Origin: Stegostoma tigrinum
Taxonomy: Eukaryota
DNA: 64,000 nt
Reading direction: 5' to 3'
Assembly (NCBI RefSeq): GCF_030684315.1
Contig: NC_081380.1
Location: 38,682,340-38,746,339, forward strand
Part shown: positions 1 to 64,000 of the stretch, in pieces
How positions within the stretch are numbered: the first letter of the stretch is position 1
Layout: the number at the start of each line of letters is the position of its first letter
The notes under the pieces: generated by a model
The model's database searches: none
Seen by the model: only the letters and a program-made list of their open reading frames with translations
What the model was told of the DNA's origin: nothing
Made by a program: the position numbers and the translations under genes

Positions 1-258
1 ACGGTGGCTGAGCCTCTCAGCGCCAGGGACCTGGGTTCGATTCTCACCCTCGGGTGACTGAGTGGATTTTGCACATTCTCCCTGTGTCTGCGTGGGTTTC
101 CTCCGGTTTCCTCCCACAGTCCAAAGATGTGCAGTATAGGTGGGTTGACAGTAGGAAATGCTAGGTTATGGGGATAGGGGCTGGTTCTGGGTGGGATATG
201 TCTGAGCGTGGACTCGACGGGCTGAATGCCCTCTTTCCAACACTAGGGTTCCTGTGAT
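1..258 (+). mobile_element. HE1-like tRNA-derived V-SINE (5' end at window edge)
   Basis: B-box ggttcgattc; V-domain tttgcacattctccctgtgtctgcgtgggtttcctccggtttcctcccacagtccaaagatgtgcag; CR1-like tail. Confidence 0.8.
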
Positions 259-569
259 TCTTCAGAATTTGTGAGGAGTGTGAGGCGAACAGGCACCAGT
301 GCTTCCTTTCAGTTGCCAGAAAGTTGCCAATCTTGGCATCTGGTGATGCCAACAGCTCTTTGTTGCAGAGGGTTAAATCCATGAGTGAAGAGTTGCTATG
401 ACTCCCCGTTGTGCTGTTCGACCAGGGTGTGACTGCTCCAGTGGATAATGTGGCAGGCAGTCCGAGGGGAGTGTCTGTTACCACTTCCCCTGACTCGCCC
501 TTGTCTCACTTATCGCAGAATGGCACATGGCGGCAGCTGCAGGCAGAAGTCCTTGTGGCTCAGGGAAAG

Positions 570-870
570 TGATGGCCTATTGGTGACAACACCGAACTGG
601 GGAATGTTCTGGGGACCTGGGTTCGAATCCTGCCGCAGCACAACTTGAATTCACTTAAAAATCTGGAATTAAGAATCTAATGATGACCATGAATTGATTG
701 TTGGGGAAAACCCATCCGGTTCACTAATGTCCCTTAGGAAAGGAAACTGCCGTCCTTACGTGGTCAGGCCAACATGTGACTCCAGACCCACAGCAACGTG
801 GTTGTCTCTTAACTGCCCAGTGGGCAATAAATGCTGGCCTAGCCAGTGACACCCTTGTTCTGTGAATAAA
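570..870 (+). mobile_element. tRNA-derived SINE, family B (unnamed; tail shared with a CR1/L2-group LINE)
   Basis: gggttcgaatcctgcc B-box; body tctggaattaagaatctaatgatgaccatgaa...acatgtgactccagacccacagcaa; tail gggcaataaatgctggcc...tgaat; many copies in window. Confidence 0.75.
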
Positions 871-1233
871 TTAAAAACAAAGTCTGATGGGAATGTGAAC
901 AACTAAGTTTTTCTTCCAGCATGGTCGACCCTCGGAATAAATAGGGTTACCGACTCTCTGAATTAGGTCAACGTCCTTCAGGGATTGTTCCGGTCCTGGA
1001 ATTTTTTCAAAAACCTGGAAAAGTGAGATTGTGCAGCCCCTTTAATGAGTTGCTCTTCCTACTACTCACTGGAGGCAGCCTAACTTCTCTCTGCATGGCT
1101 TTGTATTATTGTTAAACGCTACATTCTCTGAAGGCAGCTGGCGATCTCCTGTGAAAAGGAACTCGTAGGAGGACATCACAAAATGCTTTAATCAATAAAG
1201 TATTTTCTGAGGCGTTTAGTCATGTAGCCAACA

Positions 1234-1330
1234 TGGTGGCCCTGTGATGCAGTGGGTCAAGTCCCTGTGTCTGATCCGGAAGGTCCAGGATCGATTCCAA
1301 CACTAGGACCCGATGAGTGGGGCATTACCT
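1234..1330 (+). mobile_element. Degenerate tRNA-like SINE head
   Basis: ggtggccctgtgatgcagtgggt ... ggatcgattcc A/B-box-like motifs; no intact cloverleaf. Confidence 0.4.
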
Positions 1331-2229
1331 GGCCAAAGTTAGTCGGCCAGTCAAACTGTGTGGTACTCCTGATGGCGAGCGCTGGGGAAAGATTCCTGGT
1401 CAGCAAGCCTTCAGAAGTTACTGCTTTTCTTTGGTAATGAGCCAACCCTCACCGTCAGTGATTGGAAAAAAGATGGACAAGGTAGCAAATGTGCCAGCCA
1501 ATTTGTGCATATGAAGCTCCCACAATCAGTAAAGTGATGACAACTGTATTAGCTATATTCTGGTCTTGCTGAAGGATAGGTATTGGCCAAGAGACCAGAG
1601 GAGAACCTCTTGCTGCTGTCCTGGCATCTAGTACAATGAGTAGATGTGCTTTCAGCTGTCTGGGGCCTAACCTCTGGAATTCCATCTGTGAACCTCTTCC
1701 CCCTTAAAGACATTTCTTAATATCTTACTTGTCCTAACATCTCCTTCTGGTGCTCAGTGTCATGTTTTGCTTGAGAATGCTCCTGTGAACAATCTTGGGT
1801 TTTCTTTTGCCACATTTAGAGGTGCTATGTAAATGCAAGTTTTTTTTTCATGTATATGTTCTGTGGGGACTGACACCGTAGGGGAGCACTGTGATTCTCG
1901 ACCCAACACTCCAACACAACTTAAAATTAGAATACTTTCCTAAGTTATGAAAATGGCCATTTCAATATCTGTAATATGTTCTAGACGAAGCAATCCATCT
2001 ACCAGGTTTTTTTAAAATAAACATAATTATTAGTTTATTATCAGTAAAAGTTCAATAATTGGTGAGTGTACACAGTCAGTAATAAAGGAGTATAAATATT
2101 TATCCCTCTAAATATCCCCAAAACTTCTACCAACACCACCCACATACAGCCAGTCTTCAGGAACAAAGAACAAAGACTAATTTCTCTGCAGAGGCTGGCT
2201 TTCGAATGATGACCATGAATCGATTGTGG

Positions 2230-3010
2230 GGAAAATCCATCTGGTTCATTAATGTCCTTTAGGGTTCAAGCCAGCATTTTCTCGGGTTTTGTTGAGATTT
2301 TGTCTTTGAGGATGTAGTGGGCTCGGTGGGGGCGTGGCCTTAAAATAAGGAAGGTGGAGAGATGGACAGACGGATGGAGGGAGGGAGGGATTTCCAGGGG
2401 CTAAGATGGAGCTGGTGGTGGTATGAGGAGAGGAGGCAGACAGCACCCTGTCAGAGCGAGGAAGGTGCAGGGCTGGTGGATGTTATGGTGTGAGACCGGG
2501 CACAGTTATGATTGGCGTTGAATACTAAGATGGGAATTAATGGGGGTACTGGATGTTGTTTGATGTCAGCAAGGATGGGAGCGGTGGACGGGGTGGGGTG
2601 GAGCGGTTGGTGACTTGCTGCAGGGCATCACACTGGAGGAGCGAGCCCTTAAGTAAAAGAAGGGTCCAGACCCGAAACATCAGCTTTCCTGCTCCACTGA
2701 TGCTGCCTGGCCTGCTGTGTTCATCCAGCTCTATGCCTTGTTTTCTCAGACTCCAGCATCGGCAGTTCCTACCACCTCACACTGGAGGAGCAGATGTTTG
2801 TGGAAGGTAGAGGTTTGGAATTCAGCCAGGACAGGGTTAAACATTTGAATCTGGAGGTGAAGACGACAAAGTGGGAGGCTTTCAGCAGCTGCTGAGCCAA
2901 GGCAAAGGTGAAAGTGGTGGGTCTTTGAGTGGCAGACTGAGGTCTGGGTCAATACAGAATTGAAGTGTAAGACAGCATGGGTTTGTTTATTTTGTATCTT
3001 CACGCTCACT
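2230..3010 (-). mobile_element. Highly degenerate L2-type LINE ORF2 3' fragment, interrupted by a Penelope-like insertion
   Basis: Minus strand of ~2780-2870 resembles a decayed TSRLDY..LLAGLP..TLHKLQ motif of L2 ORF2; purine-rich + strand. Confidence 0.45.
2643..2776 (+). mobile_element. Short Penelope-like element, family A, single arm, 15-bp TSD
   Basis: gaagggtccagacccgaaacatcagctttcctgctcc...ctccagcatcggcagttcc; exact flanking duplication tcacactggaggagc at 2628-2642 and 2777-2791. Confidence 0.75.
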
Positions 3011-3729
3011 TTCTTGTCATAAGGGAATACTGGAGAAGTGTTGGAAGGATTAGCAGGCTAATTATTGACCTATCTGAACTGTGACATGAGCATTTCTTCC
3101 CTGGCCATAAAATCCTGGAGTGGGATTTGAACCTGGTGCTTCTCGGTCAGAGGCTTATTACCCGCTGCGCCACAAGACCTCGCTCAGTAGTGTGGTCCAT
3201 GTGGTGGAAATGAACCCTAGTGAGAGTCGTTGCCTTTAACAGAGAAAAGGAACACATTGAGAATGTTCCTCATGGTATGATTTTTGTGAACAGTTCACTT
3301 CTTACTCCTGATGCTGGTGAAGAGGTGACTCTAACCTCCAAAGTGTCTGCAGCAGATAACCTGCAGCAATTTAACACCCACTGCGGTTTTGGGAGTCACT
3401 GTCAGGACAAGCTGGTAGCAAGCTGCCTTCTTGAACTGCTGCACACCATTCAGTTGATTCACATTGCTTCAGGAAAGGAGTTCCGGGATTTTGACCCAGT
3501 GACACTGAAGGAACGGCGATATGATTCCAAGTCGGGATGGTGTGTGCTTCGAGGGAAACTTGCTTGTGGTGGTGCTCCTCTATTTGTGATGTTCAGATGC
3601 TTTGTAACTTAGCGCAAAGTAATTTGATTTCAGAAAGAAGTCTGATAAAGATTTGTAGACACACCCAAACTTGTTGGGTAAACTTTAAGAGGAAATAGGA
3701 ATATTGAAACAGAATCCACACTTCCAAAC

Positions 3730-4140
3730 TGCCGTGCCTGTGTGTGCCATAGACACGGTGAGTGTGTTATTGTGCATGCACAAGTATGACAAGTCTATAA
3801 TTGCACACACAGGCACAGCAAGTGTGTAATTGTGTGCACGTGCGGGCATGGCAAGTGTGCAATAGAGTGCACGCATGGGCACGGCAAGTTTGTAATTCTG
3901 TGCACAATCATGTAAAGTATAACTGTGCAAATTTTTGCTTGCACGAGTAGTGTTGGTATTTTCACATGCGTGTGTGTTGATAATTTTACACGTGTATGTG
4001 GGCCTGCATGTGGGTGTATACGTGTGGGTTGATATTTTCTCTCACACGTGTGTGTGTGTGTGGAATTTCTGTGTGCGTGTTGTTATTTTCACATATGTAT
4101 TACTTTCAGATTTGTGTTGGTATCTTTGCATGTGTGAGAT
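3730..4140 (+). repeat. TG-rich degenerate minisatellite / low-complexity tract
   Basis: Recurring tgtgca...ggca..gcaagtgtg units and (TG)n runs. Confidence 0.7.
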
Positions 4141-4659
4141 TGACTCTGTGGTCTCAAGGATCAGCATTGAGCGTGTATAATTGGAGAAGGGAGAGGCTGA
4201 AGGAGGATTAGAGAGTGCTGCATGGCAGCTGCTCTGTAACACAGTGAGCTCAAGCCTGCCTTCAGTAAAGAACAGGAGAGACTGATCAGAGGGTGATATT
4301 CACAGACTGCTATCTGAGTCAGAACAAGAAACATAAGAGTGGAGCATATTAATGGACTTGTTTGTCTGGTGTTCCTTGATGAGTAATTTTCCAGTACATC
4401 ATCCGCAGACGAATGGGCAAACATCGCTGGCTAAACCAGTGTTTAGCTATGGCTGGTCAATAGAATTTTATCCCAGATGATCAATCTAACAATCCCTGTC
4501 TTTAACTTCCTCCTCCCTGGACCCAGCTCCGGCTCAAGGCTAGAAACCACAAAGTCATTCTGTTCCCCACAGGGAAGCCTGGTAGTTGATCCTCTGATCA
4601 ACCTGCCAACCCAACCCCAACATTTTTAAAACTGGCATGAAGTGGTTGCCATTCACTGG

Positions 4660-5012
4660 ATGAGAGCATCACAGGCCAGGCAGCATTTATTGCCCATCCC
4701 TAATCACCCAGAGGGCAGTTAAGCGTCAGCCACATTGCTGTGGGTCTGGAGTCACATGTAGGCCAGACCAGGTAAGGATGGCAGTTTCCTTCCTTAAAGG
4801 ATGAACTGGCGTTTTTTTTGTTGCGTGCCCCCCCAATTGTTTAATGGATTCATGGTCATCATTAGATTTTTATTTCCAGAATTTTTTTTCCCCCTCCCAT
4901 TGAATTCAAATTCCACCATCTGCCGTGGCTGGATTCGAACCTGGATTCCCAGAACATATCTGAGTTTCTGAATTAATAGTCCAGTGATAATACCATAAGG
5001 CCATCGCCTTGC
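4660..5012 (-). mobile_element. tRNA-derived SINE family B, near full length
   Basis: Reverse complement of the 570-870 / 37497-38025 family: gcatttattgcccatccctaa ... ggattcgaacc ... taataccataaggcc. Confidence 0.8.
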
Positions 5013-5584
5013 CTGGGCTTGGTTAATGAGTATTGAGGATAATAGCAGGAACCTGTACAAATGACCATCAGCTTGATTGGCAGGAGTGATGGGGCACAGA
5101 CAGGGGTATTGGACTGGGGTTACATGTGTGTTTGTGTGTGTTTAAGGGAAAGTTTTTCATGGGGTTTTCATGGTTAAGCACAGGGCTTCATCTCCCAGAG
5201 CGGGTGAGGGGGTCGGTGAGTGACCTTGTGCAATATTGAGGTTGAGGGCAAGCAACACTGACCATTGATGAACCGGCGGTGGGGGGGGTATTCTCTCGTG
5301 CTTTCCTTTTAAAACACTTCACTTCACAAACACTGCAGGCGTGCGTTTGCCTGACTGGTGCAACTGTGTTTGTGCATACTGGCAGTTTGCAAACTAACCT
5401 TCAAGCTGCCTGTGCAGTAAGAGTGTATGTGCAAGAGGAACCTGGTAAGTTCTGGCAAAAGCCATTTTGAGCACAGAGTGCACCTGGTTGCACGTTTCAG
5501 ACAGAGCGAAGGTGCAACTGCTCCACTTGCAAGGTGGTGAATCTGCGGGATGCTTTACAGCAGAGGGCTGTCGAGGCTGGGTCA

Positions 5585-5755
5585 TTTAAGTATATTTAAG
5601 GCTGAGACCGATAGATTTTTATTCAACAAGAGAATCAGGGGCTATGGGGTAAGGGCAGAGAAGTGAAGTTGAGGATTATCAGATCAGCCATGACATCATT
5701 GAATGGCATAGCAGACTCAGTGAGCTGAATGGCCTGCTTCTCCTCCTACTTGTGG
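5585..5755 (+). mobile_element. CR1-type LINE 3' end fragment
   Basis: tatttaaggctgag..gatagattt...gatcagccatga...gctgaatggcctgcttctcctcct tail. Confidence 0.65.
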
Positions 5756-6194
5756 CCCATGCCTGACCTTTGTATGTCTTGTCGTGGCACTGAGTCTTGG
5801 CCAGTGTTCCCAATGAGATGGAGATCACTGCAGGGCGGAAGGGAACATTTGAAGGTAAATGCTGATAGTCTTGGTTTTGGGCCCATTAAAATGGAACTTT
5901 TTTACTGACAAAAGAAAACCGTGACTACTTGTGGGAAGGATAATCTTGCATTGTTCAAACACGTAATTAAAAATTCCTTGATCCATATTTGAATGTTTAA
6001 TCCTGTTATGCTGGTTGGAAGCTTTGCTTCCTGTGTGTTGCTAAGTAGGTAGAGATTGGCCCTGTTCAAATGGGACAATGGTAAGTATTGAAATTTGACC
6101 CATGTAAAAGGAGGCTTTTGAAACTGTTTTGACTCTACTGGGCCTAAAGCAGAGCTATTTCACTCCTCCCCAACACCTTCCAACCTTTTCACCC

Positions 6195-6575
6195 CATTCT
6201 TCATCCATTCCCTCCACCATTGAACACTTCATAGCAGCAGTGTGTACCGTTTACAAGATCCTCTGCAGAAATTCACCAAGCCCCCTTGGACACCACCTTC
6301 TGAATCCGAAACCAATTCCACCTGGAAGGACAAGGGCAGCAGATACATGGGAAAGCCACCACGTCCAAGTTCCCCTGCATCCTGACGTGGAAATATATCA
6401 CAGTTCCTTTCACTGTTGCTAACTCCTTGCTTTAAGAGATTTCTGGTTCTACCCATAGCGCATGGACTGCAGTGGTTCAGGAAGTCAGCTCACTACCACC
6501 TACTCAAGGGGGAACTAGGGACGGGCGACAAATGCTGGACGAGCCAGCGACATCCATGTACCATGAACGAATAGA
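6195..6575 (+). mobile_element. CR1/L2-group LINE 3' end (source of the SINE family B tail)
   Basis: ORF 6129-6422 contains AAVCTVYKILCRNSP..L.HHLLNPKPIPPGRTRAA, an ORF2 C-terminus; ends gggcgacaaatgctgg..gccagcgacatcc. Confidence 0.7.
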
Positions 6576-6882
6576 AAGGAAAGCACAAAGAGCTCCTGGA
6601 AATTTTCTCCGCGCAACGTGGCTCAGTGGTAGCATTCCTGCTTCTGATGCCAGCAAGATGCCCCGTTTTCCTGGGAAATGTGTGGGGGTGCAACTTGTAC
6701 CCAGTTGATGAAGCCACCCTGAAGGCGATGTCGCCACATCAACAGTGCAGCTCTCCAGTGCCGGAGTTCCAGCCTTCCTTTTGGTGTATCTGGCTGGGCC
6801 TTGAGCCCATGCCTTGCGGCTCACTGCGGTTCCTGTTGCTGCTGGAAGTCTGAGGGGTGACCCATCTTGCCATTTAGCCTTG

Positions 6883-7101
6883 GAGATGGTAGGAACTGCA
6901 GATGCTGGAGAATCTGAGATAACACAGTGTAGAGTTGGATGAACACAGCAGGCCAAGCAGCGTCAGAGGAGCAGGAAGGCTGGCGTTTCGGGCCTAGACC
7001 TTTCTTCTGAAGAAGGGTCTAGGCCCGAAACGCCAGCCTTCCTGCTCTTAAGATGCTGCTTGGCCTGCTGTGTTCATTCAGCTCTACACCTTGTTATCTT
7101 T
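6883..7101 (-). mobile_element. Palindromic Penelope-like element, family A, with hammerhead-like motif
   Basis: Inverted arms ~6917-7002 and 7013-7099; CTGAAGAAGGGTCTAGGCCCGAAACGCC at 7007-7034; degenerate TSD ttgccatttagccttg / ttgcaactagccttg. Confidence 0.8.
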
Positions 7102-7939
7102 TTGCAACTAGCCTTGCCCGTCTCTCACCGTGGCTCTGGGATGTGCGGTAAACCTTTGAGTAGCGCGGTGCGTTCAGACCAACGTGCGCACACATGAGAG
7201 AGAGAAAGAGAGACAAGGGCCGAGCTTCCGAGGGTGAAGACAGCCTGTTGACTACACGACAATTATCACACTGGTGAGGGAGGTGACAGCAGGCTCTGAC
7301 GGGAGGGAAGGTCTTTGTAAAATTGTACAAAGCCTTTGTTTAAGGCTGAAGAGTGCACCTTCATGAGCAGCTGTGCTTCTAACCGAGCTCAGCACTAACT
7401 CTGCCATCCTCTGCCCCTCATGTCGAGCCAGATTAATCTTTTATCTCTGCATCTGCTTAGCCGTTACTGATTGCTGTCATGTGCAGAGGTGTTTTGGCTA
7501 TGGTAACTGTGGCAACGTTATTTAATTAGGACGAATAATTACCCAGCGATAGCCATGATGCTGTTTGCTGCTTTTTTTTTGTTGCTTCAGGGGGTCTTCA
7601 AGACATTTTCTGAGGGCTTTTTGGACAATGTTATTTTTACTGAAAATTAAATTGGTTTCCAGTTCTGCAGACTGTGTTTTTGTTTCACTTCTGGACTTGA
7701 GAGACGAGCAGCAAATCAGCCCCGCAACACGCTCATGACAGTCGCAACCCCCTCCGTGGCCCACTCAAATTGTCAAACTTCTAGAACTTTCCAAATTACG
7801 GTGCTGGAATAGATCAGCACCAAGTTTTACAACCCTGCAGGATCTTGTCTAAATATCAGTCTTTACAATCGAGCATAAGCAGAGGTTAGTCAACTGCGTA
7901 GGGCATCACCACTAAGCCTAGTCGGATTATTGTTCAGTT

Positions 7940-8100
7940 CCAGCTGAGGTTACTATGAAGGACTCTCCTTCTCAACGTCCTCCCTTGCCTGAGCCATGGT
8001 GACCCTCTGGTTAAACCACCACCTGTCATCGCTCACTCTAGTGAGAGAGGGAGAGAGAGCATTATGGTCTAGTAAGACCATGGCTACTTTCCCTTTACTA
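7940..8100 (+). mobile_element. SINE family C 3' part (unnamed)
   Basis: ggactctccttctcaac..ccttgcct..ggtgaccctctggttaaacc...atggctact; related copies at 39295-39425 (+) and 41620-41766 (-). Confidence 0.6.
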
Positions 8101-8260
8101 TGGGAGTACTGTTTGTTGGGAGCTGGCTGCCTGCAAATTGCTGGCTGAATTTCCGACCTTGCAACTGGGCCTACCTTGCAAAAACGTTCCATCATTGATC
8201 AAGGGCATTAGGATATCCTGAGGTTCTGAAAGGTGCTATGGAAATGCACATCTTCTTTTC
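8100..8260 (+). mobile_element. SacSINE1-like DeuSINE 3' fragment
   Basis: ctgtttgttgggagctggctg..caaattgctggctg...ctgaggttctgaaaggtgctatggaaatgca tail. Confidence 0.55.
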
Positions 8261-8704
8261 ACCTCTTCCTCTGCCTCCTGCAATGATGCCTTGGCACTGA
8301 GCAGGTTTCGCATGACAGGGAATGAGTATCACAGTGGGCTGTGGTTGTAAGCAGACTGCTGTTGTCCGATAACAGCAGACTCTGGGTGATGTTACTGTTT
8401 GCAAATGCAGTGTGTTCTCCTTCTGAAACCTCATGGCGACCATCCAACACACACTAACGAGGCTGGTCCAACAGTAAATGTGTTGGTGCTGTATTTGATG
8501 GGATGATCACTTCCCCTCCCTAACCCATTGTCTCACCACTTCCTGGACTTGTTCGTTAAGTACTCTTGTGCTCCTGCTGCTCAGTATGAGGGCTTTCAAT
8601 CTGGTTCATGATATATTGCAATGTTTGACATCTGTGGTCTTCTGCTTGTCTCTCACTGGCTCATTCACAGCTGCTGCTGTAATTGTCTGGTGTTATTTTA
8701 GAAT

Positions 8705-8735
<31 letters not shown>

Positions 8736-9022
8736 CCCCCCCTTCTCTCCTCACGATCTCTCTCTCTCTCTCACTCTTTCTACACATCCACCCCCCCCCT
8801 TCCCCCCACTCTCTCCTTCCTTCTTTCTTTCTCTGTCTCCCCCCACCTCGTTATTTTTTTCCTTTCTCCCTTCTGTCTTCTATTTTCTTCTTGCTTCTCT
8901 CTCCATTGCTGTCCTCCCTCTCTTTTTCTCTCTCTCACACACTCACTCTCTGCCCCAGTCTCTCTCTTTCTCTCTCCCCTTCCTCTCTGTCTTTCTATGT
9001 CCCCTCTCCTTAATTTTCTCTG
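8705..9022 (+). repeat. (CT)n microsatellite and polypyrimidine tract
   Basis: Pure (CT) run at ~8709-8735 within a ~320-bp almost purine-free tract. Confidence 0.9.
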
Positions 9023-9099
9023 ACAAGAGGTTCAGGAGATGACCCTATAAAGGTGACAGATGTGGGTACGCTTTGTTTGAAAGACATCACTATTTCTCC

Positions 9100-9310
9100 T
9101 TGGCCTCAATTAACACTCCCTTTGCCTTTTTCCTTGGGCACCCCTGCGGTCTCTTCCACTCACTCTTCCCCCGTCAACAGCAAAATAAAACCATTTTCTA
9201 GCCACTTTCAGCTCTTGAAATAGAGTCAGACCGAAACATTAATTCTGTTTCTGTATCTACAGATGCTGCCAGTCCTGCTGAGTTTCTCCAGCAATTTCTG
9301 TTTAGATTTG
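9100..9310 (+). mobile_element. Penelope-like pLTR fragment, family B (older)
   Basis: agtcagaccgaaacattaattctgtttctgtatctacagatgctgccagtcctgctgagtttctccagcaatttctg. Confidence 0.6.
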
Positions 9311-9384
9311 AAGCAGTGTAAATGTTTTGAGTTTGGTTTGACATCTTCAGAATGGAAGAATCTTCTGCAGAGTCCTACTGGACA

Positions 9385-9695
9385 CACAATGTTAACTCTG
9401 TTTCTCTTTCCACAGATGCTGCCAGACCCACTGAGATTCTGGATAACACAGTGTGGAGCTGGAGGAACACAGCAGGCCAGGCAGCATCAGAGGAGCAGGA
9501 AAGCTGACATTTCGGGTCGGGACCCTTCTTCAAAAACATCAGCTTTCCTGCTCCTCTGATGCTGCCTGACCTGCTGTGCTCCTCCAGCTTCACAATGTGT
9601 TATCTCTGACTCCAGCATCGGCAGCTCCTATGGTCTCCACTGAGATTCTGTTTCTGTTTCCAATGCCCAGCACCTGCAGTGTTTTGCTTTTATTT
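9385..9695 (+). mobile_element. Family-B Penelope-like fragment interrupted by a palindromic family-A element (9442-9636) with 14-bp TSD
   Basis: Exact duplication ccactgagattctg at 9428-9441 and 9637-9650; inner arms gataacacagtgtggagctggagg... / ...cctccagcttcacaatgtgttatc. Confidence 0.8.
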
Positions 9696-10114
9696 GAGGG
9701 TGAAAGTGATGGAGTCTGCAGGTGAACGATATTGTTTTGACGATATGAAAAGTGACGGAACGTGGGCACTCATTGTTCATGCCCAGTCTCCCCCTGCAGG
9801 TGGCAATGGCAGCCTTGAGAGTGCACCTCATATTAGGGGAATGGAGTTACTTAGGAAGTTCCCAGCCTGCTGCAGTGGGATTTGCACTGCGGATTCCTGG
9901 TTCTGGGATTGCGTGTCCAGTAATGAATGAATAAGTTTAACCCCAAAAGAATTGAAATTGAGCCATGAAGACCATTTGAGATATCAAAGCCATCAGTTTA
10001 ACCTCTACTGGAATTACAGCAACAGAGTTAGGCATGGCAATGGGAGACATGATGGTACTGGCTGTGAGGTTTCACAGTGTACCTGATTGATATGATAACA
10101 GGAGGAGGCCTTAC

Positions 10115-10480
10115 AAACATTCAGAACAGGAGTGGGCCACTTGGCTCTTTGAGCCTCTGTTCAATATGATCACGGCTGATCATCCAACTAGGTCCTGTTT
10201 TCCCACTTTCTCCTTCAATCCTTAGAATTATAGCTACCTCTGTCTTGCAAACATTCAATGTTTCGGCCTCAACTGCTTTCTGTGGCAGAGAAGTCCACAG
10301 GCCCACTAATCTCTGGTGAACAAAGTTCTCCGCATCTCAGCCCTAAATGGTCCACCCCATATCCATGGACTGTGATCCCCTGGTTCTGAACACCCCAGGG
10401 ATCGGGAACATCCTTCCTGTGTTTATCCTGCTGAGAGCTTCTAGAATTTAATGTGTTTTGGTGAGGTTCGTCCCCCTTCC
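10115..10480 (-). mobile_element. CR1-type LINE 3' fragment
   Basis: Minus-strand peptide LWTSLPQKAVEAETLNVCKTEV typical of the CR1 ORF2 end; 3' UTR caggagtgggccacttggc. Confidence 0.75.
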
Positions 10481-12454
10481 TCAGCCCCTTGAGACGGTCT
10501 CGTATTCTGTGAGATCCATAGAAACCCTCCGGTATGGAAGCAAGCCATTTGGCCCATCGAGTCCACAACGACACTCCTAAGAACAGCCCACTCAGATTAT
10601 GGCTGATTTTCATGCCTTTCCTTTAGGGGAAGGCATCTTGCTTTCTGTCTGAGCAAATGATATACTCTGTGTGCTAATATCGTTAGCTGCCATTCTCCAG
10701 CCCATTGTGTCCCCCTCCAATCCCCATTGAGTCTGGAATGCTTCAGGACATTGCGACCTGCCTGTGATAGTGGGGTGTCAGGGTCCAGGTTGTTATGGCA
10801 ACAAGCACTTTCACACGCATGTTGCAATCTGGATCCTGATGGTGGGAAACTGTGGTGTCATTGCATGGCAAAAGCTAGAATTTCTTCACCCTTACCTCCT
10901 GCCATTATGTTGGAAGCGTTTGCAGTTTGATCAACAAAATGTTGGGCTGTGTTGTGAGCACACCTCCCTTGGAGCCATACCCTGTAGTGGGACCCGAACC
11001 TGGAGCCCCTTGCTCAGAGGCAGGGACACTACCTGTTGAGCCATTAGACTCCCGAGTTGCAAGTATCGCTGGATTATTGGCTAAATTATTGTTTATCAAT
11101 TTGTGACTTTGCATCTGAACGAATTGATTTTTGAGAGTCTGGGGTGTTGAGATAGAATCTGCATGGGATACTTTACTAGGCCAGTGATAATAACGGGAAA
11201 CATTACAGTGCAGAAAGGCCTTTCAGCCCATTGTGACCATGCTAGCCCCTCAAAAAAGTACCCCTGTTTCTCTGATCATATCCCGAATAAGATGTTTGGA
11301 CGTGTGGCCTGAGCAGTAGCTGTGTAACTAGAACGGAACTCATAGCTCACTCCATCCCTTGCCTGTTCAGCAAGCCGACACACCTCACTGATTTGTCCCA
11401 TGAGGTGGCTCTGGGCTGTGAAAGCAGCTTTGAAAAAGGCCCAGTGTTTCAGGCCCAGACTAAGCACAGAGTCCCACTGTGTGTGTTTACACCACTGTGA
11501 GAATTGAATCAAATATTGCTGGGTGACCCTGCCCTGGTGCATTCTGCGTTATTACTTTGTAAATGGCCAGATTAACAGATGAATTACGCTGTATAATTAG
11601 CCTGTGAACTTTGTTTCAAAACAAGCCGTGGCTTTCTATTTACTGCTGATATTATACGCTTCCCAGGACTTTTTCAATAACACAATTAATGTAATTTCAA
11701 GAGTCAAACTGCAAAGTCTTTGTCACTGCCTTAATGCAAGTATGTGAATATATGCAATGTGCAAGTATTTATGTGTGTAAAAGTGGATTTGTGTGTGTGT
11801 GCACGCGTGTGTTTCTGTCTATTTTTATGTCTATTTACATCTATATTCTGAAGAAATGCTTGGAAGGCTAACATTCTGATTCCCTGTTACCATTTGGTAA
11901 CAGAGTAAATAAACTGTTGACTGACCGGTTTCAAAGAATTGGGAGAAATAGCTGATGGAGGGGAATTGGTCTGAATTTGTGTGCAGACTGTGTGCAGTCT
12001 TTGATATAACGAGGCTGAGGGAGACAGTGTTTACACCAATTGGCCGCACGTATGCAATTGTTAAACCAGGGAAAAGGGAGCTGCTTTAGGACCAAGGCCA
12101 GGGGAGGCTGAATGCATCATCTGTCACAATTAATGTGACACGACAGTGAGAATATTGGAAGGAGGAGGTGAGTGTGCCTTGGGAATGGGATGGGAAGGGG
12201 GAACCAGTGGTTGCTGGGAGAATGATCAGCTCCAGTTCAATTAGGGTCAGCCAAGCCTTGGAGTATTAAAGGCCTCTCACCGGCTCTGTCAGGATCGATG
12301 TGGACCGGGCACAGCCACTGGATTATGATGACTATTCTAACAGAAGATGCCACAAGTTCCTTCCTGAATTTCAGAGCCCAGCAGCCTCTGTTCTCTAAAG
12401 ACAGTGATGCCTACTTTTCTTGCTCGCATTCTCATTCTCTGTGAGTTGCGTTCA

Positions 12455-12742
12455 GAGAGCAGGGATCTGTCTGCTCCCCTCAATGGACATAAATGTGGCC
12501 ACAGAAAATTGAAGGAGTTTTTTTTCCCAAGAGTCTTGGGCCACTGTTTATCCCTCAGCTGTCTAAAAATAAAAGTGCAGTATTTGGTCATGACCTCATC
12601 AAGTGTTTGTGGGAGCTTGCTGTGCGGGCGTTGGCCACTGTGTTTGGTAAACACTGGTGGGTGCGATTAGTAAGTGCTTCAGCAGCTGTAAAGCACTTTA
12701 GGGCCTTGTCGTGAAAGGAGCTATATAAATACAAAGTCTTTC
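12455..12742 (+). mobile_element. SacSINE1-like DeuSINE body and tail
   Basis: ctgtctgctcccctc..tggaca..tttatccctca..tttgtgggagcttgctgtgcg..gctgtaaagcacttt..gtgaaaggagctatataaatacaaagtcttt. Confidence 0.65.
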
Positions 12743-13147
12743 ATTATTTCATTAAAGCAGCCATACTCTGTTTTGCTCAATGGCTGAGGTGGAATGTGTT
12801 ACCATGGCACTGAGACCCTGAGGCCAAGATGTCAAACTGCTTTTCATTGTCTGGCTGGTTAATATTTGGGACTGTGTTGGCAGTTTTCCTTTACACCCGC
12901 GCACAGTTGCTGTTAGACACATCTCCACACTAAAAGACCTGGAGGAATCTTTGCAGTTAAGGTGACGATATTTTCTGATTGCCTGCTGCCTCAGCTGGGC
13001 AAGCTCACATAAATCACTCTACTTGCCTCAGATCTCACCAACTGCTTTGGTGCCTTTATTGGTGAGACTATCCCAAGATGCATTGCGAGAGAGGGCACCA
13101 GTAGATTCCGCTTGTGTCTGTGGAATTGTCTGGCGTTGATGCCATGG
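12709..13147 (+). repeat. Left arm of long-range inverted duplication
   Basis: Reverse-complement match to 22582-22949; identical blocks 12720-12752, 12781-12808, 12861-12925. Confidence 0.92.
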
Positions 13148-13239
13148 CCCCTTAATCCAACCTGTCAACACCAGAGCGGCCTGCCTGAGGTGAGGGAGTG
13201 CTGTCATGAGATATGGGCACTATAGGTTGGCGGTTATGG

Positions 13240-13570
13240 TCCATCTCTCCTTGCCCTGGAGAAGGTGGTAGTGAGCAACGTTCCCATTAATTTTCCCTAC
13301 CATTGTACAGACCAATCCCAGTGTGCACTGCATTTCTGTGCAATCTGGAGGGAATACTGATGTCGGGCTGCCTTCTTAAACCATCGCAGTCCATGGGATG
13401 TAAGTTATACCCACTGTGCTATGAGGATGGGAATTCCAAAGCTTTGTCCCAGCATCACTGTGAAGAAACAGCGATATAGTTCCAAGCTGGGACGGTGTGT
13501 GATTCGTGTGGGAAGGGGGTAGGGATGAGGGTGGGGATGGATCTTGTGGGCAGTGGTGTCCCTGGTAGCA
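13240..13570 (-). mobile_element. CR1/L2-group LINE 3' tail fragment
   Basis: ttgccctggagaaggtggtagtgagc...gctgccttcttaaaccatcgcagtccat...; reverse of the 6195-6575 family. Confidence 0.6.
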
Positions 13571-13899
13571 AATGGGGAGAGCCACAAAGCAGAGGTGGAT
13601 CTGACTGGATCACCCTTGTGGAATTCAACAGTGTCAGTGAGAAGTGATCAGTACGGCCTTTCATCTTTTGATAGAGCAAGGTTAATTCAGATGACCCCAG
13701 GGACTGAACTGAAACCAAAGCAGCCACTTCCAGCTCACCATGACTCCAGGCCACCAGGAGGTGGTTGGAGAAGGGCTAGTATTCTGTCTGTTCTGAGGAG
13801 AAATGAATGCCAACAGAATCTTGTACACCATAACTCTGTGTTTACTTGTCCTGCCACCAGTGCTATTGTTTCTCCTGTGTGCTTATCCTTCCTATATGG

Positions 13900-14402
13900 G
13901 AAAGGGAAGTTGTGAAACTTGAATGGGCTCAGAAAAGATTTATGAGGCTGTTGCCAGGGTTGGAGGGATTGAGCTACAGGGAGAGGCTGAATAGTCTGGG
14001 GCTGTTTTCCCTGGAGTGTGGGAGGCTGAGGGGTGACGTTATAAGAGTTTTATAAAATCATGAGGGGCACAGATAGGGTAAATAGACAAAGTCTTTTCCC
14101 CAGGGTAAGGGAGCCCAAAACTGGAGGGCACAGGTTTAAGGTGAGTGGGAAAAGATTTGAAAAGGACCTAAGGGGTAACTTTTCTGACGCACAGTGTGGT
14201 GTGTATGGAATGAACTGCCAGAGAAAGTGGTACAGTTAGAACATTTTAAAAGGCGTCTAGATGTGTATATGAATGGGAAAGGCTTTAGAAGGATATGGGC
14301 CAAAGGCTGGCAAATGGGACTAGATTAGTTTAGGATATTTGGTCAGCATGGGAGGAGTTGGACCGAAGGACTTGCTTCAGTGCTGTATATCTCTATGGCT
14401 GT
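13900..14402 (+). mobile_element. CR1/HER1-type LINE 3' end
   Basis: KLEWAQKRFMRLLPGLEGLSYRERLNSLGLFSLECGRLRGD (CR1 ORF2 C-terminus); 3' UTR gttggaccgaagg...gtgctgta. Confidence 0.85.
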
Positions 14403-14994
14403 GTGATCATGTTTTTTTCCCCTCACTGCCCTCAAGAATGTGATGTGCTGGGCCATTTCAGACAACAGTTTAGAATCAACCACTGTTGTTGCTGTGTTTG
14501 ATCTTTGGGCTGATTCCAGCCTCAGACATTTGCCATCAGTGAAATTTATTGATGTTGACGGAAGCAGAAAGACAGAAACCATTTCCTGACTTGCTGAGCT
14601 CCATTTGATGGCACTGTTTTTGGGGGTTCGACACTGTGGGCAGGGGATGAATAGTCAGAGGGGGGAATGGGGCAGCCTGGAGTCTAGCTCAAGGTCAGGT
14701 TACAGAGAGCTGTTTGAGAGAGACCCTGACAAAGTGGGAAGGGGGACAGGCTGGGAGTTCAGCAAATGCTGGGAATACCTGGGTTAAGACACTGACAGAC
14801 TGAGGCTGGGTGTGTACCTGTACTGGATGGGGAGCCTGTTGCTTCAAAGACCCTTCCCCAGTATCATAACAATTCTTAGACGTTGACCCTTCCCCATCCC
14901 AGCAGCACCTGATCACACAGAAGCTTTTAGCAAGTGTCTTTCAACACCTTATCTCATCACATGTGGGCTTCAGGAATGTTATTATTGACACTTT

Positions 14995-15425
14995 TACACC
15001 CATTCTCACACTCTCACTCGCACTCATCCTCTCACTTTCTCACACATGCCCATCCTCTCACTTTCTCACACTCGCCCATCCTCTCACTTTCTCACACTCG
15101 CCCATCCTCTCACTTTTATACACGCCTTCACTTTGGCACTCGTCCTCTCACTCTCACAGTCTCACACTCTCATTCATACTTGTACTTCCTCACTCGCACT
15201 TTCTCTCTCTCACCCTCGTTTTACCATTCTCAGACTTTTGCAGATTCACTCACTTACCCTCCCCTTCACACTTGCACACGCTCAGCCTTGCTGTCTCCCC
15301 CACCCCCCACCATTACTCACGCTTTCGCAGTGTCGTTTCACAGCTCTCACAGCCCCGCTTTCTCACTCCTGTGCTCTCACATGCAGCCTCAGTGAGATAC
15401 ACTCACATTGTCACAATCACACTCA
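14995..15425 (+). repeat. CA/CT-rich low-complexity region with ~4 copies of a 26-bp unit
   Basis: cactcgcccatcctctcactttctca repeated at ~15020-15118. Confidence 0.8.
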
Positions 15426-15964
15426 GTAATGGAGACCCATTGCAGAAGGATCTGGGGTGGGGTTTGGGTTTGGGCAATCTGCCCTAGCCCCCTCCAGCAG
15501 CACTTGGACAGGCTATCAGACGGATAGTGGGGGAGACTGAGACTGTACCTTCCCTGGCCAGTGGGCTGGAAAGGAGCTGTGTGTTTGTTGACCTGCTTTC
15601 AACTTGAAGCCCACAACTAGGGTGAATTCAATAGGAGCGAAACTCAAAAACACAACACTGTAATCATTTCCAACCAATGGTTGGGTTCTCTGAAAGTGGG
15701 GAATCATTCCTGGTTTGACTGCAGTGTTTGATGGCAGGTTTTTTCATTAATAATTAACTTTGAAACTTAGAGCTTTGATTCTGTTTGCCCTCCCACCCTA
15801 CCTGAATTGATTTTGTTTTTGTTTTATGCGGTTTTGTATTAATCAAGTAAACAGCACCTGATTCCCATTAGCAGAGCAGTGATTGCCTGGAGCTCTGTCC
15901 TTGCTCCCTGTACCCCTAGCGCTCTGATCCAGAGAGGTCTTAACCCTTACTCTGCTGGGTAACA

Positions 15965-16155
15965 AGAGCAGAGAGCTCTGGAGAGACTTAGCAGGTCTGT
16001 GAAGAGAGTAACTCAGTTAATGTTTCATGTCCAATGATCTCCTTCTGTTCTGTTAATGTTAACTCTGTTTCTCTCTCTACAGCCCTGCTGAGTTTCTCCA
16101 GCACTCTCTGTTTATGTTCATTTTAGCCATCCAGCATCCACAGTTTTTTGTTTTA
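15965..16155. mobile_element. Decayed inverted pair of family-B Penelope-like fragments
   Basis: ctggagagacttagcagg...agttaatgtttc facing aatgttaactctgtttctctctctacagccctgctgagtttctccagc. Confidence 0.55.
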
Positions 16156-16349
16156 GATAAAGGGTCCAGCCCACTGGGTTCCAGCCACAGAATCGTGACT
16201 TGTTATGTACTCGAGGAAGGGTCAACTATTTTGTTAGGCCTGATCATTTAATTTTGCTTTTACAGAGCTGCATTAATTGAATTCCTAACCACACCCCTCT
16301 GCAAAGCCCCTTTCCCCACCTCCCCCACCCCTGGTGGACTGTTCACCTT

Positions 16350-16455
16350 CATTCTGAAGAAGGGCCTCTGTGCTTGAAACATTAACTCTGCTTTCTGTCT
16401 CCACAGATGCTGCCTGACCTGCTGAGTTTCTCCAGCAGTTTCGGTTTTTCTTTCA
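16350..16455 (+). mobile_element. Penelope-like family-B fragment with hammerhead-like motif
   Basis: attCTGAAGAagggcctctgtgcttGAAAcattaactctgctttctgtctccacagatgctgcc. Confidence 0.7.
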
Positions 16456-18367
16456 CGTTATGTCGTGTTCCTTCAGGACTCTGTGCTTGCCTGTGTGTTT
16501 AGGAAGGGAGTGAGTAGATGGGGTGAGCAAGGAGGTGCGTGTGAGTGTTCTATGGTGAGGAGGGAAGGGACAGACTGATGGATGAAATTAGGGTAAATAT
16601 TTATTTATGACTCGAACAGATGATGATCCACCCCATCACCTCTTTATCGGACTCGATAGTACTGATGCATTTAAATTCAGAAATAGTAATGGGCTTGAAA
16701 ATTGGACTGTGATTGCCTGCGAGCAGCCTTGGAGTCTCCATCAGAATGTTTTCATTTCTTTTGAGGATACTTTTAGCGTTGCCGTGGCAACACTTTGCCA
16801 CTCTATATACTGACCGAGAATGCAATTTTTGCCCGGTGCATGCTAATCTCAGCAGCCAGATCGAAAGTGCCATGTGGCTGTGACCTATCAGCAGTGACCC
16901 TCACCTGAAGGATAAGCAAGGTCGGACCCTTCACGGACTGATGCTGCGGCCGGGCACAGGGAGACAGGACGTGCATTTGCATAGCGCCTCTCAGGACTTC
17001 GGGGTGACCCAAGGTGGCCCTGCTGCTGACAAACTCCGTAAGCACAGGAGAGGGAGAAGGGAACACAGTAAATACCGACCGAGGGGGCAAGAGGAGGCCG
17101 TTCTGGCCCCCTCCCCGAGCCTGCTTTGCCAGTTGATAACATAGTGGCCAATCTGACAGCAGCCAGCCTGATGGCCCAGATCGATCTAGCTCTTGTTTTC
17201 ACAAAAAAAATTCAAGCAGCCCAGATACGTCTTGGGGAGCAGAGATCCCCACAGATCCTCGAATCTCGGACAGAGGAAAGAGAATGTGCTGCTTGCCTTC
17301 TGCCTCAAACAGGAGACCCTTTATTTTTAAACAGTGTGTTCGACCCCAGCTCGAGTCACTGTTATGAGGGGAGGCATCATCTCAGTCAAGCCCTCTTGCA
17401 TATTGCAATCAGATCACCTCTCATTCATCTCAACTCTAATGGGCACAGGCTGCTCAACCATTCCTCCTAGGTTTGGCATGCACCAACCCCCTCAAAATTA
17501 AAAAAACTAACGTATTTATGGTTTGGAGTAAAACTCGAAGGGACCCATGACAAGTATAAACAGCAGTACAGACATGTTAGGCCGCATAGCCTGTTTTGAT
17601 GCGGTGGGTACTTTGTGAGAGCAGCTTCTGAAGGTGACATCTTCCACGCATTGAGGCCCCACATACAGAGATGGGGTGCAGCGATCACCCCCTCATCCTG
17701 CTTTGTTGGCTGTGTTTCTTTGGAATCCATCTTGATTTGTGACTGCCTCACGGGTTGCTAGCGCAGATCCCAGAGAGAGCAGGACTGACCGGGTACTGAC
17801 TGACTCTCATATATTCTGTGGAACTGCTCCTGCTTTATTGCCTAGCTGTCCGAGCCAGGTAGTTCGAAGGGGGCTTTGCTGTAATTATTGGTGCTGTCGT
17901 GACACTGCCACAGCTCACTAACCTCACTTAACACCACCCCCCCACCCCATGCTCTGCCAAAACCCAAGCCCCCTTTGCCAAAAGCAATTTGAATGAGTGA
18001 GTTTAATTTTAAATGTGATCATTTAAGGTTTTTATCAACCCAGATCTACAGGGGAATATCAAAGTTCGGCTTTTGAAACCTGCCCTAATTATTTGTTAGC
18101 GAGTATATTAAAAAAAAATCGATTCTGTACTGGCTTGGCACTTGCTGGGTTATCTTGCTCAGGAATTCGTCAAATTCTGTTTGTAAAATGCCGATTTTTT
18201 TTAAAAAAAATTCTGTGACTTAAAAATGCTGAAATGTTAGAAATACAAAGCGTATTGATTGGTATCTGAAAGAGAGGCATAATATATCACACTTGAAAAT
18301 CCTTTTGACATGTTGTTGCTGGTTACTGTTTCAGAGATGGTTTGACATTTCCAACAGTATCTGCTCT

Positions 18368-18830
18368 TAGAAACAGAGAAAATAGGAACAGCAGTAGGCC
18401 ATTCAGCCCTCCAAGTCTGCACCACCATTCAATATGATCATGGCTGATCATGCAACCTTAATATCCCATTCCCGTTTTCTCTCCTTATCTCTTTGATCCC
18501 TTTAGCCTCAGGGCCATATCCAGCTCCCTATTGAACATATTTAATGAACAGGCCCCAACAGCTTCTGGTGGGAGAGAGAATTCCTCATGTTCACATCTCT
18601 CCGAGTGAAGAAATTCTTCCTCACCTCAGCCCTGAATGGCTTATCCCTTTTGCTTAGACTGTGACCCCTAATTCTGGATTTCCCCAACATCCGGGAACAT
18701 TCATCCTGCAACTAGTCTGTCCAGTCCCATCAGGCTTTTATAGGTTTCTGTGAGATTCCAGCCCCCCACCCCGCCAATCATGTCTTAAAATTCCAGCAAA
18801 TACAAGCCCAATCGATCCAACCTTTCTTCT
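18368..18830 (-). mobile_element. CR1-type LINE 3' end
   Basis: tagaaacagagaaaataggaacagcagtaggccattcagccc... tail; minus-strand RLDRLGLYLLEF. Confidence 0.8.
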
Positions 18831-18869
18831 TCATTTCTGCAAGGAGCAAGTTTTCTAGCTGAGAAATAA

Positions 18870-18982
18870 GTAAGAACTGACATTGCTGGAGCCAGAGATA
18901 ACAAGATGTGGAGCTTGAGGAACACAGCAGGCCAGGCAGCATTAGTGGAGCAGGAAAGCTGATGTTTTGGGTCAGGGCTAAT
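18870..18982 (-). mobile_element. Penelope-like family A, single arm
   Basis: gataacaagatgtggagcttgaggaacacagcaggccaggcagcattagtggagcaggaaagctgatgttttgggtc. Confidence 0.7.
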
Positions 18983-19539
18983 TTTTAAGCAGAATCTTTT
19001 TTTTTCCACATCCAAAGGCTTGTGTGGGATTTCCAAGAGGTTGGAAACTTATTGACGGGTACCAGCTCATGCAGACTAAGTTCACTGTCAACTGAGTCAA
19101 CTGACTTGTTTGTAAGACTGCTTCCCATCCTGATGTACAATGCTACAAGGATTTCTGCCTTGGATATGGAGGGAGGGATCGGACCTGAATTGGGAATGGG
19201 CTAAGTTCGTGCATTCCGAACTTTCTTCCCCGAGACCCCACTGTAATGCTTTAATGCAAATTGGATTTTGCCTACAATAGTTTTAAAGGCTGTTGGAGCT
19301 TTGGCTCCACTCCTGCCATTCACAACCCTCCATAGCGGGAGAATTCCAGGAAAGTCCGATACTGAGCTTAGTCAACCATTGGGACTTTCCATGCGTAAAC
19401 AGCCCACAAAGTAAAAAGATACAGTATAAAGCTGCCAGACCTCCTCTTCGACAATTTCTGTTTTTGTGTCAGTAACATTAGAAAAGAATTATATAGGATA
19501 TTAGATATACACAATGGGTTTGCAGAGCGTGTCGAGGTG

Positions 19540-19716
19540 TGACATATATTGGCCCTGTGTGGGTGGCTGTCTTGTGTTTGGGGTAAGTGTGTGTGTCACG
19601 TGTAATGGCCTTATGCATGTATATGTCCTGTTTATTGGCTCTGCCTCTCTCTCTGTACTGCGTATAGGCCTGACGTGTGTTTGTGTCCAATGTGTGGCCA
19701 TGTGTTGATTCTGCCC

Positions 19717-19761
<45 letters not shown>

Positions 19762-20030
19762 TTGCATATTGACTGCCTTTTTCTGCATGTGGCCTGCATA
19801 TTAACTGTGTCTGTTTTCAAGAGGCCTGTATATGATTGTGCTTCTGCATGTGTGGCCTGTGTATTGATTGTCCATGAGTACATGTAGCTTGTGTATGGAT
19901 TGTCCCTCTAATGTGTGTGTGTGGCCTGTGTATTGACTCTGTTGCTCTGTGTGTCCATCCTGTGTATTGACCTAGACTGTATTTTTGCCCTGTGTTTGGG
20001 CCTGTGTGTTGACCTGTGTGCGAGACCACA
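19540..20030 (+). repeat. (TG)n microsatellite (~19719-19760) within a TG-rich degenerate repeat
   Basis: ~20 pure TG units plus recurring tgtggcctgtgtattga. Confidence 0.88.
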
Positions 20031-21360
20031 GTGAGTCAATGATCCCCTTGCCCTGTGCTTTGAGATTTTCTGGCATTTCTGCAACTCTGCTCAGAAGAAT
20101 CTCTCTTAATTGGTGCCCGGAGAGTTAAGTCGCTGTTTTTGAAACTCTGATGCTCACAACAGATGTGTTTTTGATCTCTTTAATTCTCCTGTGGGCTCTT
20201 AAGTACGTGTCTGGGAAAGACAATGTTTCTAAGCCAGAAACAAAGCTACTTAGGAGAGCAGGTCAGTAAAGTGGGATGAATACACAACTCCTTAATTGTT
20301 GTATTTGCTCTATTCGAAAATTGAGTCTGGCCCCTAGTTTCATATTTAATGGGGGCCGTACAGAATTGTGCTTCTGCTGGAGGTTACAATCAGTTTCACT
20401 CACTGAGACACAAACTCAAGGCTACAACATTAATTGAAGGGATCTGTGTGTTGCTGGCTAGGTTAGCATTTGTTGCCCAAGCCTACTTGGCCAGAGGGCA
20501 GTTATGAGTCAGCCACATTGCTGTGGGTCTGGACATGCATGGAGGCCAGTGCAGGCAAGGTCCTTCCTCCTGCTCTCGTACCCCTGCAGTTCAGATCTCA
20601 CAGCACAGCCCACTTAATATGCTGGGGTTTAAAGGGCTGTGTCTGCCCCCCAGAATCAGGGACATTCCCCTAATCAGGGAAATGGTGCCCCCTGTTTAAA
20701 GGATGCTTCTAATACAGTTTCATCACTGGGCCCACTTAGCCAGCTTGGCTTGGTTGTAGTGCTCCTGCCTAGTTAGCTGTAAGGTGGTGGGCTGTAATCA
20801 CGTCCCGAGACTCCAGAATACGTGCCAAGCTGATACTTTGGTGGAGTCGTTGAAAACAGTCAGTATGGAGACATTATACTGAGGCTGGGAGAGAGGCTGG
20901 ATCCCAGAGCATTGATGGGAATATTTTCTGGACACCCTTTCAAACACAATCACTAAAACAATTGAACCTCCCTTTTACCGCATTTTGGTGCATGACATCT
21001 TGTCACACATGAACATTTAATAAATTAATCCATTGGATGTGAAGCGATTTGGGGAGAGCTAGAAGGTGCTATTTGAACATAAGTGTTATTCTTCAGGTAC
21101 TCGTACCATCCTGCATCACTGCTTCATTGTGAAAATCAAACTGAATCATTATTCCACTATGGTCTGGCCTCATTTGCCATTGTTTAGGGGATCACATTCT
21201 CCCATTTGGTCAATCTTCTGGGAGAACTGCCAACCCAGTGATTAGATGTGGGAACAGAAGCCAGCTGTTCAGCCCATCAGGTCTACTCTGCCATTCAGTG
21301 AGATGTATGGTGATGTTGATCCATGGCAGAGTTGAATCTGAGCTATGACAAAAGTTTTTG

Positions 21361-21578
21361 AGATAACGCGGTGTGGAGCTGGATGAACACAGCAGGCCAA
21401 GCAGCATCAGAGGAGCAGGAAGGCTGACGTTTCGGGCCGAGAGCCTTTTTCAAAAGAAGAGTCTAGGCCTGAAACGTCAGCCTTCCTGCTCCCCTAATGC
21501 TGCTTGGCCTGCTGTGTTCATCCACGTCTACACCTTGGTATCTCAGATTTTCCAGCATCTGCAGTTCCTACTATCTTT
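21361..21578 (+). mobile_element. Palindromic Penelope-like element, family A
   Basis: Arms agataacgcggtgtggagctggatgaacacagcaggccaagcagc... / ...gctgcttggcctgctgtgttcatcc...; degenerate TSD tgacaaaagtttttg / tgacagtagttttg. Confidence 0.8.
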
Positions 21579-21904
21579 TGACAGTAGTTTTGTTGATTTA
21601 TCCTGGCACCTCTTTCCTGTATCTACATCACCAGGGATAGATCCTTAAATACCAACACTTGATCGCAGTGGTGGCCGTCTCATAATTCTCTCAACTCAGC
21701 ACCAGAATATTGTGGATTCTGTAATGATAATTGCCTTGTGCATTTATCCATTCAAGGCTACTATACAGACATTAAAGCAGCAGCAGAAGTCTTCCAGGGA
21801 GACGTAATAAAAATGATTCATGTGTCACAGTCTGGGCAGTTCTAATTCTGAGTGTATCTGGCTGGGTGTGTAAATGTTTTTGCCCTAAGAACGTTACAGT
21901 TTCA

Positions 21905-22145
21905 AGTCATGATGCAGTGACTTCCCCACGTAATCTCATCTGAAAGTCCCTTGTCAGCACAAAGGGAGTGCTGCTCTGTCAAAGGCGCGACTTTCTGCAT
22001 GAGACATTAAACTGGATGGGGGAGATTGTGTTTTCCCAACATCCTGGTCACTATTTATCACTCAGTTACCGCAAAGAGATTATGCAGTCAGAATAATGCT
22101 GCTGTTTTGTGGAAACTGGTGTGCAGGTAGATGCAACGTTTGCTC
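21905..22145 (+). mobile_element. SacSINE1-like DeuSINE central (Deu-domain-like) fragment
   Basis: gggagtgctgctctgtcaaaggcgcgactttctgcatgagacattaaac. Confidence 0.55.
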
Positions 22146-22169
22146 CCTTAAGACTGCCTCTGCATATTT

Positions 22170-22495
22170 GCAAAATGAGCTGCGGCAACTTGGAAACTCC
22201 CTGCAAACGCACCTTCTGAAACCGCAATCTGTACCATCCAGAAGGCTCAGGGCAGCTGGTTCATGAGAGCACCACGCATGGCTGTAAGTTCTCCGAGCGA
22301 GTCACTACGCTGATGTAGAAGTACATTGACATTCTTTCAGTGTGGCGGTGTCAAAATCCTGGCATGTCCTTCCTGACAGCAGTGTGAGTGTGAGCATACC
22401 TTCTCCTGAATAATTGCAGTGATTTAAGAAGGCAGTTAGGAATGCGCAGTAAATGCTGGCCTTGCCCAAAGCCCATGTCCCCGGATTAAAGATCA
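22170..22495 (+). mobile_element. CR1/L2-group LINE 3' tail fragment
   Basis: gcaccttctgaaaccgc...tcaaaatcctgg...aagaaggcag...taaatgctggccttgcc. Confidence 0.6.
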
Positions 22496-22581
22496 TTCCC
22501 TCACCTCAATCCAGGCAGGATGGGATAGGGAACTAGTGGAGGCTGGCCTGGTGTGGGCAGGTTGGACCAAGGGGCCTGTTC

Positions 22582-22949
22582 CCGTGGTGTCCACGCCAGA
22601 CAATTCGACAGAGACAAGTGGCGTCCAGTTATGCCCTCTCTCACAATGCATCTTGGGATTGTTCACACCATTTACAGACACAAAAGGATTGCAAGCGGTG
22701 GGTGAAACACAAAGTCGAGATTTTTTAGTGCAGAGATGTGTCTAACAGCAACTGTGCGCGGGTGTAAAGGAAAACTGCCAACACAGTCCCAAATATTTAC
22801 CAGACAGACCACAAGAAGCCATTTTACATCTTGGCCTCAGGCCTCAGCGCCATGGTAACACATTCCACCTCAGCCACTGAGCGAAACAATGCACAGCTGC
22901 TTTTGATGAAATAATGAAAGACTTTGTATTTATATAGCACTTTTCATGA
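22582..22949 (-). repeat. Right arm of long-range inverted duplication
   Basis: Reverse complement of 12709-13147; 22733-22797 is the exact reverse complement of 12861-12925. Confidence 0.92.
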
Positions 22950-23154
22950 ACTGCCAAAGGATAAGGGCAGCTGAACACCACCACCTGAAAGCTCCTCTCA
23001 AAGTCACACACCAGTATTACTTAGAACTATGTTGCAGTTCCTTCACTGTTGCTGGGTCAAAATCCTGAAATTCCCTTCATTGCACTGCTGTGGGTAACAC
23101 TCAATCCGCCCACAGCAAGCTCCTGCAAATAGCTGTTACAGAACCTGTTTTGGG

Positions 23155-23795
23155 GGAGACAATGGTCTAGTAGTATTATTGCTGGAATGTTAATCCAGAG
23201 ACCCAGATAATGTTCTGGGTTTGAATCCCGCCACAACAGACGATGAAATTTGCATTCAATAAATATCTGGAATTAAGAATCCAGTGATGACCATGAATCT
23301 GTTACCGATTGTTGGAAAAATCCATCTGGTTAGATTAGATTCCGTACAGTGTGGAAACAGGCCCTTCGGCCCAGCAAGTCCACACTGCCCCTTGAAGCAT
23401 CCCACCCAGAGCCATCCCCCTATAACCCACACACCCCTGAACACTGGGCAATTTATCATGGCCAATCCATCTAGCCTTCACATGTTTGGACTGTGGGAGG
23501 AAACTGGAGCACCCGGCGGAAACCCACGCAGACGCAGGGAGAATGTGCAAACTCTGCATGTGGAATCAAACCCAGGTCCCTGGCGCTGTGAGGCTGCAGT
23601 GCTAACCACTGAGCCACCGTGCCGCCCCATTACTAATGTCCTTTAGGAAAGGAAACTGGTCCTTACCTGGTCTGGCCTACATGTGACTACAGACCCAGTG
23701 CAACGTGGTTGGCTCTAAACTGCCCTCTGGGCAATTAGGGATGAACAATAAATGCTGCCTGGCCAGTGACATCCTCATCTCGTGAATGAGTAAAG
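23155..23795 (+). mobile_element. tRNA-derived SINE family B interrupted by an HE1-like SINE
   Basis: Head ggtctagtagtatt...gggtttgaatccc; body split at ccatctggtt|...|actaatgtcctttagg. Confidence 0.8.
23331..23626 (-). mobile_element. Full-length HE1-like V-SINE
   Basis: Reverse strand starts ggcggcacggtggctcagtggttagcactgc; V-domain present; ends gccgaagggcctgtttccacactgta..aatctaatct. Confidence 0.88.
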
Positions 23796-23809
23796 ATTTA
23801 GCGATAATT

Positions 23810-24030
23810 ACTGGCTAGAATGTGAGGGATAACATCACTTCTCCTGTTTATGATGTTGCCAAAGAGCAGATAGGGCCTCAGCTTTGCATAACAACCACAA
23901 GGCTACACCTCTGACAGTGCAGCACTGCTCTGGAGTGTCAGCCTAGATTGATGTGCGCTATGTTATAGCGTGGGGCTGGAACTGAACACAGGCTACTGAT
24001 TCAGAGTCAAAAACACTACACACTGAAGCC
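23810..24030 (-). mobile_element. SacSINE1-like DeuSINE 5' part
   Basis: acctctgacagtgcagcactgct..gagtgtcagcctagat...ctgattcagagtc...actacacactgaagcc (reverse of tRNA head and Deu domain). Confidence 0.6.
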
Positions 24031-25084
24031 ATGGCTAGAACTGAAAGAGTGGGTTACTCAGTGGAATTTCTCAGCGTTTTGTAAGTGCCACCCATATCCC
24101 CACAGAAGGGAGATCCCATACTGTGAATTGCTGCCTAAAGATTTGCAATAAATGTGTTTGAGTGTGTCCGTGAATGTTTGTGCGTGCGTGTGTGTGTGTG
24201 TGTTTGTGTGTCTGGAGGTTGGGGGAATGATGGTGGTGGATGATGCTAGATGGAGCCTCAGAGCTTCTAAAGCACAAGAGATTCTAGCTGGACTCTCTAA
24301 CTGGCACCGCCATTGAGAATCCATCCCGTCTCCACCTGCCTGAAGCACAAATCTGATCCAACCCGGTCCTTTTACCGTCAGTTTCCTAACTCGAGGTGTC
24401 AACCCCTGGGTAGAAACCAAGTCTCTGGAGCTGGGATTACTAATGAGACAGTGGCATTCAGAAGCAAGCTGGTTTAAATAGGACTTGCTTTGAAATAAAA
24501 GCTTCTGCAAATTCAGTGGCTCACCAGCTCCTCATTTTGATTCCAGTCTTAGAAGCTCCTTCCTAAATATACTGTCAGCCTCCCTTGTCCTTTAGACTGA
24601 ACTGAACTGCTGTGGGAAAAGCTATTTGAAGAAGTTTTTAAATGTGAGATGTGGTCATACTTGCCATTTGTAGATGGTGCTTTTTATTTGTTGTTAAGGC
24701 GATTGTTGCAGTGCAGTGGACTATTTACATGTGACCCGGTATTTTATTAAAACCTGGATTGCTGCGATAACAAAAGTTGTGTCTGAGGAATGTTTGGTTA
24801 CAGCTGAGGGGCCTTTTGTATCACCACAATAGCCACAGTTAATATACTCGGCTTGAGGCTTGTGTAGTAATTTTGTGAAGCTGAACAAGAGGAGACTTTG
24901 TCTGGAGCCTGAATATAAAGGAGGAATTGTAACATGTAATCCTTTTTGAAATCAGATCATTCTGGTGCTGTATGGAGACTCGGTGCAGGTTAAGCTGTTG
25001 TTGCTGAGAGGTGAAGGCCTATTAAAATATGAAACCAACAGTACGCAGGCAGCCCCTGAGATCTCTGCTGTTCCGCAGTTGAAT

Positions 25085-25195
25085 TCTGTTTCAGCAGCAA
25101 GAGCAGAAATTATTGGGAAAGCTCAGCAGGTCTGGCAGCATCTGCGCAGAGAAAGCAGTTAACATTTCGGTTTGAGTGACCCTTCCTCAGAATGG
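25085..25195 (-). mobile_element. Penelope-like family-B fragment with hammerhead-like motif
   Basis: Reverse strand: attCTGAGGAagggtcactcaaaccGAAAtgttaac...agatgctgccagacctgctgagc. Confidence 0.7.
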
Positions 25196-25504
25196 GTACT
25201 GTCTTTGGCTCTGCATTTGGGTAATTGAAAATACTCATCCTGTGTGCATATTCTTGGCTTCCCTGCTTTGTTTTCCCAAGTTCTCCAGTCATCCAAGGTC
25301 TCTGTCCTCCCTAATTCTGTGACTTCCCCCAGAGACCCCCTGCATGGCTCCAATTAGACCAGAAGACTGTAAGATTTAAGAGCAGCAAAAGGCCGTTCAG
25401 CCCATTGAGTCTGCCGTGCCATTCAGAGAGATCATGGCTAGTCTGATAAATTCTCAAGTCTATTTTCCTTCCTTAACCTTTTATTCCTTTACTGATTAAA
25501 AATT

Positions 25505-25785
25505 GGGACGGCACGGGGGCTCAGCGGTTAGCACTGCTGCCTCACAGCACCAGGGACCGCGTTCGATTCTACCCTCAGGCAACTGCCTGTGTGGAGTTTG
25601 CACATTCTCCCTGTGTCTGCGTGGGTTTCCTTCCACAGTCCAGACGTGCAGGCTAGGGTGGATTACCCATGGGAGTTGCAGGGTTACAGGGATAGGCTAG
25701 GGGTTGTTGGTGAGTCTGTGTGGCATGCTGTTTGGAGAGTGGGTGTCGACTAGGGCTAATGGCCTGTTCCCACGCTTGTAGGGAC
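25505..25785 (+). mobile_element. HE1-like V-SINE
   Basis: ggcacgggggctcagcggttagcactgctgcctcacagc...gttcgattc...ggagtttgcacattctccctgtgtctgcgtgggtttcc. Confidence 0.85.
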
Positions 25786-26669
25786 TCTCTTTAAAAAATC
25801 TAATGGCGAATCTAAATAAAATTCTGTTCGATCTGTCCCTGCAATTTTGAGACTGCATCATAGGAAGGACATTGAGATCATAAAGAGCATGTAATAGACT
25901 GACCAGGAGACTGCCCTGTATGAACAAATAAAGATTAATCCAATCTTGCTCAAGGCTTCTGCCTCTTCTGCTCCCAAGTTAATTAAGTTGCCCACTTAAA
26001 CCACGTCTGTATCTTTGTTTTAAAGACCTGCATCATTTAAGAAGTCAAATGGTCACAACAAGCTTTGATGAACCTCTTAATTACATCTTAATTTGCATGC
26101 TCTTTGCAAGTATTTGTATGTCAAGTGCTGAGAGATGTTTCTGAGTGATGTGGCGAAGAATCTTGATGAATCCAGCGTGTTTTGAATGTCCTTTCCCCCC
26201 ACCCCTGGCAGCCTTTTTTGATTGGAACTAAGAAGCACTTTGACAGCAAATTATTTAAGCAACAAGAGCAGATAACCTCATTGTAGACACTCACCCATGT
26301 CCAGGGGAGTGAACTGCTGTGGTTGTTAGGTGCAGATTGATGTCTGAATCCATCCTGTTGCAGATACCTCCACAGCTTCAGGCTTTTGCAGTCATGTTCT
26401 CCCCAGTTTTTTTCCCTATTTCCCATTCTTCCTGATGTACTTGTTTAACAGCGGGCTCCTGAGAACAGTGTCCACTCTTGAATTGTTTCTCTGTTAGATA
26501 AAAAGGAAAAGAATATTTTGTAATTATGTATCAACTTTAATGATCTCAGGACAACGTTGGAGGGCTTTACGTCCTCTGGATTGCTTTTGAGGCACAGTTA
26601 TTTTGTAACAGAGGAAATATGACAGGCAATTTGTGCACCACAAGCTCCCACAAACTGCAGTATAACACC

Positions 26670-27062
26670 GTAAGACATGGGAACTGAAATTAGGCCATTC
26701 GGCCCATTGGGTCTGCTCCGCCATTCAATCATGGCTGGTAAATTCTTCAAACCCAGTCTCCTGCTTTCTCCCTGTAACCCTTGATCCCCTTGATAATCAA
26801 GAACCTATCTACCTCAGTCTTAAATGCACTCAATGATGTGGTCTCCACAGCCTTCTGTAGCACTAAGTTCCATAGATTCACCACTCTCTGGCTGAAGAAG
26901 TTTCTCCTTATCTGAGTTCTAAACACTCTTCCCTTTACTCTAAGGCTGTGCCCGCGGGTCCTAGTCTCTCCTACCAGTGGAAGCATCCCCAACATCCACA
27001 CTGTCCGGGCCATTCAGTATTCGGTAAGTTTCAGTTAGATCCCCCGTCATCCTTCTAAACTC
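26670..27062 (-). mobile_element. CR1-type LINE 3' end (relatively intact)
   Basis: ORF 26747-27013: GETRTRGHSLRVKGRVFRTQIRRNFFSQRVVNLWN..QKAVE. Confidence 0.88.
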
Positions 27063-27669
27063 ATGATAAGAACCAGATCATCTTTTTCAATACTTGGGCT
27101 TGATTGAGCCACATGTTGGCCAGAACCTTCAGAAATTGGAGTTTTGAAATTAATGAGAGCAGGATGTTCTTAACAACAAAATGGTGTTTCATTTTTGCAC
27201 AGTGTGACAAAATCATGTTCTTTGTCTTAAAGGAAAAGTTACCTCTGATTCCGCTTCTTGAGATGTTTAGTTATGGATGTGGGAATATTCAATGAAATTT
27301 TAATGTCGAGGAAACCAACAGAGAGACTACTATAGCTCCTGGTCTATTCTCCAAGAGTCATGTTGCCTCACTGTCATGGTACCTCAGAGAGTTGCAATAC
27401 CTCACGGCCTGTCTGCCTCACGGTCTGTCTGTCTCAGGGTCTGTAAACTAAATAAACAATTGAACATAAGTAGTAGGGAAAAAAATTCTTTGAGCACTGT
27501 TTGAAGCAAAATCACAGCCACATTCTTTATTGACCAGAATTAGTGTTTGTTAGAATAATGTTTGCAGAGGATTTTGTTCACTCCCTCCCACTGTTGACAA
27601 AGGGCATGCCATCACTTCGATAAGACAAGTTAGTTGTAGCTCCTCTCTGAGCTCTCGTTTTATCCTGCT

Positions 27670-27990
27670 CACACAGTGGTATCATGGAATTGTTATTAGG
27701 TTAGTAACCTAGAGGTCATTGCTAGTGCTTCGTGGACATGCGTTTGAATCCCACTAAGGTTAAATTTAGTTTCAGTTAACAAATCGTGAAGATAAAGCCA
27801 GCTTCAATGATGAAGCCATCACTGTTTGGTTGTAAAAAAAAAGTTGGTTCATTATTGTCATCTAGGAAAAGAAATCTGCCATCGTTACCTGCCTCCATGT
27901 TACTCCAGACTCTCAGCAATATGGTTGACTCTTAGCTGCCCTTGAGGATGGACAATAAATGATAGTCTTTTCATTAATGCTCTTGTCCTA
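27670..27990 (+). mobile_element. Degenerate SINE family B
   Basis: gtttgaatcccac...ggttcatt..gaaatctgcc...actccagac...acaataaatg. Confidence 0.55.
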
Positions 27991-29999
27991 TTTTGTTCCA
28001 ATGGCATGGAGTCTGTAGGTACCTTGAATCTGACCTATCCTGAGTGGTGTGGAGTTGAGAGAAAAGTTGCAGAAGGAACATCATTGGCCTGAACCCAAAC
28101 TTGTTGACTGTTCTTCTGCAATAGTTGAGAATTGGACAGAGGCTGACAGGCTCTTGTGCTTCCTAAGACATCTGGGATATATTAGCTCAGGTTGAGTTGG
28201 CCTACACAAACTCAACGATGGATGGTTTTCACTGTGATCAACATCTTGTCTCTTAGTGGGAAATGGCGCTCCATAAATTCCAATCTTTAGTCGGTGCTTG
28301 CCCCTTTAGGAGGAAGCATTTGGAGCCTGGAGGGAGGTTGAATGAACTCAGCTTCTCCCAGTAAAAGGCTACAGGTGTGTTTGGAAATATTGATCCATTT
28401 TCTCAGATCAGGTTCTGTAACGGTGTTTTAAGTCTGATCGCTTCACGTGGTAGACGAGGCGGGAAGCCAAAACACAATTTTGGAAGTCACCTGGAACTGA
28501 GAGTAAGGGCTTGCAAAACTGTTGTGTTTATTGCATAATCTAGAAGGTAGAAATTATAAGCTTAAATTCTATTAATATGATAATGGGTCAGCTGGTGCTG
28601 GGGAAAAAGAAATGACCGAAGCAACAGAGGAACAGAAGCGGGCCAGTCAGCCCCTCAATCCTGTTCCACCATTCAGTGAAGGCAGGGTTGATCTGCGCCT
28701 AACTCCATATACCTGCCTTTTGGCCCTTAATACCTTCTTTTACAAAAATGTATTTCTCTCTGATTTAAAATTAGTAATTGATCTTGGACGAAACACTATT
28801 TGTGGAGGTGAGTTCAGGGGTTAGGTGCAGTATAAACTGACTGGTCTGTACACTGTCCCATCAAACACTGTATATGGGATGGAGACCTTCATAAATAGAA
28901 TGATCTGAGGGCAGGATAAAGAAACTGTTTGAAAGACACGCTGAAGCTCTCCTTGAATCACGGCAGCTTTGACATTAGTGGCTGGGGGTAGGGCGAGGGC
29001 ATTTGTTAATAACTGTTCAAAATGGCAGCAGTGTGAGCATCAAACTGCATCACTTTTTGCCTCACTGTTATGGCATTTGCACTTGGAATGGCAAGAGAAA
29101 AGAAAAGACACAGCAGCCCTGAAATCTGGACCTCACTACCCCAAGGGTCATCCCCACAAAGACTTTCCTACCCTACCCTACCAGTGACCTCCATCTTCCA
29201 TATCCTTCACTCTTACTTTGGTGTTGCACAGGATATACAGCATGGAAGATCCAGCCTAACTCATCCTTCCTTATCTAACTCCCATCAGAGTAACCTTCTA
29301 GTCCCTTCTCCCTCATAGGTGTATCTGTACTGTCCTTGAGAGCATATTCACAATATTTGCCTTAGCCATTCCGGTAGTAATTATCACATCCTCACCGCTC
29401 TCTGGGAAAAAGATGCTTCTTCTGAATTCCCTGTTTGATTCCTTGGTGACTATCTATATATCGATGGGTTATAGTTGTGCCCTTCTGCACAGATGGAAAC
29501 GATCTGTGCCTCTCTATTGTAACCTCGATTATATATGGATCCACAGGGCTCCTGACTGTGTTGCCTAGACACTGAGTTCTAAAAGGCTAACCAGTCATAC
29601 AGGGTGTCACAGCTGGGATCGGTGATGACTTCATCCAATGATCCAGTCACATTTCGTTACCAGCACAGGTCAGTGGACAGTCATTCAGAGAAGGCACCCT
29701 GACTGATTCTGTTCCCTGTCAGCCCTTAATTATAACAGCCTTACCCTGCGATCAGCTAACTCAGCACAGGAGAGGTATTGATCCTGGGCACTACTGCTCT
29801 GCATTTCTATTCATCAAACAACGCATCTTATTGCTTGCAGTTTACTTGCCTTTTAAAAACCATGGGCCCATGTGAATTATCCACTGTCCTTATTATATAA
29901 ATGAGAATGTGACGTCAGTATTTCAGAGGCTGAGAATGGTGGATGGGACATTTATTTCGATGAAGCTGCCATTCCAGTGGTGGTCAGGACATACGTACA

Positions 30000-30420
30000 C
30001 TTCCTGCTCTGCTTTCTTGCTGCCTCTGACCTGAACTTTGGTTCCCACTTCCCTCCCACAGGATCCAGGCCTCTGTGTCTTCAGCTACAAACTCCTGCTT
30101 CTTGCTATCCTTCTCGTTACTGCCCACTTTCTTGCTTCTCTCCCTCTGCTTTCCATTTTCTGCCTGACTGTCTCATTTTCGCCCTCCGCCATCACTCCTG
30201 CTATCCTATAACCCCTCTCCTCTTCTTCACTGCTGTCTTCCTCTCAATCTTATGTTGCCTTCAGCTTCTTCTGTCTCCCTCCCGCTCCCCCCACTCTCTC
30301 CTGCTCTTCTTCCTCATTCCCACATTCCTGCTGTTCACTTTATCATTCCTACTCTGCTGATCCCTTCCCTGTCTGGTTCCCACTATCCTCACGTTCCTTA
30401 TTCTCCATGCTCCACTCAAC
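30000..30420 (+). repeat. Pyrimidine-rich low-complexity tract
   Basis: Strong C/T bias without a clear unit. Confidence 0.6.
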
Positions 30421-31479
30421 ATGATGCCAACCTCAATCTGAGCCTATCGAGTGAAAGGAAACTGTACAGTTACTGAAAATAAATATGTTGCAGTTATTTT
30501 CTGAGGTTCTTTATGACCTATTTTGGGATACGGTGCCTGGTAATTTTTAAAAAAATGTATAGTTCCTATCTGTGTGGGTAAAATAAATTTTCCTCAAAGC
30601 CTGTTGGAATCAGTTCCTACAGAACCAAATAGTAGGGCCTGCAGTAATGATTTCATCAATTCATACATCAGGCTAAAATAAATCAGACGGTAAGCTGTTG
30701 TCCTGGCCCCAGGTCTGTGCAGTGAATATTGTCATCTTAAGGATGGATTTTTGAACAGATCTCAGGACCGTGAGTGAGAGGGTTTAATTTGTCACTTCTC
30801 AACTGGCTGCCCCTGATGATTCGGTTGGAGTTAATTTCTTCCCTGTAGCAGAAGTGCATATCTGATGCCTGGGACAGCGAGTGACCTCCCTCAGTCCTGC
30901 AACACCCTTGGGGTCTCTGCTCACCCTCAACTCCAACTTCATTTGCATCCCTGAACTGAAACTATTGCAGCTCTTGAGGCCATGTTCTCCCCATGAAGAC
31001 TGGGCTGGAGGTGGAAGGCTGAATAAAGTAGGGATTGTACAGGAAGGCAGGATTGGGTTTATTGGGACAGGAGGGGAGGCCATTTGATCCATTACTCCAG
31101 GCCATTTGAGCCTGTTCCATTACTCCGGGAGGCCCTGACTAGCCACTGCCCAATGGCCCTTTATCTGTTTTGATTAAAAAATCGTTCAGACACTGACTTA
31201 AAATGAAGACTTGACCAGTTGTTGCTTTGCGAACTTCTTTCAGCTTTTGTATGGAGAAGTATTTCCTGATTCTACCCCGAAGCCTCAAGCTCAGTGCCTC
31301 CTAGGCCCTCAAACCAAGAGAAGTCATTTCTCTATCTAACCTCTCTGGTTATATTGAAAACACCAATTACGGTTAACTGACTAAACTTGATGGAATACAA
31401 CTTTACATTTTGGAATTTCCCCACCATAATTTAACTCTTGGTGTTCAAGCACTATTCTGATGAGTTTGCCCTGTCCTTT

Positions 31480-32235
31480 TTTTTTGATTTGATTTATTAT
31501 TGTCACATGTAGCTAAGTACAGTGAAAAGTTTTGTTTTGCGTGCTGCACAGTTAGATCATACCACACAAAGATTATAGGGTGATTGAACAGAGCGGGGAT
31601 TACAAATTTACAGCTGCCAAGAAGTTGCACAAAAAGCAAGATCAACATTAGGCCTGAAGTCTGAGAGGCCCATTCAGATGTCTAATAACAGCGGGAAAGA
31701 AGCTGTTCCATAACTGGTTGGTGCCAGTGCTTAAGCTTTTGTATCTTCTGCCTACCAGGCTCGGAGGGGTCTTTGCTGTTGGCTGCCTTTCCAAGGCAGT
31801 GAGAAGTTTAGATGGAGTCAATGGATGGAAGGTTGGTTCGTGTGATGGACTGGGTTGTGTTCACAACTCTCTGTAGTTTCTTATGGTCCTGGGCAGAGCA
31901 GATACCATACCAAGCTATGATGTATCCAGATAGCATGCTTTCCATGGTGCAGCTGTAAATGTTGTTGAGGGCCTTTATGGACATGCTGAATTTACTTAGC
32001 CTCCTGAGGAAGAAGAGGTGTTGTTGTGCTTTCTTGACTGTCGCATCAATGTGGGAGGACCAAGACAGGTTGTTGGTTATTGTCACTCCTGGGAACTTGA
32101 TGCTCTTGACCCCTTCCACCTCTGCTCCATTGATGTAGATATGGCCATGTCCTCCTCCTTGCTACCAGAAGTTGATGATCAGCTCTTTAGTTTTGCTGAC
32201 GTCGAAGGAGAGATTGTTATCTTCGCACAACACCA
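31480..32235 (-). mobile_element. Rex1/Babar-type LINE 3' fragment (RT C-terminus and 3' UTR)
   Basis: ORF 31808-32119: KFPGVTITNNLSWSSHIDATVKKAQQHLFFLRRL...ESMLSGYIIAWYG..SAQDHKKLQRVV; tail ...gtgacaataataaatcaaatc. Confidence 0.8.
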
Positions 32236-32789
32236 TTCTTTCTCTGCGGCCATTGGATCCTTCCTAAGGGGAGACCTGAGACTTACTCCTAGTGCTACAG
32301 GGTTGGTCTGACCAAGGGCTTGTGCCACTGAAGTATAATTTCTACCTCGTTAAATTCTTTTCTTGCACCCTGTTAAAACAAGTCACATTTTGCCAAAGCT
32401 TTTCATCTCTTACTCATCAGGACAATTCACAACAATACCAATCCAGGGGGAAAGTCAGAATTCATACTGCACGAGACGAGAGTGCTGATTAGTTGGCAAG
32501 TGGACTCTAATTGGTAGAGGCTTTGCAATGAGCACAGACTCATTAATGCTGATTGACAGTTAACTGCCAACTTTTATTTTAACTGTAAATCTGATGTTCC
32601 AGAGAAATTAACCTGCGAATGGCTGCCAACTATATTGTTGATTTGAGACATAATGCATGTGAATATTCTTTCTGTCTGCAAAGATAAGGGGCCTGTGTAC
32701 TAATATGTAGCTTCCAGTCCGTACATATGTACCACACTGTCAGTGACTGGTAACCCTAACTTGGTTGGCAGCATAATCCTTTGTACATT

Positions 32790-33145
32790 GCCAATGTCAA
32801 AGCCAACATATCTAGGTAGGCAGGGTAGCTGTTTCTCCCACTTGTGGACTGTAGAATCAGAGGACACAGTTTCAAAAAGAGGGAAAGCCCACGTACAACT
32901 GAGTTGCAAAGAAATTCTTTTACTCTGAAGTTTGTGAATCTTTTACTCCAGAAGGGTGGAAAGCTCAGTCATTGAGTATCTGTAAGGGAGAGATTGACAA
33001 TTTCACAATACCAAATATATAAAAGGAAATGGGGATTATTTAGGGAAAAGACACCGATGTGGATCAGCAGCCCTGGTGGCATTGAATGGCACAGCAGGCT
33101 TGATGGGCTGAGTGGTCTACTTCTGCTCCGATGCTCCTGTGGTCT
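32790..33145 (+). mobile_element. Degenerate CR1-type 3' fragment
   Basis: tcagaggacacagtttc...tttgtgaatc...ggatcagc...ttgaatggc...gggctgagtggtctact. Confidence 0.55.
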
Positions 33146-33199
33146 TTTTGCTCACTCTTCTCTATCTTTTCAGGACATTTTAATGATATGCATTCTTAG

Positions 33200-33760
33200 A
33201 CCCTGAAACTTCTCTGTACCTGTATCGACTCTAGATTTTCTACAAAGTACTTTCTTCTGTCTTATGTGCGTCGAAATTCGATGATGTCACAGTTTCCAAC
33301 AATAAAATATGCTTGCTACAATTTTGCCCAATCACTGAAACTTTTTCTTTTGAATGCAGTTCTTCCAGTTACGTGGCATACGATCCTGTCCGTTGTGTCA
33401 TTGGCAAATTTAGGTTTGTGGCTTCAATTGTTGAAGTCATTAATAAATATGGTGAACAGTTAAAGCCCAAACATGTCCTTGTGGAAACCGTTAGCCTGTT
33501 TGTATCAATCAGAGGACTTGCCCACTATCCTTACACTCTGTCAGCTGTCGTTCAGCCAGACTCTTATCCAGGTCAGTATTTTAACTTCAGTAACATGAGC
33601 CACAACTTTAGCACACTGTCTCCGACAAAGGATTTTATCAAATGCCTTCCAGAAGTCAATTTAGCTAACATTGAGAGACATTGACCAGCCTACCACTTCA
33701 GTCTCATTTTCTAAAGATTCATGGAAAGCCATCAGGCATGGCCAGTCCTTTGCATCTATC
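33200..33760 (-). mobile_element. Ancient CR1-type reverse-transcriptase core fragment
   Basis: Minus strand gives decayed DF.KAFDK (~33632-33657), PQG..LG..LFTIFINDF (~33432-33486) and KFANDT (~33394-33411) motifs. Confidence 0.65.
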
Positions 33761-34149
33761 TTGCAACCAGCAGAAAGTGTTCTAGGTGTTCACTGGCCCT
33801 CTTGTGACAAAGTAGCAGTGCCCAGGCCTCTGGCCTAAGGGATTGGGTTCAAAGTCCCACCTAGCCCAGTGTGTAGTAACATTGTTGAGTGGGCTGGTTA
33901 GAACATATTTCTAGGTGTCCAGTCACACTCTCTTCAGTTAGAGACTGATGTAGTTGCGTGACAACAGATGTTGGGCAAACTGGTCTACAGTCCCCTCTTT
34001 CTTTAATAACAGTGTGTTTGGGGGGAATTGGGGGAATGGAGAATTTTCAGAGAGTTTTGTGGCCCGGTGGTTGGTAAGAGTAGGACAAGGTATTGACATA
34101 TTATTCGAAGGGTAGAGCAACAATGATCAAATTGAGGAGTTGCTGGAAT

Positions 34150-34465
34150 GGCAAGCATAATAATAGACGAGCACTGGGGCGATGGCAAATGGGACTTTGG
34201 GATGAGCTTGGATATGGGCAAGAGAGTTTCTGGAGTGCTGATATTTACCGGGGAAGAGAAGTGGATGGCTGAGAGATGGGAAGAGCCTGCTGTAGAAGGA
34301 TGAATGGACAGCTGCTGAACAGAGGCAGGGGTGGAGATGGATGATGCTACGGAGGTGGAAATAGGTAGAGTTTTGGAATGAGGAGGATATGGGACCAGAA
34401 GCTCAGTGCAGGGTTTGATCCAGGTTTGAGCAGCAATCGGAGGGAGGGGTGACGTTGACACTGGG
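34150..34465 (-). mobile_element. Degenerate L2-type LINE fragment
   Basis: Minus strand ctatttccacctccgtagcatc...ctccacccctgcctc resembles YFHLRNI..L.PCL of L2 ORF2. Confidence 0.45.
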
Positions 34466-36553
34466 AAAGGCCAGTGCCCACTCTGAATGTAACAGAGAGA
34501 AAAGCGGCAAATCAGAGAGCTCCTCTTGATTTTACCGCTTCCAATGAATGGAGATATCTAATTAATTAGGAGCAGTGGTGTGTCTGCTGACAACAGGCAG
34601 AGCCGGGGGAATGATCTGGGAGCTCAGTAAGTTGTACCTTGGCAGCCGGAATGTGTTTGCTCAATTCAGATGTGTTCTCTCAACTCCTAATTCAAAGCAC
34701 ACCTTTTCAACTGTGTCATAGGATTAGGCTTACATTTATCCCTGAGGGAGTGCCGGTTCTTGAGTAACACACAAAGATCTTCTATTTAATTCTCAATCAG
34801 GGTGTTCAGCACATGGATCGGAGGGAGGTGTTCACCTGGTAGTGTGAGCTGGGAAGTGTTAACTTGGCAAATTGGGCAAGTGTCCCATCAGACCCAGTTC
34901 CCACACTCGACTAAATACGACAAGGGGCTTTGAAGCAGCAACAGGAGTACTCTTGACAGTGTGCTGAGGTGACTGGGGTAGACTCGCTCTTGTGTGAATG
35001 GTGCTACAAACAGACAAGAGGATTAAATCAGGCTGAGTTGCTGTGTGTGAGTGTTTTTAGTATGGGATCTGCACATTCCTGCATATATTACCCAGCAAAC
35101 AGTTAAGAGTCAACCACGTTTGCTGTGGGTCTGGAGGGTCATTAGGGCAAAAGGTTTCCCCTCTGTGTAGGGCATTAAAGAAACAGAGGGGCTTTTTTAT
35201 TTTAAAATGTGACAATGGTCACCAGCAGGCTAACTTTTCAATTCCAGGTTTTTATTGAATTCAGATTTCACCATCAGCTATGCTGTGATTTGAAGCCATG
35301 TCACCAGAACATTAGGCTGGGGTTCTGGATTACTGAGGCAGTGCCTTGTGCTGGTGTGCCACTTGTATTTCACAGCGCTCCAAAGCCCAGGTCACGGCAG
35401 AAGCACCAACATTGGGTAACTCTGAGCAGGTGGTATCTGTGGCCTCTTTTTGAGCCAGGCTGGAAGTTCTGGGAACATGCGGCTGCTCACTGGCACAGAC
35501 CAGCTTCCTATTCGCAGGCCTGACTGGGTCCAATTGATGGGAATTTTATTGAGGTCAGGCAATTATTAGCTGGGAAGCAAACAGTCATTAAAACGTTTAG
35601 TCACATCTTTCATCAGCAAAGACATGATGGCTTTGTGAGGCACTGGGCTGGAAACCGTAGTATTCTTTGTGAGGATGAAGGCCTGAGGAATGCGTGAGAA
35701 TTGTTAACCCTTTATTGCACGCTGCCCACTCACTGAACATTTAAGAGCTGGTAGGGGAAGCCAGTTCCTGTGAAAGCGTACAGGAGTAAGTGTTGAGAGT
35801 TTGGCACCTGACAGTGCTGAGTTACTGGATGGTCATCTCCAGTCTCTGTGAGAATTACATTAACCTGAAGGTAAGTGAATGTGGGCTGTCTCAAAATCCA
35901 AAAGCTGATGGATCCACAACACAATAAGACTCCAAAATGATTGGCACAGTGTTTCACAGATTTCATGGTATTTGCACAATAGGTCTAAATTAATGCTTCC
36001 AGTTCACAAGGCCTACTCTTAGCGAACTTCACCAATATGTCGTTTTATCTCTTTATTTACTTACACGGCTCTCCTAAAATGTTGTCTGTTATCACCACGT
36101 TGTAGATCAGCAAGTGCTACAGTCTCTCTCTGGTAAGGAGTGTTTATTCTAAGACAAACTAGTCTCTATTGCCTAGTTTTGAACTTCACTGCACCTTCGA
36201 TGTCCCCCCTACTAAACCCCTTCATAATTTTTAATGCCTCTATCAAGATGCCAGTCTTTCCTCATGAGAGGAAAGAGATCAAGTCTCTTTATTCTCTCTC
36301 TCAATTGTTATATTCTTTTCAGCCTTAGTATCGCCCTCTCCCATGTCTCTGTACCATCCATTGCCCTTGGGAAGGTTTGCTGACTCATCTCAGAGAGTAG
36401 TTAACAGTTAACCACATTGCTGTAGGCATGAAGTCACACGTAGGCCAGACTGGATAAAGCTAGCAGATTTCTTTCCCTAAGAGGCTTTAGTGAACCAGAT
36501 GTTCTGTGCAATAATCCTTATCCACCATCACTGAAACCAGCTGTTTTCTTCTC

Positions 36554-36655
36554 GAGAGATTTCTGAAGGGCGATCCCGACCTGAAACGTCAGCTTTCCTG
36601 CTCCTCTAATGCTGCCTGGCCTGCTGTGTTCCTCCAGCTCCACATTGTGTTATCT
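36554..36655 (+). mobile_element. Penelope-like family A single arm with 13-bp TSD
   Basis: Exact ctgttttcttctc at 36541-36553 and 36656-36668 flanking ctgaagggcgatcccgacctgaaacgtcagctttcc...tgttatct. Confidence 0.8.
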
Positions 36656-36678
36656 CTGTTTTCTTCTCAAGTCAAGGT

Positions 36679-36953
36679 TTAGAACATAGAACATAGAAAA
36701 GTACAGCACAGTACAGGCCCTTCGGCCCACGATGTTGTGCCGTGGAATATTCCTAATCCAAAAATAAAATAACCTAACTTACATTCACCTCAATTCACTG
36801 CTGTCCATGTGCATGCCCAGCAGTCGCTTAAATGTCACTAATGACTCGGCTTCCACGACTACCACTGGCAAACTATTCCATGCGCTCACAACTCTCTGGG
36901 TGAAGAACCTCCCTCTGACGTCTCCTCTATACCTTCCTCCTAACACCTTAAAA
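36679..36953 (-). mobile_element. Young CR1-type LINE 3' end with (AGAACAT)n tail
   Basis: FKVLGGRYRGDVRGRFFTQRVVSAWNSLPVVVVEA; CpGs retained; tagaacatagaacatagaa. Confidence 0.85.
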
Positions 36954-37496
36954 CTTTTAAATTCCTCCTGCTGCATGTGTCAGGTTTGAAGCTCCTATTG
37001 CCAGAACATTCATCCAGACCTTTGGATTACTAGTCTCGTCTTATCACCGCTACACTGACGTTCCCATCAAACAAGCTGGTTCCTGACCTGGAGCAACTTG
37101 TTGCTGTCAGTGTCTGAAGTTCACAGAACTTGACCAGGTGTTTTTTCCCCAAGTAAAAAACGTACATGAATAAAGTTTAGAGGGATATGGGCCAGACACA
37201 GGCAAGTGGGGCTAGTTCAGTTTGGGAAACCATGGATGAGTTGGACCTGGGTGCTGTTTCCAGGCTGTTTGACTCTATGAATGAAATTTTAATAAAGTCT
37301 GTTTTTGAGCACTGAAAGAAAGGAGTGGTGACATCTTCTATGGCAATTCTTGGGAAAGTGGGAGTCATGGTTCCCTTGTCCTGTAAGGAGGCAGTGATAA
37401 CGTTCTGGTTTCCCTTGTTTACTGTGGCTGGAGGGTTACCTGAATGAAGACACCACTGATCTTCTGGAGTAGGACAATAACTTTCAAATAACTCGG

Positions 37497-38025
37497 GGAG
37501 GTATTGGCCTAGTGGCATTATCGTTGGACTGTTAGTCCAGAGTTCTGGGTAACAGTCTGGAGACCTGGGTTTGAATCCTGCCACGGCAGTTGGTGGAACA
37601 CAAAAGCTGACGTTTCAGGCCTAGACCCTTCATCAGAAAAGCATCTAGGCCCGCACCATCAGCTTTTGTGCTCCTAAGATGCTGCTTGGCCTGCTGTGTT
37701 CATCCAGCTCCACACCTTGTTATCCTGGATTCTCCAGCATCTGCAGTTCCCATTATCTCTGACGGCAGTTGGTGGAATTTGAATTCAATAAAAATATCTG
37801 GAATTAAGAATCTAATATTAGATTCTTAATGATTCTTTGAGGGGGGAAATCCATCTGGTTCACTAATGTCCTTTAGGGAAGGAAACTGCCATCCTTACCT
37901 GGTCTGGCTTACATGTGACTCCAGACCCACAGCAATGTGGTTGACTCTGAACTGCCCTCTGGGCAATTAGGGATGGGTAGTAAACGCTGGCCTAGCCAAT
38001 GACGCCCTTGTCCCGTGAATGAATG
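37497..38025 (+). mobile_element. Full-length SINE family B interrupted by a Penelope-like palindrome
   Basis: Head tggcctagtggcatt...gggtttgaatcc; tail cgtgaatgaatga. Confidence 0.82.
37599..37761 (+). mobile_element. Palindromic Penelope-like family A element with 16-bp TSD
   Basis: Exact acggcagttggtggaa at 37583-37598 and 37762-37777; minus strand 37609-37636 reads CTGATGAAGGGTCTAGGCCTGAAACGTC. Confidence 0.85.
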
Positions 38026-38689
38026 AGGGAAACAGCCCTTTCTAGTTTCTCGTCCACCCCACCCCTTCAATCTACCAGGACAGACGAAGAGAAGCTGCAG
38101 AACACATAACCCCCTTCCCTTCTGGACGTGTGATCCATTCCGGGGTTCAGCAGTGTAGTTTCCCGAGCCCACTGTGCTTTCTAGAAGGCTGATCCTACCA
38201 AATATCTGCACTGTAGCATTACATGGAGCACAGCAGGGTCATTGCTGTTGAGTGTTTGACACGCAAAAAAACTATTTAATAACCACCATCAGCATTTTCC
38301 ATCCTCTTGACCAAGCTGCAGGGAATGTCACTGCTCCGCTGATCTACTCCTGACAGAACAATTAGAAAATTTGCCTTGTTTTCATTTCAAGACTTCACCC
38401 TACCATCTCAGCTTTGCAAATTTGCATCAACACCAACCACAGAATTAATTTTGTATATCTGTCTTGCTGAGTCCTCTTTCAGCATGGCATGCCGAGGGAA
38501 GCATGGTACAGGACGATAGAATGGCTTCGCTTGAGCCCAGGCACACAAGTGCCTGTGATTGTAAATGGATGTTTGTCGGTACCTAACGGCCTAACAAAAG
38601 TTCAGTGAGTTGTTCAATCCTATGGGTCCCACGACTCAGTTATAATGGGAGACAGCAGAAATATTACAATGCAATAGAATGATTATGTT

Positions 38690-38945
38690 CATAGAATCCC
38701 TACAGATAGGCAGTTGGAGGCCACTCAGCCCATCAAGCCTGTAATGACCCTCCAAAGAGCATCCCATCCAGACCCAGCCCCCTAATTCCCAAGGCTAACC
38801 TACCTAGCCTGCACATCCCTGGACACCAAGGGCAATTTAGCACGGCCAATCCACCCTAAGCTGCTCATCTCTCTGGACTGTGGGTGGAAACTGGAACACC
38901 TCGAGGAAACCCATGCAGACACGGGGAGAACGTGCAAACTCTGAC
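38690..38945 (-). mobile_element. HE1-like V-SINE, 5'-truncated
   Basis: gggcaatttagcacggccaatccacc..ggactgtgggtggaaactgga..gaggaaacccatgcagacacggggagaacgtgcaaact. Confidence 0.78.
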
Positions 38946-39294
38946 AGTTGAACATGATCAGCTATTACATTGAAGAAGAAGAAGGAGCATTTTCCAGGGC
39001 TTTGGGAGAGTGTGATTAGAAAGTTGTGAGCTGGACCTAAAGGTGCAGGCCCGAGTCAGTGGGTGAGTGACGGTGCAGTTCCACTTGGCATTCTCCAGTC
39101 AACAGCACCATTATGGGTGTGCAGGTGATAGTTAGCACTATCTGGGGCTCAGCACTGTAGAACCATGCCAAGACAAAGTAAGGCTTTCGTTATTCGTTCC
39201 ATCGGATGTGAGCATCATTGGCAAGGCCAGCATTAATTACCCATCACTGAGCAGCTTTGAGCAGCCAATGGGGACCACCAGCTGAGCTCACCCT

Positions 39295-39425
39295 GACGGA
39301 CTCTCCTTCTCAACCTCTCCCCTTGCCTAAGGCACGGTGACCCTCTGGTTAAACCAAGCTTCCCACCCCATCACCTCGCTCTGTAATGAGAGGGCAGCCT
39401 TATAGCACTCTGGGCTATGGCTACT
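39295..39425 (+). mobile_element. SINE family C 3' part, within a degenerate family-B SINE (-)
   Basis: Matches 7940-8100. Confidence 0.55.
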
Positions 39426-40214
39426 CATGGGAGGCTTGCTGGACAGTTAAGAGTTAAACGCATTGGCGTGGGCTGGAGTCACAGAGAGGCCAGTCTTGGT
39501 AAGGGACAGTAGATTTCTTCTTGTGAATGACAGGTTTTTTTTCAACAATCTGGAAGTTATACGAGGGTTAGTGATGAGTAGAATTGTGTACTGTTCTAGT
39601 TTTGTTAATGAACTGCATTGAGATTCCTGCAGCCACCATGGGAGAACTTGTGTATGGGTTACCAGCTCAGTAACATTACCCTTGTGTTGTTACTGCTGAT
39701 GTGTACTGTGCTGTGTGCCATGGACCTGCATCATTTCAGCATCAGCTGGAGACCTCTGCAACTGAGAGTGAGAGGAGATGTTCAGTTTGATACCAGTGAC
39801 AGCTAATTTAATGAAAGATTTCTTTATCAGTTGACTTTATTTCTGACTGCAATTCCCGAGATATGGCCTCTCATTCTTCTTCTGTCTGTCTGTATTGCCC
39901 TCAGCTTGCCACTTGTCATCAAGTCTCCCTGTCTCTCCATAGATCCGTTTCTTGCTTGATCCTGTCTGTCTCTCTATCTGTCCGTGCGTATATCCCTTTG
40001 GCTGATTACTATTCCCTGCGCAGCCAATGTCATTCGTATTTGGAGCTGGGTGCCTGAGCAGCTTTCAAACTAACAATCTTCCACGCCTCCCCACTTCTCT
40101 ATCCCACTGTCCTCGCCTTCCCGGTGCTTTGGTCCTTATTTATTGGATTTTTCTTTTCATTGCATAAGGGATTTCCCGAAGTGGCTGTACATTTCTGGCT
40201 GGGTGCTTTGCAAC

Positions 40215-40430
40215 AGCTGCAGAGGAATGCCCTGCCTGGGAGGCTATTTGAGGCAGGGGACCTCACAATTTTAAGCATACGTGGATGAGCACTAGAAATG
40301 GCCTAACGTTCAAGGCTGAGGGCCAGGTGTGAGGGAGGGTGGGACTAGTGTAGGTTCAGAGCAGTTATTTCCAGTGCAGACTTGATGGGCTGAATGGCCT
40401 CACCTGTACTGTATGACTCCATTCTATACA
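40215..40430 (+). mobile_element. CR1-type 3' fragment
   Basis: ggaatgccctgcctggg...gacttgatgggctgaatggcct..ctgtactgtatga. Confidence 0.6.
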
Positions 40431-40559
40431 ATGCTGACCCTGCACAGTCCAGGTAGGCTAACAGAAACTGACTGTGTAAGGGGGTTGGGGGGCTACGTTT
40501 GCATCAGTTATGAGTCAGAACCATGCAGTATTGAGCAGGAGAGAGTGTGAGTCTGTTGT

Positions 40560-40712
40560 CCCCCTGCCATCCCAGCATTGGGGGCCTACCTACAGCATGT
40601 GGACTGCAGCTGTTTAACAAGGCAGCTCACCACCACCTTCTCCAGGGCATCTAGAGATGGGCAATAAATGCTGGCCAGCCAGCGACACTGCATCCCTGAC
40701 TATATGAAATAA
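40560..40712 (+). mobile_element. CR1/L2-group LINE tail
   Basis: ggactgcagctgtttaacaaggcagctcaccaccaccttctccagggcatctagagatgggcaataaatgctggcc. Confidence 0.65.
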
Positions 40713-41619
40713 ATTGCTGTGGATTGGACAGATATTGATGAGGTAAAGTGGGGTGGTTGGGTGTATAGTAGGGATGTGCTGGGAACCAACATCAGACCTC
40801 TAGACTGACACTTTTGGATATTTCTGATGTGAACTTTGGAAACCAGGCTTGCATTTCTCGTTAATCAAGTCTCATATTAGCCAGAGGCTTGGGCAGCTGA
40901 GGGTTTGTGTCAATGCAGGTGAGGCTGTCTCCCGTTTAATAATGTCAGGCTCAGTAAGAATAGAGTTGGCTGGAGAGTAGTCCTCTTAATCCACCCTGGT
41001 TATTGACAGCTCAGTAACCTGGGACAAGATTCGGAAGATGCTGGGAGACATTGGGATGCAGACAGCAGCTGACAGAGTCGGACTGCAGGTGCGCGCTTGG
41101 GATTAAGCATTTGGCAATCCATTATTGCCTCAGTCAGTCAGCAGTGAGATACGGCATTTCAAGATAAAATAGGATTCAGGTTGCAAACCATTGAAGTGAA
41201 TAGAAATTGAGTTGTTATTTCACAGTGAGGCTCACAGAAAGAATTGGATTTTTTTTATCTTGAAAGGTATTCTGTGTTGGTTTAAATAAGAGGACCTGCA
41301 GATGAACTGTGGGTAGAATTTGACATGTGATTTGTGCTCTTGTTTTTTGGTCAAGTGTCGTCATTTGGGCTGGGGTCTGTGAGCACCTGCTACCCTCTTG
41401 CCATAAGTGTCTATACTGTGAGAGTGAATATTCCACCCGATGATTTTAACTGCGACAGCCCCCTTCCAGTAACGGATAATGTAGAATGGTCAGTTGGGAT
41501 GATTGACCTGCCCTAACCTGAGGCACTGAGGTCAAGCATAGCTCCTTTCCCCTCCCCTACTCCTCCACGCACTCCTGTACAAATCCATATTCCCAGAGGG
41601 CCGTTGGGAAGGTGTTTCA

Positions 41620-41766
41620 TCAGGAGAGAGTTGACTGACAGTGAGTTTAATCTGAGGCTCACTGTGCCTCAGTTGAGGGGTGAGTTTGAGAAGATGGGAC
41701 CCGAGCTGATGGGGTCACTCTGCGTAGTCACAAACCGGCTGTCCAGCCAACTGAGCTAACCGACCG
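41620..41766 (-). mobile_element. SINE family C with tRNA-like head
   Basis: Reverse strand starts ggtcggttagctcagttggctgga (A-box), continues to ttctcaaactcacccctc..ctgaggcacagtgagcctcagattaaac. Confidence 0.6.
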
Positions 41767-42150
41767 TGCAATGCCATCAGCCAGATGAACTGCAGCCAGT
41801 TTGACTGGGATGGCTGTGTGGCAGGACAGTGGCTGATCAGTGAAAGCACTGCCTTTTCGCTGGGAGCAGCATCTATCCTTCTTAAAATCATTGGTTTGGG
41901 TCCCATTTTGAGCAGCTTGGGTTAATCCATTCGACTGTAGTCTTGCACACAGAGCAAAAACTAGACCCTATCAATGTAAGATAGTCACTTAGAATTTGAA
42001 GAGGAGACTCAAGAAAATTCCTTTCCCAAAGAATGGTGAGAATGTGGAACTTGCTATCACTGGATCCATGGATAATTGAGAAGGGAGCGTACGTAGTGTT
42101 TGCTGATACTGTTACATGGGGAAGGATAGAGGGTGCTCATGTGTTGGTAT

Positions 42151-42188
42151 GGTTCTGAAGAAAGGTCACCGGACCTGAAACATTAACT
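42151..42188 (+). ncRNA. Minimal type-I hammerhead ribozyme-like motif (Penelope type)
   Basis: GGTT-CTGAAGA-A-AGGTC(ACCG)GACCT-GAAA-CATT-AACT: 4-bp stem I, both core boxes, 5-bp stem II, minimal stem III; activity not shown. Confidence 0.55.
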
Positions 42189-42291
42189 CTGATTCTTTTT
42201 CTTCAGAAGCTGCCAGACCTGCTGAGCTTTTCCAGCAACTTCTGTTTTTGTTCCTGATTCACAGCATCTGCATTTCTTTTGGTTTTTATTT
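42151..42291 (+). mobile_element. Penelope-like family-B element inserted into a CR1 tail
   Basis: Hammerhead-like 5' part then gctgccagacctgctgagcttttccagcaacttctg; probable TSD tgttggtatgg (42142) / tgttggtacgg (42292). Confidence 0.75.
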
Positions 42292-42395
42292 TGTTGGTAC
42301 GGATTGGTTGGACAGGGTGACCTGTTTCTATGCATTAAAACCTCTGTAGTTCTGTAAAACTACACAAAGATGTTGCGACACCTGTACAGAGACAA
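42292..42395 (+). repeat. 104-bp direct repeat, copy 1
   Basis: 100/104 identical to 44043-44146. Confidence 0.95.
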
Positions 42396-43002
42396 TTCAA
42401 GACATTTGTTATCAGTTTGACTTCCTCCTGTGGTGTTATCTATCTCTGCTATGCCAGTTATAAAAGGAGGTTTGAATTGACCCTGACACAGGCTCAAAAC
42501 AGTTGAGTATTCTCTTGCGTCACTTGGGAAGTAGTTGTCTTCCACCCAAAATCCTTGACTGATCAAGTTGAACAGAATCCAGAACTTATAGAGAACATTG
42601 CATGTGTGCTGATAGTTGTCTACAGCCCTGAGTTAACCCACTGACGTTACAGAGCCAGCAGGGGCTAGTGAAACTGTAGTTTCTCCAAATAACGGAGAGA
42701 ATATCCCACTGCACCACAACACATTGAGTGATTTTTGGAGCTGTGTCACCCACTGAAAGGCCTGAGTAAAATCTGCCTCCTGTTGGCAAGATGTTGGCTA
42801 TACTCCATGGTAGCAGGAGCTGGATGAGAACAAATAGAATTGTTATAGCAATGCCAAGCAGACAATGCCCTGTCAAGGCTGTACTCAATCCCCCTTATTT
42901 AGACCTCTACTGTTCAACTTGATGAAATTTTGTACAAGTCCAGTATCCATCATTGATGATTGCATAGTTAGTTGGGTGACTGAGTTGAAAAACAGTTGGA
43001 AT

Positions 43003-43085
43003 ATTAACCACAGATGCTGAACTTTCCCATCAATTTCTGTTTTTATTTCTGATTTGCAACATATGCAGTTCTTTTGGTTTTTATT
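43003..43085 (+). mobile_element. Degenerate Penelope-like family-B fragment
   Basis: ttaaccacagatgctgaactttccc..aatttctgtttttatttctgatttgcaacatatgcagttcttttgg. Confidence 0.5.
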
Positions 43086-43310
43086 AAGAATATTCTTTTG
43101 TATTGTTCCAACTGTTGAATTGGTTTGGGGTTATTATTGGTGCAATGTGGTATCTGACTTCTTGGGGACAGTGGGAATGTGAAACAAGAAACAGCTCTGT
43201 AGCCATCAATACAACACCATTGCATGATTCAGTGATGGTTTGTAAGGCTTCCCATGAACTAGCCACCCTATTTGTTTGAGCACTGAACCTTCTGATGATC
43301 GAACATTAAT

Positions 43311-43343
43311 GGATCTAATCTGAGCTGCCTTTTTGTCTTGCAG
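43311..43343 (+). promoter_or_regulatory. Branch point, polypyrimidine tract and 3' splice site of the Musashi exon
   Basis: CTAAT branch-like motif (A at 43318, 26 nt upstream of the exon), then ctttttgtcttgcag. Confidence 0.75.
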
Positions 43344-43392
43344 GTAGAAGATGCCATGCTAATGTTTGATAAGACAACCAACAGGCATCGAG
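43344..43392 (+). CDS. MSI2: Internal 49-nt coding exon of RNA-binding protein Musashi homolog (RRM2, ending at the start of RNP1), most likely Musashi-2
   Basis: tttttgtcttgcag|GTA GAA GAT GCC ATG CTA ATG TTT GAT AAG ACA ACC AAC AGG CAT CGA G|gtaagt translates to VEDAMLMFDKTTNRHR(G). Canonical acceptor and perfect donor, phase 0 to 1. VEDA matches MSI2 (MSI1 has VDDA); very long flanking introns also fit MSI2. Too short for the ORF track. Confidence 0.93.
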
Positions 43393-43869
43393 GTAAGTGA
43401 GAGCTCCCAGAACAAAGCCTAAGCTCAGTTAAAAGTGAGGCCAGATCCCACATTGTGCTACAGCACAGCCACTGATGGCTGTTCACTGCAGTCTTACTGG
43501 GTGTCAGTCTTTGATGTTGAGCTACTTGCATTCAATAACCCCTTTTAGCATAACGCCCGTATGCTACGCCCTGTAAGCCTGAAACTCAGTGTGTGAAGCA
43601 AACTTTGTTGCAAAGTTGTTATGGTAGTAGAGGCAGGTCAGCAGTTAGAGAGTTGCATGTGGGCAGCTCTCTGATTCAACTTTGGTAACTGAGAGCCAGC
43701 AAGACAACTGCAGAATGGCACAAGTTCAAATCGAGAGCCCACCATGAATAAAGGTGCTTGTACAATTGAGAGGAAATTAAATCTGCAATGAGCACAAAAT
43801 ATTCTTCAAAGTATTGTGACATATTTAAAACCTCCTAAGTCCACCTTTAAGGATGGCACAATATGACAA

Positions 43870-44046
43870 AGGCAAAATACTTTTTAACGTTGGAAATCTG
43901 AACCAGTCAAAGGGAGCACTGGTGATGCTCAGCAGGCTTGTCAGCGTCTGTGGAGAGAGAAACAGATTTAACATTTTGAATCAAATTGGAACATCGTGTT
44001 GAGGTGAGAGAAATGCAGTTAATGTTTTCAGTCCAGTACAACTGTT
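43870..44046 (-). mobile_element. Penelope-like family-B fragments (reverse)
   Basis: ggaaatctgaa...ctcagcaggcttgtcagcgtctgtggagagagaaacagatttaacatttt and gagagaaatgcagttaatgttttcagtccag. Confidence 0.65.
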
Positions 44047-44146
44047 GGTACAGATTGGTTGGACAGGGTGACCTGTTTCTATGCATTAAAACCTCTGTAG
44101 TTCCGTACAACTGCACAAAGATGTTGCGACACCTGTACAGAGACAA
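44043..44146 (+). repeat. 104-bp direct repeat, copy 2
   Basis: 100/104 identical to 42292-42395. Confidence 0.95.
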
Positions 44147-44149
44147 CAG

Positions 44150-44685
44150 TGACTGGTGAGGCCTCTTCTGGAGTGTCGTGTGTAGTTCTGGTCGCTCTGT
44201 TATAGGAAGGATGTTATTATATTAGAAAGGGTTCAGAAAAGATTTACCAGGATGTTGCCAGGACTGGGGAGTTTGAGTTATAAGGATAGGCTGGGACTGT
44301 TTTCACTGGAGCATCGGAAGTTGAAGAGTGACCTGATAGAGGTTTATAAAATAATGAGGGTCACTGATGAGGTGAACAGCAAGAGTCTTGTCCCTCGGGT
44401 GGGGAATTCAAACATAGAGTGGCATATTTTAAAGTGGGAGGAGAAAGATTTAAAAATGGGGCACCTCATTCCATACAGAGAGTGGTTTGTGTGTGGAATG
44501 AGCAGCTGGAGGAAGTGGGAGAGTTGGGTACAGTTACACCATTTAAAAGACATCAAACAGGTACATGAGTAGAAAAGGTTCACAGGGACATGGACAAATG
44601 CAGGCATGTGGGACTAGTCTAGGAAACTTGACATGGACTAGTTGGACCAAAGGGTCTGTTTCTGTGCTGTATGCCTCTGTGAACT
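44150..44685 (+). mobile_element. CR1/HER1-type LINE 3' end
   Basis: LERVQKRFTRMLPGLGSLSYKDRLGLFSLEHRKLKSDLIEVYKIM; 3' UTR gttggaccaaagggtctgtttctgtgctgta. Confidence 0.85.
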
Positions 44686-44691
44686 GAAAGG

Positions 44692-44792
44692 TTTTGAAGA
44701 ACAGTTGTACTGGACTGAAAACATTAACTGTGTTTCTCTCTCCACAAATGCTGCCTGACTGCTGAGTTTCTCCAGCAATCTCTGTGTATTTT
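44692..44792 (+). mobile_element. Penelope-like family-B fragment
   Basis: ttgaagaacagttgtactggactgaaaacattaactgtgtttctctctccacaaatgctgcc..ctgctgagtttctccagc. Confidence 0.65.
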
Positions 44793-45124
44793 AGTAATCC
44801 GGACGCCCAGGCCAATGGTTTGGGGACATGGGATCAAATCCCACCACGACAGTTGGTAAAAGTAAAATACAATGAATGGACTGGGAATCGAAAGCTGGCC
44901 TCGGTAATAGGGAGAATGAAACTATCTTCAACTATTGGGAAATCCAGCCTGATGTGCTTTTGGGCAGGAAATCTGCCTTTCTTCTCTGGTCTGCCCTCTG
45001 ATATGGTGCAGCAAACCACTTGACTCGAGGGCGATTAGAGATAAGCACCAAATGAAGATCTTGCCAGCAGCAGCTACATGCCAAATAAAAAATAAATTTG
45101 TGTTTCAAACTGCTGCCCATCTTG

Positions 45125-45580
45125 GAGCGCAGGATCTATTGCCCTGAGACCTGGGCTCTGCTGCCTTCAGTACCCGGGATCTACTGTCCCCAGATTTTGT
45201 GATTTCCTTCCGTTGTCACCCAGCATCTGTTGTCCTCAAAGCCTGGGATCTGTTTCCTTCAGAGTCCGGGATCTACTGCTCTTGGATCCTGAGATCTTCC
45301 ACCCCTGGAGCCCAGGACCTCCAGAACCTGGAATCTGCTGGTTGACCCTCTGCGATCTGCTGTTCTTGGAACCTAGGATTTCCTGCCTGAGCCTATGGGA
45401 TTTGCTATCCTCAGAACCTGGAATCTGCTGGCTGAACCTCTGGGATCTGCTACTCCTGGAGCCCAGGTTTTCCTGTCTGAACCTCTGGGATCTGCTACTT
45501 TCGGAACCCAGGATTTCCGGCCTGAGCCTATGAGATCTGCTACTTTCGGAACCCAGGGATCTGCTGCCTGGGATCTGCAT
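45125..45580 (+). repeat. Minisatellite with 45-bp higher-order period built from ~22-bp ggatctgct subunits
   Basis: ctgaacctctgggatctgctactcctggagcccaggttttcctgt followed by ctgaacctctgggatctgctactttcggaacccaggatttccggc (starts 45432 and 45477). Confidence 0.85.
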
Positions 45581-46003
45581 TGTACATTGTCCAGGGCAGT
45601 TGTTCACAAAGGAGCCTTGGTTATAATTGGGCTACATGCCTCATCTGGAGCACTCTGCACAGATCCCCTTGATTTCCTTGAAGCAAAGGAACCTTTGAAT
45701 CAACAATTGGTTCTACCCAACCTGATTTCATTTACCACCACTCAAAACATTATAAATCGTTTGCTTTCTTGGCTACTCAAGTAATAAAACTATTTATTAG
45801 TTTTTGACTCAAATTAAGTTATGGATTCGTGCCAACAACAGAAGTATGGGCATTTTCACATTATAAATATGAACACTGCCTATTAAATGGCAGTACAGGC
45901 TCAAGGGGCAAAATGGCCTAATCTTACCCTGATTTCTTATAGTCTTATAGAAGATGGTTGTCTGAAATGTCCTAATTTTTAAAACTTATTCCTTTCATGA
46001 GAT

Positions 46004-46350
46004 GGGTGGCACCGTGGCTCAGTGGTTAGCACTGCTGCCTCACGGCGCCAGGGTCTTGGCGTTCGATTCCACCCCCGGGCGACTGTCTGTCTGCGTGGAG
46101 TTTGCACATTCTCCCCGTGTCTGTGTGGGTTTCCTCCGGGTGCTCTGGATTCCTCCTACAGCCCAGAAATGTGCAGGTTAGGGTGGATTGGCTGTGCTAA
46201 ATTACCCATAGTGCCCAGGGATGTGCAGACTCGGTGCATTCACCATGGGAAAGATAGGGGAGGGGGTGGGGGCTTGGATCTGGTTGGGATGCTCCTTGGA
46301 GTATCTGTGTGGACTTGATGGCCTGCTTCCACACTCTAGCGATTCTATGA
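46004..46350 (+). mobile_element. Full-length HE1-like V-SINE
   Basis: ggtggcaccgtggctcagtggttagcactgctgcctcacggcgccaggg...gttcgattcc...V-domain...ggcctgcttccacactctag. Confidence 0.88.
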
Positions 46351-46429
46351 GATGCAGGCAGCATTGTTTCCCATCCCGAGTTGCATTGGACAGGGTGATT
46401 TTCCAGGACATTATAGAATTGCTGTACAG

Positions 46430-46875
46430 TTTTAGCCTCCTCCTCTGAGGAAGGATGTTCTGGCTTTAGAGGGAGTGCAACAAAGGTTTAACCAGACTGC
46501 TTCTCAAGGCTGGCAGGACTGAGGAATGAATTGGGCAGGATAGACACAGGAAGGGTGCTCCTGATGACTGGGGAGTTCAGAACCAGGGGTCACAGTCGAA
46601 TGATATTGGCTGAGCCATTTAGGACTGAGATGTGGAGAAATTAGTTCACCCAGAGAGTAGTGAGCCTGTGCCACAGAAGGCTGTTGAGGTCTAACCTTTG
46701 AATGTTTTCAATGTGTTAAAGGTAGTACTTAGGGCTAAAGGGATCGAAATGGACAGGAGAGGAAGTGGGACAGGGGACCGAGTTGGATGATCAGCCAAGA
46801 TCATACTGGATGGAGGAGCAGACTCAAAGGGCTGAATGCCGTACCCCGCTCCCGTTTTCTTTGCTTCTGTATTTC
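46430..46875 (+). mobile_element. CR1-type LINE 3' fragment
   Basis: ctgaggaaggatgttctggctttagagggagtgca...agaaccaggggtcacagtc...aagggctgaatg. Confidence 0.75.
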
Positions 46876-47564
46876 TGCGGGTTTCGGGTATGGGCCAGAT
46901 TGCTCAAAGATGGCATATTTTAGCTTCCAAGGGGATGAGTGAACCAGATAGATTTTTACAACAATCGCTGATGGATGTGTAATAAAGTCATCACAATGAA
47001 CACCTTCTGTGGAACCAACTGTTATCTTACATCATCTACATCAACCAGGCAATGTCAACAGGAGCATAAATTTTGTCTGGAAAGCTGCCTTGGTTTTGCT
47101 TTTGCTTATAACGACTTGTGCACGCCTAGGGGCACTGGTCTGGTTGTGTAACTTCACCAGGGTGGTGGAGATGCGTGCTTATGGCCTGTTCTCCCTGAAC
47201 TGTCCACCTCATGTGATGTAAAGTGTCTTTGCACATTAGCGACTTGTGCATCAGCTTGTGAACCACCTAAAAGGACTGTTGAGGACCGTCAGTTATCCCC
47301 AGGCCACACTTTGCGATCAATTACTGTGATGTATCTATCTTTTACAATATTGATTGTATTCACCAGAGAGTTTAGGTCCACAAGCAGCTTGGGCAAACTA
47401 CATGAGGTTCTCAGACGAGACCATCAGATTGCTGTGGACAGTGACAATGTTTTTGTGAGGAGGGCAGTGATTTGAGGACACAGTGAGTAGGTTAGAGCTG
47501 GGATCATTCAGAAAAGAATGTCTGTGATGAATCTTTGCTCTTGACTGCTTTTCCTACTTTCTGT

Positions 47565-48585
47565 TTCATTTGTTCATGGGATTGTTGCAAGCTATGTCAG
47601 CATTTATAGCCCGTCCCTAGTTGCCCTTGAGAGGCTGGTGGTGAACTGCCTGTTGAACTGCTGCAGCCCTTGTCGAGGCACCCACAGTTCTGTTAGGAAG
47701 GAGTTTCCAAGATGCTGACCCAAGAGCACTGATGGAAAGTCTGGATGGTGCGTGACTATGGGGGGATCTTGCAGGGATGTGGTGTACCCTTATGTCTACT
47801 GACCATGATGATAAATGCCATGAGTTTCGAAGATGCTGTCAAAGGAACCTTGGTGAGTTACTTCAATGAACCTTGTAGATGGTAGACACTGCTGCATCTA
47901 TGTATTGGTGCCAAAGGGTGTACTTGTGGCAGGTGGTATATAGTGCCAGCGAAACAAGTTGCTTTGTCCTGGATGATGTTGAGCTTCTTGAGTGTTGTTG
48001 GAACTGCAACTGACCAGGTAAGTAGGGAGTATTCCATCACACTTCTAAATATAGTACCTTGTGGATGGTGGACAGGCTGTGGAGTGACAAGATGTGAATT
48101 CTGTGCAGAATTCCCACTCTCTCACTTACTTTTATGGCCACAGTATTGATACGTCTGGTCCACTTGAGTTTTTGGCAAACGGAAACCCCCAGGATGTTGA
48201 CATTCGGTGATGGTAATGGCATTACCTGTCAAGGGGAAATGGTTAGATGCTCTTTTGTTGGAGATGACTATTTTCTGGTGTAAATCACAGTTACTACTTT
48301 TCAGCCCAGGCCTGGATGTGGTCCAGGTCTTGCGGCATTTGCACATGGACTGTTTCAGTACCTGAATAGTTACAAACTCTGCAGTCATCAGTAAACATCC
48401 CACTTCTGACCTTATGATGGAGGAAATGTCGTTACAGAAGCAGCTGACGATGATTGGGTGTAGGACACTGAGGAGCTCCTGCAGACACGTCCTGGAGCTG
48501 AGATTATTGACTTCAGCGATGACAACCACTTCCCTTTGACTCCAAACAGCAAAGCATTTTCCCTGATTCCCATTGATTCCAGTTT
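47565..48585 (-). mobile_element. CR1/L2-group LINE, ~1 kb 3' fragment including RT motifs (frameshifted)
   Basis: Minus-strand PIIVSCFCNDISSIIRSEVG (RT region), NILGV..QKLKWTRRINTVA, MEYSLLTW..A.PTTLKKLNIIQDKA; same tail as SINE family B. Confidence 0.82.
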
Positions 48586-50269
48586 TGTTTATGTGTGATT
48601 TTCACTGAAACTTGAATTGAAAGTGAGTTTGAGACCTTCAACCAGAGCAGTTGTTTTCCTGGATGGAGCATTTATCAATCACAAATGAGTGTGAACTCAG
48701 GTTGGACAGGACTGGAAAATGCTTAAGAAGTGGATTGGATTTTAATATACTCTTTTTGGTGAGATCAAGAGGTCTTATTCCTTTGGGCCAGATCATGAGA
48801 AGATCACCAGATAAGGAGTATTACTGGATAGGGGAGAAAAAGAGGGCAAATGAGAGTTGAAATGCGTATTAACCATGATTAAAATGAATGAAAGAACACC
48901 CCAGATGGACTGAACGGCCTCTTCCTGTATCTAATGTCATAATCAGATAATGTTACTCGGGTCATTGCAGTTCTGAATCATGAGTTGGGGCTGAGTGATA
49001 TTGATATCACTTGATACCATTGATTTCATATTGATGTTGGAAAGACTTTGATAATGAGTTGGAGTTCTTTCTGTTACTGCCTCCCTTTTTGCTGGGATGG
49101 GGGTCAAGAATTTTAGGATCCAGGACCACCGGCTCACCTAAAGCTGAGTCATGAGTGCTTTTCCCCCATTGGGTTTGAAACTCTAGGGTCTTTCACAAGG
49201 AGAGCTGTGTTTACTGATAAATCTGTATCTGCCTGGATTACGGTTACAGACTTCAGTGCTTGGACATTCCTGCTTTGAGGAAAAGATTTGTTCTTTTTGA
49301 AGGCGTTTATCTCTCCTGTCCCTTCTCCATCTTTCCATGCCATCTCTAGATGAGATTGACCAATTTGTTGACGTTTCTCAAAAGCTGCCAAAAGGATAGT
49401 GACCTCAGATCTTCCTTCTCTAGCTTGGCTTTCCTCAGAACCTCATTATGGCACCTCGAGGACTGTCACCCGGTGCTGTTTTGTAAATCGGGGAATCACA
49501 TTAAAATATAACATAGGCTGAGGCATTGAGATCTGCGATGAACGAGGAAGGTTGCTGAATTCCCCAGAGGACTTTTATCTCACTTAACACCTGACTATGT
49601 CTTTGGAAAAAAAGACCAAGGAATTTGGAATCCATTAAACACTTATCCTCGCTCAGGCCTTGAGAGTAGCGTTTGGGTCATGAGCAACCATTGCCAACCA
49701 TCCCAGCTGGAAACCTGTAGTTTTGCATCTCTGCCTCCCCTCAGCACTCCCTCCCCCAGCACCTCCAAACTATGGGGAAGGCTGAAGGGACACCTTGGGA
49801 GATTTCTCCATGTAGCATTGGGAGCTGCCCTCTCAAACCACTGCTCATATTGTAGTGCTACACCTCCCCCAAACCCCTCAAATGCCCCTAGGATGCCTAG
49901 ATGTCAGGTCTTATCCCTCTGATCAGGCTATCCAAGAACACAGCATAGTTGGCCAAGTCTGTTTTTGAGTCATACACGACGCAGATTGGAACCTCACTCT
50001 CTATCTTCACATGCTTTCAACCCACCATTCATAACTGTGACCTCTGACATTCTTATTCTATAACCTTAATAACAATTCCAAATCTGGCTGAGCTGAATTC
50101 TTGATGAGGTCAGCATCCTCTGGGCTGTGTCTAACCCTCTGGGAGAGTTGCCAATGGTGAAAAGTCTTTTACTGCCTTTGGAAACAGATATAGATGATTA
50201 ATGGAAATTCCCACATAACAGCTAAATTAGCAGCATGTTGTGTGGCTATCCATGAGCAGTTTTCGTTCA

Positions 50270-51190
50270 TGTATCTAAGGAAGGATGCGCTGGCGTTGAA
50301 GGGAGTCCAGAATGATCCCAGGGATGAAGAGCTTATCATATGACGGGTGGTTAAGGACTTTGGATGTATGCTTGATGGAGGTTAGAAGGATGGGTGGGGG
50401 GAGGTATCTGATAGCACTTACACTGTACTGAGAGGCGTAGATAGAGAGGACATGGAGAAGATGTTTCTACTTTTGGAGAGACTAGGACCCAAGAGCACAG
50501 CCTCAGAGCGAAGAGACAACCCTTTGGAACTGAGACGAGGAAGACTTTCTTTAGCTAGAGGTGGTCAATCGGTGGAACTCATTGCTGCAGAGGACTGTGG
50601 AATGAGTGTATTTAAGACAGACAGATAGGTTCTTGATTAGTAGGGGGATCAAAAGTTATGGGGACAGGCAGGAGAATGGGTTGATTGACTGTTTCATGTA
50701 CCAAAGTACAGTGAACAGCTTTGTTTACTGGCAGAACAGGCAGATCATAATATGCAAGGTTATACAGATGAAGAAGATTGAGACAGAGGCATATAGGTTA
50801 CATTGCACAGGGTATGCACTAGGCAAGAGCAGCGTTATTTGAGGCGAGAGAGTCCATTCATCAGTCTGATAACAGCCATGAAGAAGCCGTTCCTGTAGCA
50901 GCTGGTGTGTGTGTTCAAGCTACTGTATCCTCTGCCTGATGGAAGAGATTGTAGGAGGCCATTACTGGAGTGTGATGGGTCTTTGATGATGTTGGCCGCC
51001 TTTCCATGGCAGCGAGCCACGTGGATGGAGTCCGTGGGTAGAAGGTTGGCTTTCGTGATCGTTTGGGCTGTGCACACCCCCTTCTATAGTTTCTTACAGC
51101 CCATCAGAGACACCTCAGCCATGATGAAATGGTGCAGCAGACATGATGGGCTGAATGGCCTAATTCCACTCCTATGTCTTATGCTCTTAA
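50270..51190 (+). mobile_element. CR1-type LINE 3' end interrupted by a Rex1-type fragment
   Basis: ctaaggaaggatgcgctggcgttgaagggagtccag...gagactaggacc...gacaggcaggagaatggg then resumes tcagccatgatgaaatggtgcagcagac..gggctgaatggcct. Confidence 0.72.
50682..51098 (-). mobile_element. Rex1/Babar-type LINE 3' fragment
   Basis: ORF 50835-51077: AQTIT..L...DSI..ARCHGKAANIIKDPSH..NGLLQSLPSGRGY..L.T.TSCYRNGFF.AVIRLMN; same family as 31480-32235. Confidence 0.78.
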
Positions 51191-52637
51191 GGGCTCCTCT
51201 CTGGAGTGTTAGTCCCAAGAGGTTGAATAACATCAAGTCACAACCGTGCATCAGGTGACAACAATGGCAGCATCAAAAGCCCCACCCCACCCCCAACACT
51301 GTTGAAAGGCTTGGCTTGACCACCCCCTACTCATTGTGGAAGAACCATCAGAAGCCATTCGCAAGAGCTGTTGGTGCTGAGAATGACGCTTCATATTGAT
51401 AGCACCAATCAACACCATCCAAATTTGGCTAGCACAGTTTAGTAGATAAATTCTGTCCTTTTATTTTTGGTCTCTGCTTAACGGAACAACATTATCATTC
51501 CATTCTCACGGAGGAAGAACTACTTAAAATGTGAGAATCAAGTGGCAGTGATTTGGTGTTAATATCTGTTTAGTCAGAGGAGCGAGCTAAAGTGGTGCAA
51601 CTGGGAATAACCTGGGCCAAGGTTTGCACTTAAAAAATGCCCGCAAAGCTTAGTCATGGCATCAAGTGGAGGTTTACGTGGGCACTGCATGATGCATTTC
51701 TCTTACATTTACATTAATTAGGCTAAAAGGGAACAAGCAATTGCCCAGGTTAAAAAAAAAAGTTTGAGCCCATTTGCTGATACTCAAAGATGAGAAGCAG
51801 AGAGTTTGCATTGTGAAATCGATTGTTTACTTAGATTGCTTCTAATGCAAAGAGTTAATGCAGTGGGTGAAATTGTGAGTTGAAATCTGTTCTATAATAG
51901 TACACACTATTCAGCCTGTCTGCCTGGCACTGTCTCTCTGAATGACCAGTTCACTGAGTGCCCATTCCCACTCGACCTGCACGTTCTTCCTTTTCAGAAA
52001 GTACTCCAAGTTGTGTTTGAAGGCTTTGATCAAATCAGCCTGTTTCAGATCCTCAGGCAGGTCATTCCAGACCTTAACTGCACAAGGAAGATTTCCCCCA
52101 TGTCACTCTTGCTTCTTTTACCATTACTTTACGTCTGTGCATCTCAATCTTTCCATGAGTCAGAACAATTCCTCTCTACTTTTCCAAACTCTTGAGGATT
52201 TTTGAAGCTCCCTATTGATTCTCCACATAGCTTTCTCTTTTCCAAGGAAAACCAGCCCAGCCTTTCACAGCCTGAGGATAAATCGAAGTGTTTCACACAA
52301 GGGGGGAGAGCCCATTTTAAAAGTGTAATTACTAGAGCAGTTTAGGAGTGTACGGGATCTTTGATGCTCACCAGGGGAGAGTAGACAGATTTAACCTCTC
52401 GTAGGAAAAGGTCTTTAAAAACGGGGATGTTTTCATTTGTTAATTCCAGTTGATTGCTGACAGATTTACTTATTCAGGAGATTCACATTGGATCAATGAC
52501 AGGTTTAATCAGTGAGTTTACTGCACTTGGTCCCAAGGTCAGTGATTAGGGGCTTGATGCAAAGGGGGGAAATAGTGAGAGATGTGATTCAGATTGACAA
52601 TGCAACCGTGAATCAAGAGGTTTTTTCAATCAAGTTT

Positions 52638-52768
52638 TTTCTGACGAAGTTTCTAGACCCAAAACGTCAACTTTTGTGCTCCTAAGATGCTGCTTGGCCT
52701 GCTGTGTTCATCCAGCCCCACACTTTGTTATCTCGGATTCTCCAGCATCTGCAGTTCCCATTATCTCC
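52638..52768 (+). mobile_element. Penelope-like family A single arm
   Basis: CTGACGAagtttctagacccaaaacgtcaacttttgtgctcctaagatgctgcttggcc...tctccagcatctgcagttcccattatctc. Confidence 0.78.
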
Positions 52769-54044
52769 ATTGTGTTTCACGTCTATCTCCTGCCTGTGTA
52801 TTGTTAGCTTCTGCACAGTGGTGTACTACGTTTGTCTCTTATCACATTGTGGACCTCCTGAGATCCATGCGTGGCTGTGGTGTCTGGAACCAGAAGTCAG
52901 TGTGTCCGGGTGCCAATTGTCATGCACAGATCACCCAAGTGACTGCATAACTGTGCAGGTTTGAGGAAACAGTGATGCGCTTTAATATGCAGAGACTCCC
53001 TTAAATGGCCCCCTCATGCCTTCCAATTGATTAAAAGTAGAAATAATAGAAATTCACCATGGGTCTGGTAGCATCTGTGTGGAGAGACTGAGTCAATGTT
53101 TCAGGGAACAGAAAACACCTCCATTTCCAGGCTCCCATTGCTTGTTGTGAGCTTCAGGACATGCTAAAATTTGACATCTGAATTGTGACAGAAGGTAAGC
53201 GTGACATTATATGCCAGATTTTGAAAAAAATTAATTGGCTGCATTTTCCTCCAAAATGAATGTCCGTACAGTCACAAACAGAAACAGCATGTTCTAAACC
53301 AGTGCTGACATTTCAGATGATTGAAATGCAGATTAAAGATTGTTTTGCATTAAAACAATATCATTTTATTTTTAGAATATGTTTGATAGCCCGCAGAAGC
53401 AGAATTGGCTGAGGTAATTTTGCCATCCATTTTACAAAGGGAAACCTCACTTTAAGCACTGAAGGAGCAGGCTATAATCAGCCTGCTGTATTATTAAATA
53501 GAGTCATTTTCCAACTTTGTACTCACAGAGCAAGAGCTTTGTACATTTGGGAGCGCTTGTTGGCAAAATGACATAGAAGTTATTTTTCCAGAGCGAGTTG
53601 ATGCCTGATACATAACAGTACCGAACCGAGAGCTTGGGTTCAGCCATTACCTGAAACTTCCTGATGCAGAGAGTATGGAGAGCAACGAATGGGCATGAGA
53701 TTCAACACGATTGCTTACTCTCATTCTCATAAATGTATCCCGAAAGAGTCAACTGGTTTAAAGGGAAGGGGTAGGAGAGGGCTCGGGCCAGGAGATGAAA
53801 GTCTGGTTCATTCCCACACCACCTTTTCGGTATTGTGTGACAGTGTAAAGGCATCCCTCCCCCATTACCGTGTCATTGCATAGCAGACGTCCCCAAGCCC
53901 TTGAAGAGTATCGCTAGTGACTCCCTCCCCTTTAGTGGCCGCTCCAGTATCCGTATACTCTGTCTTGTGCCACCAGCCCCAGTATTGATTGGGCCATATC
54001 GTGAGCCCCGCCCCCAAAACCAGAGAAGAAACACTTTTTTAAAA

Positions 54045-54335
54045 ACTCATTCACAGGATGTGGACGTTGTTGGCCAGTACTTAATGCTTATCCCTAATAG
54101 CAGTTGAGAGTCAACCACATTGCTGTGGGTCTGGAGTCACTTGTGGCCGAGGGATGTTAGTGATACCGTAGGGATCTTTCCCCAACAATCAGCAATGGTT
54201 TAATGGTCATCATTACACTCTTCATTCCAGATTTTTATTGAATTCAAATTCCACCATCTTCCATTGGTGGGATTTGAACCTGATTACTGGACTAATAGTC
54301 ATGTGATAATACCATCAGGCAGTTGCCTCCCCTAT
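54045..54335 (-). mobile_element. SINE family B
   Basis: gagtcaaccacattgctgtgggtctggagtcac...ttccagatttttattgaattcaaattccaccat...ggatttgaacc. Confidence 0.72.
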
Positions 54336-56639
54336 CTGCGATGCTGCTAATGGTTTTGATAATATCTGACAGACTCAAGCACAGACAATGGCGGATTTTA
54401 TATCACACATCTGGTGCGCAATGGTACCTTTTAGATTCATGCTCACCATGATATCTGTTGTTTTAAAATTGTCAGTCTCCATCTTACTGGGGTCACTTAC
54501 TGCATTGCTCAGTGCTAGCCCATGCACAACAGTGTCTGTGATTGTAATGTGTTTAAATACCAGGAGGTATGGTATCTTTGAGTACCACGTTACCTGTATC
54601 TAGTCTAATATTAAGGGAACTAATATATGCACTGCCTCATCAGGTACCGGTAACCTCCTGGAGGTAATAAAGCTCTTTGCTGCACCTGTGGCATATCTAG
54701 GGGTGTGTGAAAACTTGAGTCCACTATCCACATGCCCCACCAATGGCTGGAGGTTTGGACCCAGTATTGTATTGCGTTGTTCAGTCACCTCGGACCCAAC
54801 AGCCCTGGTTTCGTAACTCCAGAGGGATTGTCTAAGATTAAGAGGAGTTTTTTTTTCTCTCAACTTCCCATGGCCTCCTGGTGACATAGAGCCTTGACAC
54901 TCGCTTAAACGACACTTGGAGTAAAGTGCACAGTTCTGTATTCTCCATTCACACAGGGGGCGTGGAGGTGTGGACGATGTGGTGCTAACAAAAAATTTTA
55001 TGAAGATAATACCAGAATGTAGAGAGGTTTAAATTTCAAGAATGATTGTTTGGGGGCACTTCTTCCTGGGGGCGGGGGTTAAAAAAAAGACGGAAGATGA
55101 TTTGAAGTCTTCAAATCTCTGAAGGGATTTGATCAGGTAGAGAAGAAACAGGGAATGCGGACAATTTGTGGGTGAGTTGACATAGCTGTTGCTGGTAGTA
55201 ACTGCTTGAGCCTTTGGCCCTGTTTGTGGGGTGTCACATGTGTTTTTTATTTCACACCCTCGCACTCCATGGTAGCTCGCCTGTAACCTGCTCTCATCCA
55301 GATCTGACCCACCTTCCCGCTACTCTCTGCTTTGCCCTCTGCAAAGGATCTCTGTATCTCTTACTAGTCAACTAGGCTGAAACACTGACGGAAAATTCTG
55401 ATCTAGTCATCACTTATTTTTTAGTTTTTTTTGCAATTTCAAGTACCTTCTGGTTTGCTCGTGATAGGGCTTGTAGATATAGCGTAGTCACTAATAAATC
55501 AAACTGGGAATTCAGGGAGAACTGCAGTCAGGATGGAAGTGGGTATTGCAGGGAATAGTTGGTTAATAGCGTCAATGTATTTAAGGGGAAGCTGAATAAA
55601 CACTGAAAGGAGAGAGGAATAGAAAGCAGATTGGGAAAAAACCCCTATCACTGCCCTGTTGGGTGAAATGGACAGTTTTTACAGGTATATTCTGTGTAAT
55701 TTTAAGTGGTTTGTGTTCGCAGTTGGGTCTAATGCTGAACATGTGGAGGTAGATTGATCCGTGTGAGGCCGGCGACAGTAAACAGGACATTTACAAACCA
55801 GGACTGACACTACAGATGATCTAAATGTAGATGAGCAATCGTTTTGCATTTAAATAATAAAAGTTTATTTTTAGACAGGCCAGCAGCTCGGGAGGAAAAA
55901 ATTGGCAGAAATCACTTTAATGTATCTGGCAAAAACACTCGCACTCAACACACTGGCAAGATTATAATCATGGCTTTTCTTTTTAAATGAAAATGTTCTT
56001 TATTGCTATTGAATATGAAGTTACAAATTAAATAGAATAGTGGGCCCGGAAGACCCAAAGCTGTTTCTGTCAAATTATGTGTTTGTTGAAATGTTCATCC
56101 GCTATTATTCACAGCTTTAGAGCAGATTCCTTGGTGCTAAATTTAGAATCGCTCCCGCTTTGTCAGTTTAAAGGAACACTGTTATTTGCAGCGTAGGTGA
56201 GCACTCCAAATAGAACTGTACATTTCAATATGTGACGAATTTTGAAACTCGTGTGAGAAGTTTTTTTGTGGAAAAATATACTTTTCTCTCCACGAGGAAA
56301 GCGTCAGATCCTTTCAGGGGGAGTGGACTGGGGTCACAGTGCCCTATGCCTGAGATAACTGCAACCCCTTAATACCCCTGCTATCTGTCCAAATTCATGT
56401 ACCTCTATTGCCTATTCCACATACCTTATCTCTGCACCAAATGGTGTGGACTGCTAAAGGAAAAGCCTCCAAATGGGGGAAGGTTTCCCAGAATAACTAG
56501 GTCCTGAGGTCAGTTATGATGCAGTGTTTTGTGGATAGTGGAGCCTGACACAAAGCAGATAAAAGCACAGGTCTTCATTAATTTAGCGCCTTCAGGAGGT
56601 CCCAAAGACCTTTACAACCCATGTGGTACTCATTGAAAT

Positions 56640-56775
56640 GAAAACAAAAAAGTGCTGGAGATCACTGGATTAGGCAGCACCCATAGAGGGAAAGCAAGCC
56701 AATGTTTCGAGTCTAGATGATTCTTTCATCAGAGCTGCGTTTTCAGTTCAAATTCCAGCATCTCCAGTAACTTGC
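56640..56775 (-). mobile_element. Penelope-like fragment with hammerhead-like motif
   Basis: Reverse of 56697-56736: AGCT-CTGATGA-aagaatcatctagactc-GAAA-CATT-GGCT (4-bp stem I). Confidence 0.62.
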
Positions 56776-56819
56776 TAGGACTCTTTGAAACACAGTTTCT
56801 TAGGCTCCTTTTCTCGAAT

Positions 56820-57660
56820 TCACTCACAGGACATGGGCATCAGCGGCCAGGCCATTTGAAAGGGCAGTTAAGAGTCAACCAGATTGCCGTGGATTGGAGT
56901 CACATGTAGACCAGACCAGGTAAAAGCATGAGTGGAACCAGTGGGTTCCTTGCTGCAGAGAGCCTTGTGAGCATAGTCCTTGTGCATATTTAAGGCTGAA
57001 CTAGATAGGCTCTCCTCAGGCCGGTTTCCCATACATTGGTTGGAGTCCCATCACGGTGAAATTTGGATTCAGTAAAATAACGATTGGAATTGAAAAGCTA
57101 GCCCAGTGGTGAGCATGTAAACTGATTGCCATAAAAATAAAACACCATCTGGCTCATTTTAGAGAAGGAAGTCTGCTATCCTCACCTGGTCTGGCCTACA
57201 TGTGACTCCAGATCTACAGAAATGCTCTGAGGAAGGGTCACCAGCCCCAAAACGCTAACTCTGTTTTTTCCTTCGCAGATGCTGCTAGGCCCTGCTGAGC
57301 TTTTCCAGCAACTTTGTTTTTGTCTCTACAGAAATGTGATTGACTTTTAATTGCCTTCTGGGCAATTAGGGACGGGCAATAAATGCTGGCCCAGCCACAG
57401 GCATTGAATGAATGAATGAAGAAGTAGGGGAAATCAAGGATTACAGGGAAAGGGCAGGAAAGTGGACATGAAGAATATCAGATCAGTCATGAACCTACTG
57501 AGTTGGGGGGAGCAGGCTAAAATAGCCTACTGCTGTACCTATGCCTTCTGGAGAGTAGTTACTTACATGGTCACCATTCCAGATTTTCACTGAATTCGAA
57601 TTGCCCTATGTAGCACGATGGGTTTGAACCCGTGTCCCCAGAACATTAACCTGGTGGTGT
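56820..57660. mobile_element. Mosaic of SINE family B (both strands), CR1 tail and a family-B Penelope-like insertion (57225-57322)
   Basis: tctacagaaatg occurs both before and after ctctgaggaagggtcacc...ccagcaactttgtttttg (probable TSD); host tail gggcaataaatgctggcc..(tgaa)n. Confidence 0.65.
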
Positions 57661-58029
57661 CCAGTGAAATTGTCACTGTGCCACCCTACTTTGTTCAGAA
57701 GGGAGCCAAGGATTTGAGGTCAGACAGGAAAGTGAATTTCGGGCCATAATTAGATCAGCAAAGATCTCACGGAATGGCACAGCAGACTCGAAGGGCTGAA
57801 TGGCCTACGCCTGCCCCCATCTCTTTTCCATTGTGGGAGAACACGGCTACCAGCCTGCATCAAGAGCTCTGTGATAATGTCTGTTTCTTCTGTGCATGAT
57901 AGAAGAGCCCAAGTACAAAGAACAGGAATAGGCCATTCAGCTCCTCAAGCCTATCACCATTTAACGTGATCATGGCTGATCTCATCTCAGCCTCAACCCC
58001 ACTTTCCTGCCTGCTCTCTATGATGCTTC

Positions 58030-58300
58030 AACCCAGAAACTGATTGGGAGATAAAGACTGGCCAAGCCACAAGGGCAAACTTGCTTTTTGTTCATCAAAT
58101 GATTCGGGATCCTTCACATTTCAACTGAGATGCCAGTCAAGGCCCCTGTTTAACATCTCATCTCAAAGATGGTACCTCTGACAATGCAGCACTCCCTTGA
58201 TACTGTCTTTGGAAGTGTCAGCCAAGATTTAGTGCTCAGATCCCTGGAGCAGGATGTGGGCTCCAGCCTCTGAGTCTGAGGAAAGAGTGTGGTCCACTGA
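58030..58300 (-). mobile_element. SacSINE1-like DeuSINE (5' half)
   Basis: ggcccctgtttaacatctcatc..aaagatggtacctctgacaatgcagcactccc..gtgtcagcc..gtgctca (reverse Deu-domain). Confidence 0.65.
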
Positions 58301-58390
58301 GAGAAAGTCAGTACTGGCTCGCAGTATCATACTGAAGGCATGGGCTGTGCACACTCTGATATTTATAAGACACTTGTTAGACCTCAGCTG

Positions 58391-58516
58391 GGATGTGGAG
58401 GTGTTGGACTGGGGTGGACAAAGTCAGAAGTCACACCACACCAGGTTATAGCTCAACAGGTTTATTTGGAATCAGAAGCTTTGGAGTGCAGCCCCTTCGT
58501 CATCTGATCAAGGGGT
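58391..58516 (-). mobile_element. Penelope-like pLTR fragment, third family (C), decayed hammerhead-like motif
   Basis: Reverse strand: aTGACGAaggggctgcactccAAAGCTTctgattccaaataaacctgttg..ctataacctggtgtggtgtgacttctgactttgtccacccc. Confidence 0.55.
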
Positions 58517-58665
58517 TCAATGGAAGCATTGAATGCTTATTTGGAGAGCAATGGTGTGGAGGGAAATGGGAAACAGACAGCATATTGGCACTAGGGGATA
58601 GAACCAGTGCAGGCATGATGGACTGAATGGTCTATTTGTACACCATAACAATTCTATGATTCTGT

Positions 58666-58880
58666 GATAACAAGGTGTAGAGCTGGATGAACTCGGCAGG
58701 CCAAGCAGCATCTTAGGAGCAGGAAAGCTGATGTTTCGGGACTAGACCCTTTATCAGCTGATGAAGAGTCTAGGCCCAAAACGTCAGCTTTCCTGCTCCT
58801 AAGATGCAGCTTGGCCTGCTGTGTTCATCCAGCTCCACACCTTGTTATCTCGGATTCTCCAGCATCTGCAGTTCCTAATA
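58666..58880 (+). mobile_element. Palindromic Penelope-like family A element with ~15-bp TSD
   Basis: Arms 58666-58757 and 58758-58848 meet without spacer (tcag|ctga); tctatgattctgtga at 58653-58667 and 58881-58895. Confidence 0.87.
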
Positions 58881-59854
58881 TCTATGATTCTGTGACTTAA
58901 TCACGAGGAAATCAAAAGTGAGGAGATGCACATGAACCCTGCTTGTGTAGGAGATAACTCCAATGTTTTATTTTAAAGGCTCTCAAAATAAGCAGGTGAA
59001 TGAGCCTCTGCAGAAGCACTGAACAGAGTTCTCAAAATCTACAATATATTTGATCCCAATGAAAATACATCATGACCTGACCCCTTAAGCCTGTTGACTG
59101 TTGGATATTATAGTTAGTGGAGTGAGGTGTGCACTTCTCAAATCGTCATTGCTCTGGGTTACAGTAGAAACCCAGAGGTAAACAAAAGAAAGGAACGTGC
59201 AATCTTATTGACAGAGAAGGGGAATTATTCCTCTGCTCTTTTCGAGTGGCCAAACCCGCTGTTTATTCAGCACTAGTAAATCCAGCTGTTGGCCTGTTAA
59301 AGATAACACGCAGTCACTGTCAGACACTCCAAGCTTAAAGAGGTATTGTACCTTTAAGACTCATTGATCCGTTTTGTTTAATTGCAAGACTCAGCTACCC
59401 TGCAAAGGGAAACCCTTTCCTGTGTGATGGGGCCCTCACTACAAACCTTCAGGTTAACCTCATTGGAAGTAGAACCCTTCCAACTAATCAGCTGATTGCA
59501 GCATTTTTTTTAAAGAATATGTTTTTGGAGCAGTCTGCATATTGGGGTCAAGGCCACACTATTGACTGAACTCCATTGTTCCTCGCTCGACGATCGATGG
59601 ACTCCTCACAGTGTCAACACCAAAATGCACCAAATAAGCGGACCACCATCAGCTAGGGAAGTCTCCACCCCACCCCACCCCCACCCCCACCAACAGGGAG
59701 GGTCAATAGTGGAGCTTGTTGTGTTGTGGATCTGGAACTCAGCCAGAAGCCCTCACGGTTGATTCCTATCGCAAGAAGGGTGTAAAAACAGTATGGGGAC
59801 AAAGTTGAGAAGGAGACACCTTTCTGGGGCTTGAACGTGTGCTGTTGAGTTACT

Positions 59855-60190
59855 CAAACAGGGCTGGACAAGATAAATGCAGAGAATTGCATAAATGCTC
59901 CCAATGAGTCCAGAACCAGAGGTCACAGTCTAATGAGACAGAGCAGGCCCTTTAGGACTGAGATGAGGAGAAGTGTCTTCACCCAGAGAGCGATGAGGCT
60001 GTGGAATTCACTGCCACAGAGAGCAGTTGAGGACAAAACCTGCTGGTTTTCAAGAAGGAGTTAGGTACAGTTCTTAGGGCCGAAGGGGAGGAAGTTGGAA
60101 TGTCATTCTGATGTGGACAATCAGGCCTGATCACATTAAAAGACAGAGCAGGTGCAAACAGCTGGATGACCTTCTGCTCCTGGTGTCAAT
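59855..60190 (+). mobile_element. CR1-type LINE 3' fragment
   Basis: gagtccagaaccagaggtcacagtc...aggactgagatgaggagaa..tcttcacccagagag..ctgtggaattcactgccacag. Confidence 0.75.
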
Positions 60191-62134
60191 GTTTCCGCCT
60201 CCAGGAGGCAGCACTGCTCCTCCTCCGCGCTGTTCACTCTAGCAAAGCCTGCGACACAGTGAGGCACTTTCAATCCTGTCACTCTGACATGGATAGGGAT
60301 GGCCGAGTGCGAAAGACGTTGCCCTCTCCCACGCGGCACAAAATAAGACCCCTGGGGTAAGCTAGCTTGACCTTAGCTGAGATACCTGACTCACTGAACT
60401 GGGGAGGGTGTAGTCCAACTTGGTGGCTGTTTGGTGACACCGTTACCCCCACTCTATCCCCCCTGGGTAGTCCATGTGTTGAATTACTGGTTGTGGACAG
60501 GATTGGAAGTTGACTGTGATGCAGTGTGTACAGTTGAATAGCACATTGTTGAGGTTCATGCAGAAAGTCATTTGATGGAACCACGCTGTCGGCAGGTCCC
60601 AGGATCTAGGGAGAAAGGAACCATGTTGTTTCCCAACTTGTAAGTTCTGAAGTTAGTCAATAAGAGGTTAGGGTAGGTCTGCCTTTGTTAAGCTCATTGG
60701 AGATCTTGGGGCCTGCAGCTCTGGGGTGTGGGAGAGGTTGAGGGGTTCCTTTGTCCCGCGTGGAAAGACCCTGAGATGAGAAACTTCATTTGCCTGGAGA
60801 AATTGAAGAAGCCGCGGTTTTCCACCTTACACAGCAAGGAAGGTGAGGAGCAGACAAAGTAAAGGTATTCAACTTTACGTAGGGTTTCAATGAAGTGAAT
60901 GAAGAGAAACTGAAGAAGGCTCATGAATCCAGGAACACAGTTGACTCGCAAAGGAATGAGAGGTGAAATGGGGAAGTGTTTCTTTATTTTTAATTCTGTG
61001 AAGAATTGTCTAAAGCTAGAAATCAAAAGCGCTTTTGATGGGATGAAGTTTGTTCACTGTACAGGATATCCCCCTCTTTTGTTTGGGAGAAAGCTTCATC
61101 AGTTGCCTCTTGCCTGGTGAATTCCCACGATCCAATCTGTGTTCTCTGTTCTCACTCCGTTCTACTCTCTTCCCTTTCCAAAACCACGCCTCTCTCAGAC
61201 TTGTGGTTCCCGTTCCCTGTTCTCCTGATATCTTGTTGTCTCTCAGATACTCAGATACATAAGATGGTGGAGATGTGGGAGAGTCCAGAACAAGGGGCAC
61301 AACCTACAAACTGAAGGGCTATTCAGGAGGAAGCTGAGGACACACCTCCTGACACGAAGGCTAGTGGAAATCTGGAACTCCTCCTCTCTTCCTCATCCTC
61401 CTCCCCCACCCAGTCAACAAAGACTAAGACTGTATTGATCAAATGAGAAAATCCACACGGTAGTTTCTAGAATATTGTTCTGCAAGTATGTGCTGAGTGC
61501 GTTGACCTCAATGCAAGTAGAAGGGTTCAAGATCCAGATCGAGCTGGACCTAATGGAATTGTAAAACAGGATTGAGGAGCTGAATGGCCTTTTCCCTTAT
61601 TAGCATCCTGACACAGAGTTAACATCAGGAAAAGGATCTCTGTAGGAGCCGCACTAAAATCAAAGGTTTTTGTTTGCAGAGCAATTTGGAAAACATTTGG
61701 AAATCATAACGAGCTGAAATATTTGATGATCTCACATTGTCCTGCACAGCACTCATTGAAGCGAGTGAGATTACAGGTACAAAGTACCTGCCAGCTCTAT
61801 GATTGTGTTCTTGGGGCATGCGGCAGCAGCGTGGGACTTGGTATGAAACAAGCTAATCAATACTAGCAAGCAGCCACTGCACTGAGAAATGGCCAACTCA
61901 CACTTTAACAGGGCTGCCCATATCCATCACCTTTGTTTCACAGACACTTTGGCAGTGCTGCACCTCAGGCTATCTCTGATCCAGAGATTTATCATGACGC
62001 ACGTACTCTGCCTCGGTTCAAGGACTAACTCAGACCTCTATCAAATCAGCCTGCACCTTTCTATCCAGTTTTCAAGATTGTGATCTCACTTTATCACAGA
62101 CAGTTACAATTTCCTCAAAATGGGATTTTTTTTT

Positions 62135-62490
62135 CATTTATTCATTATGGGATGATAGCATCCCTGGCTAGGTGGCATTTATTACCCATCCTTAATTGCC
62201 CAGGGAGCGTTTCAAAAACCACATTGCTGTGGGTTTGGAGTCACATGTAGGCCAAATCAGGAGATGATGGCAGTTTCCTTCCCTAAAGGTTATTAGTGAG
62301 CCAGATGCGTTTTCCCAACAATTGACAATGGATTCATGGTCATCATTAGACTCTTAATTCCAGATATTTTTATTGAATTAAAATTCCACCACCTGCTATG
62401 ATGGGATTCAAACCTGAGTCTCCAGAACATTACCTGGGTCTCTGAATGAACAGTCCAGAGACAATACCACTCGGCTATAGCCGTCCCTAT
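62135..62490 (-). mobile_element. SINE family B, near full length
   Basis: ttcatttattcat..gcatttattacccatcc...ggattcaaacc...caataccactcggc. Confidence 0.8.
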
Positions 62491-62784
62491 TGGCAGCAAG
62501 GCTCTGCATGCACAGCTTGACTGAATAACCAGCACAGTGACTCATGAACATGAGAAATAAGGTCTGGAGTAGGCCTATCAGCTTCTCCAACCTGTCAGTG
62601 AGTGATCTGCTGCATTTCTCAGGGAAGTGTTCCCACAGATAATCCTTGCACACAGCGACCTGAATGGTGTGTGTGTAGGGTAGTGCTGAGGGCAGGGGGT
62701 TATCTAGGTCATCGATGTGAGGGAGTTCTTTAACGTCCTAATGGGGTAACACTTTAGGGTGGGATTTATCTCGCATTTGAAGTT

Positions 62785-63092
62785 AAGGGTCTTTTCCCGA
62801 AAGTGGAAGAGTTCAAAACTAGGGGGACTATTTTTAAGGTGAGAGGGGAAAGATTTTAAAAGGACACGAGGGCATCGTTTTTACACAGAGAGTGGTTTGT
62901 GTGTGGAATGAACTGCCAGAAGGAAGTGGTGGACACAGGTACAGCTACAACATCTAAAAGAAATTTGGATAAGTACATGAATAGGAAAGGTTTGGAGGGA
63001 TATGGAACAAATGCAGGCAGGTGGAACTAGTTTAGTTTGGGAACATGGTCAGCATGGAATAGTTGGACTGAAGGTGCTGTATGACTCTATAA
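62785..63092 (+). mobile_element. CR1/HER1-type LINE 3' end
   Basis: aagggtcttttccc...tttaaggtgagaggggaaagattt...ttttacacagagagtggt..gtggaatgaactgccag...gtgctgtatgactctat. Confidence 0.82.
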
Positions 63093-63099
63093 CCTGATG

Positions 63100-63585
63100 T
63101 ACCCATCAATAAGATCATAGCAGATCAAATTATAACCTTAACTCCACTTTCCAGCCTTCATCTACATAATCTTTAATCAATCCAAACTCTGTATAAATCA
63201 GCCTCAAAGACGTGCAATGTCTTCCGCTGCTCCCTGTGGACGAGAATTCTGCAGACCCACTGGAAAAAAGACATTTGTTTTCATTTCAGTCTTAAATGGA
63301 AGAGCCTATATTTTTAAAGCCCTGTGCCCTAGTGTAGACTCCTTGAGGGGTAACACCCTCTTAACACCTGCTCTGTCAAGCCTCTTACATGTTTCAATAA
63401 GATCACCTACTGTTTTTCTAAATTTCAGTGATTCTCAGCTCAAACTGCCCTACTTCTCATAAAACAACTCCTTCATCCCCGGAAACAGCGAAATGGATCT
63501 TTCCTGAAGGACTTCCAATACAGTTCTATCCTTTCTTAAGTAAGGAAGTCAAAACTGCTAACAACACTCCAGGTGCAATCTCATT
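63100..63585 (-). mobile_element. Degenerate CR1-type fragment
   Basis: aataagatcatagcagatc...ctgctccctgtgga..agaattc...gtttcaataagatcacct...caggtg. Confidence 0.6.
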
Positions 63586-64000
63586 CACAGTCACACTAAG
63601 AATCACAGAATTGTCATGGCTCAGAGGGAGGCCATTCGTCCCAACATGACTATTCCAGCTTGGGAAAAAAGCATTATAGCCTAGTGCCAGCCTCCTGCTT
63701 TCTTCCCCCGGCCTTGCACGCTATTTCTATCCAAATAATCATGCAGTGCTATGCAAGTTGCAACAACATTTCCCTATTTTTATTCTTGGTCTCTTTCAGA
63801 ATCCCTTTTGCCTCCCAAATTGCTTGCGAAACAGAATTTTAATGGTTGCATAACAAGTTGGTGAGTGTCAGAAGTAGACTTCTCCTCCAATCCTTTGGGG
63901 AGCAAGCACCTGAATGTTACAGTTATTGGTGTCTCTTGTCCTAAGCTCCATCTCTTTCCTTAAGCTGGTTCTTTCCATGGCCTGATCAATTCCCTGAGCC

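Follow-up and report, generated by a model that had tools for sequence, protein, structure and literature searches.

What sets the ends of a Penelope-like element (PLE) copy that is only 100-220 bases long is the question raised by a family of short repeats, here termed family A, dispersed through the 64,000-nt stretch of shark DNA analyzed in this study (the window). The question bears upon the transposition cycle of PLEs and the role of the hammerhead motif within it. The original prediction, made from the sequence, described nine family-A copies as a recently active, retrozyme-like unit whose limits are defined by a ribozyme and which is mobilized in trans by a PLE protein.

Copies and Target Site Duplications

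A survey of the window combining nhmmer with position checks located the nine copies where they had been predicted; together they comprise 14 arms, and nhmmer returned no further family-A copy in the window (Table 1). The five exact target site duplications (TSDs) of 13-16 bp that had been reported, and the two degenerate ones, were recovered by repeat search, and the seven copies that they bound contain inserts of 102-222 bp. When the same spans and search boxes were applied to 399 random positions, an exact repeat of at least 13 bp arose once. Copy A37599 is particularly informative, as it lies in an older SINE whose paralogs have the site once: removal in silico of the insert and one TSD copy yields a sequence that aligns across the junction to seven other copies of this SINE in the window, and the duplication is therefore a true TSD. 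Taken together, the exact TSDs and the emptied SINE site support mobilization by insertion; the 100-220-base repeats are genuine insertion events, and their ends are built as is already known for Penelope-type mobile elements. Metagenome, viral and GTDB contigs were also scanned for exact patterns and gave no match.

Table 1. Positions and structure of family-A and family-B copies and of example motifs in the window.
Feature	Coordinates	Strand or arrangement	TSD	Structure
A2643	2628..2791	+	exact, 15 bp (2628-2642/2777-2791)	134-bp solo tailed arm 2643-2776; ~14 unassigned nt precede core; subfamily A2
A6883	6871..7116	head-to-head	degenerate, 12 bp, 2 mismatches (6871/7105)	tailed arm - 6883-7007; short-ended arm + 7008-~7100; arm junction in core
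A9442	9428..9650	head-to-head	exact, 14 bp (9428-9441/9637-9650)	short-ended arm - 9442-9534; tailed arm + ~9531-9636, beginning at GAAA box; whole copy sits in a family-B copy
A18870	18861..18990	-	doubtful, 12/17 match only	solo tailed arm beginning within helix II; most decayed copy, ~20% off majority
A21361	21346..21591	head-to-head	degenerate, 13 bp, 2 mismatches (21346/21579)	short-ended arm - 21360-21452; tailed arm + 21453-21578
A36554	36541..36668	+	exact, 13 bp (36541-36553/36656-36668)	102-bp solo short-ended arm without tail; subfamily A2
A37599	37583..37777	inverted	exact, 16 bp (37583-37598/37762-37777)	45-bp stub on -, the sole arm with intact core; tailed arm on +; in older SINE
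A52638	52635..52768	+	none found	solo tailed arm from 3 nt before core
A58666	58653..58895	head-to-head	exact, 15 bp (58653-58667/58881-58895); overlaps of 2 nt at both ends	short-ended arm - 58666-58757; tailed arm + 58758-58882; both arms begin exactly at C3 of core
Minimal type-I hammerhead motif, example	58758..58785	+		core, 4-bp helix II, GAAA box, 1-bp helix III; predicted cut after 58785; two point changes in this copy
Tail, example	58852..58882	+		between short and long 3' ends; 33 nt in A1, 31 nt in A2
Family-B copy	57213..57336	+	exact, 12 bp	100 bp, begins 2 nt before its core; in a SINE
Family-B copy	42150..42290	+		intact core and tail
Further family-B copies	~16354, 44695	+		
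Further family-B copies	~25190, 56732	-		
Further family-B copies	9215-9292; 9379-9441 with 9651-9690; 16050-16145	+

Arm Pairs and the Two 3' Ends

Inverted pairs joined head to head make up five of the nine copies, bearing out the inverted segments originally reported, and opposite-strand joints from place 2657 also occur in genome contigs. What the original prediction described as a single 3' end is in fact two ends, lying 33 nt apart (31 in subfamily A2), that bound an optional tail and recur genome-wide as loose ends in all four sequencing runs considered below. Each of the four complete pairs joins one short-ended arm to one tailed arm, one pair combines arms from different subfamilies, and the junctions of A6883 and A58666 have short palindromes at their center. 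The two 3' ends are those of the known PLE tail.

As characterized in two reports, an EN+ PLE insertion consists of a pLTR, an inverted 5'-truncated copy, a 30-40 bp tail and a TSD of variable length (Arkhipova et al., 2013, PMC3846280; Craig et al., 2021, PMC8557442). Family A resembles these canonical elements in its head-to-head arms, one-arm tail, junction palindromes, variable TSDs and, as predicted from the motif, a putative hammerhead in the pLTR, and the tail, inverted arms and TSDs support the PLE origin that had been proposed. It differs in that the insertion is the pLTR module alone, with no ORF, in that its 5' ends cluster at the ribozyme core, and in TSD length, which is 12-16 bp here versus 8-10 bp in the A. 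vaga examples consulted (PMC3846280). Since most of the anatomy (tail, inversion and TSD) has already been described, what is gained is a testable refinement and no new class: these short Penelope copies belong to a known class and display one little-described regularity.

Biochemical study of Poseidon_Ac (PAc) of Anolis carolinensis has revealed two internal RT start sites that bound the tail, with both strands extended (Frangieh et al., 2024, PMC11167929). Like PAc, family A has two tail-bounding ends downstream of the hammerhead and would not need ribozyme cleavage, and its mixed short and tailed pairs fit the two internal start sites and two-strand priming of that element. Because such sites are demonstrated for PAc, the two 3' ends described here can be read as RT start sites.

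5' Ends and the Hammerhead Motif

In 11 of the 14 arms the 5' end falls at -3 to +3 relative to C3 of the CTGANGA core, while in the other three it falls at +11, +12 and +21, in agreement with the original placement of this end at or near the CTGANGA...GAAAC motif. Both these arms and the pile-up seen in genome contigs show that the 5' ends are non-random, in contrast to the random distribution named at the outset as the mark of simple truncation. Measured from the predicted cleavage site, all 14 arms begin 7-31 nt upstream, none begins or ends at the site itself, and the 3' ends fall 66 and 99 nt downstream; the unit is therefore not ribozyme-cut. Because the copies begin just before the ribozyme motif rather than at the predicted cut site, they are likely to represent the front end of the element's RNA and not ribozyme-cut RNA circles.

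No hammerhead in Rfam matched the window up to E=1, so the ribozyme assignment rests on the motif; the matches returned were hairpin-driven ones to miRNA, snoRNA and lncRNA families, under gathering scores. Helix II (4 bp) is paired in 76% of cells, the best of seven registers, with a covariation score that was reached by 47 of 500 shuffles and is thus not significant. Most cores are decayed. Dispersed minimal hammerheads have been reported from metazoan genomes as thousands of single motifs and opposite-strand pairs and were read as truncated PLEs (Cervera and de la Pena, 2014, PMC4209133). The motif of family A has in common with them an unpaired base after A9, a G-C first pair of helix II and a palindromic 1-bp helix III, and differs in having a helix I of only ~2 bp; the text of that report, as consulted, gives neither TSDs nor end positions of single motifs.

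Genome contigs, which cannot show RNA starts, were compared in four runs. Loose ends before place 2657 are found in 2,251 (X1), 2,244 (X4), 631 (X6) and 206 (X16) contigs, counts that favor unique flanks over collapsed shared sequence; as the reference copy itself begins at 2657, every copy reaching that far piles up there. Partly matching contigs in X1 number 12,215, with 5,246 in the six places listed. The median loose length is 140-255, and the 30-letter majority of these ends has no more than ~9 nt in common where it adjoins the junction (agreement 0.42-0.45), indicating that most enter unlike flanks at once. The shared junction bases match YYANWYY, the initiator pattern, a weak correspondence expected by chance in about 1 of 128 cases. 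Loose ends from X16, a run that we guess to be RNA, have ~16 nt of C-rich upstream sequence in common, and longer forms therefore exist. A search across runs listed no RNA run that contains the repeat, a result that says nothing about expression. Splicing of the template, with the ribozyme at the end of the intron, was also considered and rejected, as it would leave a common first exon upstream, yet the flanks differ at once.

Coding Capacity

Consistent with the original description of the copies as lacking coding sequence, no RT or GIY-YIG remnant was detected in the window, and the copies are pLTR-only. Specifically, the best E in tblastn of the window was 0.11 when three shark-type PLE proteins served as queries, and none of 97 full-length PLE ORFs matched the window at E<1e-3. 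The proposed absence of a Pol III head likewise agrees with the searches for tRNA-, 5S- and 7SL-derived heads, in which ARAGORN found 0 genes and Rfam gave no such match up to E=1, both being weak tests for decayed heads. An ORF starting in the ribozyme, as in PAc, where it starts in helix II, was rejected as unproven: the frame is open in several arms, but subfamily variants break it.

The whale shark possesses a Neptune-type RT+GIY-YIG protein, P0029, and this candidate shark protein, unlike PAc, has a Neptune-type cysteine linker. In two gene models of the whale shark, P0026 (51% over 63 aa, E 9e-17) and P0015 (63% over 84 aa), pieces of this protein are fused to the translation of the repeat. 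The connection to an ORF is indirect: such pieces occur in only these 2 of 40 protein matches to the repeat, both of them spliced predicted gene models, and many of the remaining matches contain unrelated LINE-like pieces. Profile searches with the translation of one open frame yielded 28 and 37 matches, short chimeric gene models of which none exceeds 281 aa, and a Pfam search of eight short gene models found no PLE domain.

Age of the Copies

The suggestion that the family was recently active is not upheld. Divergence between paired arms amounts to 9-14% in the four complete pairs, from which it follows that activity is not recent; arms with 50 or more shared columns are 74-91% identical overall, and no empty-site joint indicating polymorphism at copy A2643 appears among the joints listed in two samples. 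A contig from organism B spans 2755-2839, taking in 22 nt of tail, the TSD and flank and falling under the 31-letter threshold, and offers only a hint that this copy is common to two species.

Origin of the Short Copies

The account that we favor, with confidence somewhat better than even, is that the copies are TSD-flanked pLTR insertions for which a PLE RT/GIY-YIG protein primes inside the leader and copies only the first ~95 or ~130 nt, as far as the 5' end of the RNA; this end would sit a few bases ahead of the ribozyme core. Firstly, the endonuclease would stagger its cut by ~12-16 bp, as the observed TSDs suggest. Secondly, the RT would start at one or the other of two internal sites, which are separated by 33 nt, and so produce a short or a tailed end. 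Thirdly, the cDNA would pass the uncut hammerhead and halt at the template 5' end, the observed clustering presumably reflecting a transcription start. Lastly, priming of one strand would produce a solo copy, and priming of both strands, one per start site, would allow the cDNAs to join at their near-palindromic 3' ends in a head-to-head pair with the tail on one arm only, a structure seen in all four complete pairs. The ribozyme would not cut out the unit, and longer elements would arise from rarer read-through or tandem transcripts.

Several published observations are pertinent to this account. PAc RT uses uncleaved RNA, with no RNA reads ending at the cut site (PMC11167929), and the Penelope transcript starts within the pLTR from an internal promoter (PMC2377424). 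A start right at the core nevertheless departs from the published geometry in D. virilis, where 46 nt plus a 75-nt intron separate the start site from the hammerhead downstream of it, and from that of PAc, whose pLTR reaches well upstream; the main text consulted on PAc includes no table of 5' ends for short genomic copies (PMC11167929). If the 5' clustering does mark the RNA start, thousands of short copies would map in vivo the point where transcription begins, the two sites at which the RT starts and the stagger of the cut, and the mobilized RNA would be shown not to be ribozyme-cut. The dispersed minimal hammerheads of vertebrate genomes would then be leader copies and not random truncations.

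We consider it unlikely that family A is instead a separate non-autonomous family, in which some solo units possess an internal promoter and the RT-binding signal, their transcription begins immediately before the core, and a PLE protein acting in trans copies them; they would resemble SINEs but have neither a Pol III head nor ribozyme cutting. Such a family would agree with the fact that shared variants diagnose three or more subfamilies, although these may equally belong to an autonomous element, and with the lack of any reading frame kept across them, one subfamily having a stop codon and another a 2-nt tail deletion. It would also suit the abundance of the repeat (9 copies in 64 kb and 56,590 matching contigs in X1), the absence of long copies among the nine, the sufficiency of pLTRs for trans mobilization in A. 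vaga (PMC3846280), and the precedent of non-autonomous PLEs such as MRC1 (PMC8557442). Against it stand the longer forms evident in X16 and the requirement of PAc for RNA to ORF position +172, which is perhaps missing in solo copies (PMC11167929). Equally unlikely, in our estimation, is the broader claim that shark genomes harbor very large, self-propagating non-autonomous Penelope families of ~100-130 nt, in which an internal promoter right at the hammerhead core would fix the 5' end and two internal RT start sites the 3' ends. Were it true, such families would be the SINE-equivalent for PLEs, without Pol III head, poly(A) tail, tandem arrays or ribozyme cleavage, and head-to-head pairs would record two-RNA, two-strand priming by an RT dimer.

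Slightly less probable again is that long PLE templates undergo ordinary truncation at the 5' end, with a strong point of arrest or switching at the core that involves no transcription start and is caused by RNA structure, a bound protein or annealing of near-palindromic cDNA ends. Heavy 5' truncation, together with inverted copies and junction palindromes, is indeed known for PLE insertions (PMC8557442; PMC3846280), short palindromes lie at the junction centers of A6883 and A58666, and three arms of family A end within helix II or at the GAAA box. A hairpin block, however, would halt the RT 3' of helix II, yet 11 of 14 arms pass through, and the solo copies at 36554, 52638 and, in family B, 57227, which have unique flanks, stop at the same place without a palindrome.

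The mobile unit as originally proposed, a small RNA of retrozyme type, linear or circular and cut by its ribozyme, is very improbable, for although every family-A copy has the minimal hammerhead motif at one end, a few X1 contigs (2-6 per joint among the joints listed) contain head-to-tail joints of 75-94 nt, and a preprint reports pLTR-related non-LTR retrozymes including one chondrichthyan genome (10.64898/2026.07.22.740005), the cut site bounds none of the 14 arms, none of the nine copies is tandem or circularly permuted, the 5' strand of helix I is missing or barely kept, the shared upstream bases giving two pairs and then a mismatch, and the core as matched by regex is intact in one arm. 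Family A does share with non-LTR retrozymes its non-coding nature, predicted type-I hammerhead motif and kinship to the PLE pLTR (PMC7761336; 10.64898/2026.07.22.740005); those elements form head-to-tail tandems that give rise to circles running from cut site to cut site, whereas the copies described here are solo or inverted, with ends off the cut site.

Family B

The window also contains a second family, family B, which is related to family A. Six of its copies likewise start at or near their core.

Anatomy and insertion of the family-A copies

All nine family-A copies lie where the original prediction had placed them, and a profile built from these copies matches 14 family-A arms (single module copies) and approximately 10 weaker relatives, designated family B, within the window. 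In alignment A1 the arms resolve into one module, in which a minimal hammerhead motif is followed, after approximately 66 nt, by a first 3' end; a second 3' end lies a further 33 nt beyond (31 nt in one subfamily), and an identical hexamer closes both. Four of the nine are solo copies, three of them with the tail and one short, and five are head-to-head pairs. In each of the four complete pairs the tail is found on one arm and is absent from the other, and in the fifth pair one arm is a 45-bp stub. The arms start no more than 3 nt from C3 of the CTGANGA core in 11 of 14 cases, and at +11, +12 and +21 in the other three; the predicted ribozyme cut site lies 7-31 nt downstream of the start in all 14.

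Arms of four head-to-head pairs are largely concordant in subfamily variants. The arms of pair 6883-7104 have in common two uncommon variants near the junction and are unlike at two subfamily-diagnostic dinucleotides farther out (alignment A1 columns 60-61 and 100-101), which hints at two different templates.

Exact TSDs were confirmed for five copies (15, 14, 13, 16 and 15 bp) and degenerate ones for two more (12-13 bp, two mismatches each); the TSD of another copy is doubtful, and a search at the last copy found none. At random positions, an exact repeat of at least 13 bp occurred at 1 of 399. In silico excision of insert 37599 together with one TSD copy yielded alignments across the junction with seven other copies of the host SINE, and the same excision of the family-B copy at 57225 yielded 10. 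The older, abundant SINE family hosting the A37599 and B57227 insertions (597-850, 4650-4995, 23215-23790, 37515-38025, 54067-54280 and 62175-62469) is presumably Deu-SINE-like. A search of the window for RT or endonuclease remnants gave none.

Genome-wide contig ends

Contigs from 4 of 23 listed runs were aligned to copy 2643, with 56,590, 57,684, 18,268 and 4,691 aligning; these counts are not copy numbers, and contigs favour unique flanks. Among the loose-end rows listed (a further 714 rows and 23 joints exist), the largest pile in every run falls before 2657 (2,251, 2,244, 631 and 206 contigs), which is the edge of the reference copy itself, in alignments clipped by mismatches. The majority sequence of this pile has approximately 9 nt in common next to the junction in three runs and approximately 16 nt, C-rich, in the fourth (X16), with an agreement of only 0.42-0.45; therefore most such copies enter unlike flanks within approximately 10 nt, and a minority reach further upstream. 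Both 3' ends are also marked by loose contig ends, and opposite-strand joints, among those listed, begin at 2657. Head-to-tail joints from 2731-2750 back to 2657-2659 (75-94 nt) are present, among the joints listed, in a few organism-A contigs; these are rare tandem units, which may be either partial tandems or retrozyme-like seeds.

Origin of the 5' ends

The Penelope origin and non-random ends originally proposed hold: the elements are real and behave like EN+ Penelope-like insertions, whose end signatures they carry. Tail, inversion, junction palindromes, solo pLTRs and TSDs have already been described for PLEs (accessible text of PMC3846280; PMC8557442), and dispersed single and opposite-strand minimal hammerheads have been interpreted as truncated PLEs (PMC4209133, likewise). 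A literature search outside Repbase and Dfam found no description of this shark family, which may well be catalogued, and no report of PLE 5' ends fixed at the core in a search beyond which lay most subscription papers and some supplements. The one little-described feature is the position of the 5' end, fixed immediately ahead of the ribozyme core; it makes the PLE template start directly testable.

In the anole element PAc, reverse transcription begins at two internal sites that delimit the tail, each DNA strand is cut and extended, insertion proceeds normally in hammerhead mutants, and zero RNA reads end at the cut site (PMC11167929). Such start sites and two-strand extension explain why family A has two 3' ends and why its pairs carry one tail each; the 5' ends need a different cause, the simplest being that the RNA template itself would begin just before the core. 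Consistent with this, the Penelope start site and an internal promoter lie within the pLTR, although the start is not at the exact place seen here (PMC2377424). Family-A copies are accordingly viewed, with somewhat better than even confidence, as leader copies of PLE transcripts.

A self-propagating non-autonomous family would have the same ends as leader copies, and is considered unlikely. Slightly more doubtful is a truncation hotspot at the core, as a hairpin block would halt RT before helix II, and 11 of 14 arms read past it. Palindrome annealing accounts for the pair junctions but leaves the solo copies without explanation. The ribozyme-defined, retrozyme-like unit initially envisaged is very improbable, since cutting would put copy starts after the cut site, where no arm starts, and since non-LTR retrozymes are defined by tandems (PMC7761336; preprint 10.64898/2026.07.22.740005), whereas the family-A copies in the window are not tandems; by the tests run, they are not retrozymes.

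The family-A ribozyme itself is putative, its support lying at the level of the motif. Helix II is paired in 76% of 72 cells in the best of seven registers, with a covariation score reached by 47 of 500 shuffles and so not above them; helix I is approximately 2 bp, the core is intact in 1 of 14 arms, and an Rfam search of the window gave no hammerhead match.

Age and candidate partner protein

Recent activity, also suggested at the outset, is not supported: within the four complete pairs, the two arms are identical at 77/86, 66/74, 74/86 and 78/86 columns, and the 78 arm pairs sharing more than 50 columns are 74-91% identical (mean 83%), with at least three subfamilies distinguishable. Because shark substitution rates are slow, this divergence indicates that the copies are probably old. 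TSD copies mismatch at 4 of 98 positions, but they had been picked for matching. No empty-site joint for copy 2643 was found among the joints listed for two organism-A samples, and one contig hints that this copy is shared with organism B.

Searches with the translated repeat returned 40 distinct short proteins, and the five looked up that contain it are gene models of whale shark or zebra shark. Among the 40, two have PLE protein pieces in the same chain, namely an endonuclease C-terminus (P0026, 51% over 63 aa) and an RT core (P0015, 63% over 84 aa), and a third shows a weak match. The reference, Rhincodon typus protein P0029, has Pfam GIY-YIG above and RVT_1 below cut-off, and a cysteine linker, described as a Neptune/Nematis feature (accessible text of PMC8557442). 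The linkage is only suggestive, because many others of the 40 join the repeat to unrelated sequence. P0018 (XP_048413197.2), a zebra-shark ZNHIT3 isoform model, has the translated repeat near its N-terminus, possibly through exonisation or mis-prediction.

Family B and other features

Family B is a second family headed by a hammerhead and is related to A; its helix II loop is longer and its helix I better. In six copies the start lies at or near the core, and one copy has an exact 12-bp TSD. A C-rich stretch (16290-16354) immediately upstream of one copy's core may preserve more of the region that lies upstream in the element.

Family-B copies in the window
Feature	Position	Strand	Remark
Family-B copy	9215-9292		
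Family-B copy	9379-9690		copy A9442 nested inside
Family-B copy	16050-16145		
Family-B copy	16354-16450		
Family-B copy	25115-25190	-	
Family-B copy	42155-42290		
Family-B copy	44695-44790		
Family-B copy	56652-56732	-	
Family-B copy	57225-57324		

The window also holds a tandem array with a 45-bp period (45322-45546) and an open frame (44186-44572) that by eye resembles the 3' part of a CR1/L2-type LINE RT, with many similar 3' fragments, also judged by eye, across the window.

What the first reader, a model, noticed from the sequence alone, without database searches (positions are those of the whole stretch)
12709..22949. Long-range inverted duplication inside the Musashi intron with a perfectly conserved 65-bp core
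Seen: 12709-13147 is the reverse complement of 22582-22949, with 9.4 kb between the inner ends. Apart from a SINE tail at the outer end, the arms match no other repeat family I recognise here. Divergence is very uneven. 12861-12925 vs 22733-22797 is 65/65 identical and keeps the CpG-rich cccgcgc; 12720-12752 (33 bp) and 12781-12808 (28 bp) are also identical. The intervening parts have many substitutions and a ~90-bp indel (~12940-13030). Inference: neutral decay should be more uniform and remove CpGs first. The pattern suggests selection for a long-range RNA duplex in the pre-mRNA (looping out 9.4 kb of a giant intron, or an ADAR substrate), a duplicated enhancer under constraint, or recurrent gene conversion between inversion-flanking arms.
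Basis: partly seen in the sequence, partly recalled or inferred. Interest (0 to 1): 0.75.

Follow-up and report, generated by a model that had tools for sequence, protein, structure and literature searches.

The report
Old inverted duplication with homogenised patches
A roughly 490-base piece of a Musashi gene intron is present twice, back to back about 9.3 kb apart, and its perfectly matching 65-base core was most likely produced by one copy overwriting the other during DNA repair (gene conversion) rather than by selection for an RNA structure.

Summary
12709-13197 and 22497-22949 are inverted copies. The 65-bp core is exact and appears in independently assembled contigs as a two-copy unit, so it is neither an assembly artefact nor a dispersed repeat. 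Identity is too patchy for uniform decay (permutation p=0.0013; 0.01 with clustered differences merged). The arms differ at 18% of sites outside the core and 36% in an old repeat at their inner ends, so the duplication is old (about 80-190 My or more on a published shark clock). Selection for an RNA duplex is not supported: sense-strand differences give 11 G-U wobbles against 19 A-C mismatches, and transposon pairs in the same intron form equally stable duplexes. The spacer keeps the sense-strand base skew, which argues against frequent inversion. Best reading (0.55): local inverted duplication plus short-tract gene conversion. Main rival (0.25): a duplicated element under sequence constraint. 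My toy simulation gives the pattern in only 0-12% of runs at human-like conversion rates, so the rival stays open. No orthologue from another species and no RNA data could be examined; those are the deciding tests.

The parts
12470..12742 (+). Decayed SINE-like repeat whose 3' tail forms the outer end of the left arm (start approximate; SacSINE1/L2-type tail is a recalled resemblance)
   Evidence: multi-copy contig depth at 12604-12641 and 12718-12755; related tails at 1824 and 16985 differ at 6 and 8 of 23 positions
12709..13197 (+). Left arm of the inverted duplication; likely the source copy, since the SINE continues upstream of it
   Evidence: source role is inference
12720..12752 (+). 33-bp identical patch spanning the SINE tail and its junction
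12781..12808 (+). 28-bp identical patch
12861..12925 (+). 65-bp identical core, left copy; holds two CpGs and a weak acceptor-like AG ending at 12906
12944..13044 (+). Unaligned stretch: 101 nt in the left arm against 28 nt in the right
   Evidence: joint 12935-13070 in runs X1 and X2
13045..13182 (+). Second homology block, 27 mismatches in 138 aligned bases
13186..13197 (+). Last shared 12-bp block; contains a donor-like site at 13190 (rank 14 of 3852 GT sites, crude matrix)
13198..13503 (+). Old high-copy repeat (LINE-like, recalled) starting just inside the left arm, interrupted at about 13277-13366
13520..22150 (.). Spacer; keeps the sense-strand T>A skew of the flanks
22290..22496 (-). 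Same repeat family starting just inside the right arm; 66% identical to the left-arm copy, no closer than other copies are
22497..22949 (-). Right arm (inverted copy)
22733..22797 (-). 65-bp identical core, right copy
22950..23101 (-). Further fragment of the same repeat family abutting the outer junction of the right arm
43344..43392 (+). 49-bp Musashi RRM2 exon (VEDAMLMFDKTTNRHR); fixes the transcribed strand as +

Best explanation
The two arms are an inverted duplication of about 490 bases of Musashi intron, present in two copies, whose identical 65-, 33- and 28-base patches were likely made by short gene-conversion tracts copying one arm onto the other long after the duplication. Shown: two copies, inverted, about 9.3 kb apart, patchy identity, no wobble excess, spacer skew in the sense direction. 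Inferred: (1) a repair or template-switch event copied the left segment (SINE tail to old repeat) and inserted it backwards nearby, probably without flipping the spacer; (2) the copies decayed to about 18% difference with indels; (3) occasional ectopic repair between the neighbouring arms overwrote short tracts, the 65-bp tract within roughly the last 20-40 My, and slow shark substitution rates keep such a tract perfect for that long. Any pre-mRNA duplex or editing would be a by-product.
For: Two-copy status and a real core. Outside the core the two blocks are equally diverged (27/169 vs 27/138, p=0.45), and the core has sharp edges with about one difference in three bases on either side. One identical patch covers a decayed SINE tail (23/23, where other in-window copies differ at 6-8 of 23), which suits a sequence-blind process. 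CpG decay is active outside the core (1 of 11 CpG columns kept in both arms) but absent inside (2 of 2). Differences are not biased to G-U (11 vs 19). Conversion tracts of 14-450 bp, mean 99 bp, occur between human LTRs and are more frequent between linked copies (PMC4921805, passages); the human mean tract is 250 bp at about ten times the point-mutation rate or more (10.1101/135152, passages). Whale-zebra shark dS is only 0.061-0.111 per 50 My (PMC13100897, passages), so 0/65 is compatible with a tract up to 21-38 My old. With no conversion the pattern appeared in 0 of 200 simulations in each of 12 settings.
Against: No orthologue was seen, so concerted evolution is not demonstrated. The toy simulation gives the pattern in only 0-11.5% of runs at 20x the mutation rate and 0-28% at 40x, mostly with short tracts and a 15-bp seed, and in 0-3.5% with a 30-bp seed; a first simulation at divergence 0.47 gave 0 of 150 at four of five non-zero rates. 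Harpak et al. find that duplicates soon escape conversion as they diverge (section 7 read). The core is not GC-enriched (46% vs 46%). Patchy identity is also what constraint on binding sites would give.
Confidence: 0.55

Rival explanations
1. The outer 225 bp is a regulatory element (for example an intronic enhancer) that was duplicated, and both copies, or one copy plus conversion onto the other, are held by purifying selection on the DNA sequence.
For: Three separate perfect patches. Divergence gradient 11.5% / 19.6% / 35.8% (p=2e-8). Human MSI2 intron 6 holds active enhancers (PMC9898029, passages). Neutral conversion explains the pattern only in a minority of simulations.
Against: One patch is a retroposon tail junction. 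An RFX-like motif (consensus recalled) in the 28-bp patch is no more than chance (8 matches vs 5.4 expected). It needs near-ultraconservation of two copies.
Confidence: 0.25
2. Selection keeps the arms complementary so that the pre-mRNA forms a long-range duplex, looping out 9.3 kb, masking cryptic splice sites in the left arm, or serving as an ADAR substrate.
For: Both arms lie in the transcribed intron; the duplex is very stable on paper (-354 kcal/mol for block 1); core-to-core distance 9807 nt is within the 10-kb range of human PCCRs. The core holds an acceptor-like AG followed by an in-frame stop, and the last shared block holds a donor-like site.
Against: Sense-strand transitions give 11 G-U vs 19 A-C (control inverted repeat pairs 385 vs 361; p=0.14 against control, 1e-5 against an assumed 75% G-U). 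The core has no G-U pair at all; 6 of 211 predicted pairs in block 1 are G-U. The antisense duplex is slightly more stable than the sense one (-366 vs -354), and a transposon pair in the same intron gives -386. The acceptor is weak (rank 259 of 4488), and 8 pseudo-exons in the window score as well on both sites. Human PCCRs have a median length of 13 nt.
Confidence: 0.1
3. The arms are the scars of a staggered-break inversion of the spacer and still flip it from time to time, with conversion as part of the flipping.
For: Inverted duplications of unique sequence flank 17 of 29 Drosophila inversions (PMC1885836, passages); homogenised inverted repeats flip a 24-kb region in yeast (PMC9731477, passages).
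Against: The spacer has the same T>A skew as both flanks (0.081, 95% interval 0.036-0.133, vs 0.071 and 0.040). No strand-changing joint was listed, but only the left arm was laid and contigs break at the core, so that test has little power.
Confidence: 0.05
4. The arms are two copies of a dispersed transposable element, or terminal inverted repeats of a 10-kb transposon.
For: The intron is full of inverted transposon pairs (179 pairs). Copies under 80% identity elsewhere in the genome would not have been laid.
Against: Only two contigs cover 12756-12860 in run X2 (21.4 + 27.6 = 49.0) and the core contig has twice single-copy depth. The left arm starts inside a SINE that continues upstream, no target-site duplication is visible, and identity peaks internally.
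Confidence: 0.03

Closest known systems
Non-allelic (interlocus) gene conversion between linked duplicates: human duplicates (10.1101/135152; passages and section 7 read) and human LTRs (PMC4921805; passages)
   Same: Short identical tracts inside otherwise diverged, physically linked copies; tract sizes of tens to hundreds of bases.
   Different: Here the copies are small (about 0.5 kb), non-genic, inverted and already about 18% diverged, beyond the range where Harpak et al. expect much conversion; conversion is inferred from one genome, not from a phylogeny.
Homogenised inverted repeats that flank recurrent inversions: yeast flip/flop region (PMC9731477; passages) and the mammalian X-chromosome case of Caceres et al. 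(seen only as cited there; that it is the FLNA-EMD locus is recalled)
   Same: Two inverted copies around a spacer of about 10 kb or more, kept alike in part.
   Different: Those arms are kilobases long and nearly identical throughout; here identity is patchy and the spacer shows no sign of flipping.
[quoted passage not shown]
   Same: Complementary intronic segments within 10 kb in one pre-mRNA, with strong predicted pairing.
   Different: PCCRs are defined by cross-species conservation and are short (median 13 nt); here the complementarity comes from a duplication, conservation is untested and there is no G-U excess. The term 'MSI2' does not occur in that paper's main text; its supplements were not seen.
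Staggered-break inversions with flanking inverted duplications (PMC1885836; passages)
   Same: Inverted duplication of formerly unique sequence.
   Different: No evidence that the spacer was inverted; the skew argues against it.

Membership tests
Duplicates under non-allelic gene conversion | Two linked paralogous copies | tested here: met
Duplicates under non-allelic gene conversion | Identical tracts longer than uniform divergence allows | tested here: met
   p=0.0013-0.0105; p=0.0014 for the two other runs
Duplicates under non-allelic gene conversion | Arms more alike within a species than between species (concerted evolution) | not testable with these tools
   no other species' locus was available
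Duplicates under non-allelic gene conversion | Polymorphic converted alleles in the population | tested here: inconclusive
   no left-arm variant listed in X1 or X2, both from one study; bisulfite runs gave 7 and 10 reads, none over 12870-13021
Conserved long-range RNA duplex (PCCR) | Complementary segments in one pre-mRNA within 10 kb, below -15 kcal/mol | tested here: met
Conserved long-range RNA duplex (PCCR) | Both segments conserved across species, with compensatory changes | not testable with these tools
   only organism A listed; no alignment possible
Conserved long-range RNA duplex (PCCR) | Substitutions biased to keep pairing (G-U over A-C) on the transcribed strand; an expectation from general RNA-structure knowledge, not part of the PCCR definition | tested here: not met
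   11 vs 19
Conserved long-range RNA duplex (PCCR) | A-to-I editing or duplex reads in vivo | not testable with these tools
   no RNA holder listed
Inversion-flanking inverted repeats | Spacer found in both orientations, or inverted relative to an outgroup | tested here: inconclusive
   skew matches the flanks; contigs break at the core and only the left arm was laid
Dispersed transposon or terminal inverted repeats | Further copies in the genome | tested here: not met
   two copies at 80% likeness or more in run X2, about 92% of the run read
Dispersed transposon or terminal inverted repeats | Target-site duplication and highest identity at the termini | tested here: not met
Known non-coding RNA family (Rfam) | Covariance-model match or stable local fold | tested here: not met
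   0 matches at gathering score in the window; best E=1.9 around the left arm; left-arm fold z=-0.91
Duplicated coding exon or pseudogene | Open frame in both copies with protein homologues | tested here: not met
   stops in all six frames of each arm; no Pfam match at cut-off for 15 stop-free segments; 3 hits were summed weak matches to repeat proteins
Duplicated enhancer or conserved non-coding element | Cross-species sequence conservation and regulatory activity | not testable with these tools
   one search is inconclusive; no chromatin data

The most novel reading that the evidence does not exclude
A chance inverted duplication in the Musashi intron was co-opted and kept for more than 100 My as a long-range RNA duplex: the right arm pairs over the acceptor-like site in the 65-bp core and the donor-like site at 13190, hiding a stop-containing cryptic exon, while gene conversion keeps the arms matched. 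That would be a self-repairing splicing silencer born from a duplication.
Probability: 0.08. Interest if true: 0.7.

Novelty: new member of a known kind. Interest (0 to 1): 0.27.

Why it matters
On the best reading it is a tidy example of gene conversion still acting between small inverted copies that are about 18% diverged, and a caution: in slow-clock genomes a perfect 65-bp inverted match with intact CpGs need not mean selection. It is directly testable with existing shark assemblies, where one alignment separates conversion from constraint from pairing. If the core proved conserved in both arms across sharks, or proved to mask a cryptic exon, it would be a new regulatory element in a stem-cell and neural RNA-binding protein gene.

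Tried and rejected
No whole genome is held for this window, so copy number rests on contigs of one run. Rfam: nothing. Left-arm local fold: not better than shuffles. Earlier scan notes: no look-alike stretch in other windows, none for this genome, none for a word search. Run search: 10 runs listed, all organism A, 4 holding the stretch, from 1 study; no RNA holder listed, which is no evidence on expression; the absence of other organisms has no positive control. Metagenome scans with two probes: 0 matches each, as expected for vertebrate DNA. Bisulfite runs X5 and X6: 7 and 10 reads laid, none over 12870-13021, so no methylation call for the core CpGs. I laid 4 of the 10 listed runs, and only on the left arm region 12300-13420. 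Coding origin: a 3-base periodicity of mismatches was followed up and gave no homologue. Cryptic exon: scored with approximate, recalled splice matrices; acceptor weak, 8 equal or better pseudo-exons in the window. RFX-like motif: chance level. Dating the duplication by the shared inner repeat (220-400 My) was not accepted as secure, because the inner junction may have used two separate copies of that repeat. Literature: no paper on this element in searches for MSI2 + intron + inverted repeat (15 of 75 listed), Musashi/MSI2 + intron 6 + enhancer (10 of 10) or editing + inverted repeats + shark (1 of 1); the library lacks most subscription papers.
Full report
Observation. Self-comparison gives two inverted blocks, 12709-12943 vs 22949-22715 (207 of 236 columns) and 13045-13182 vs 22686-22540 (111 of 147). 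Exact runs of 65, 33 and 28 bp lie at the stated places, and 65 is the longest exact match listed for the window. It is also the longest run among 87 repeat pairs of 100 bp or more; the next are 51 bp in a 96% pair and 46 bp in a 91% pair. Homology ends inward at a 12-bp block (13186-13197 / 22497-22508), leaving about 9.3 kb between the arms. Shuffling the differences gives P(run>=65) = 0.0013 in block 1, 0.0105 when adjacent differences are merged, and 6e-5 over both blocks. Without the core, runs of 33 and 28 together have p=0.0014. The run was picked out after looking, so these values overstate the surprise somewhat.

Gene context. One exon was found, 43344-43392 on the + strand, reading VEDAMLMFDKTTNRHR and matching Musashi1 RRM2 (E=1.5e-5). 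That the E marks MSI2, and that this is the intron numbered 6 in human, is recalled. No other Musashi motif from my short list was found in six frames, so the arms are inferred to lie in the long intron upstream of this exon.

Real and two-copy. Four runs of organism A, from one study, hold 88-94% of the 16 sampled words of 12745-12943. In run X2 (about 92% read) the left arm region is covered by left-type contigs at depth 19.7, 21.4 and 16.7, right-type contigs at 27.6 and 18.3 that carry the assembly's arm-specific letters, and one 65-nt contig spanning exactly 12861-12925 at depth 38.4. Depth at 12756-12793 is 49.0, the sum of just those two contigs, whereas the flanking repeats reach hundreds to thousands. 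So the core is not a polishing artefact and has two copies at 80% likeness or more. Limits: the tool warns that summed depth is no copy number (I used single-contig depths), a filter drops some records, and these runs may include the assembly's own sample.

Anatomy and age. The left arm begins inside the tail of a decayed SINE that continues upstream; the right arm has only the last 35 bases or so of it, joined to a fragment of another old repeat. No target-site duplication is visible. Just inside the last shared block both arms are followed by the same end of one old repeat family in matching orientation; 11 other copies of that end were aligned from the window. There the arms are 25/42 and 86/131 identical, no closer than to other copies (64-74%). 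Differences are 11.5% in block 1, 19.6% in block 2 and 35.8% in this repeat (p=2e-8). Outside the core, blocks 1 and 2 do not differ (27/169 vs 27/138; p=0.45). With whale-zebra shark dS of 0.061-0.111 per 50 My (PMC13100897, passages) this gives 81-185 My for the unique part, 220-398 My if the inner repeat was copied with it, and at most 21-38 My for an unselected 0/65 core. The older date is insecure, because the junction may have joined two separate repeat copies, and the clock is borrowed from other species.

Test of the RNA duplex. The gene is transcribed from +, so selection for pairing should tolerate G-U and purge A-C (general knowledge). Sense-strand transitions give 11 G-U and 19 A-C (5 vs 12 in block 1). 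Forty-eight control inverted pairs give 385 vs 361 (p=0.14 for the difference; p=1e-5 against an assumed 75% G-U). The core has no G-U pair, and 6 of 211 predicted pairs in block 1 are G-U. The sense duplex (-354 kcal/mol) is no better than the antisense one (-366) or than a transposon pair in the same intron (-386). A duplex may well form, but nothing shows it is selected. In its favour, the core has an acceptor-like AG ending at 12906 with a stop nine codons on, and the last shared block has a donor-like site at 13190. By crude recalled matrices these rank 259 of 4488 and 14 of 3852, and 8 pseudo-exons in the window score as well on both.

Test of inversion. With tandem arrays masked, the spacer has T>A skew 0.081 (0.036-0.133), against 0.071 and 0.040 in the flanks. 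A recently or repeatedly flipped spacer should show reversed or no skew, so an inverted insertion of a copy is more likely than a flanked inversion. This is indirect.

Conversion versus constraint. For conversion: sharp edges around the core, a patch over a retroposon tail that is 23/23 identical between arms while other copies differ at 6-8 positions, CpG decay outside the core but not inside (1 of 11 vs 2 of 2), and published tract sizes (PMC4921805: 14-450 bp, mean 99; 10.1101/135152: mean 250 bp). Against it: that paper stresses escape from conversion as copies diverge, and my toy model gives a run of 65 or more with at least 14% difference elsewhere in 0 of 200 runs without conversion, 0-11.5% at 20x and 0-28% at 40x the mutation rate over 12 settings, highest with short tracts and a 15-bp seed. 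An earlier version gave 0 of 150 at four of five non-zero rates and 27% at the highest. So neutral conversion makes this pattern uncommonly but not rarely, which suits a feature picked as the most striking in a 64-kb window. Constraint on a duplicated enhancer remains credible, since human MSI2 intron 6 holds enhancers (PMC9898029, passages). No other organism was listed as holding any of the 16 words, where a neutral relative 50 My away would be expected to hold 0.4-2.4, but the index is incomplete and uncontrolled, so I give this little weight. A hybrid, with one constrained arm converting the other, is possible and is counted under the constraint rival.

Other ideas. No Rfam family and no unusual local fold. 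Mismatches fall unevenly on positions modulo 3 in left-arm coordinates (29:7:18, p=0.0012, post hoc) but not in right-arm coordinates (p=0.49). Every frame has stops, Pfam gave nothing at cut-off for 15 segments, the Atlas gave no usable hit, and three representative hits were summed weak matches to repetitive proteins. The periodicity is left unexplained.

What I saw of each paper: passages only for PMC10587355, PMC13100897, PMC3961182, PMC9731477, PMC1885836, PMC9898029, PMC4921805 and PMC5499810; passages plus one section for 10.1101/135152 (section 7) and 10.1101/2020.05.05.076927 (section 5); abstract and outline for PMC10503786. No supplements were read; the PCCR lists in the bioRxiv supplement might hold human MSI2 pairs. 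An earlier scan note on an elephant-shark TBC1D9 intron (e1-7812334, unchecked) describes a similar local backwards copy, which hints that such events recur in cartilaginous fish.

Verdict. A real, old, two-copy inverted duplication with patchy homogenisation. Most likely gene conversion (0.55), then sequence constraint (0.25), selected RNA duplex (0.10), inversion scar (0.05), transposon (0.03). New member of a known kind; interest 0.27.

Noticed in passing
window 42292-42395 and 44043-44146: A 104-bp direct duplication, 96% identical, with one copy on each side of the Musashi exon, 1.75 kb apart; a younger local copying event in the same gene.
   Followed up: partly
window 12709-13182 vs 22949-22540: Arm-to-arm mismatches show a 3-base periodicity in left-arm coordinates (29:7:18) and 7 synonymous vs 5 non-synonymous codons in one frame of 13067-13144, yet no open frame or homologue; unexplained, possibly chance.
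   Followed up: yes
window 22515-22697 (+): A 183-nt stop-free stretch inside the right arm between a weak acceptor-like and a weak donor-like site; a probable chance pseudo-exon.
   Followed up: partly
window 6884-7099, 21361-21576, 58658-58883, 37595-37762, 52636-52767: A family of largely palindromic repeats of about 130-230 bp in both orientations; they resemble Penelope-type ends with minimal hammerhead-like motifs (recalled, not tested; Rfam gave no match). The 6884/21361 pair could compete for RNA pairing across the same region.
   Followed up: no
window 22950-23101: The outer junction of the right arm joins the SINE tail to a fragment of the same repeat family that follows both arms inward; it overlaps the left inner copy by about 100 bp (68% identity) and may record the repair event that made the duplication.
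   Followed up: partly
window 45322-45570: Tandem array with a 45/90-bp period, about 77% matches, downstream of the exon.
   Followed up: no
window 12809 (run X6): One bisulfite read carries the right-arm letter here, a weak sign that the right arm exists in a sample from a second study.
   Followed up: no
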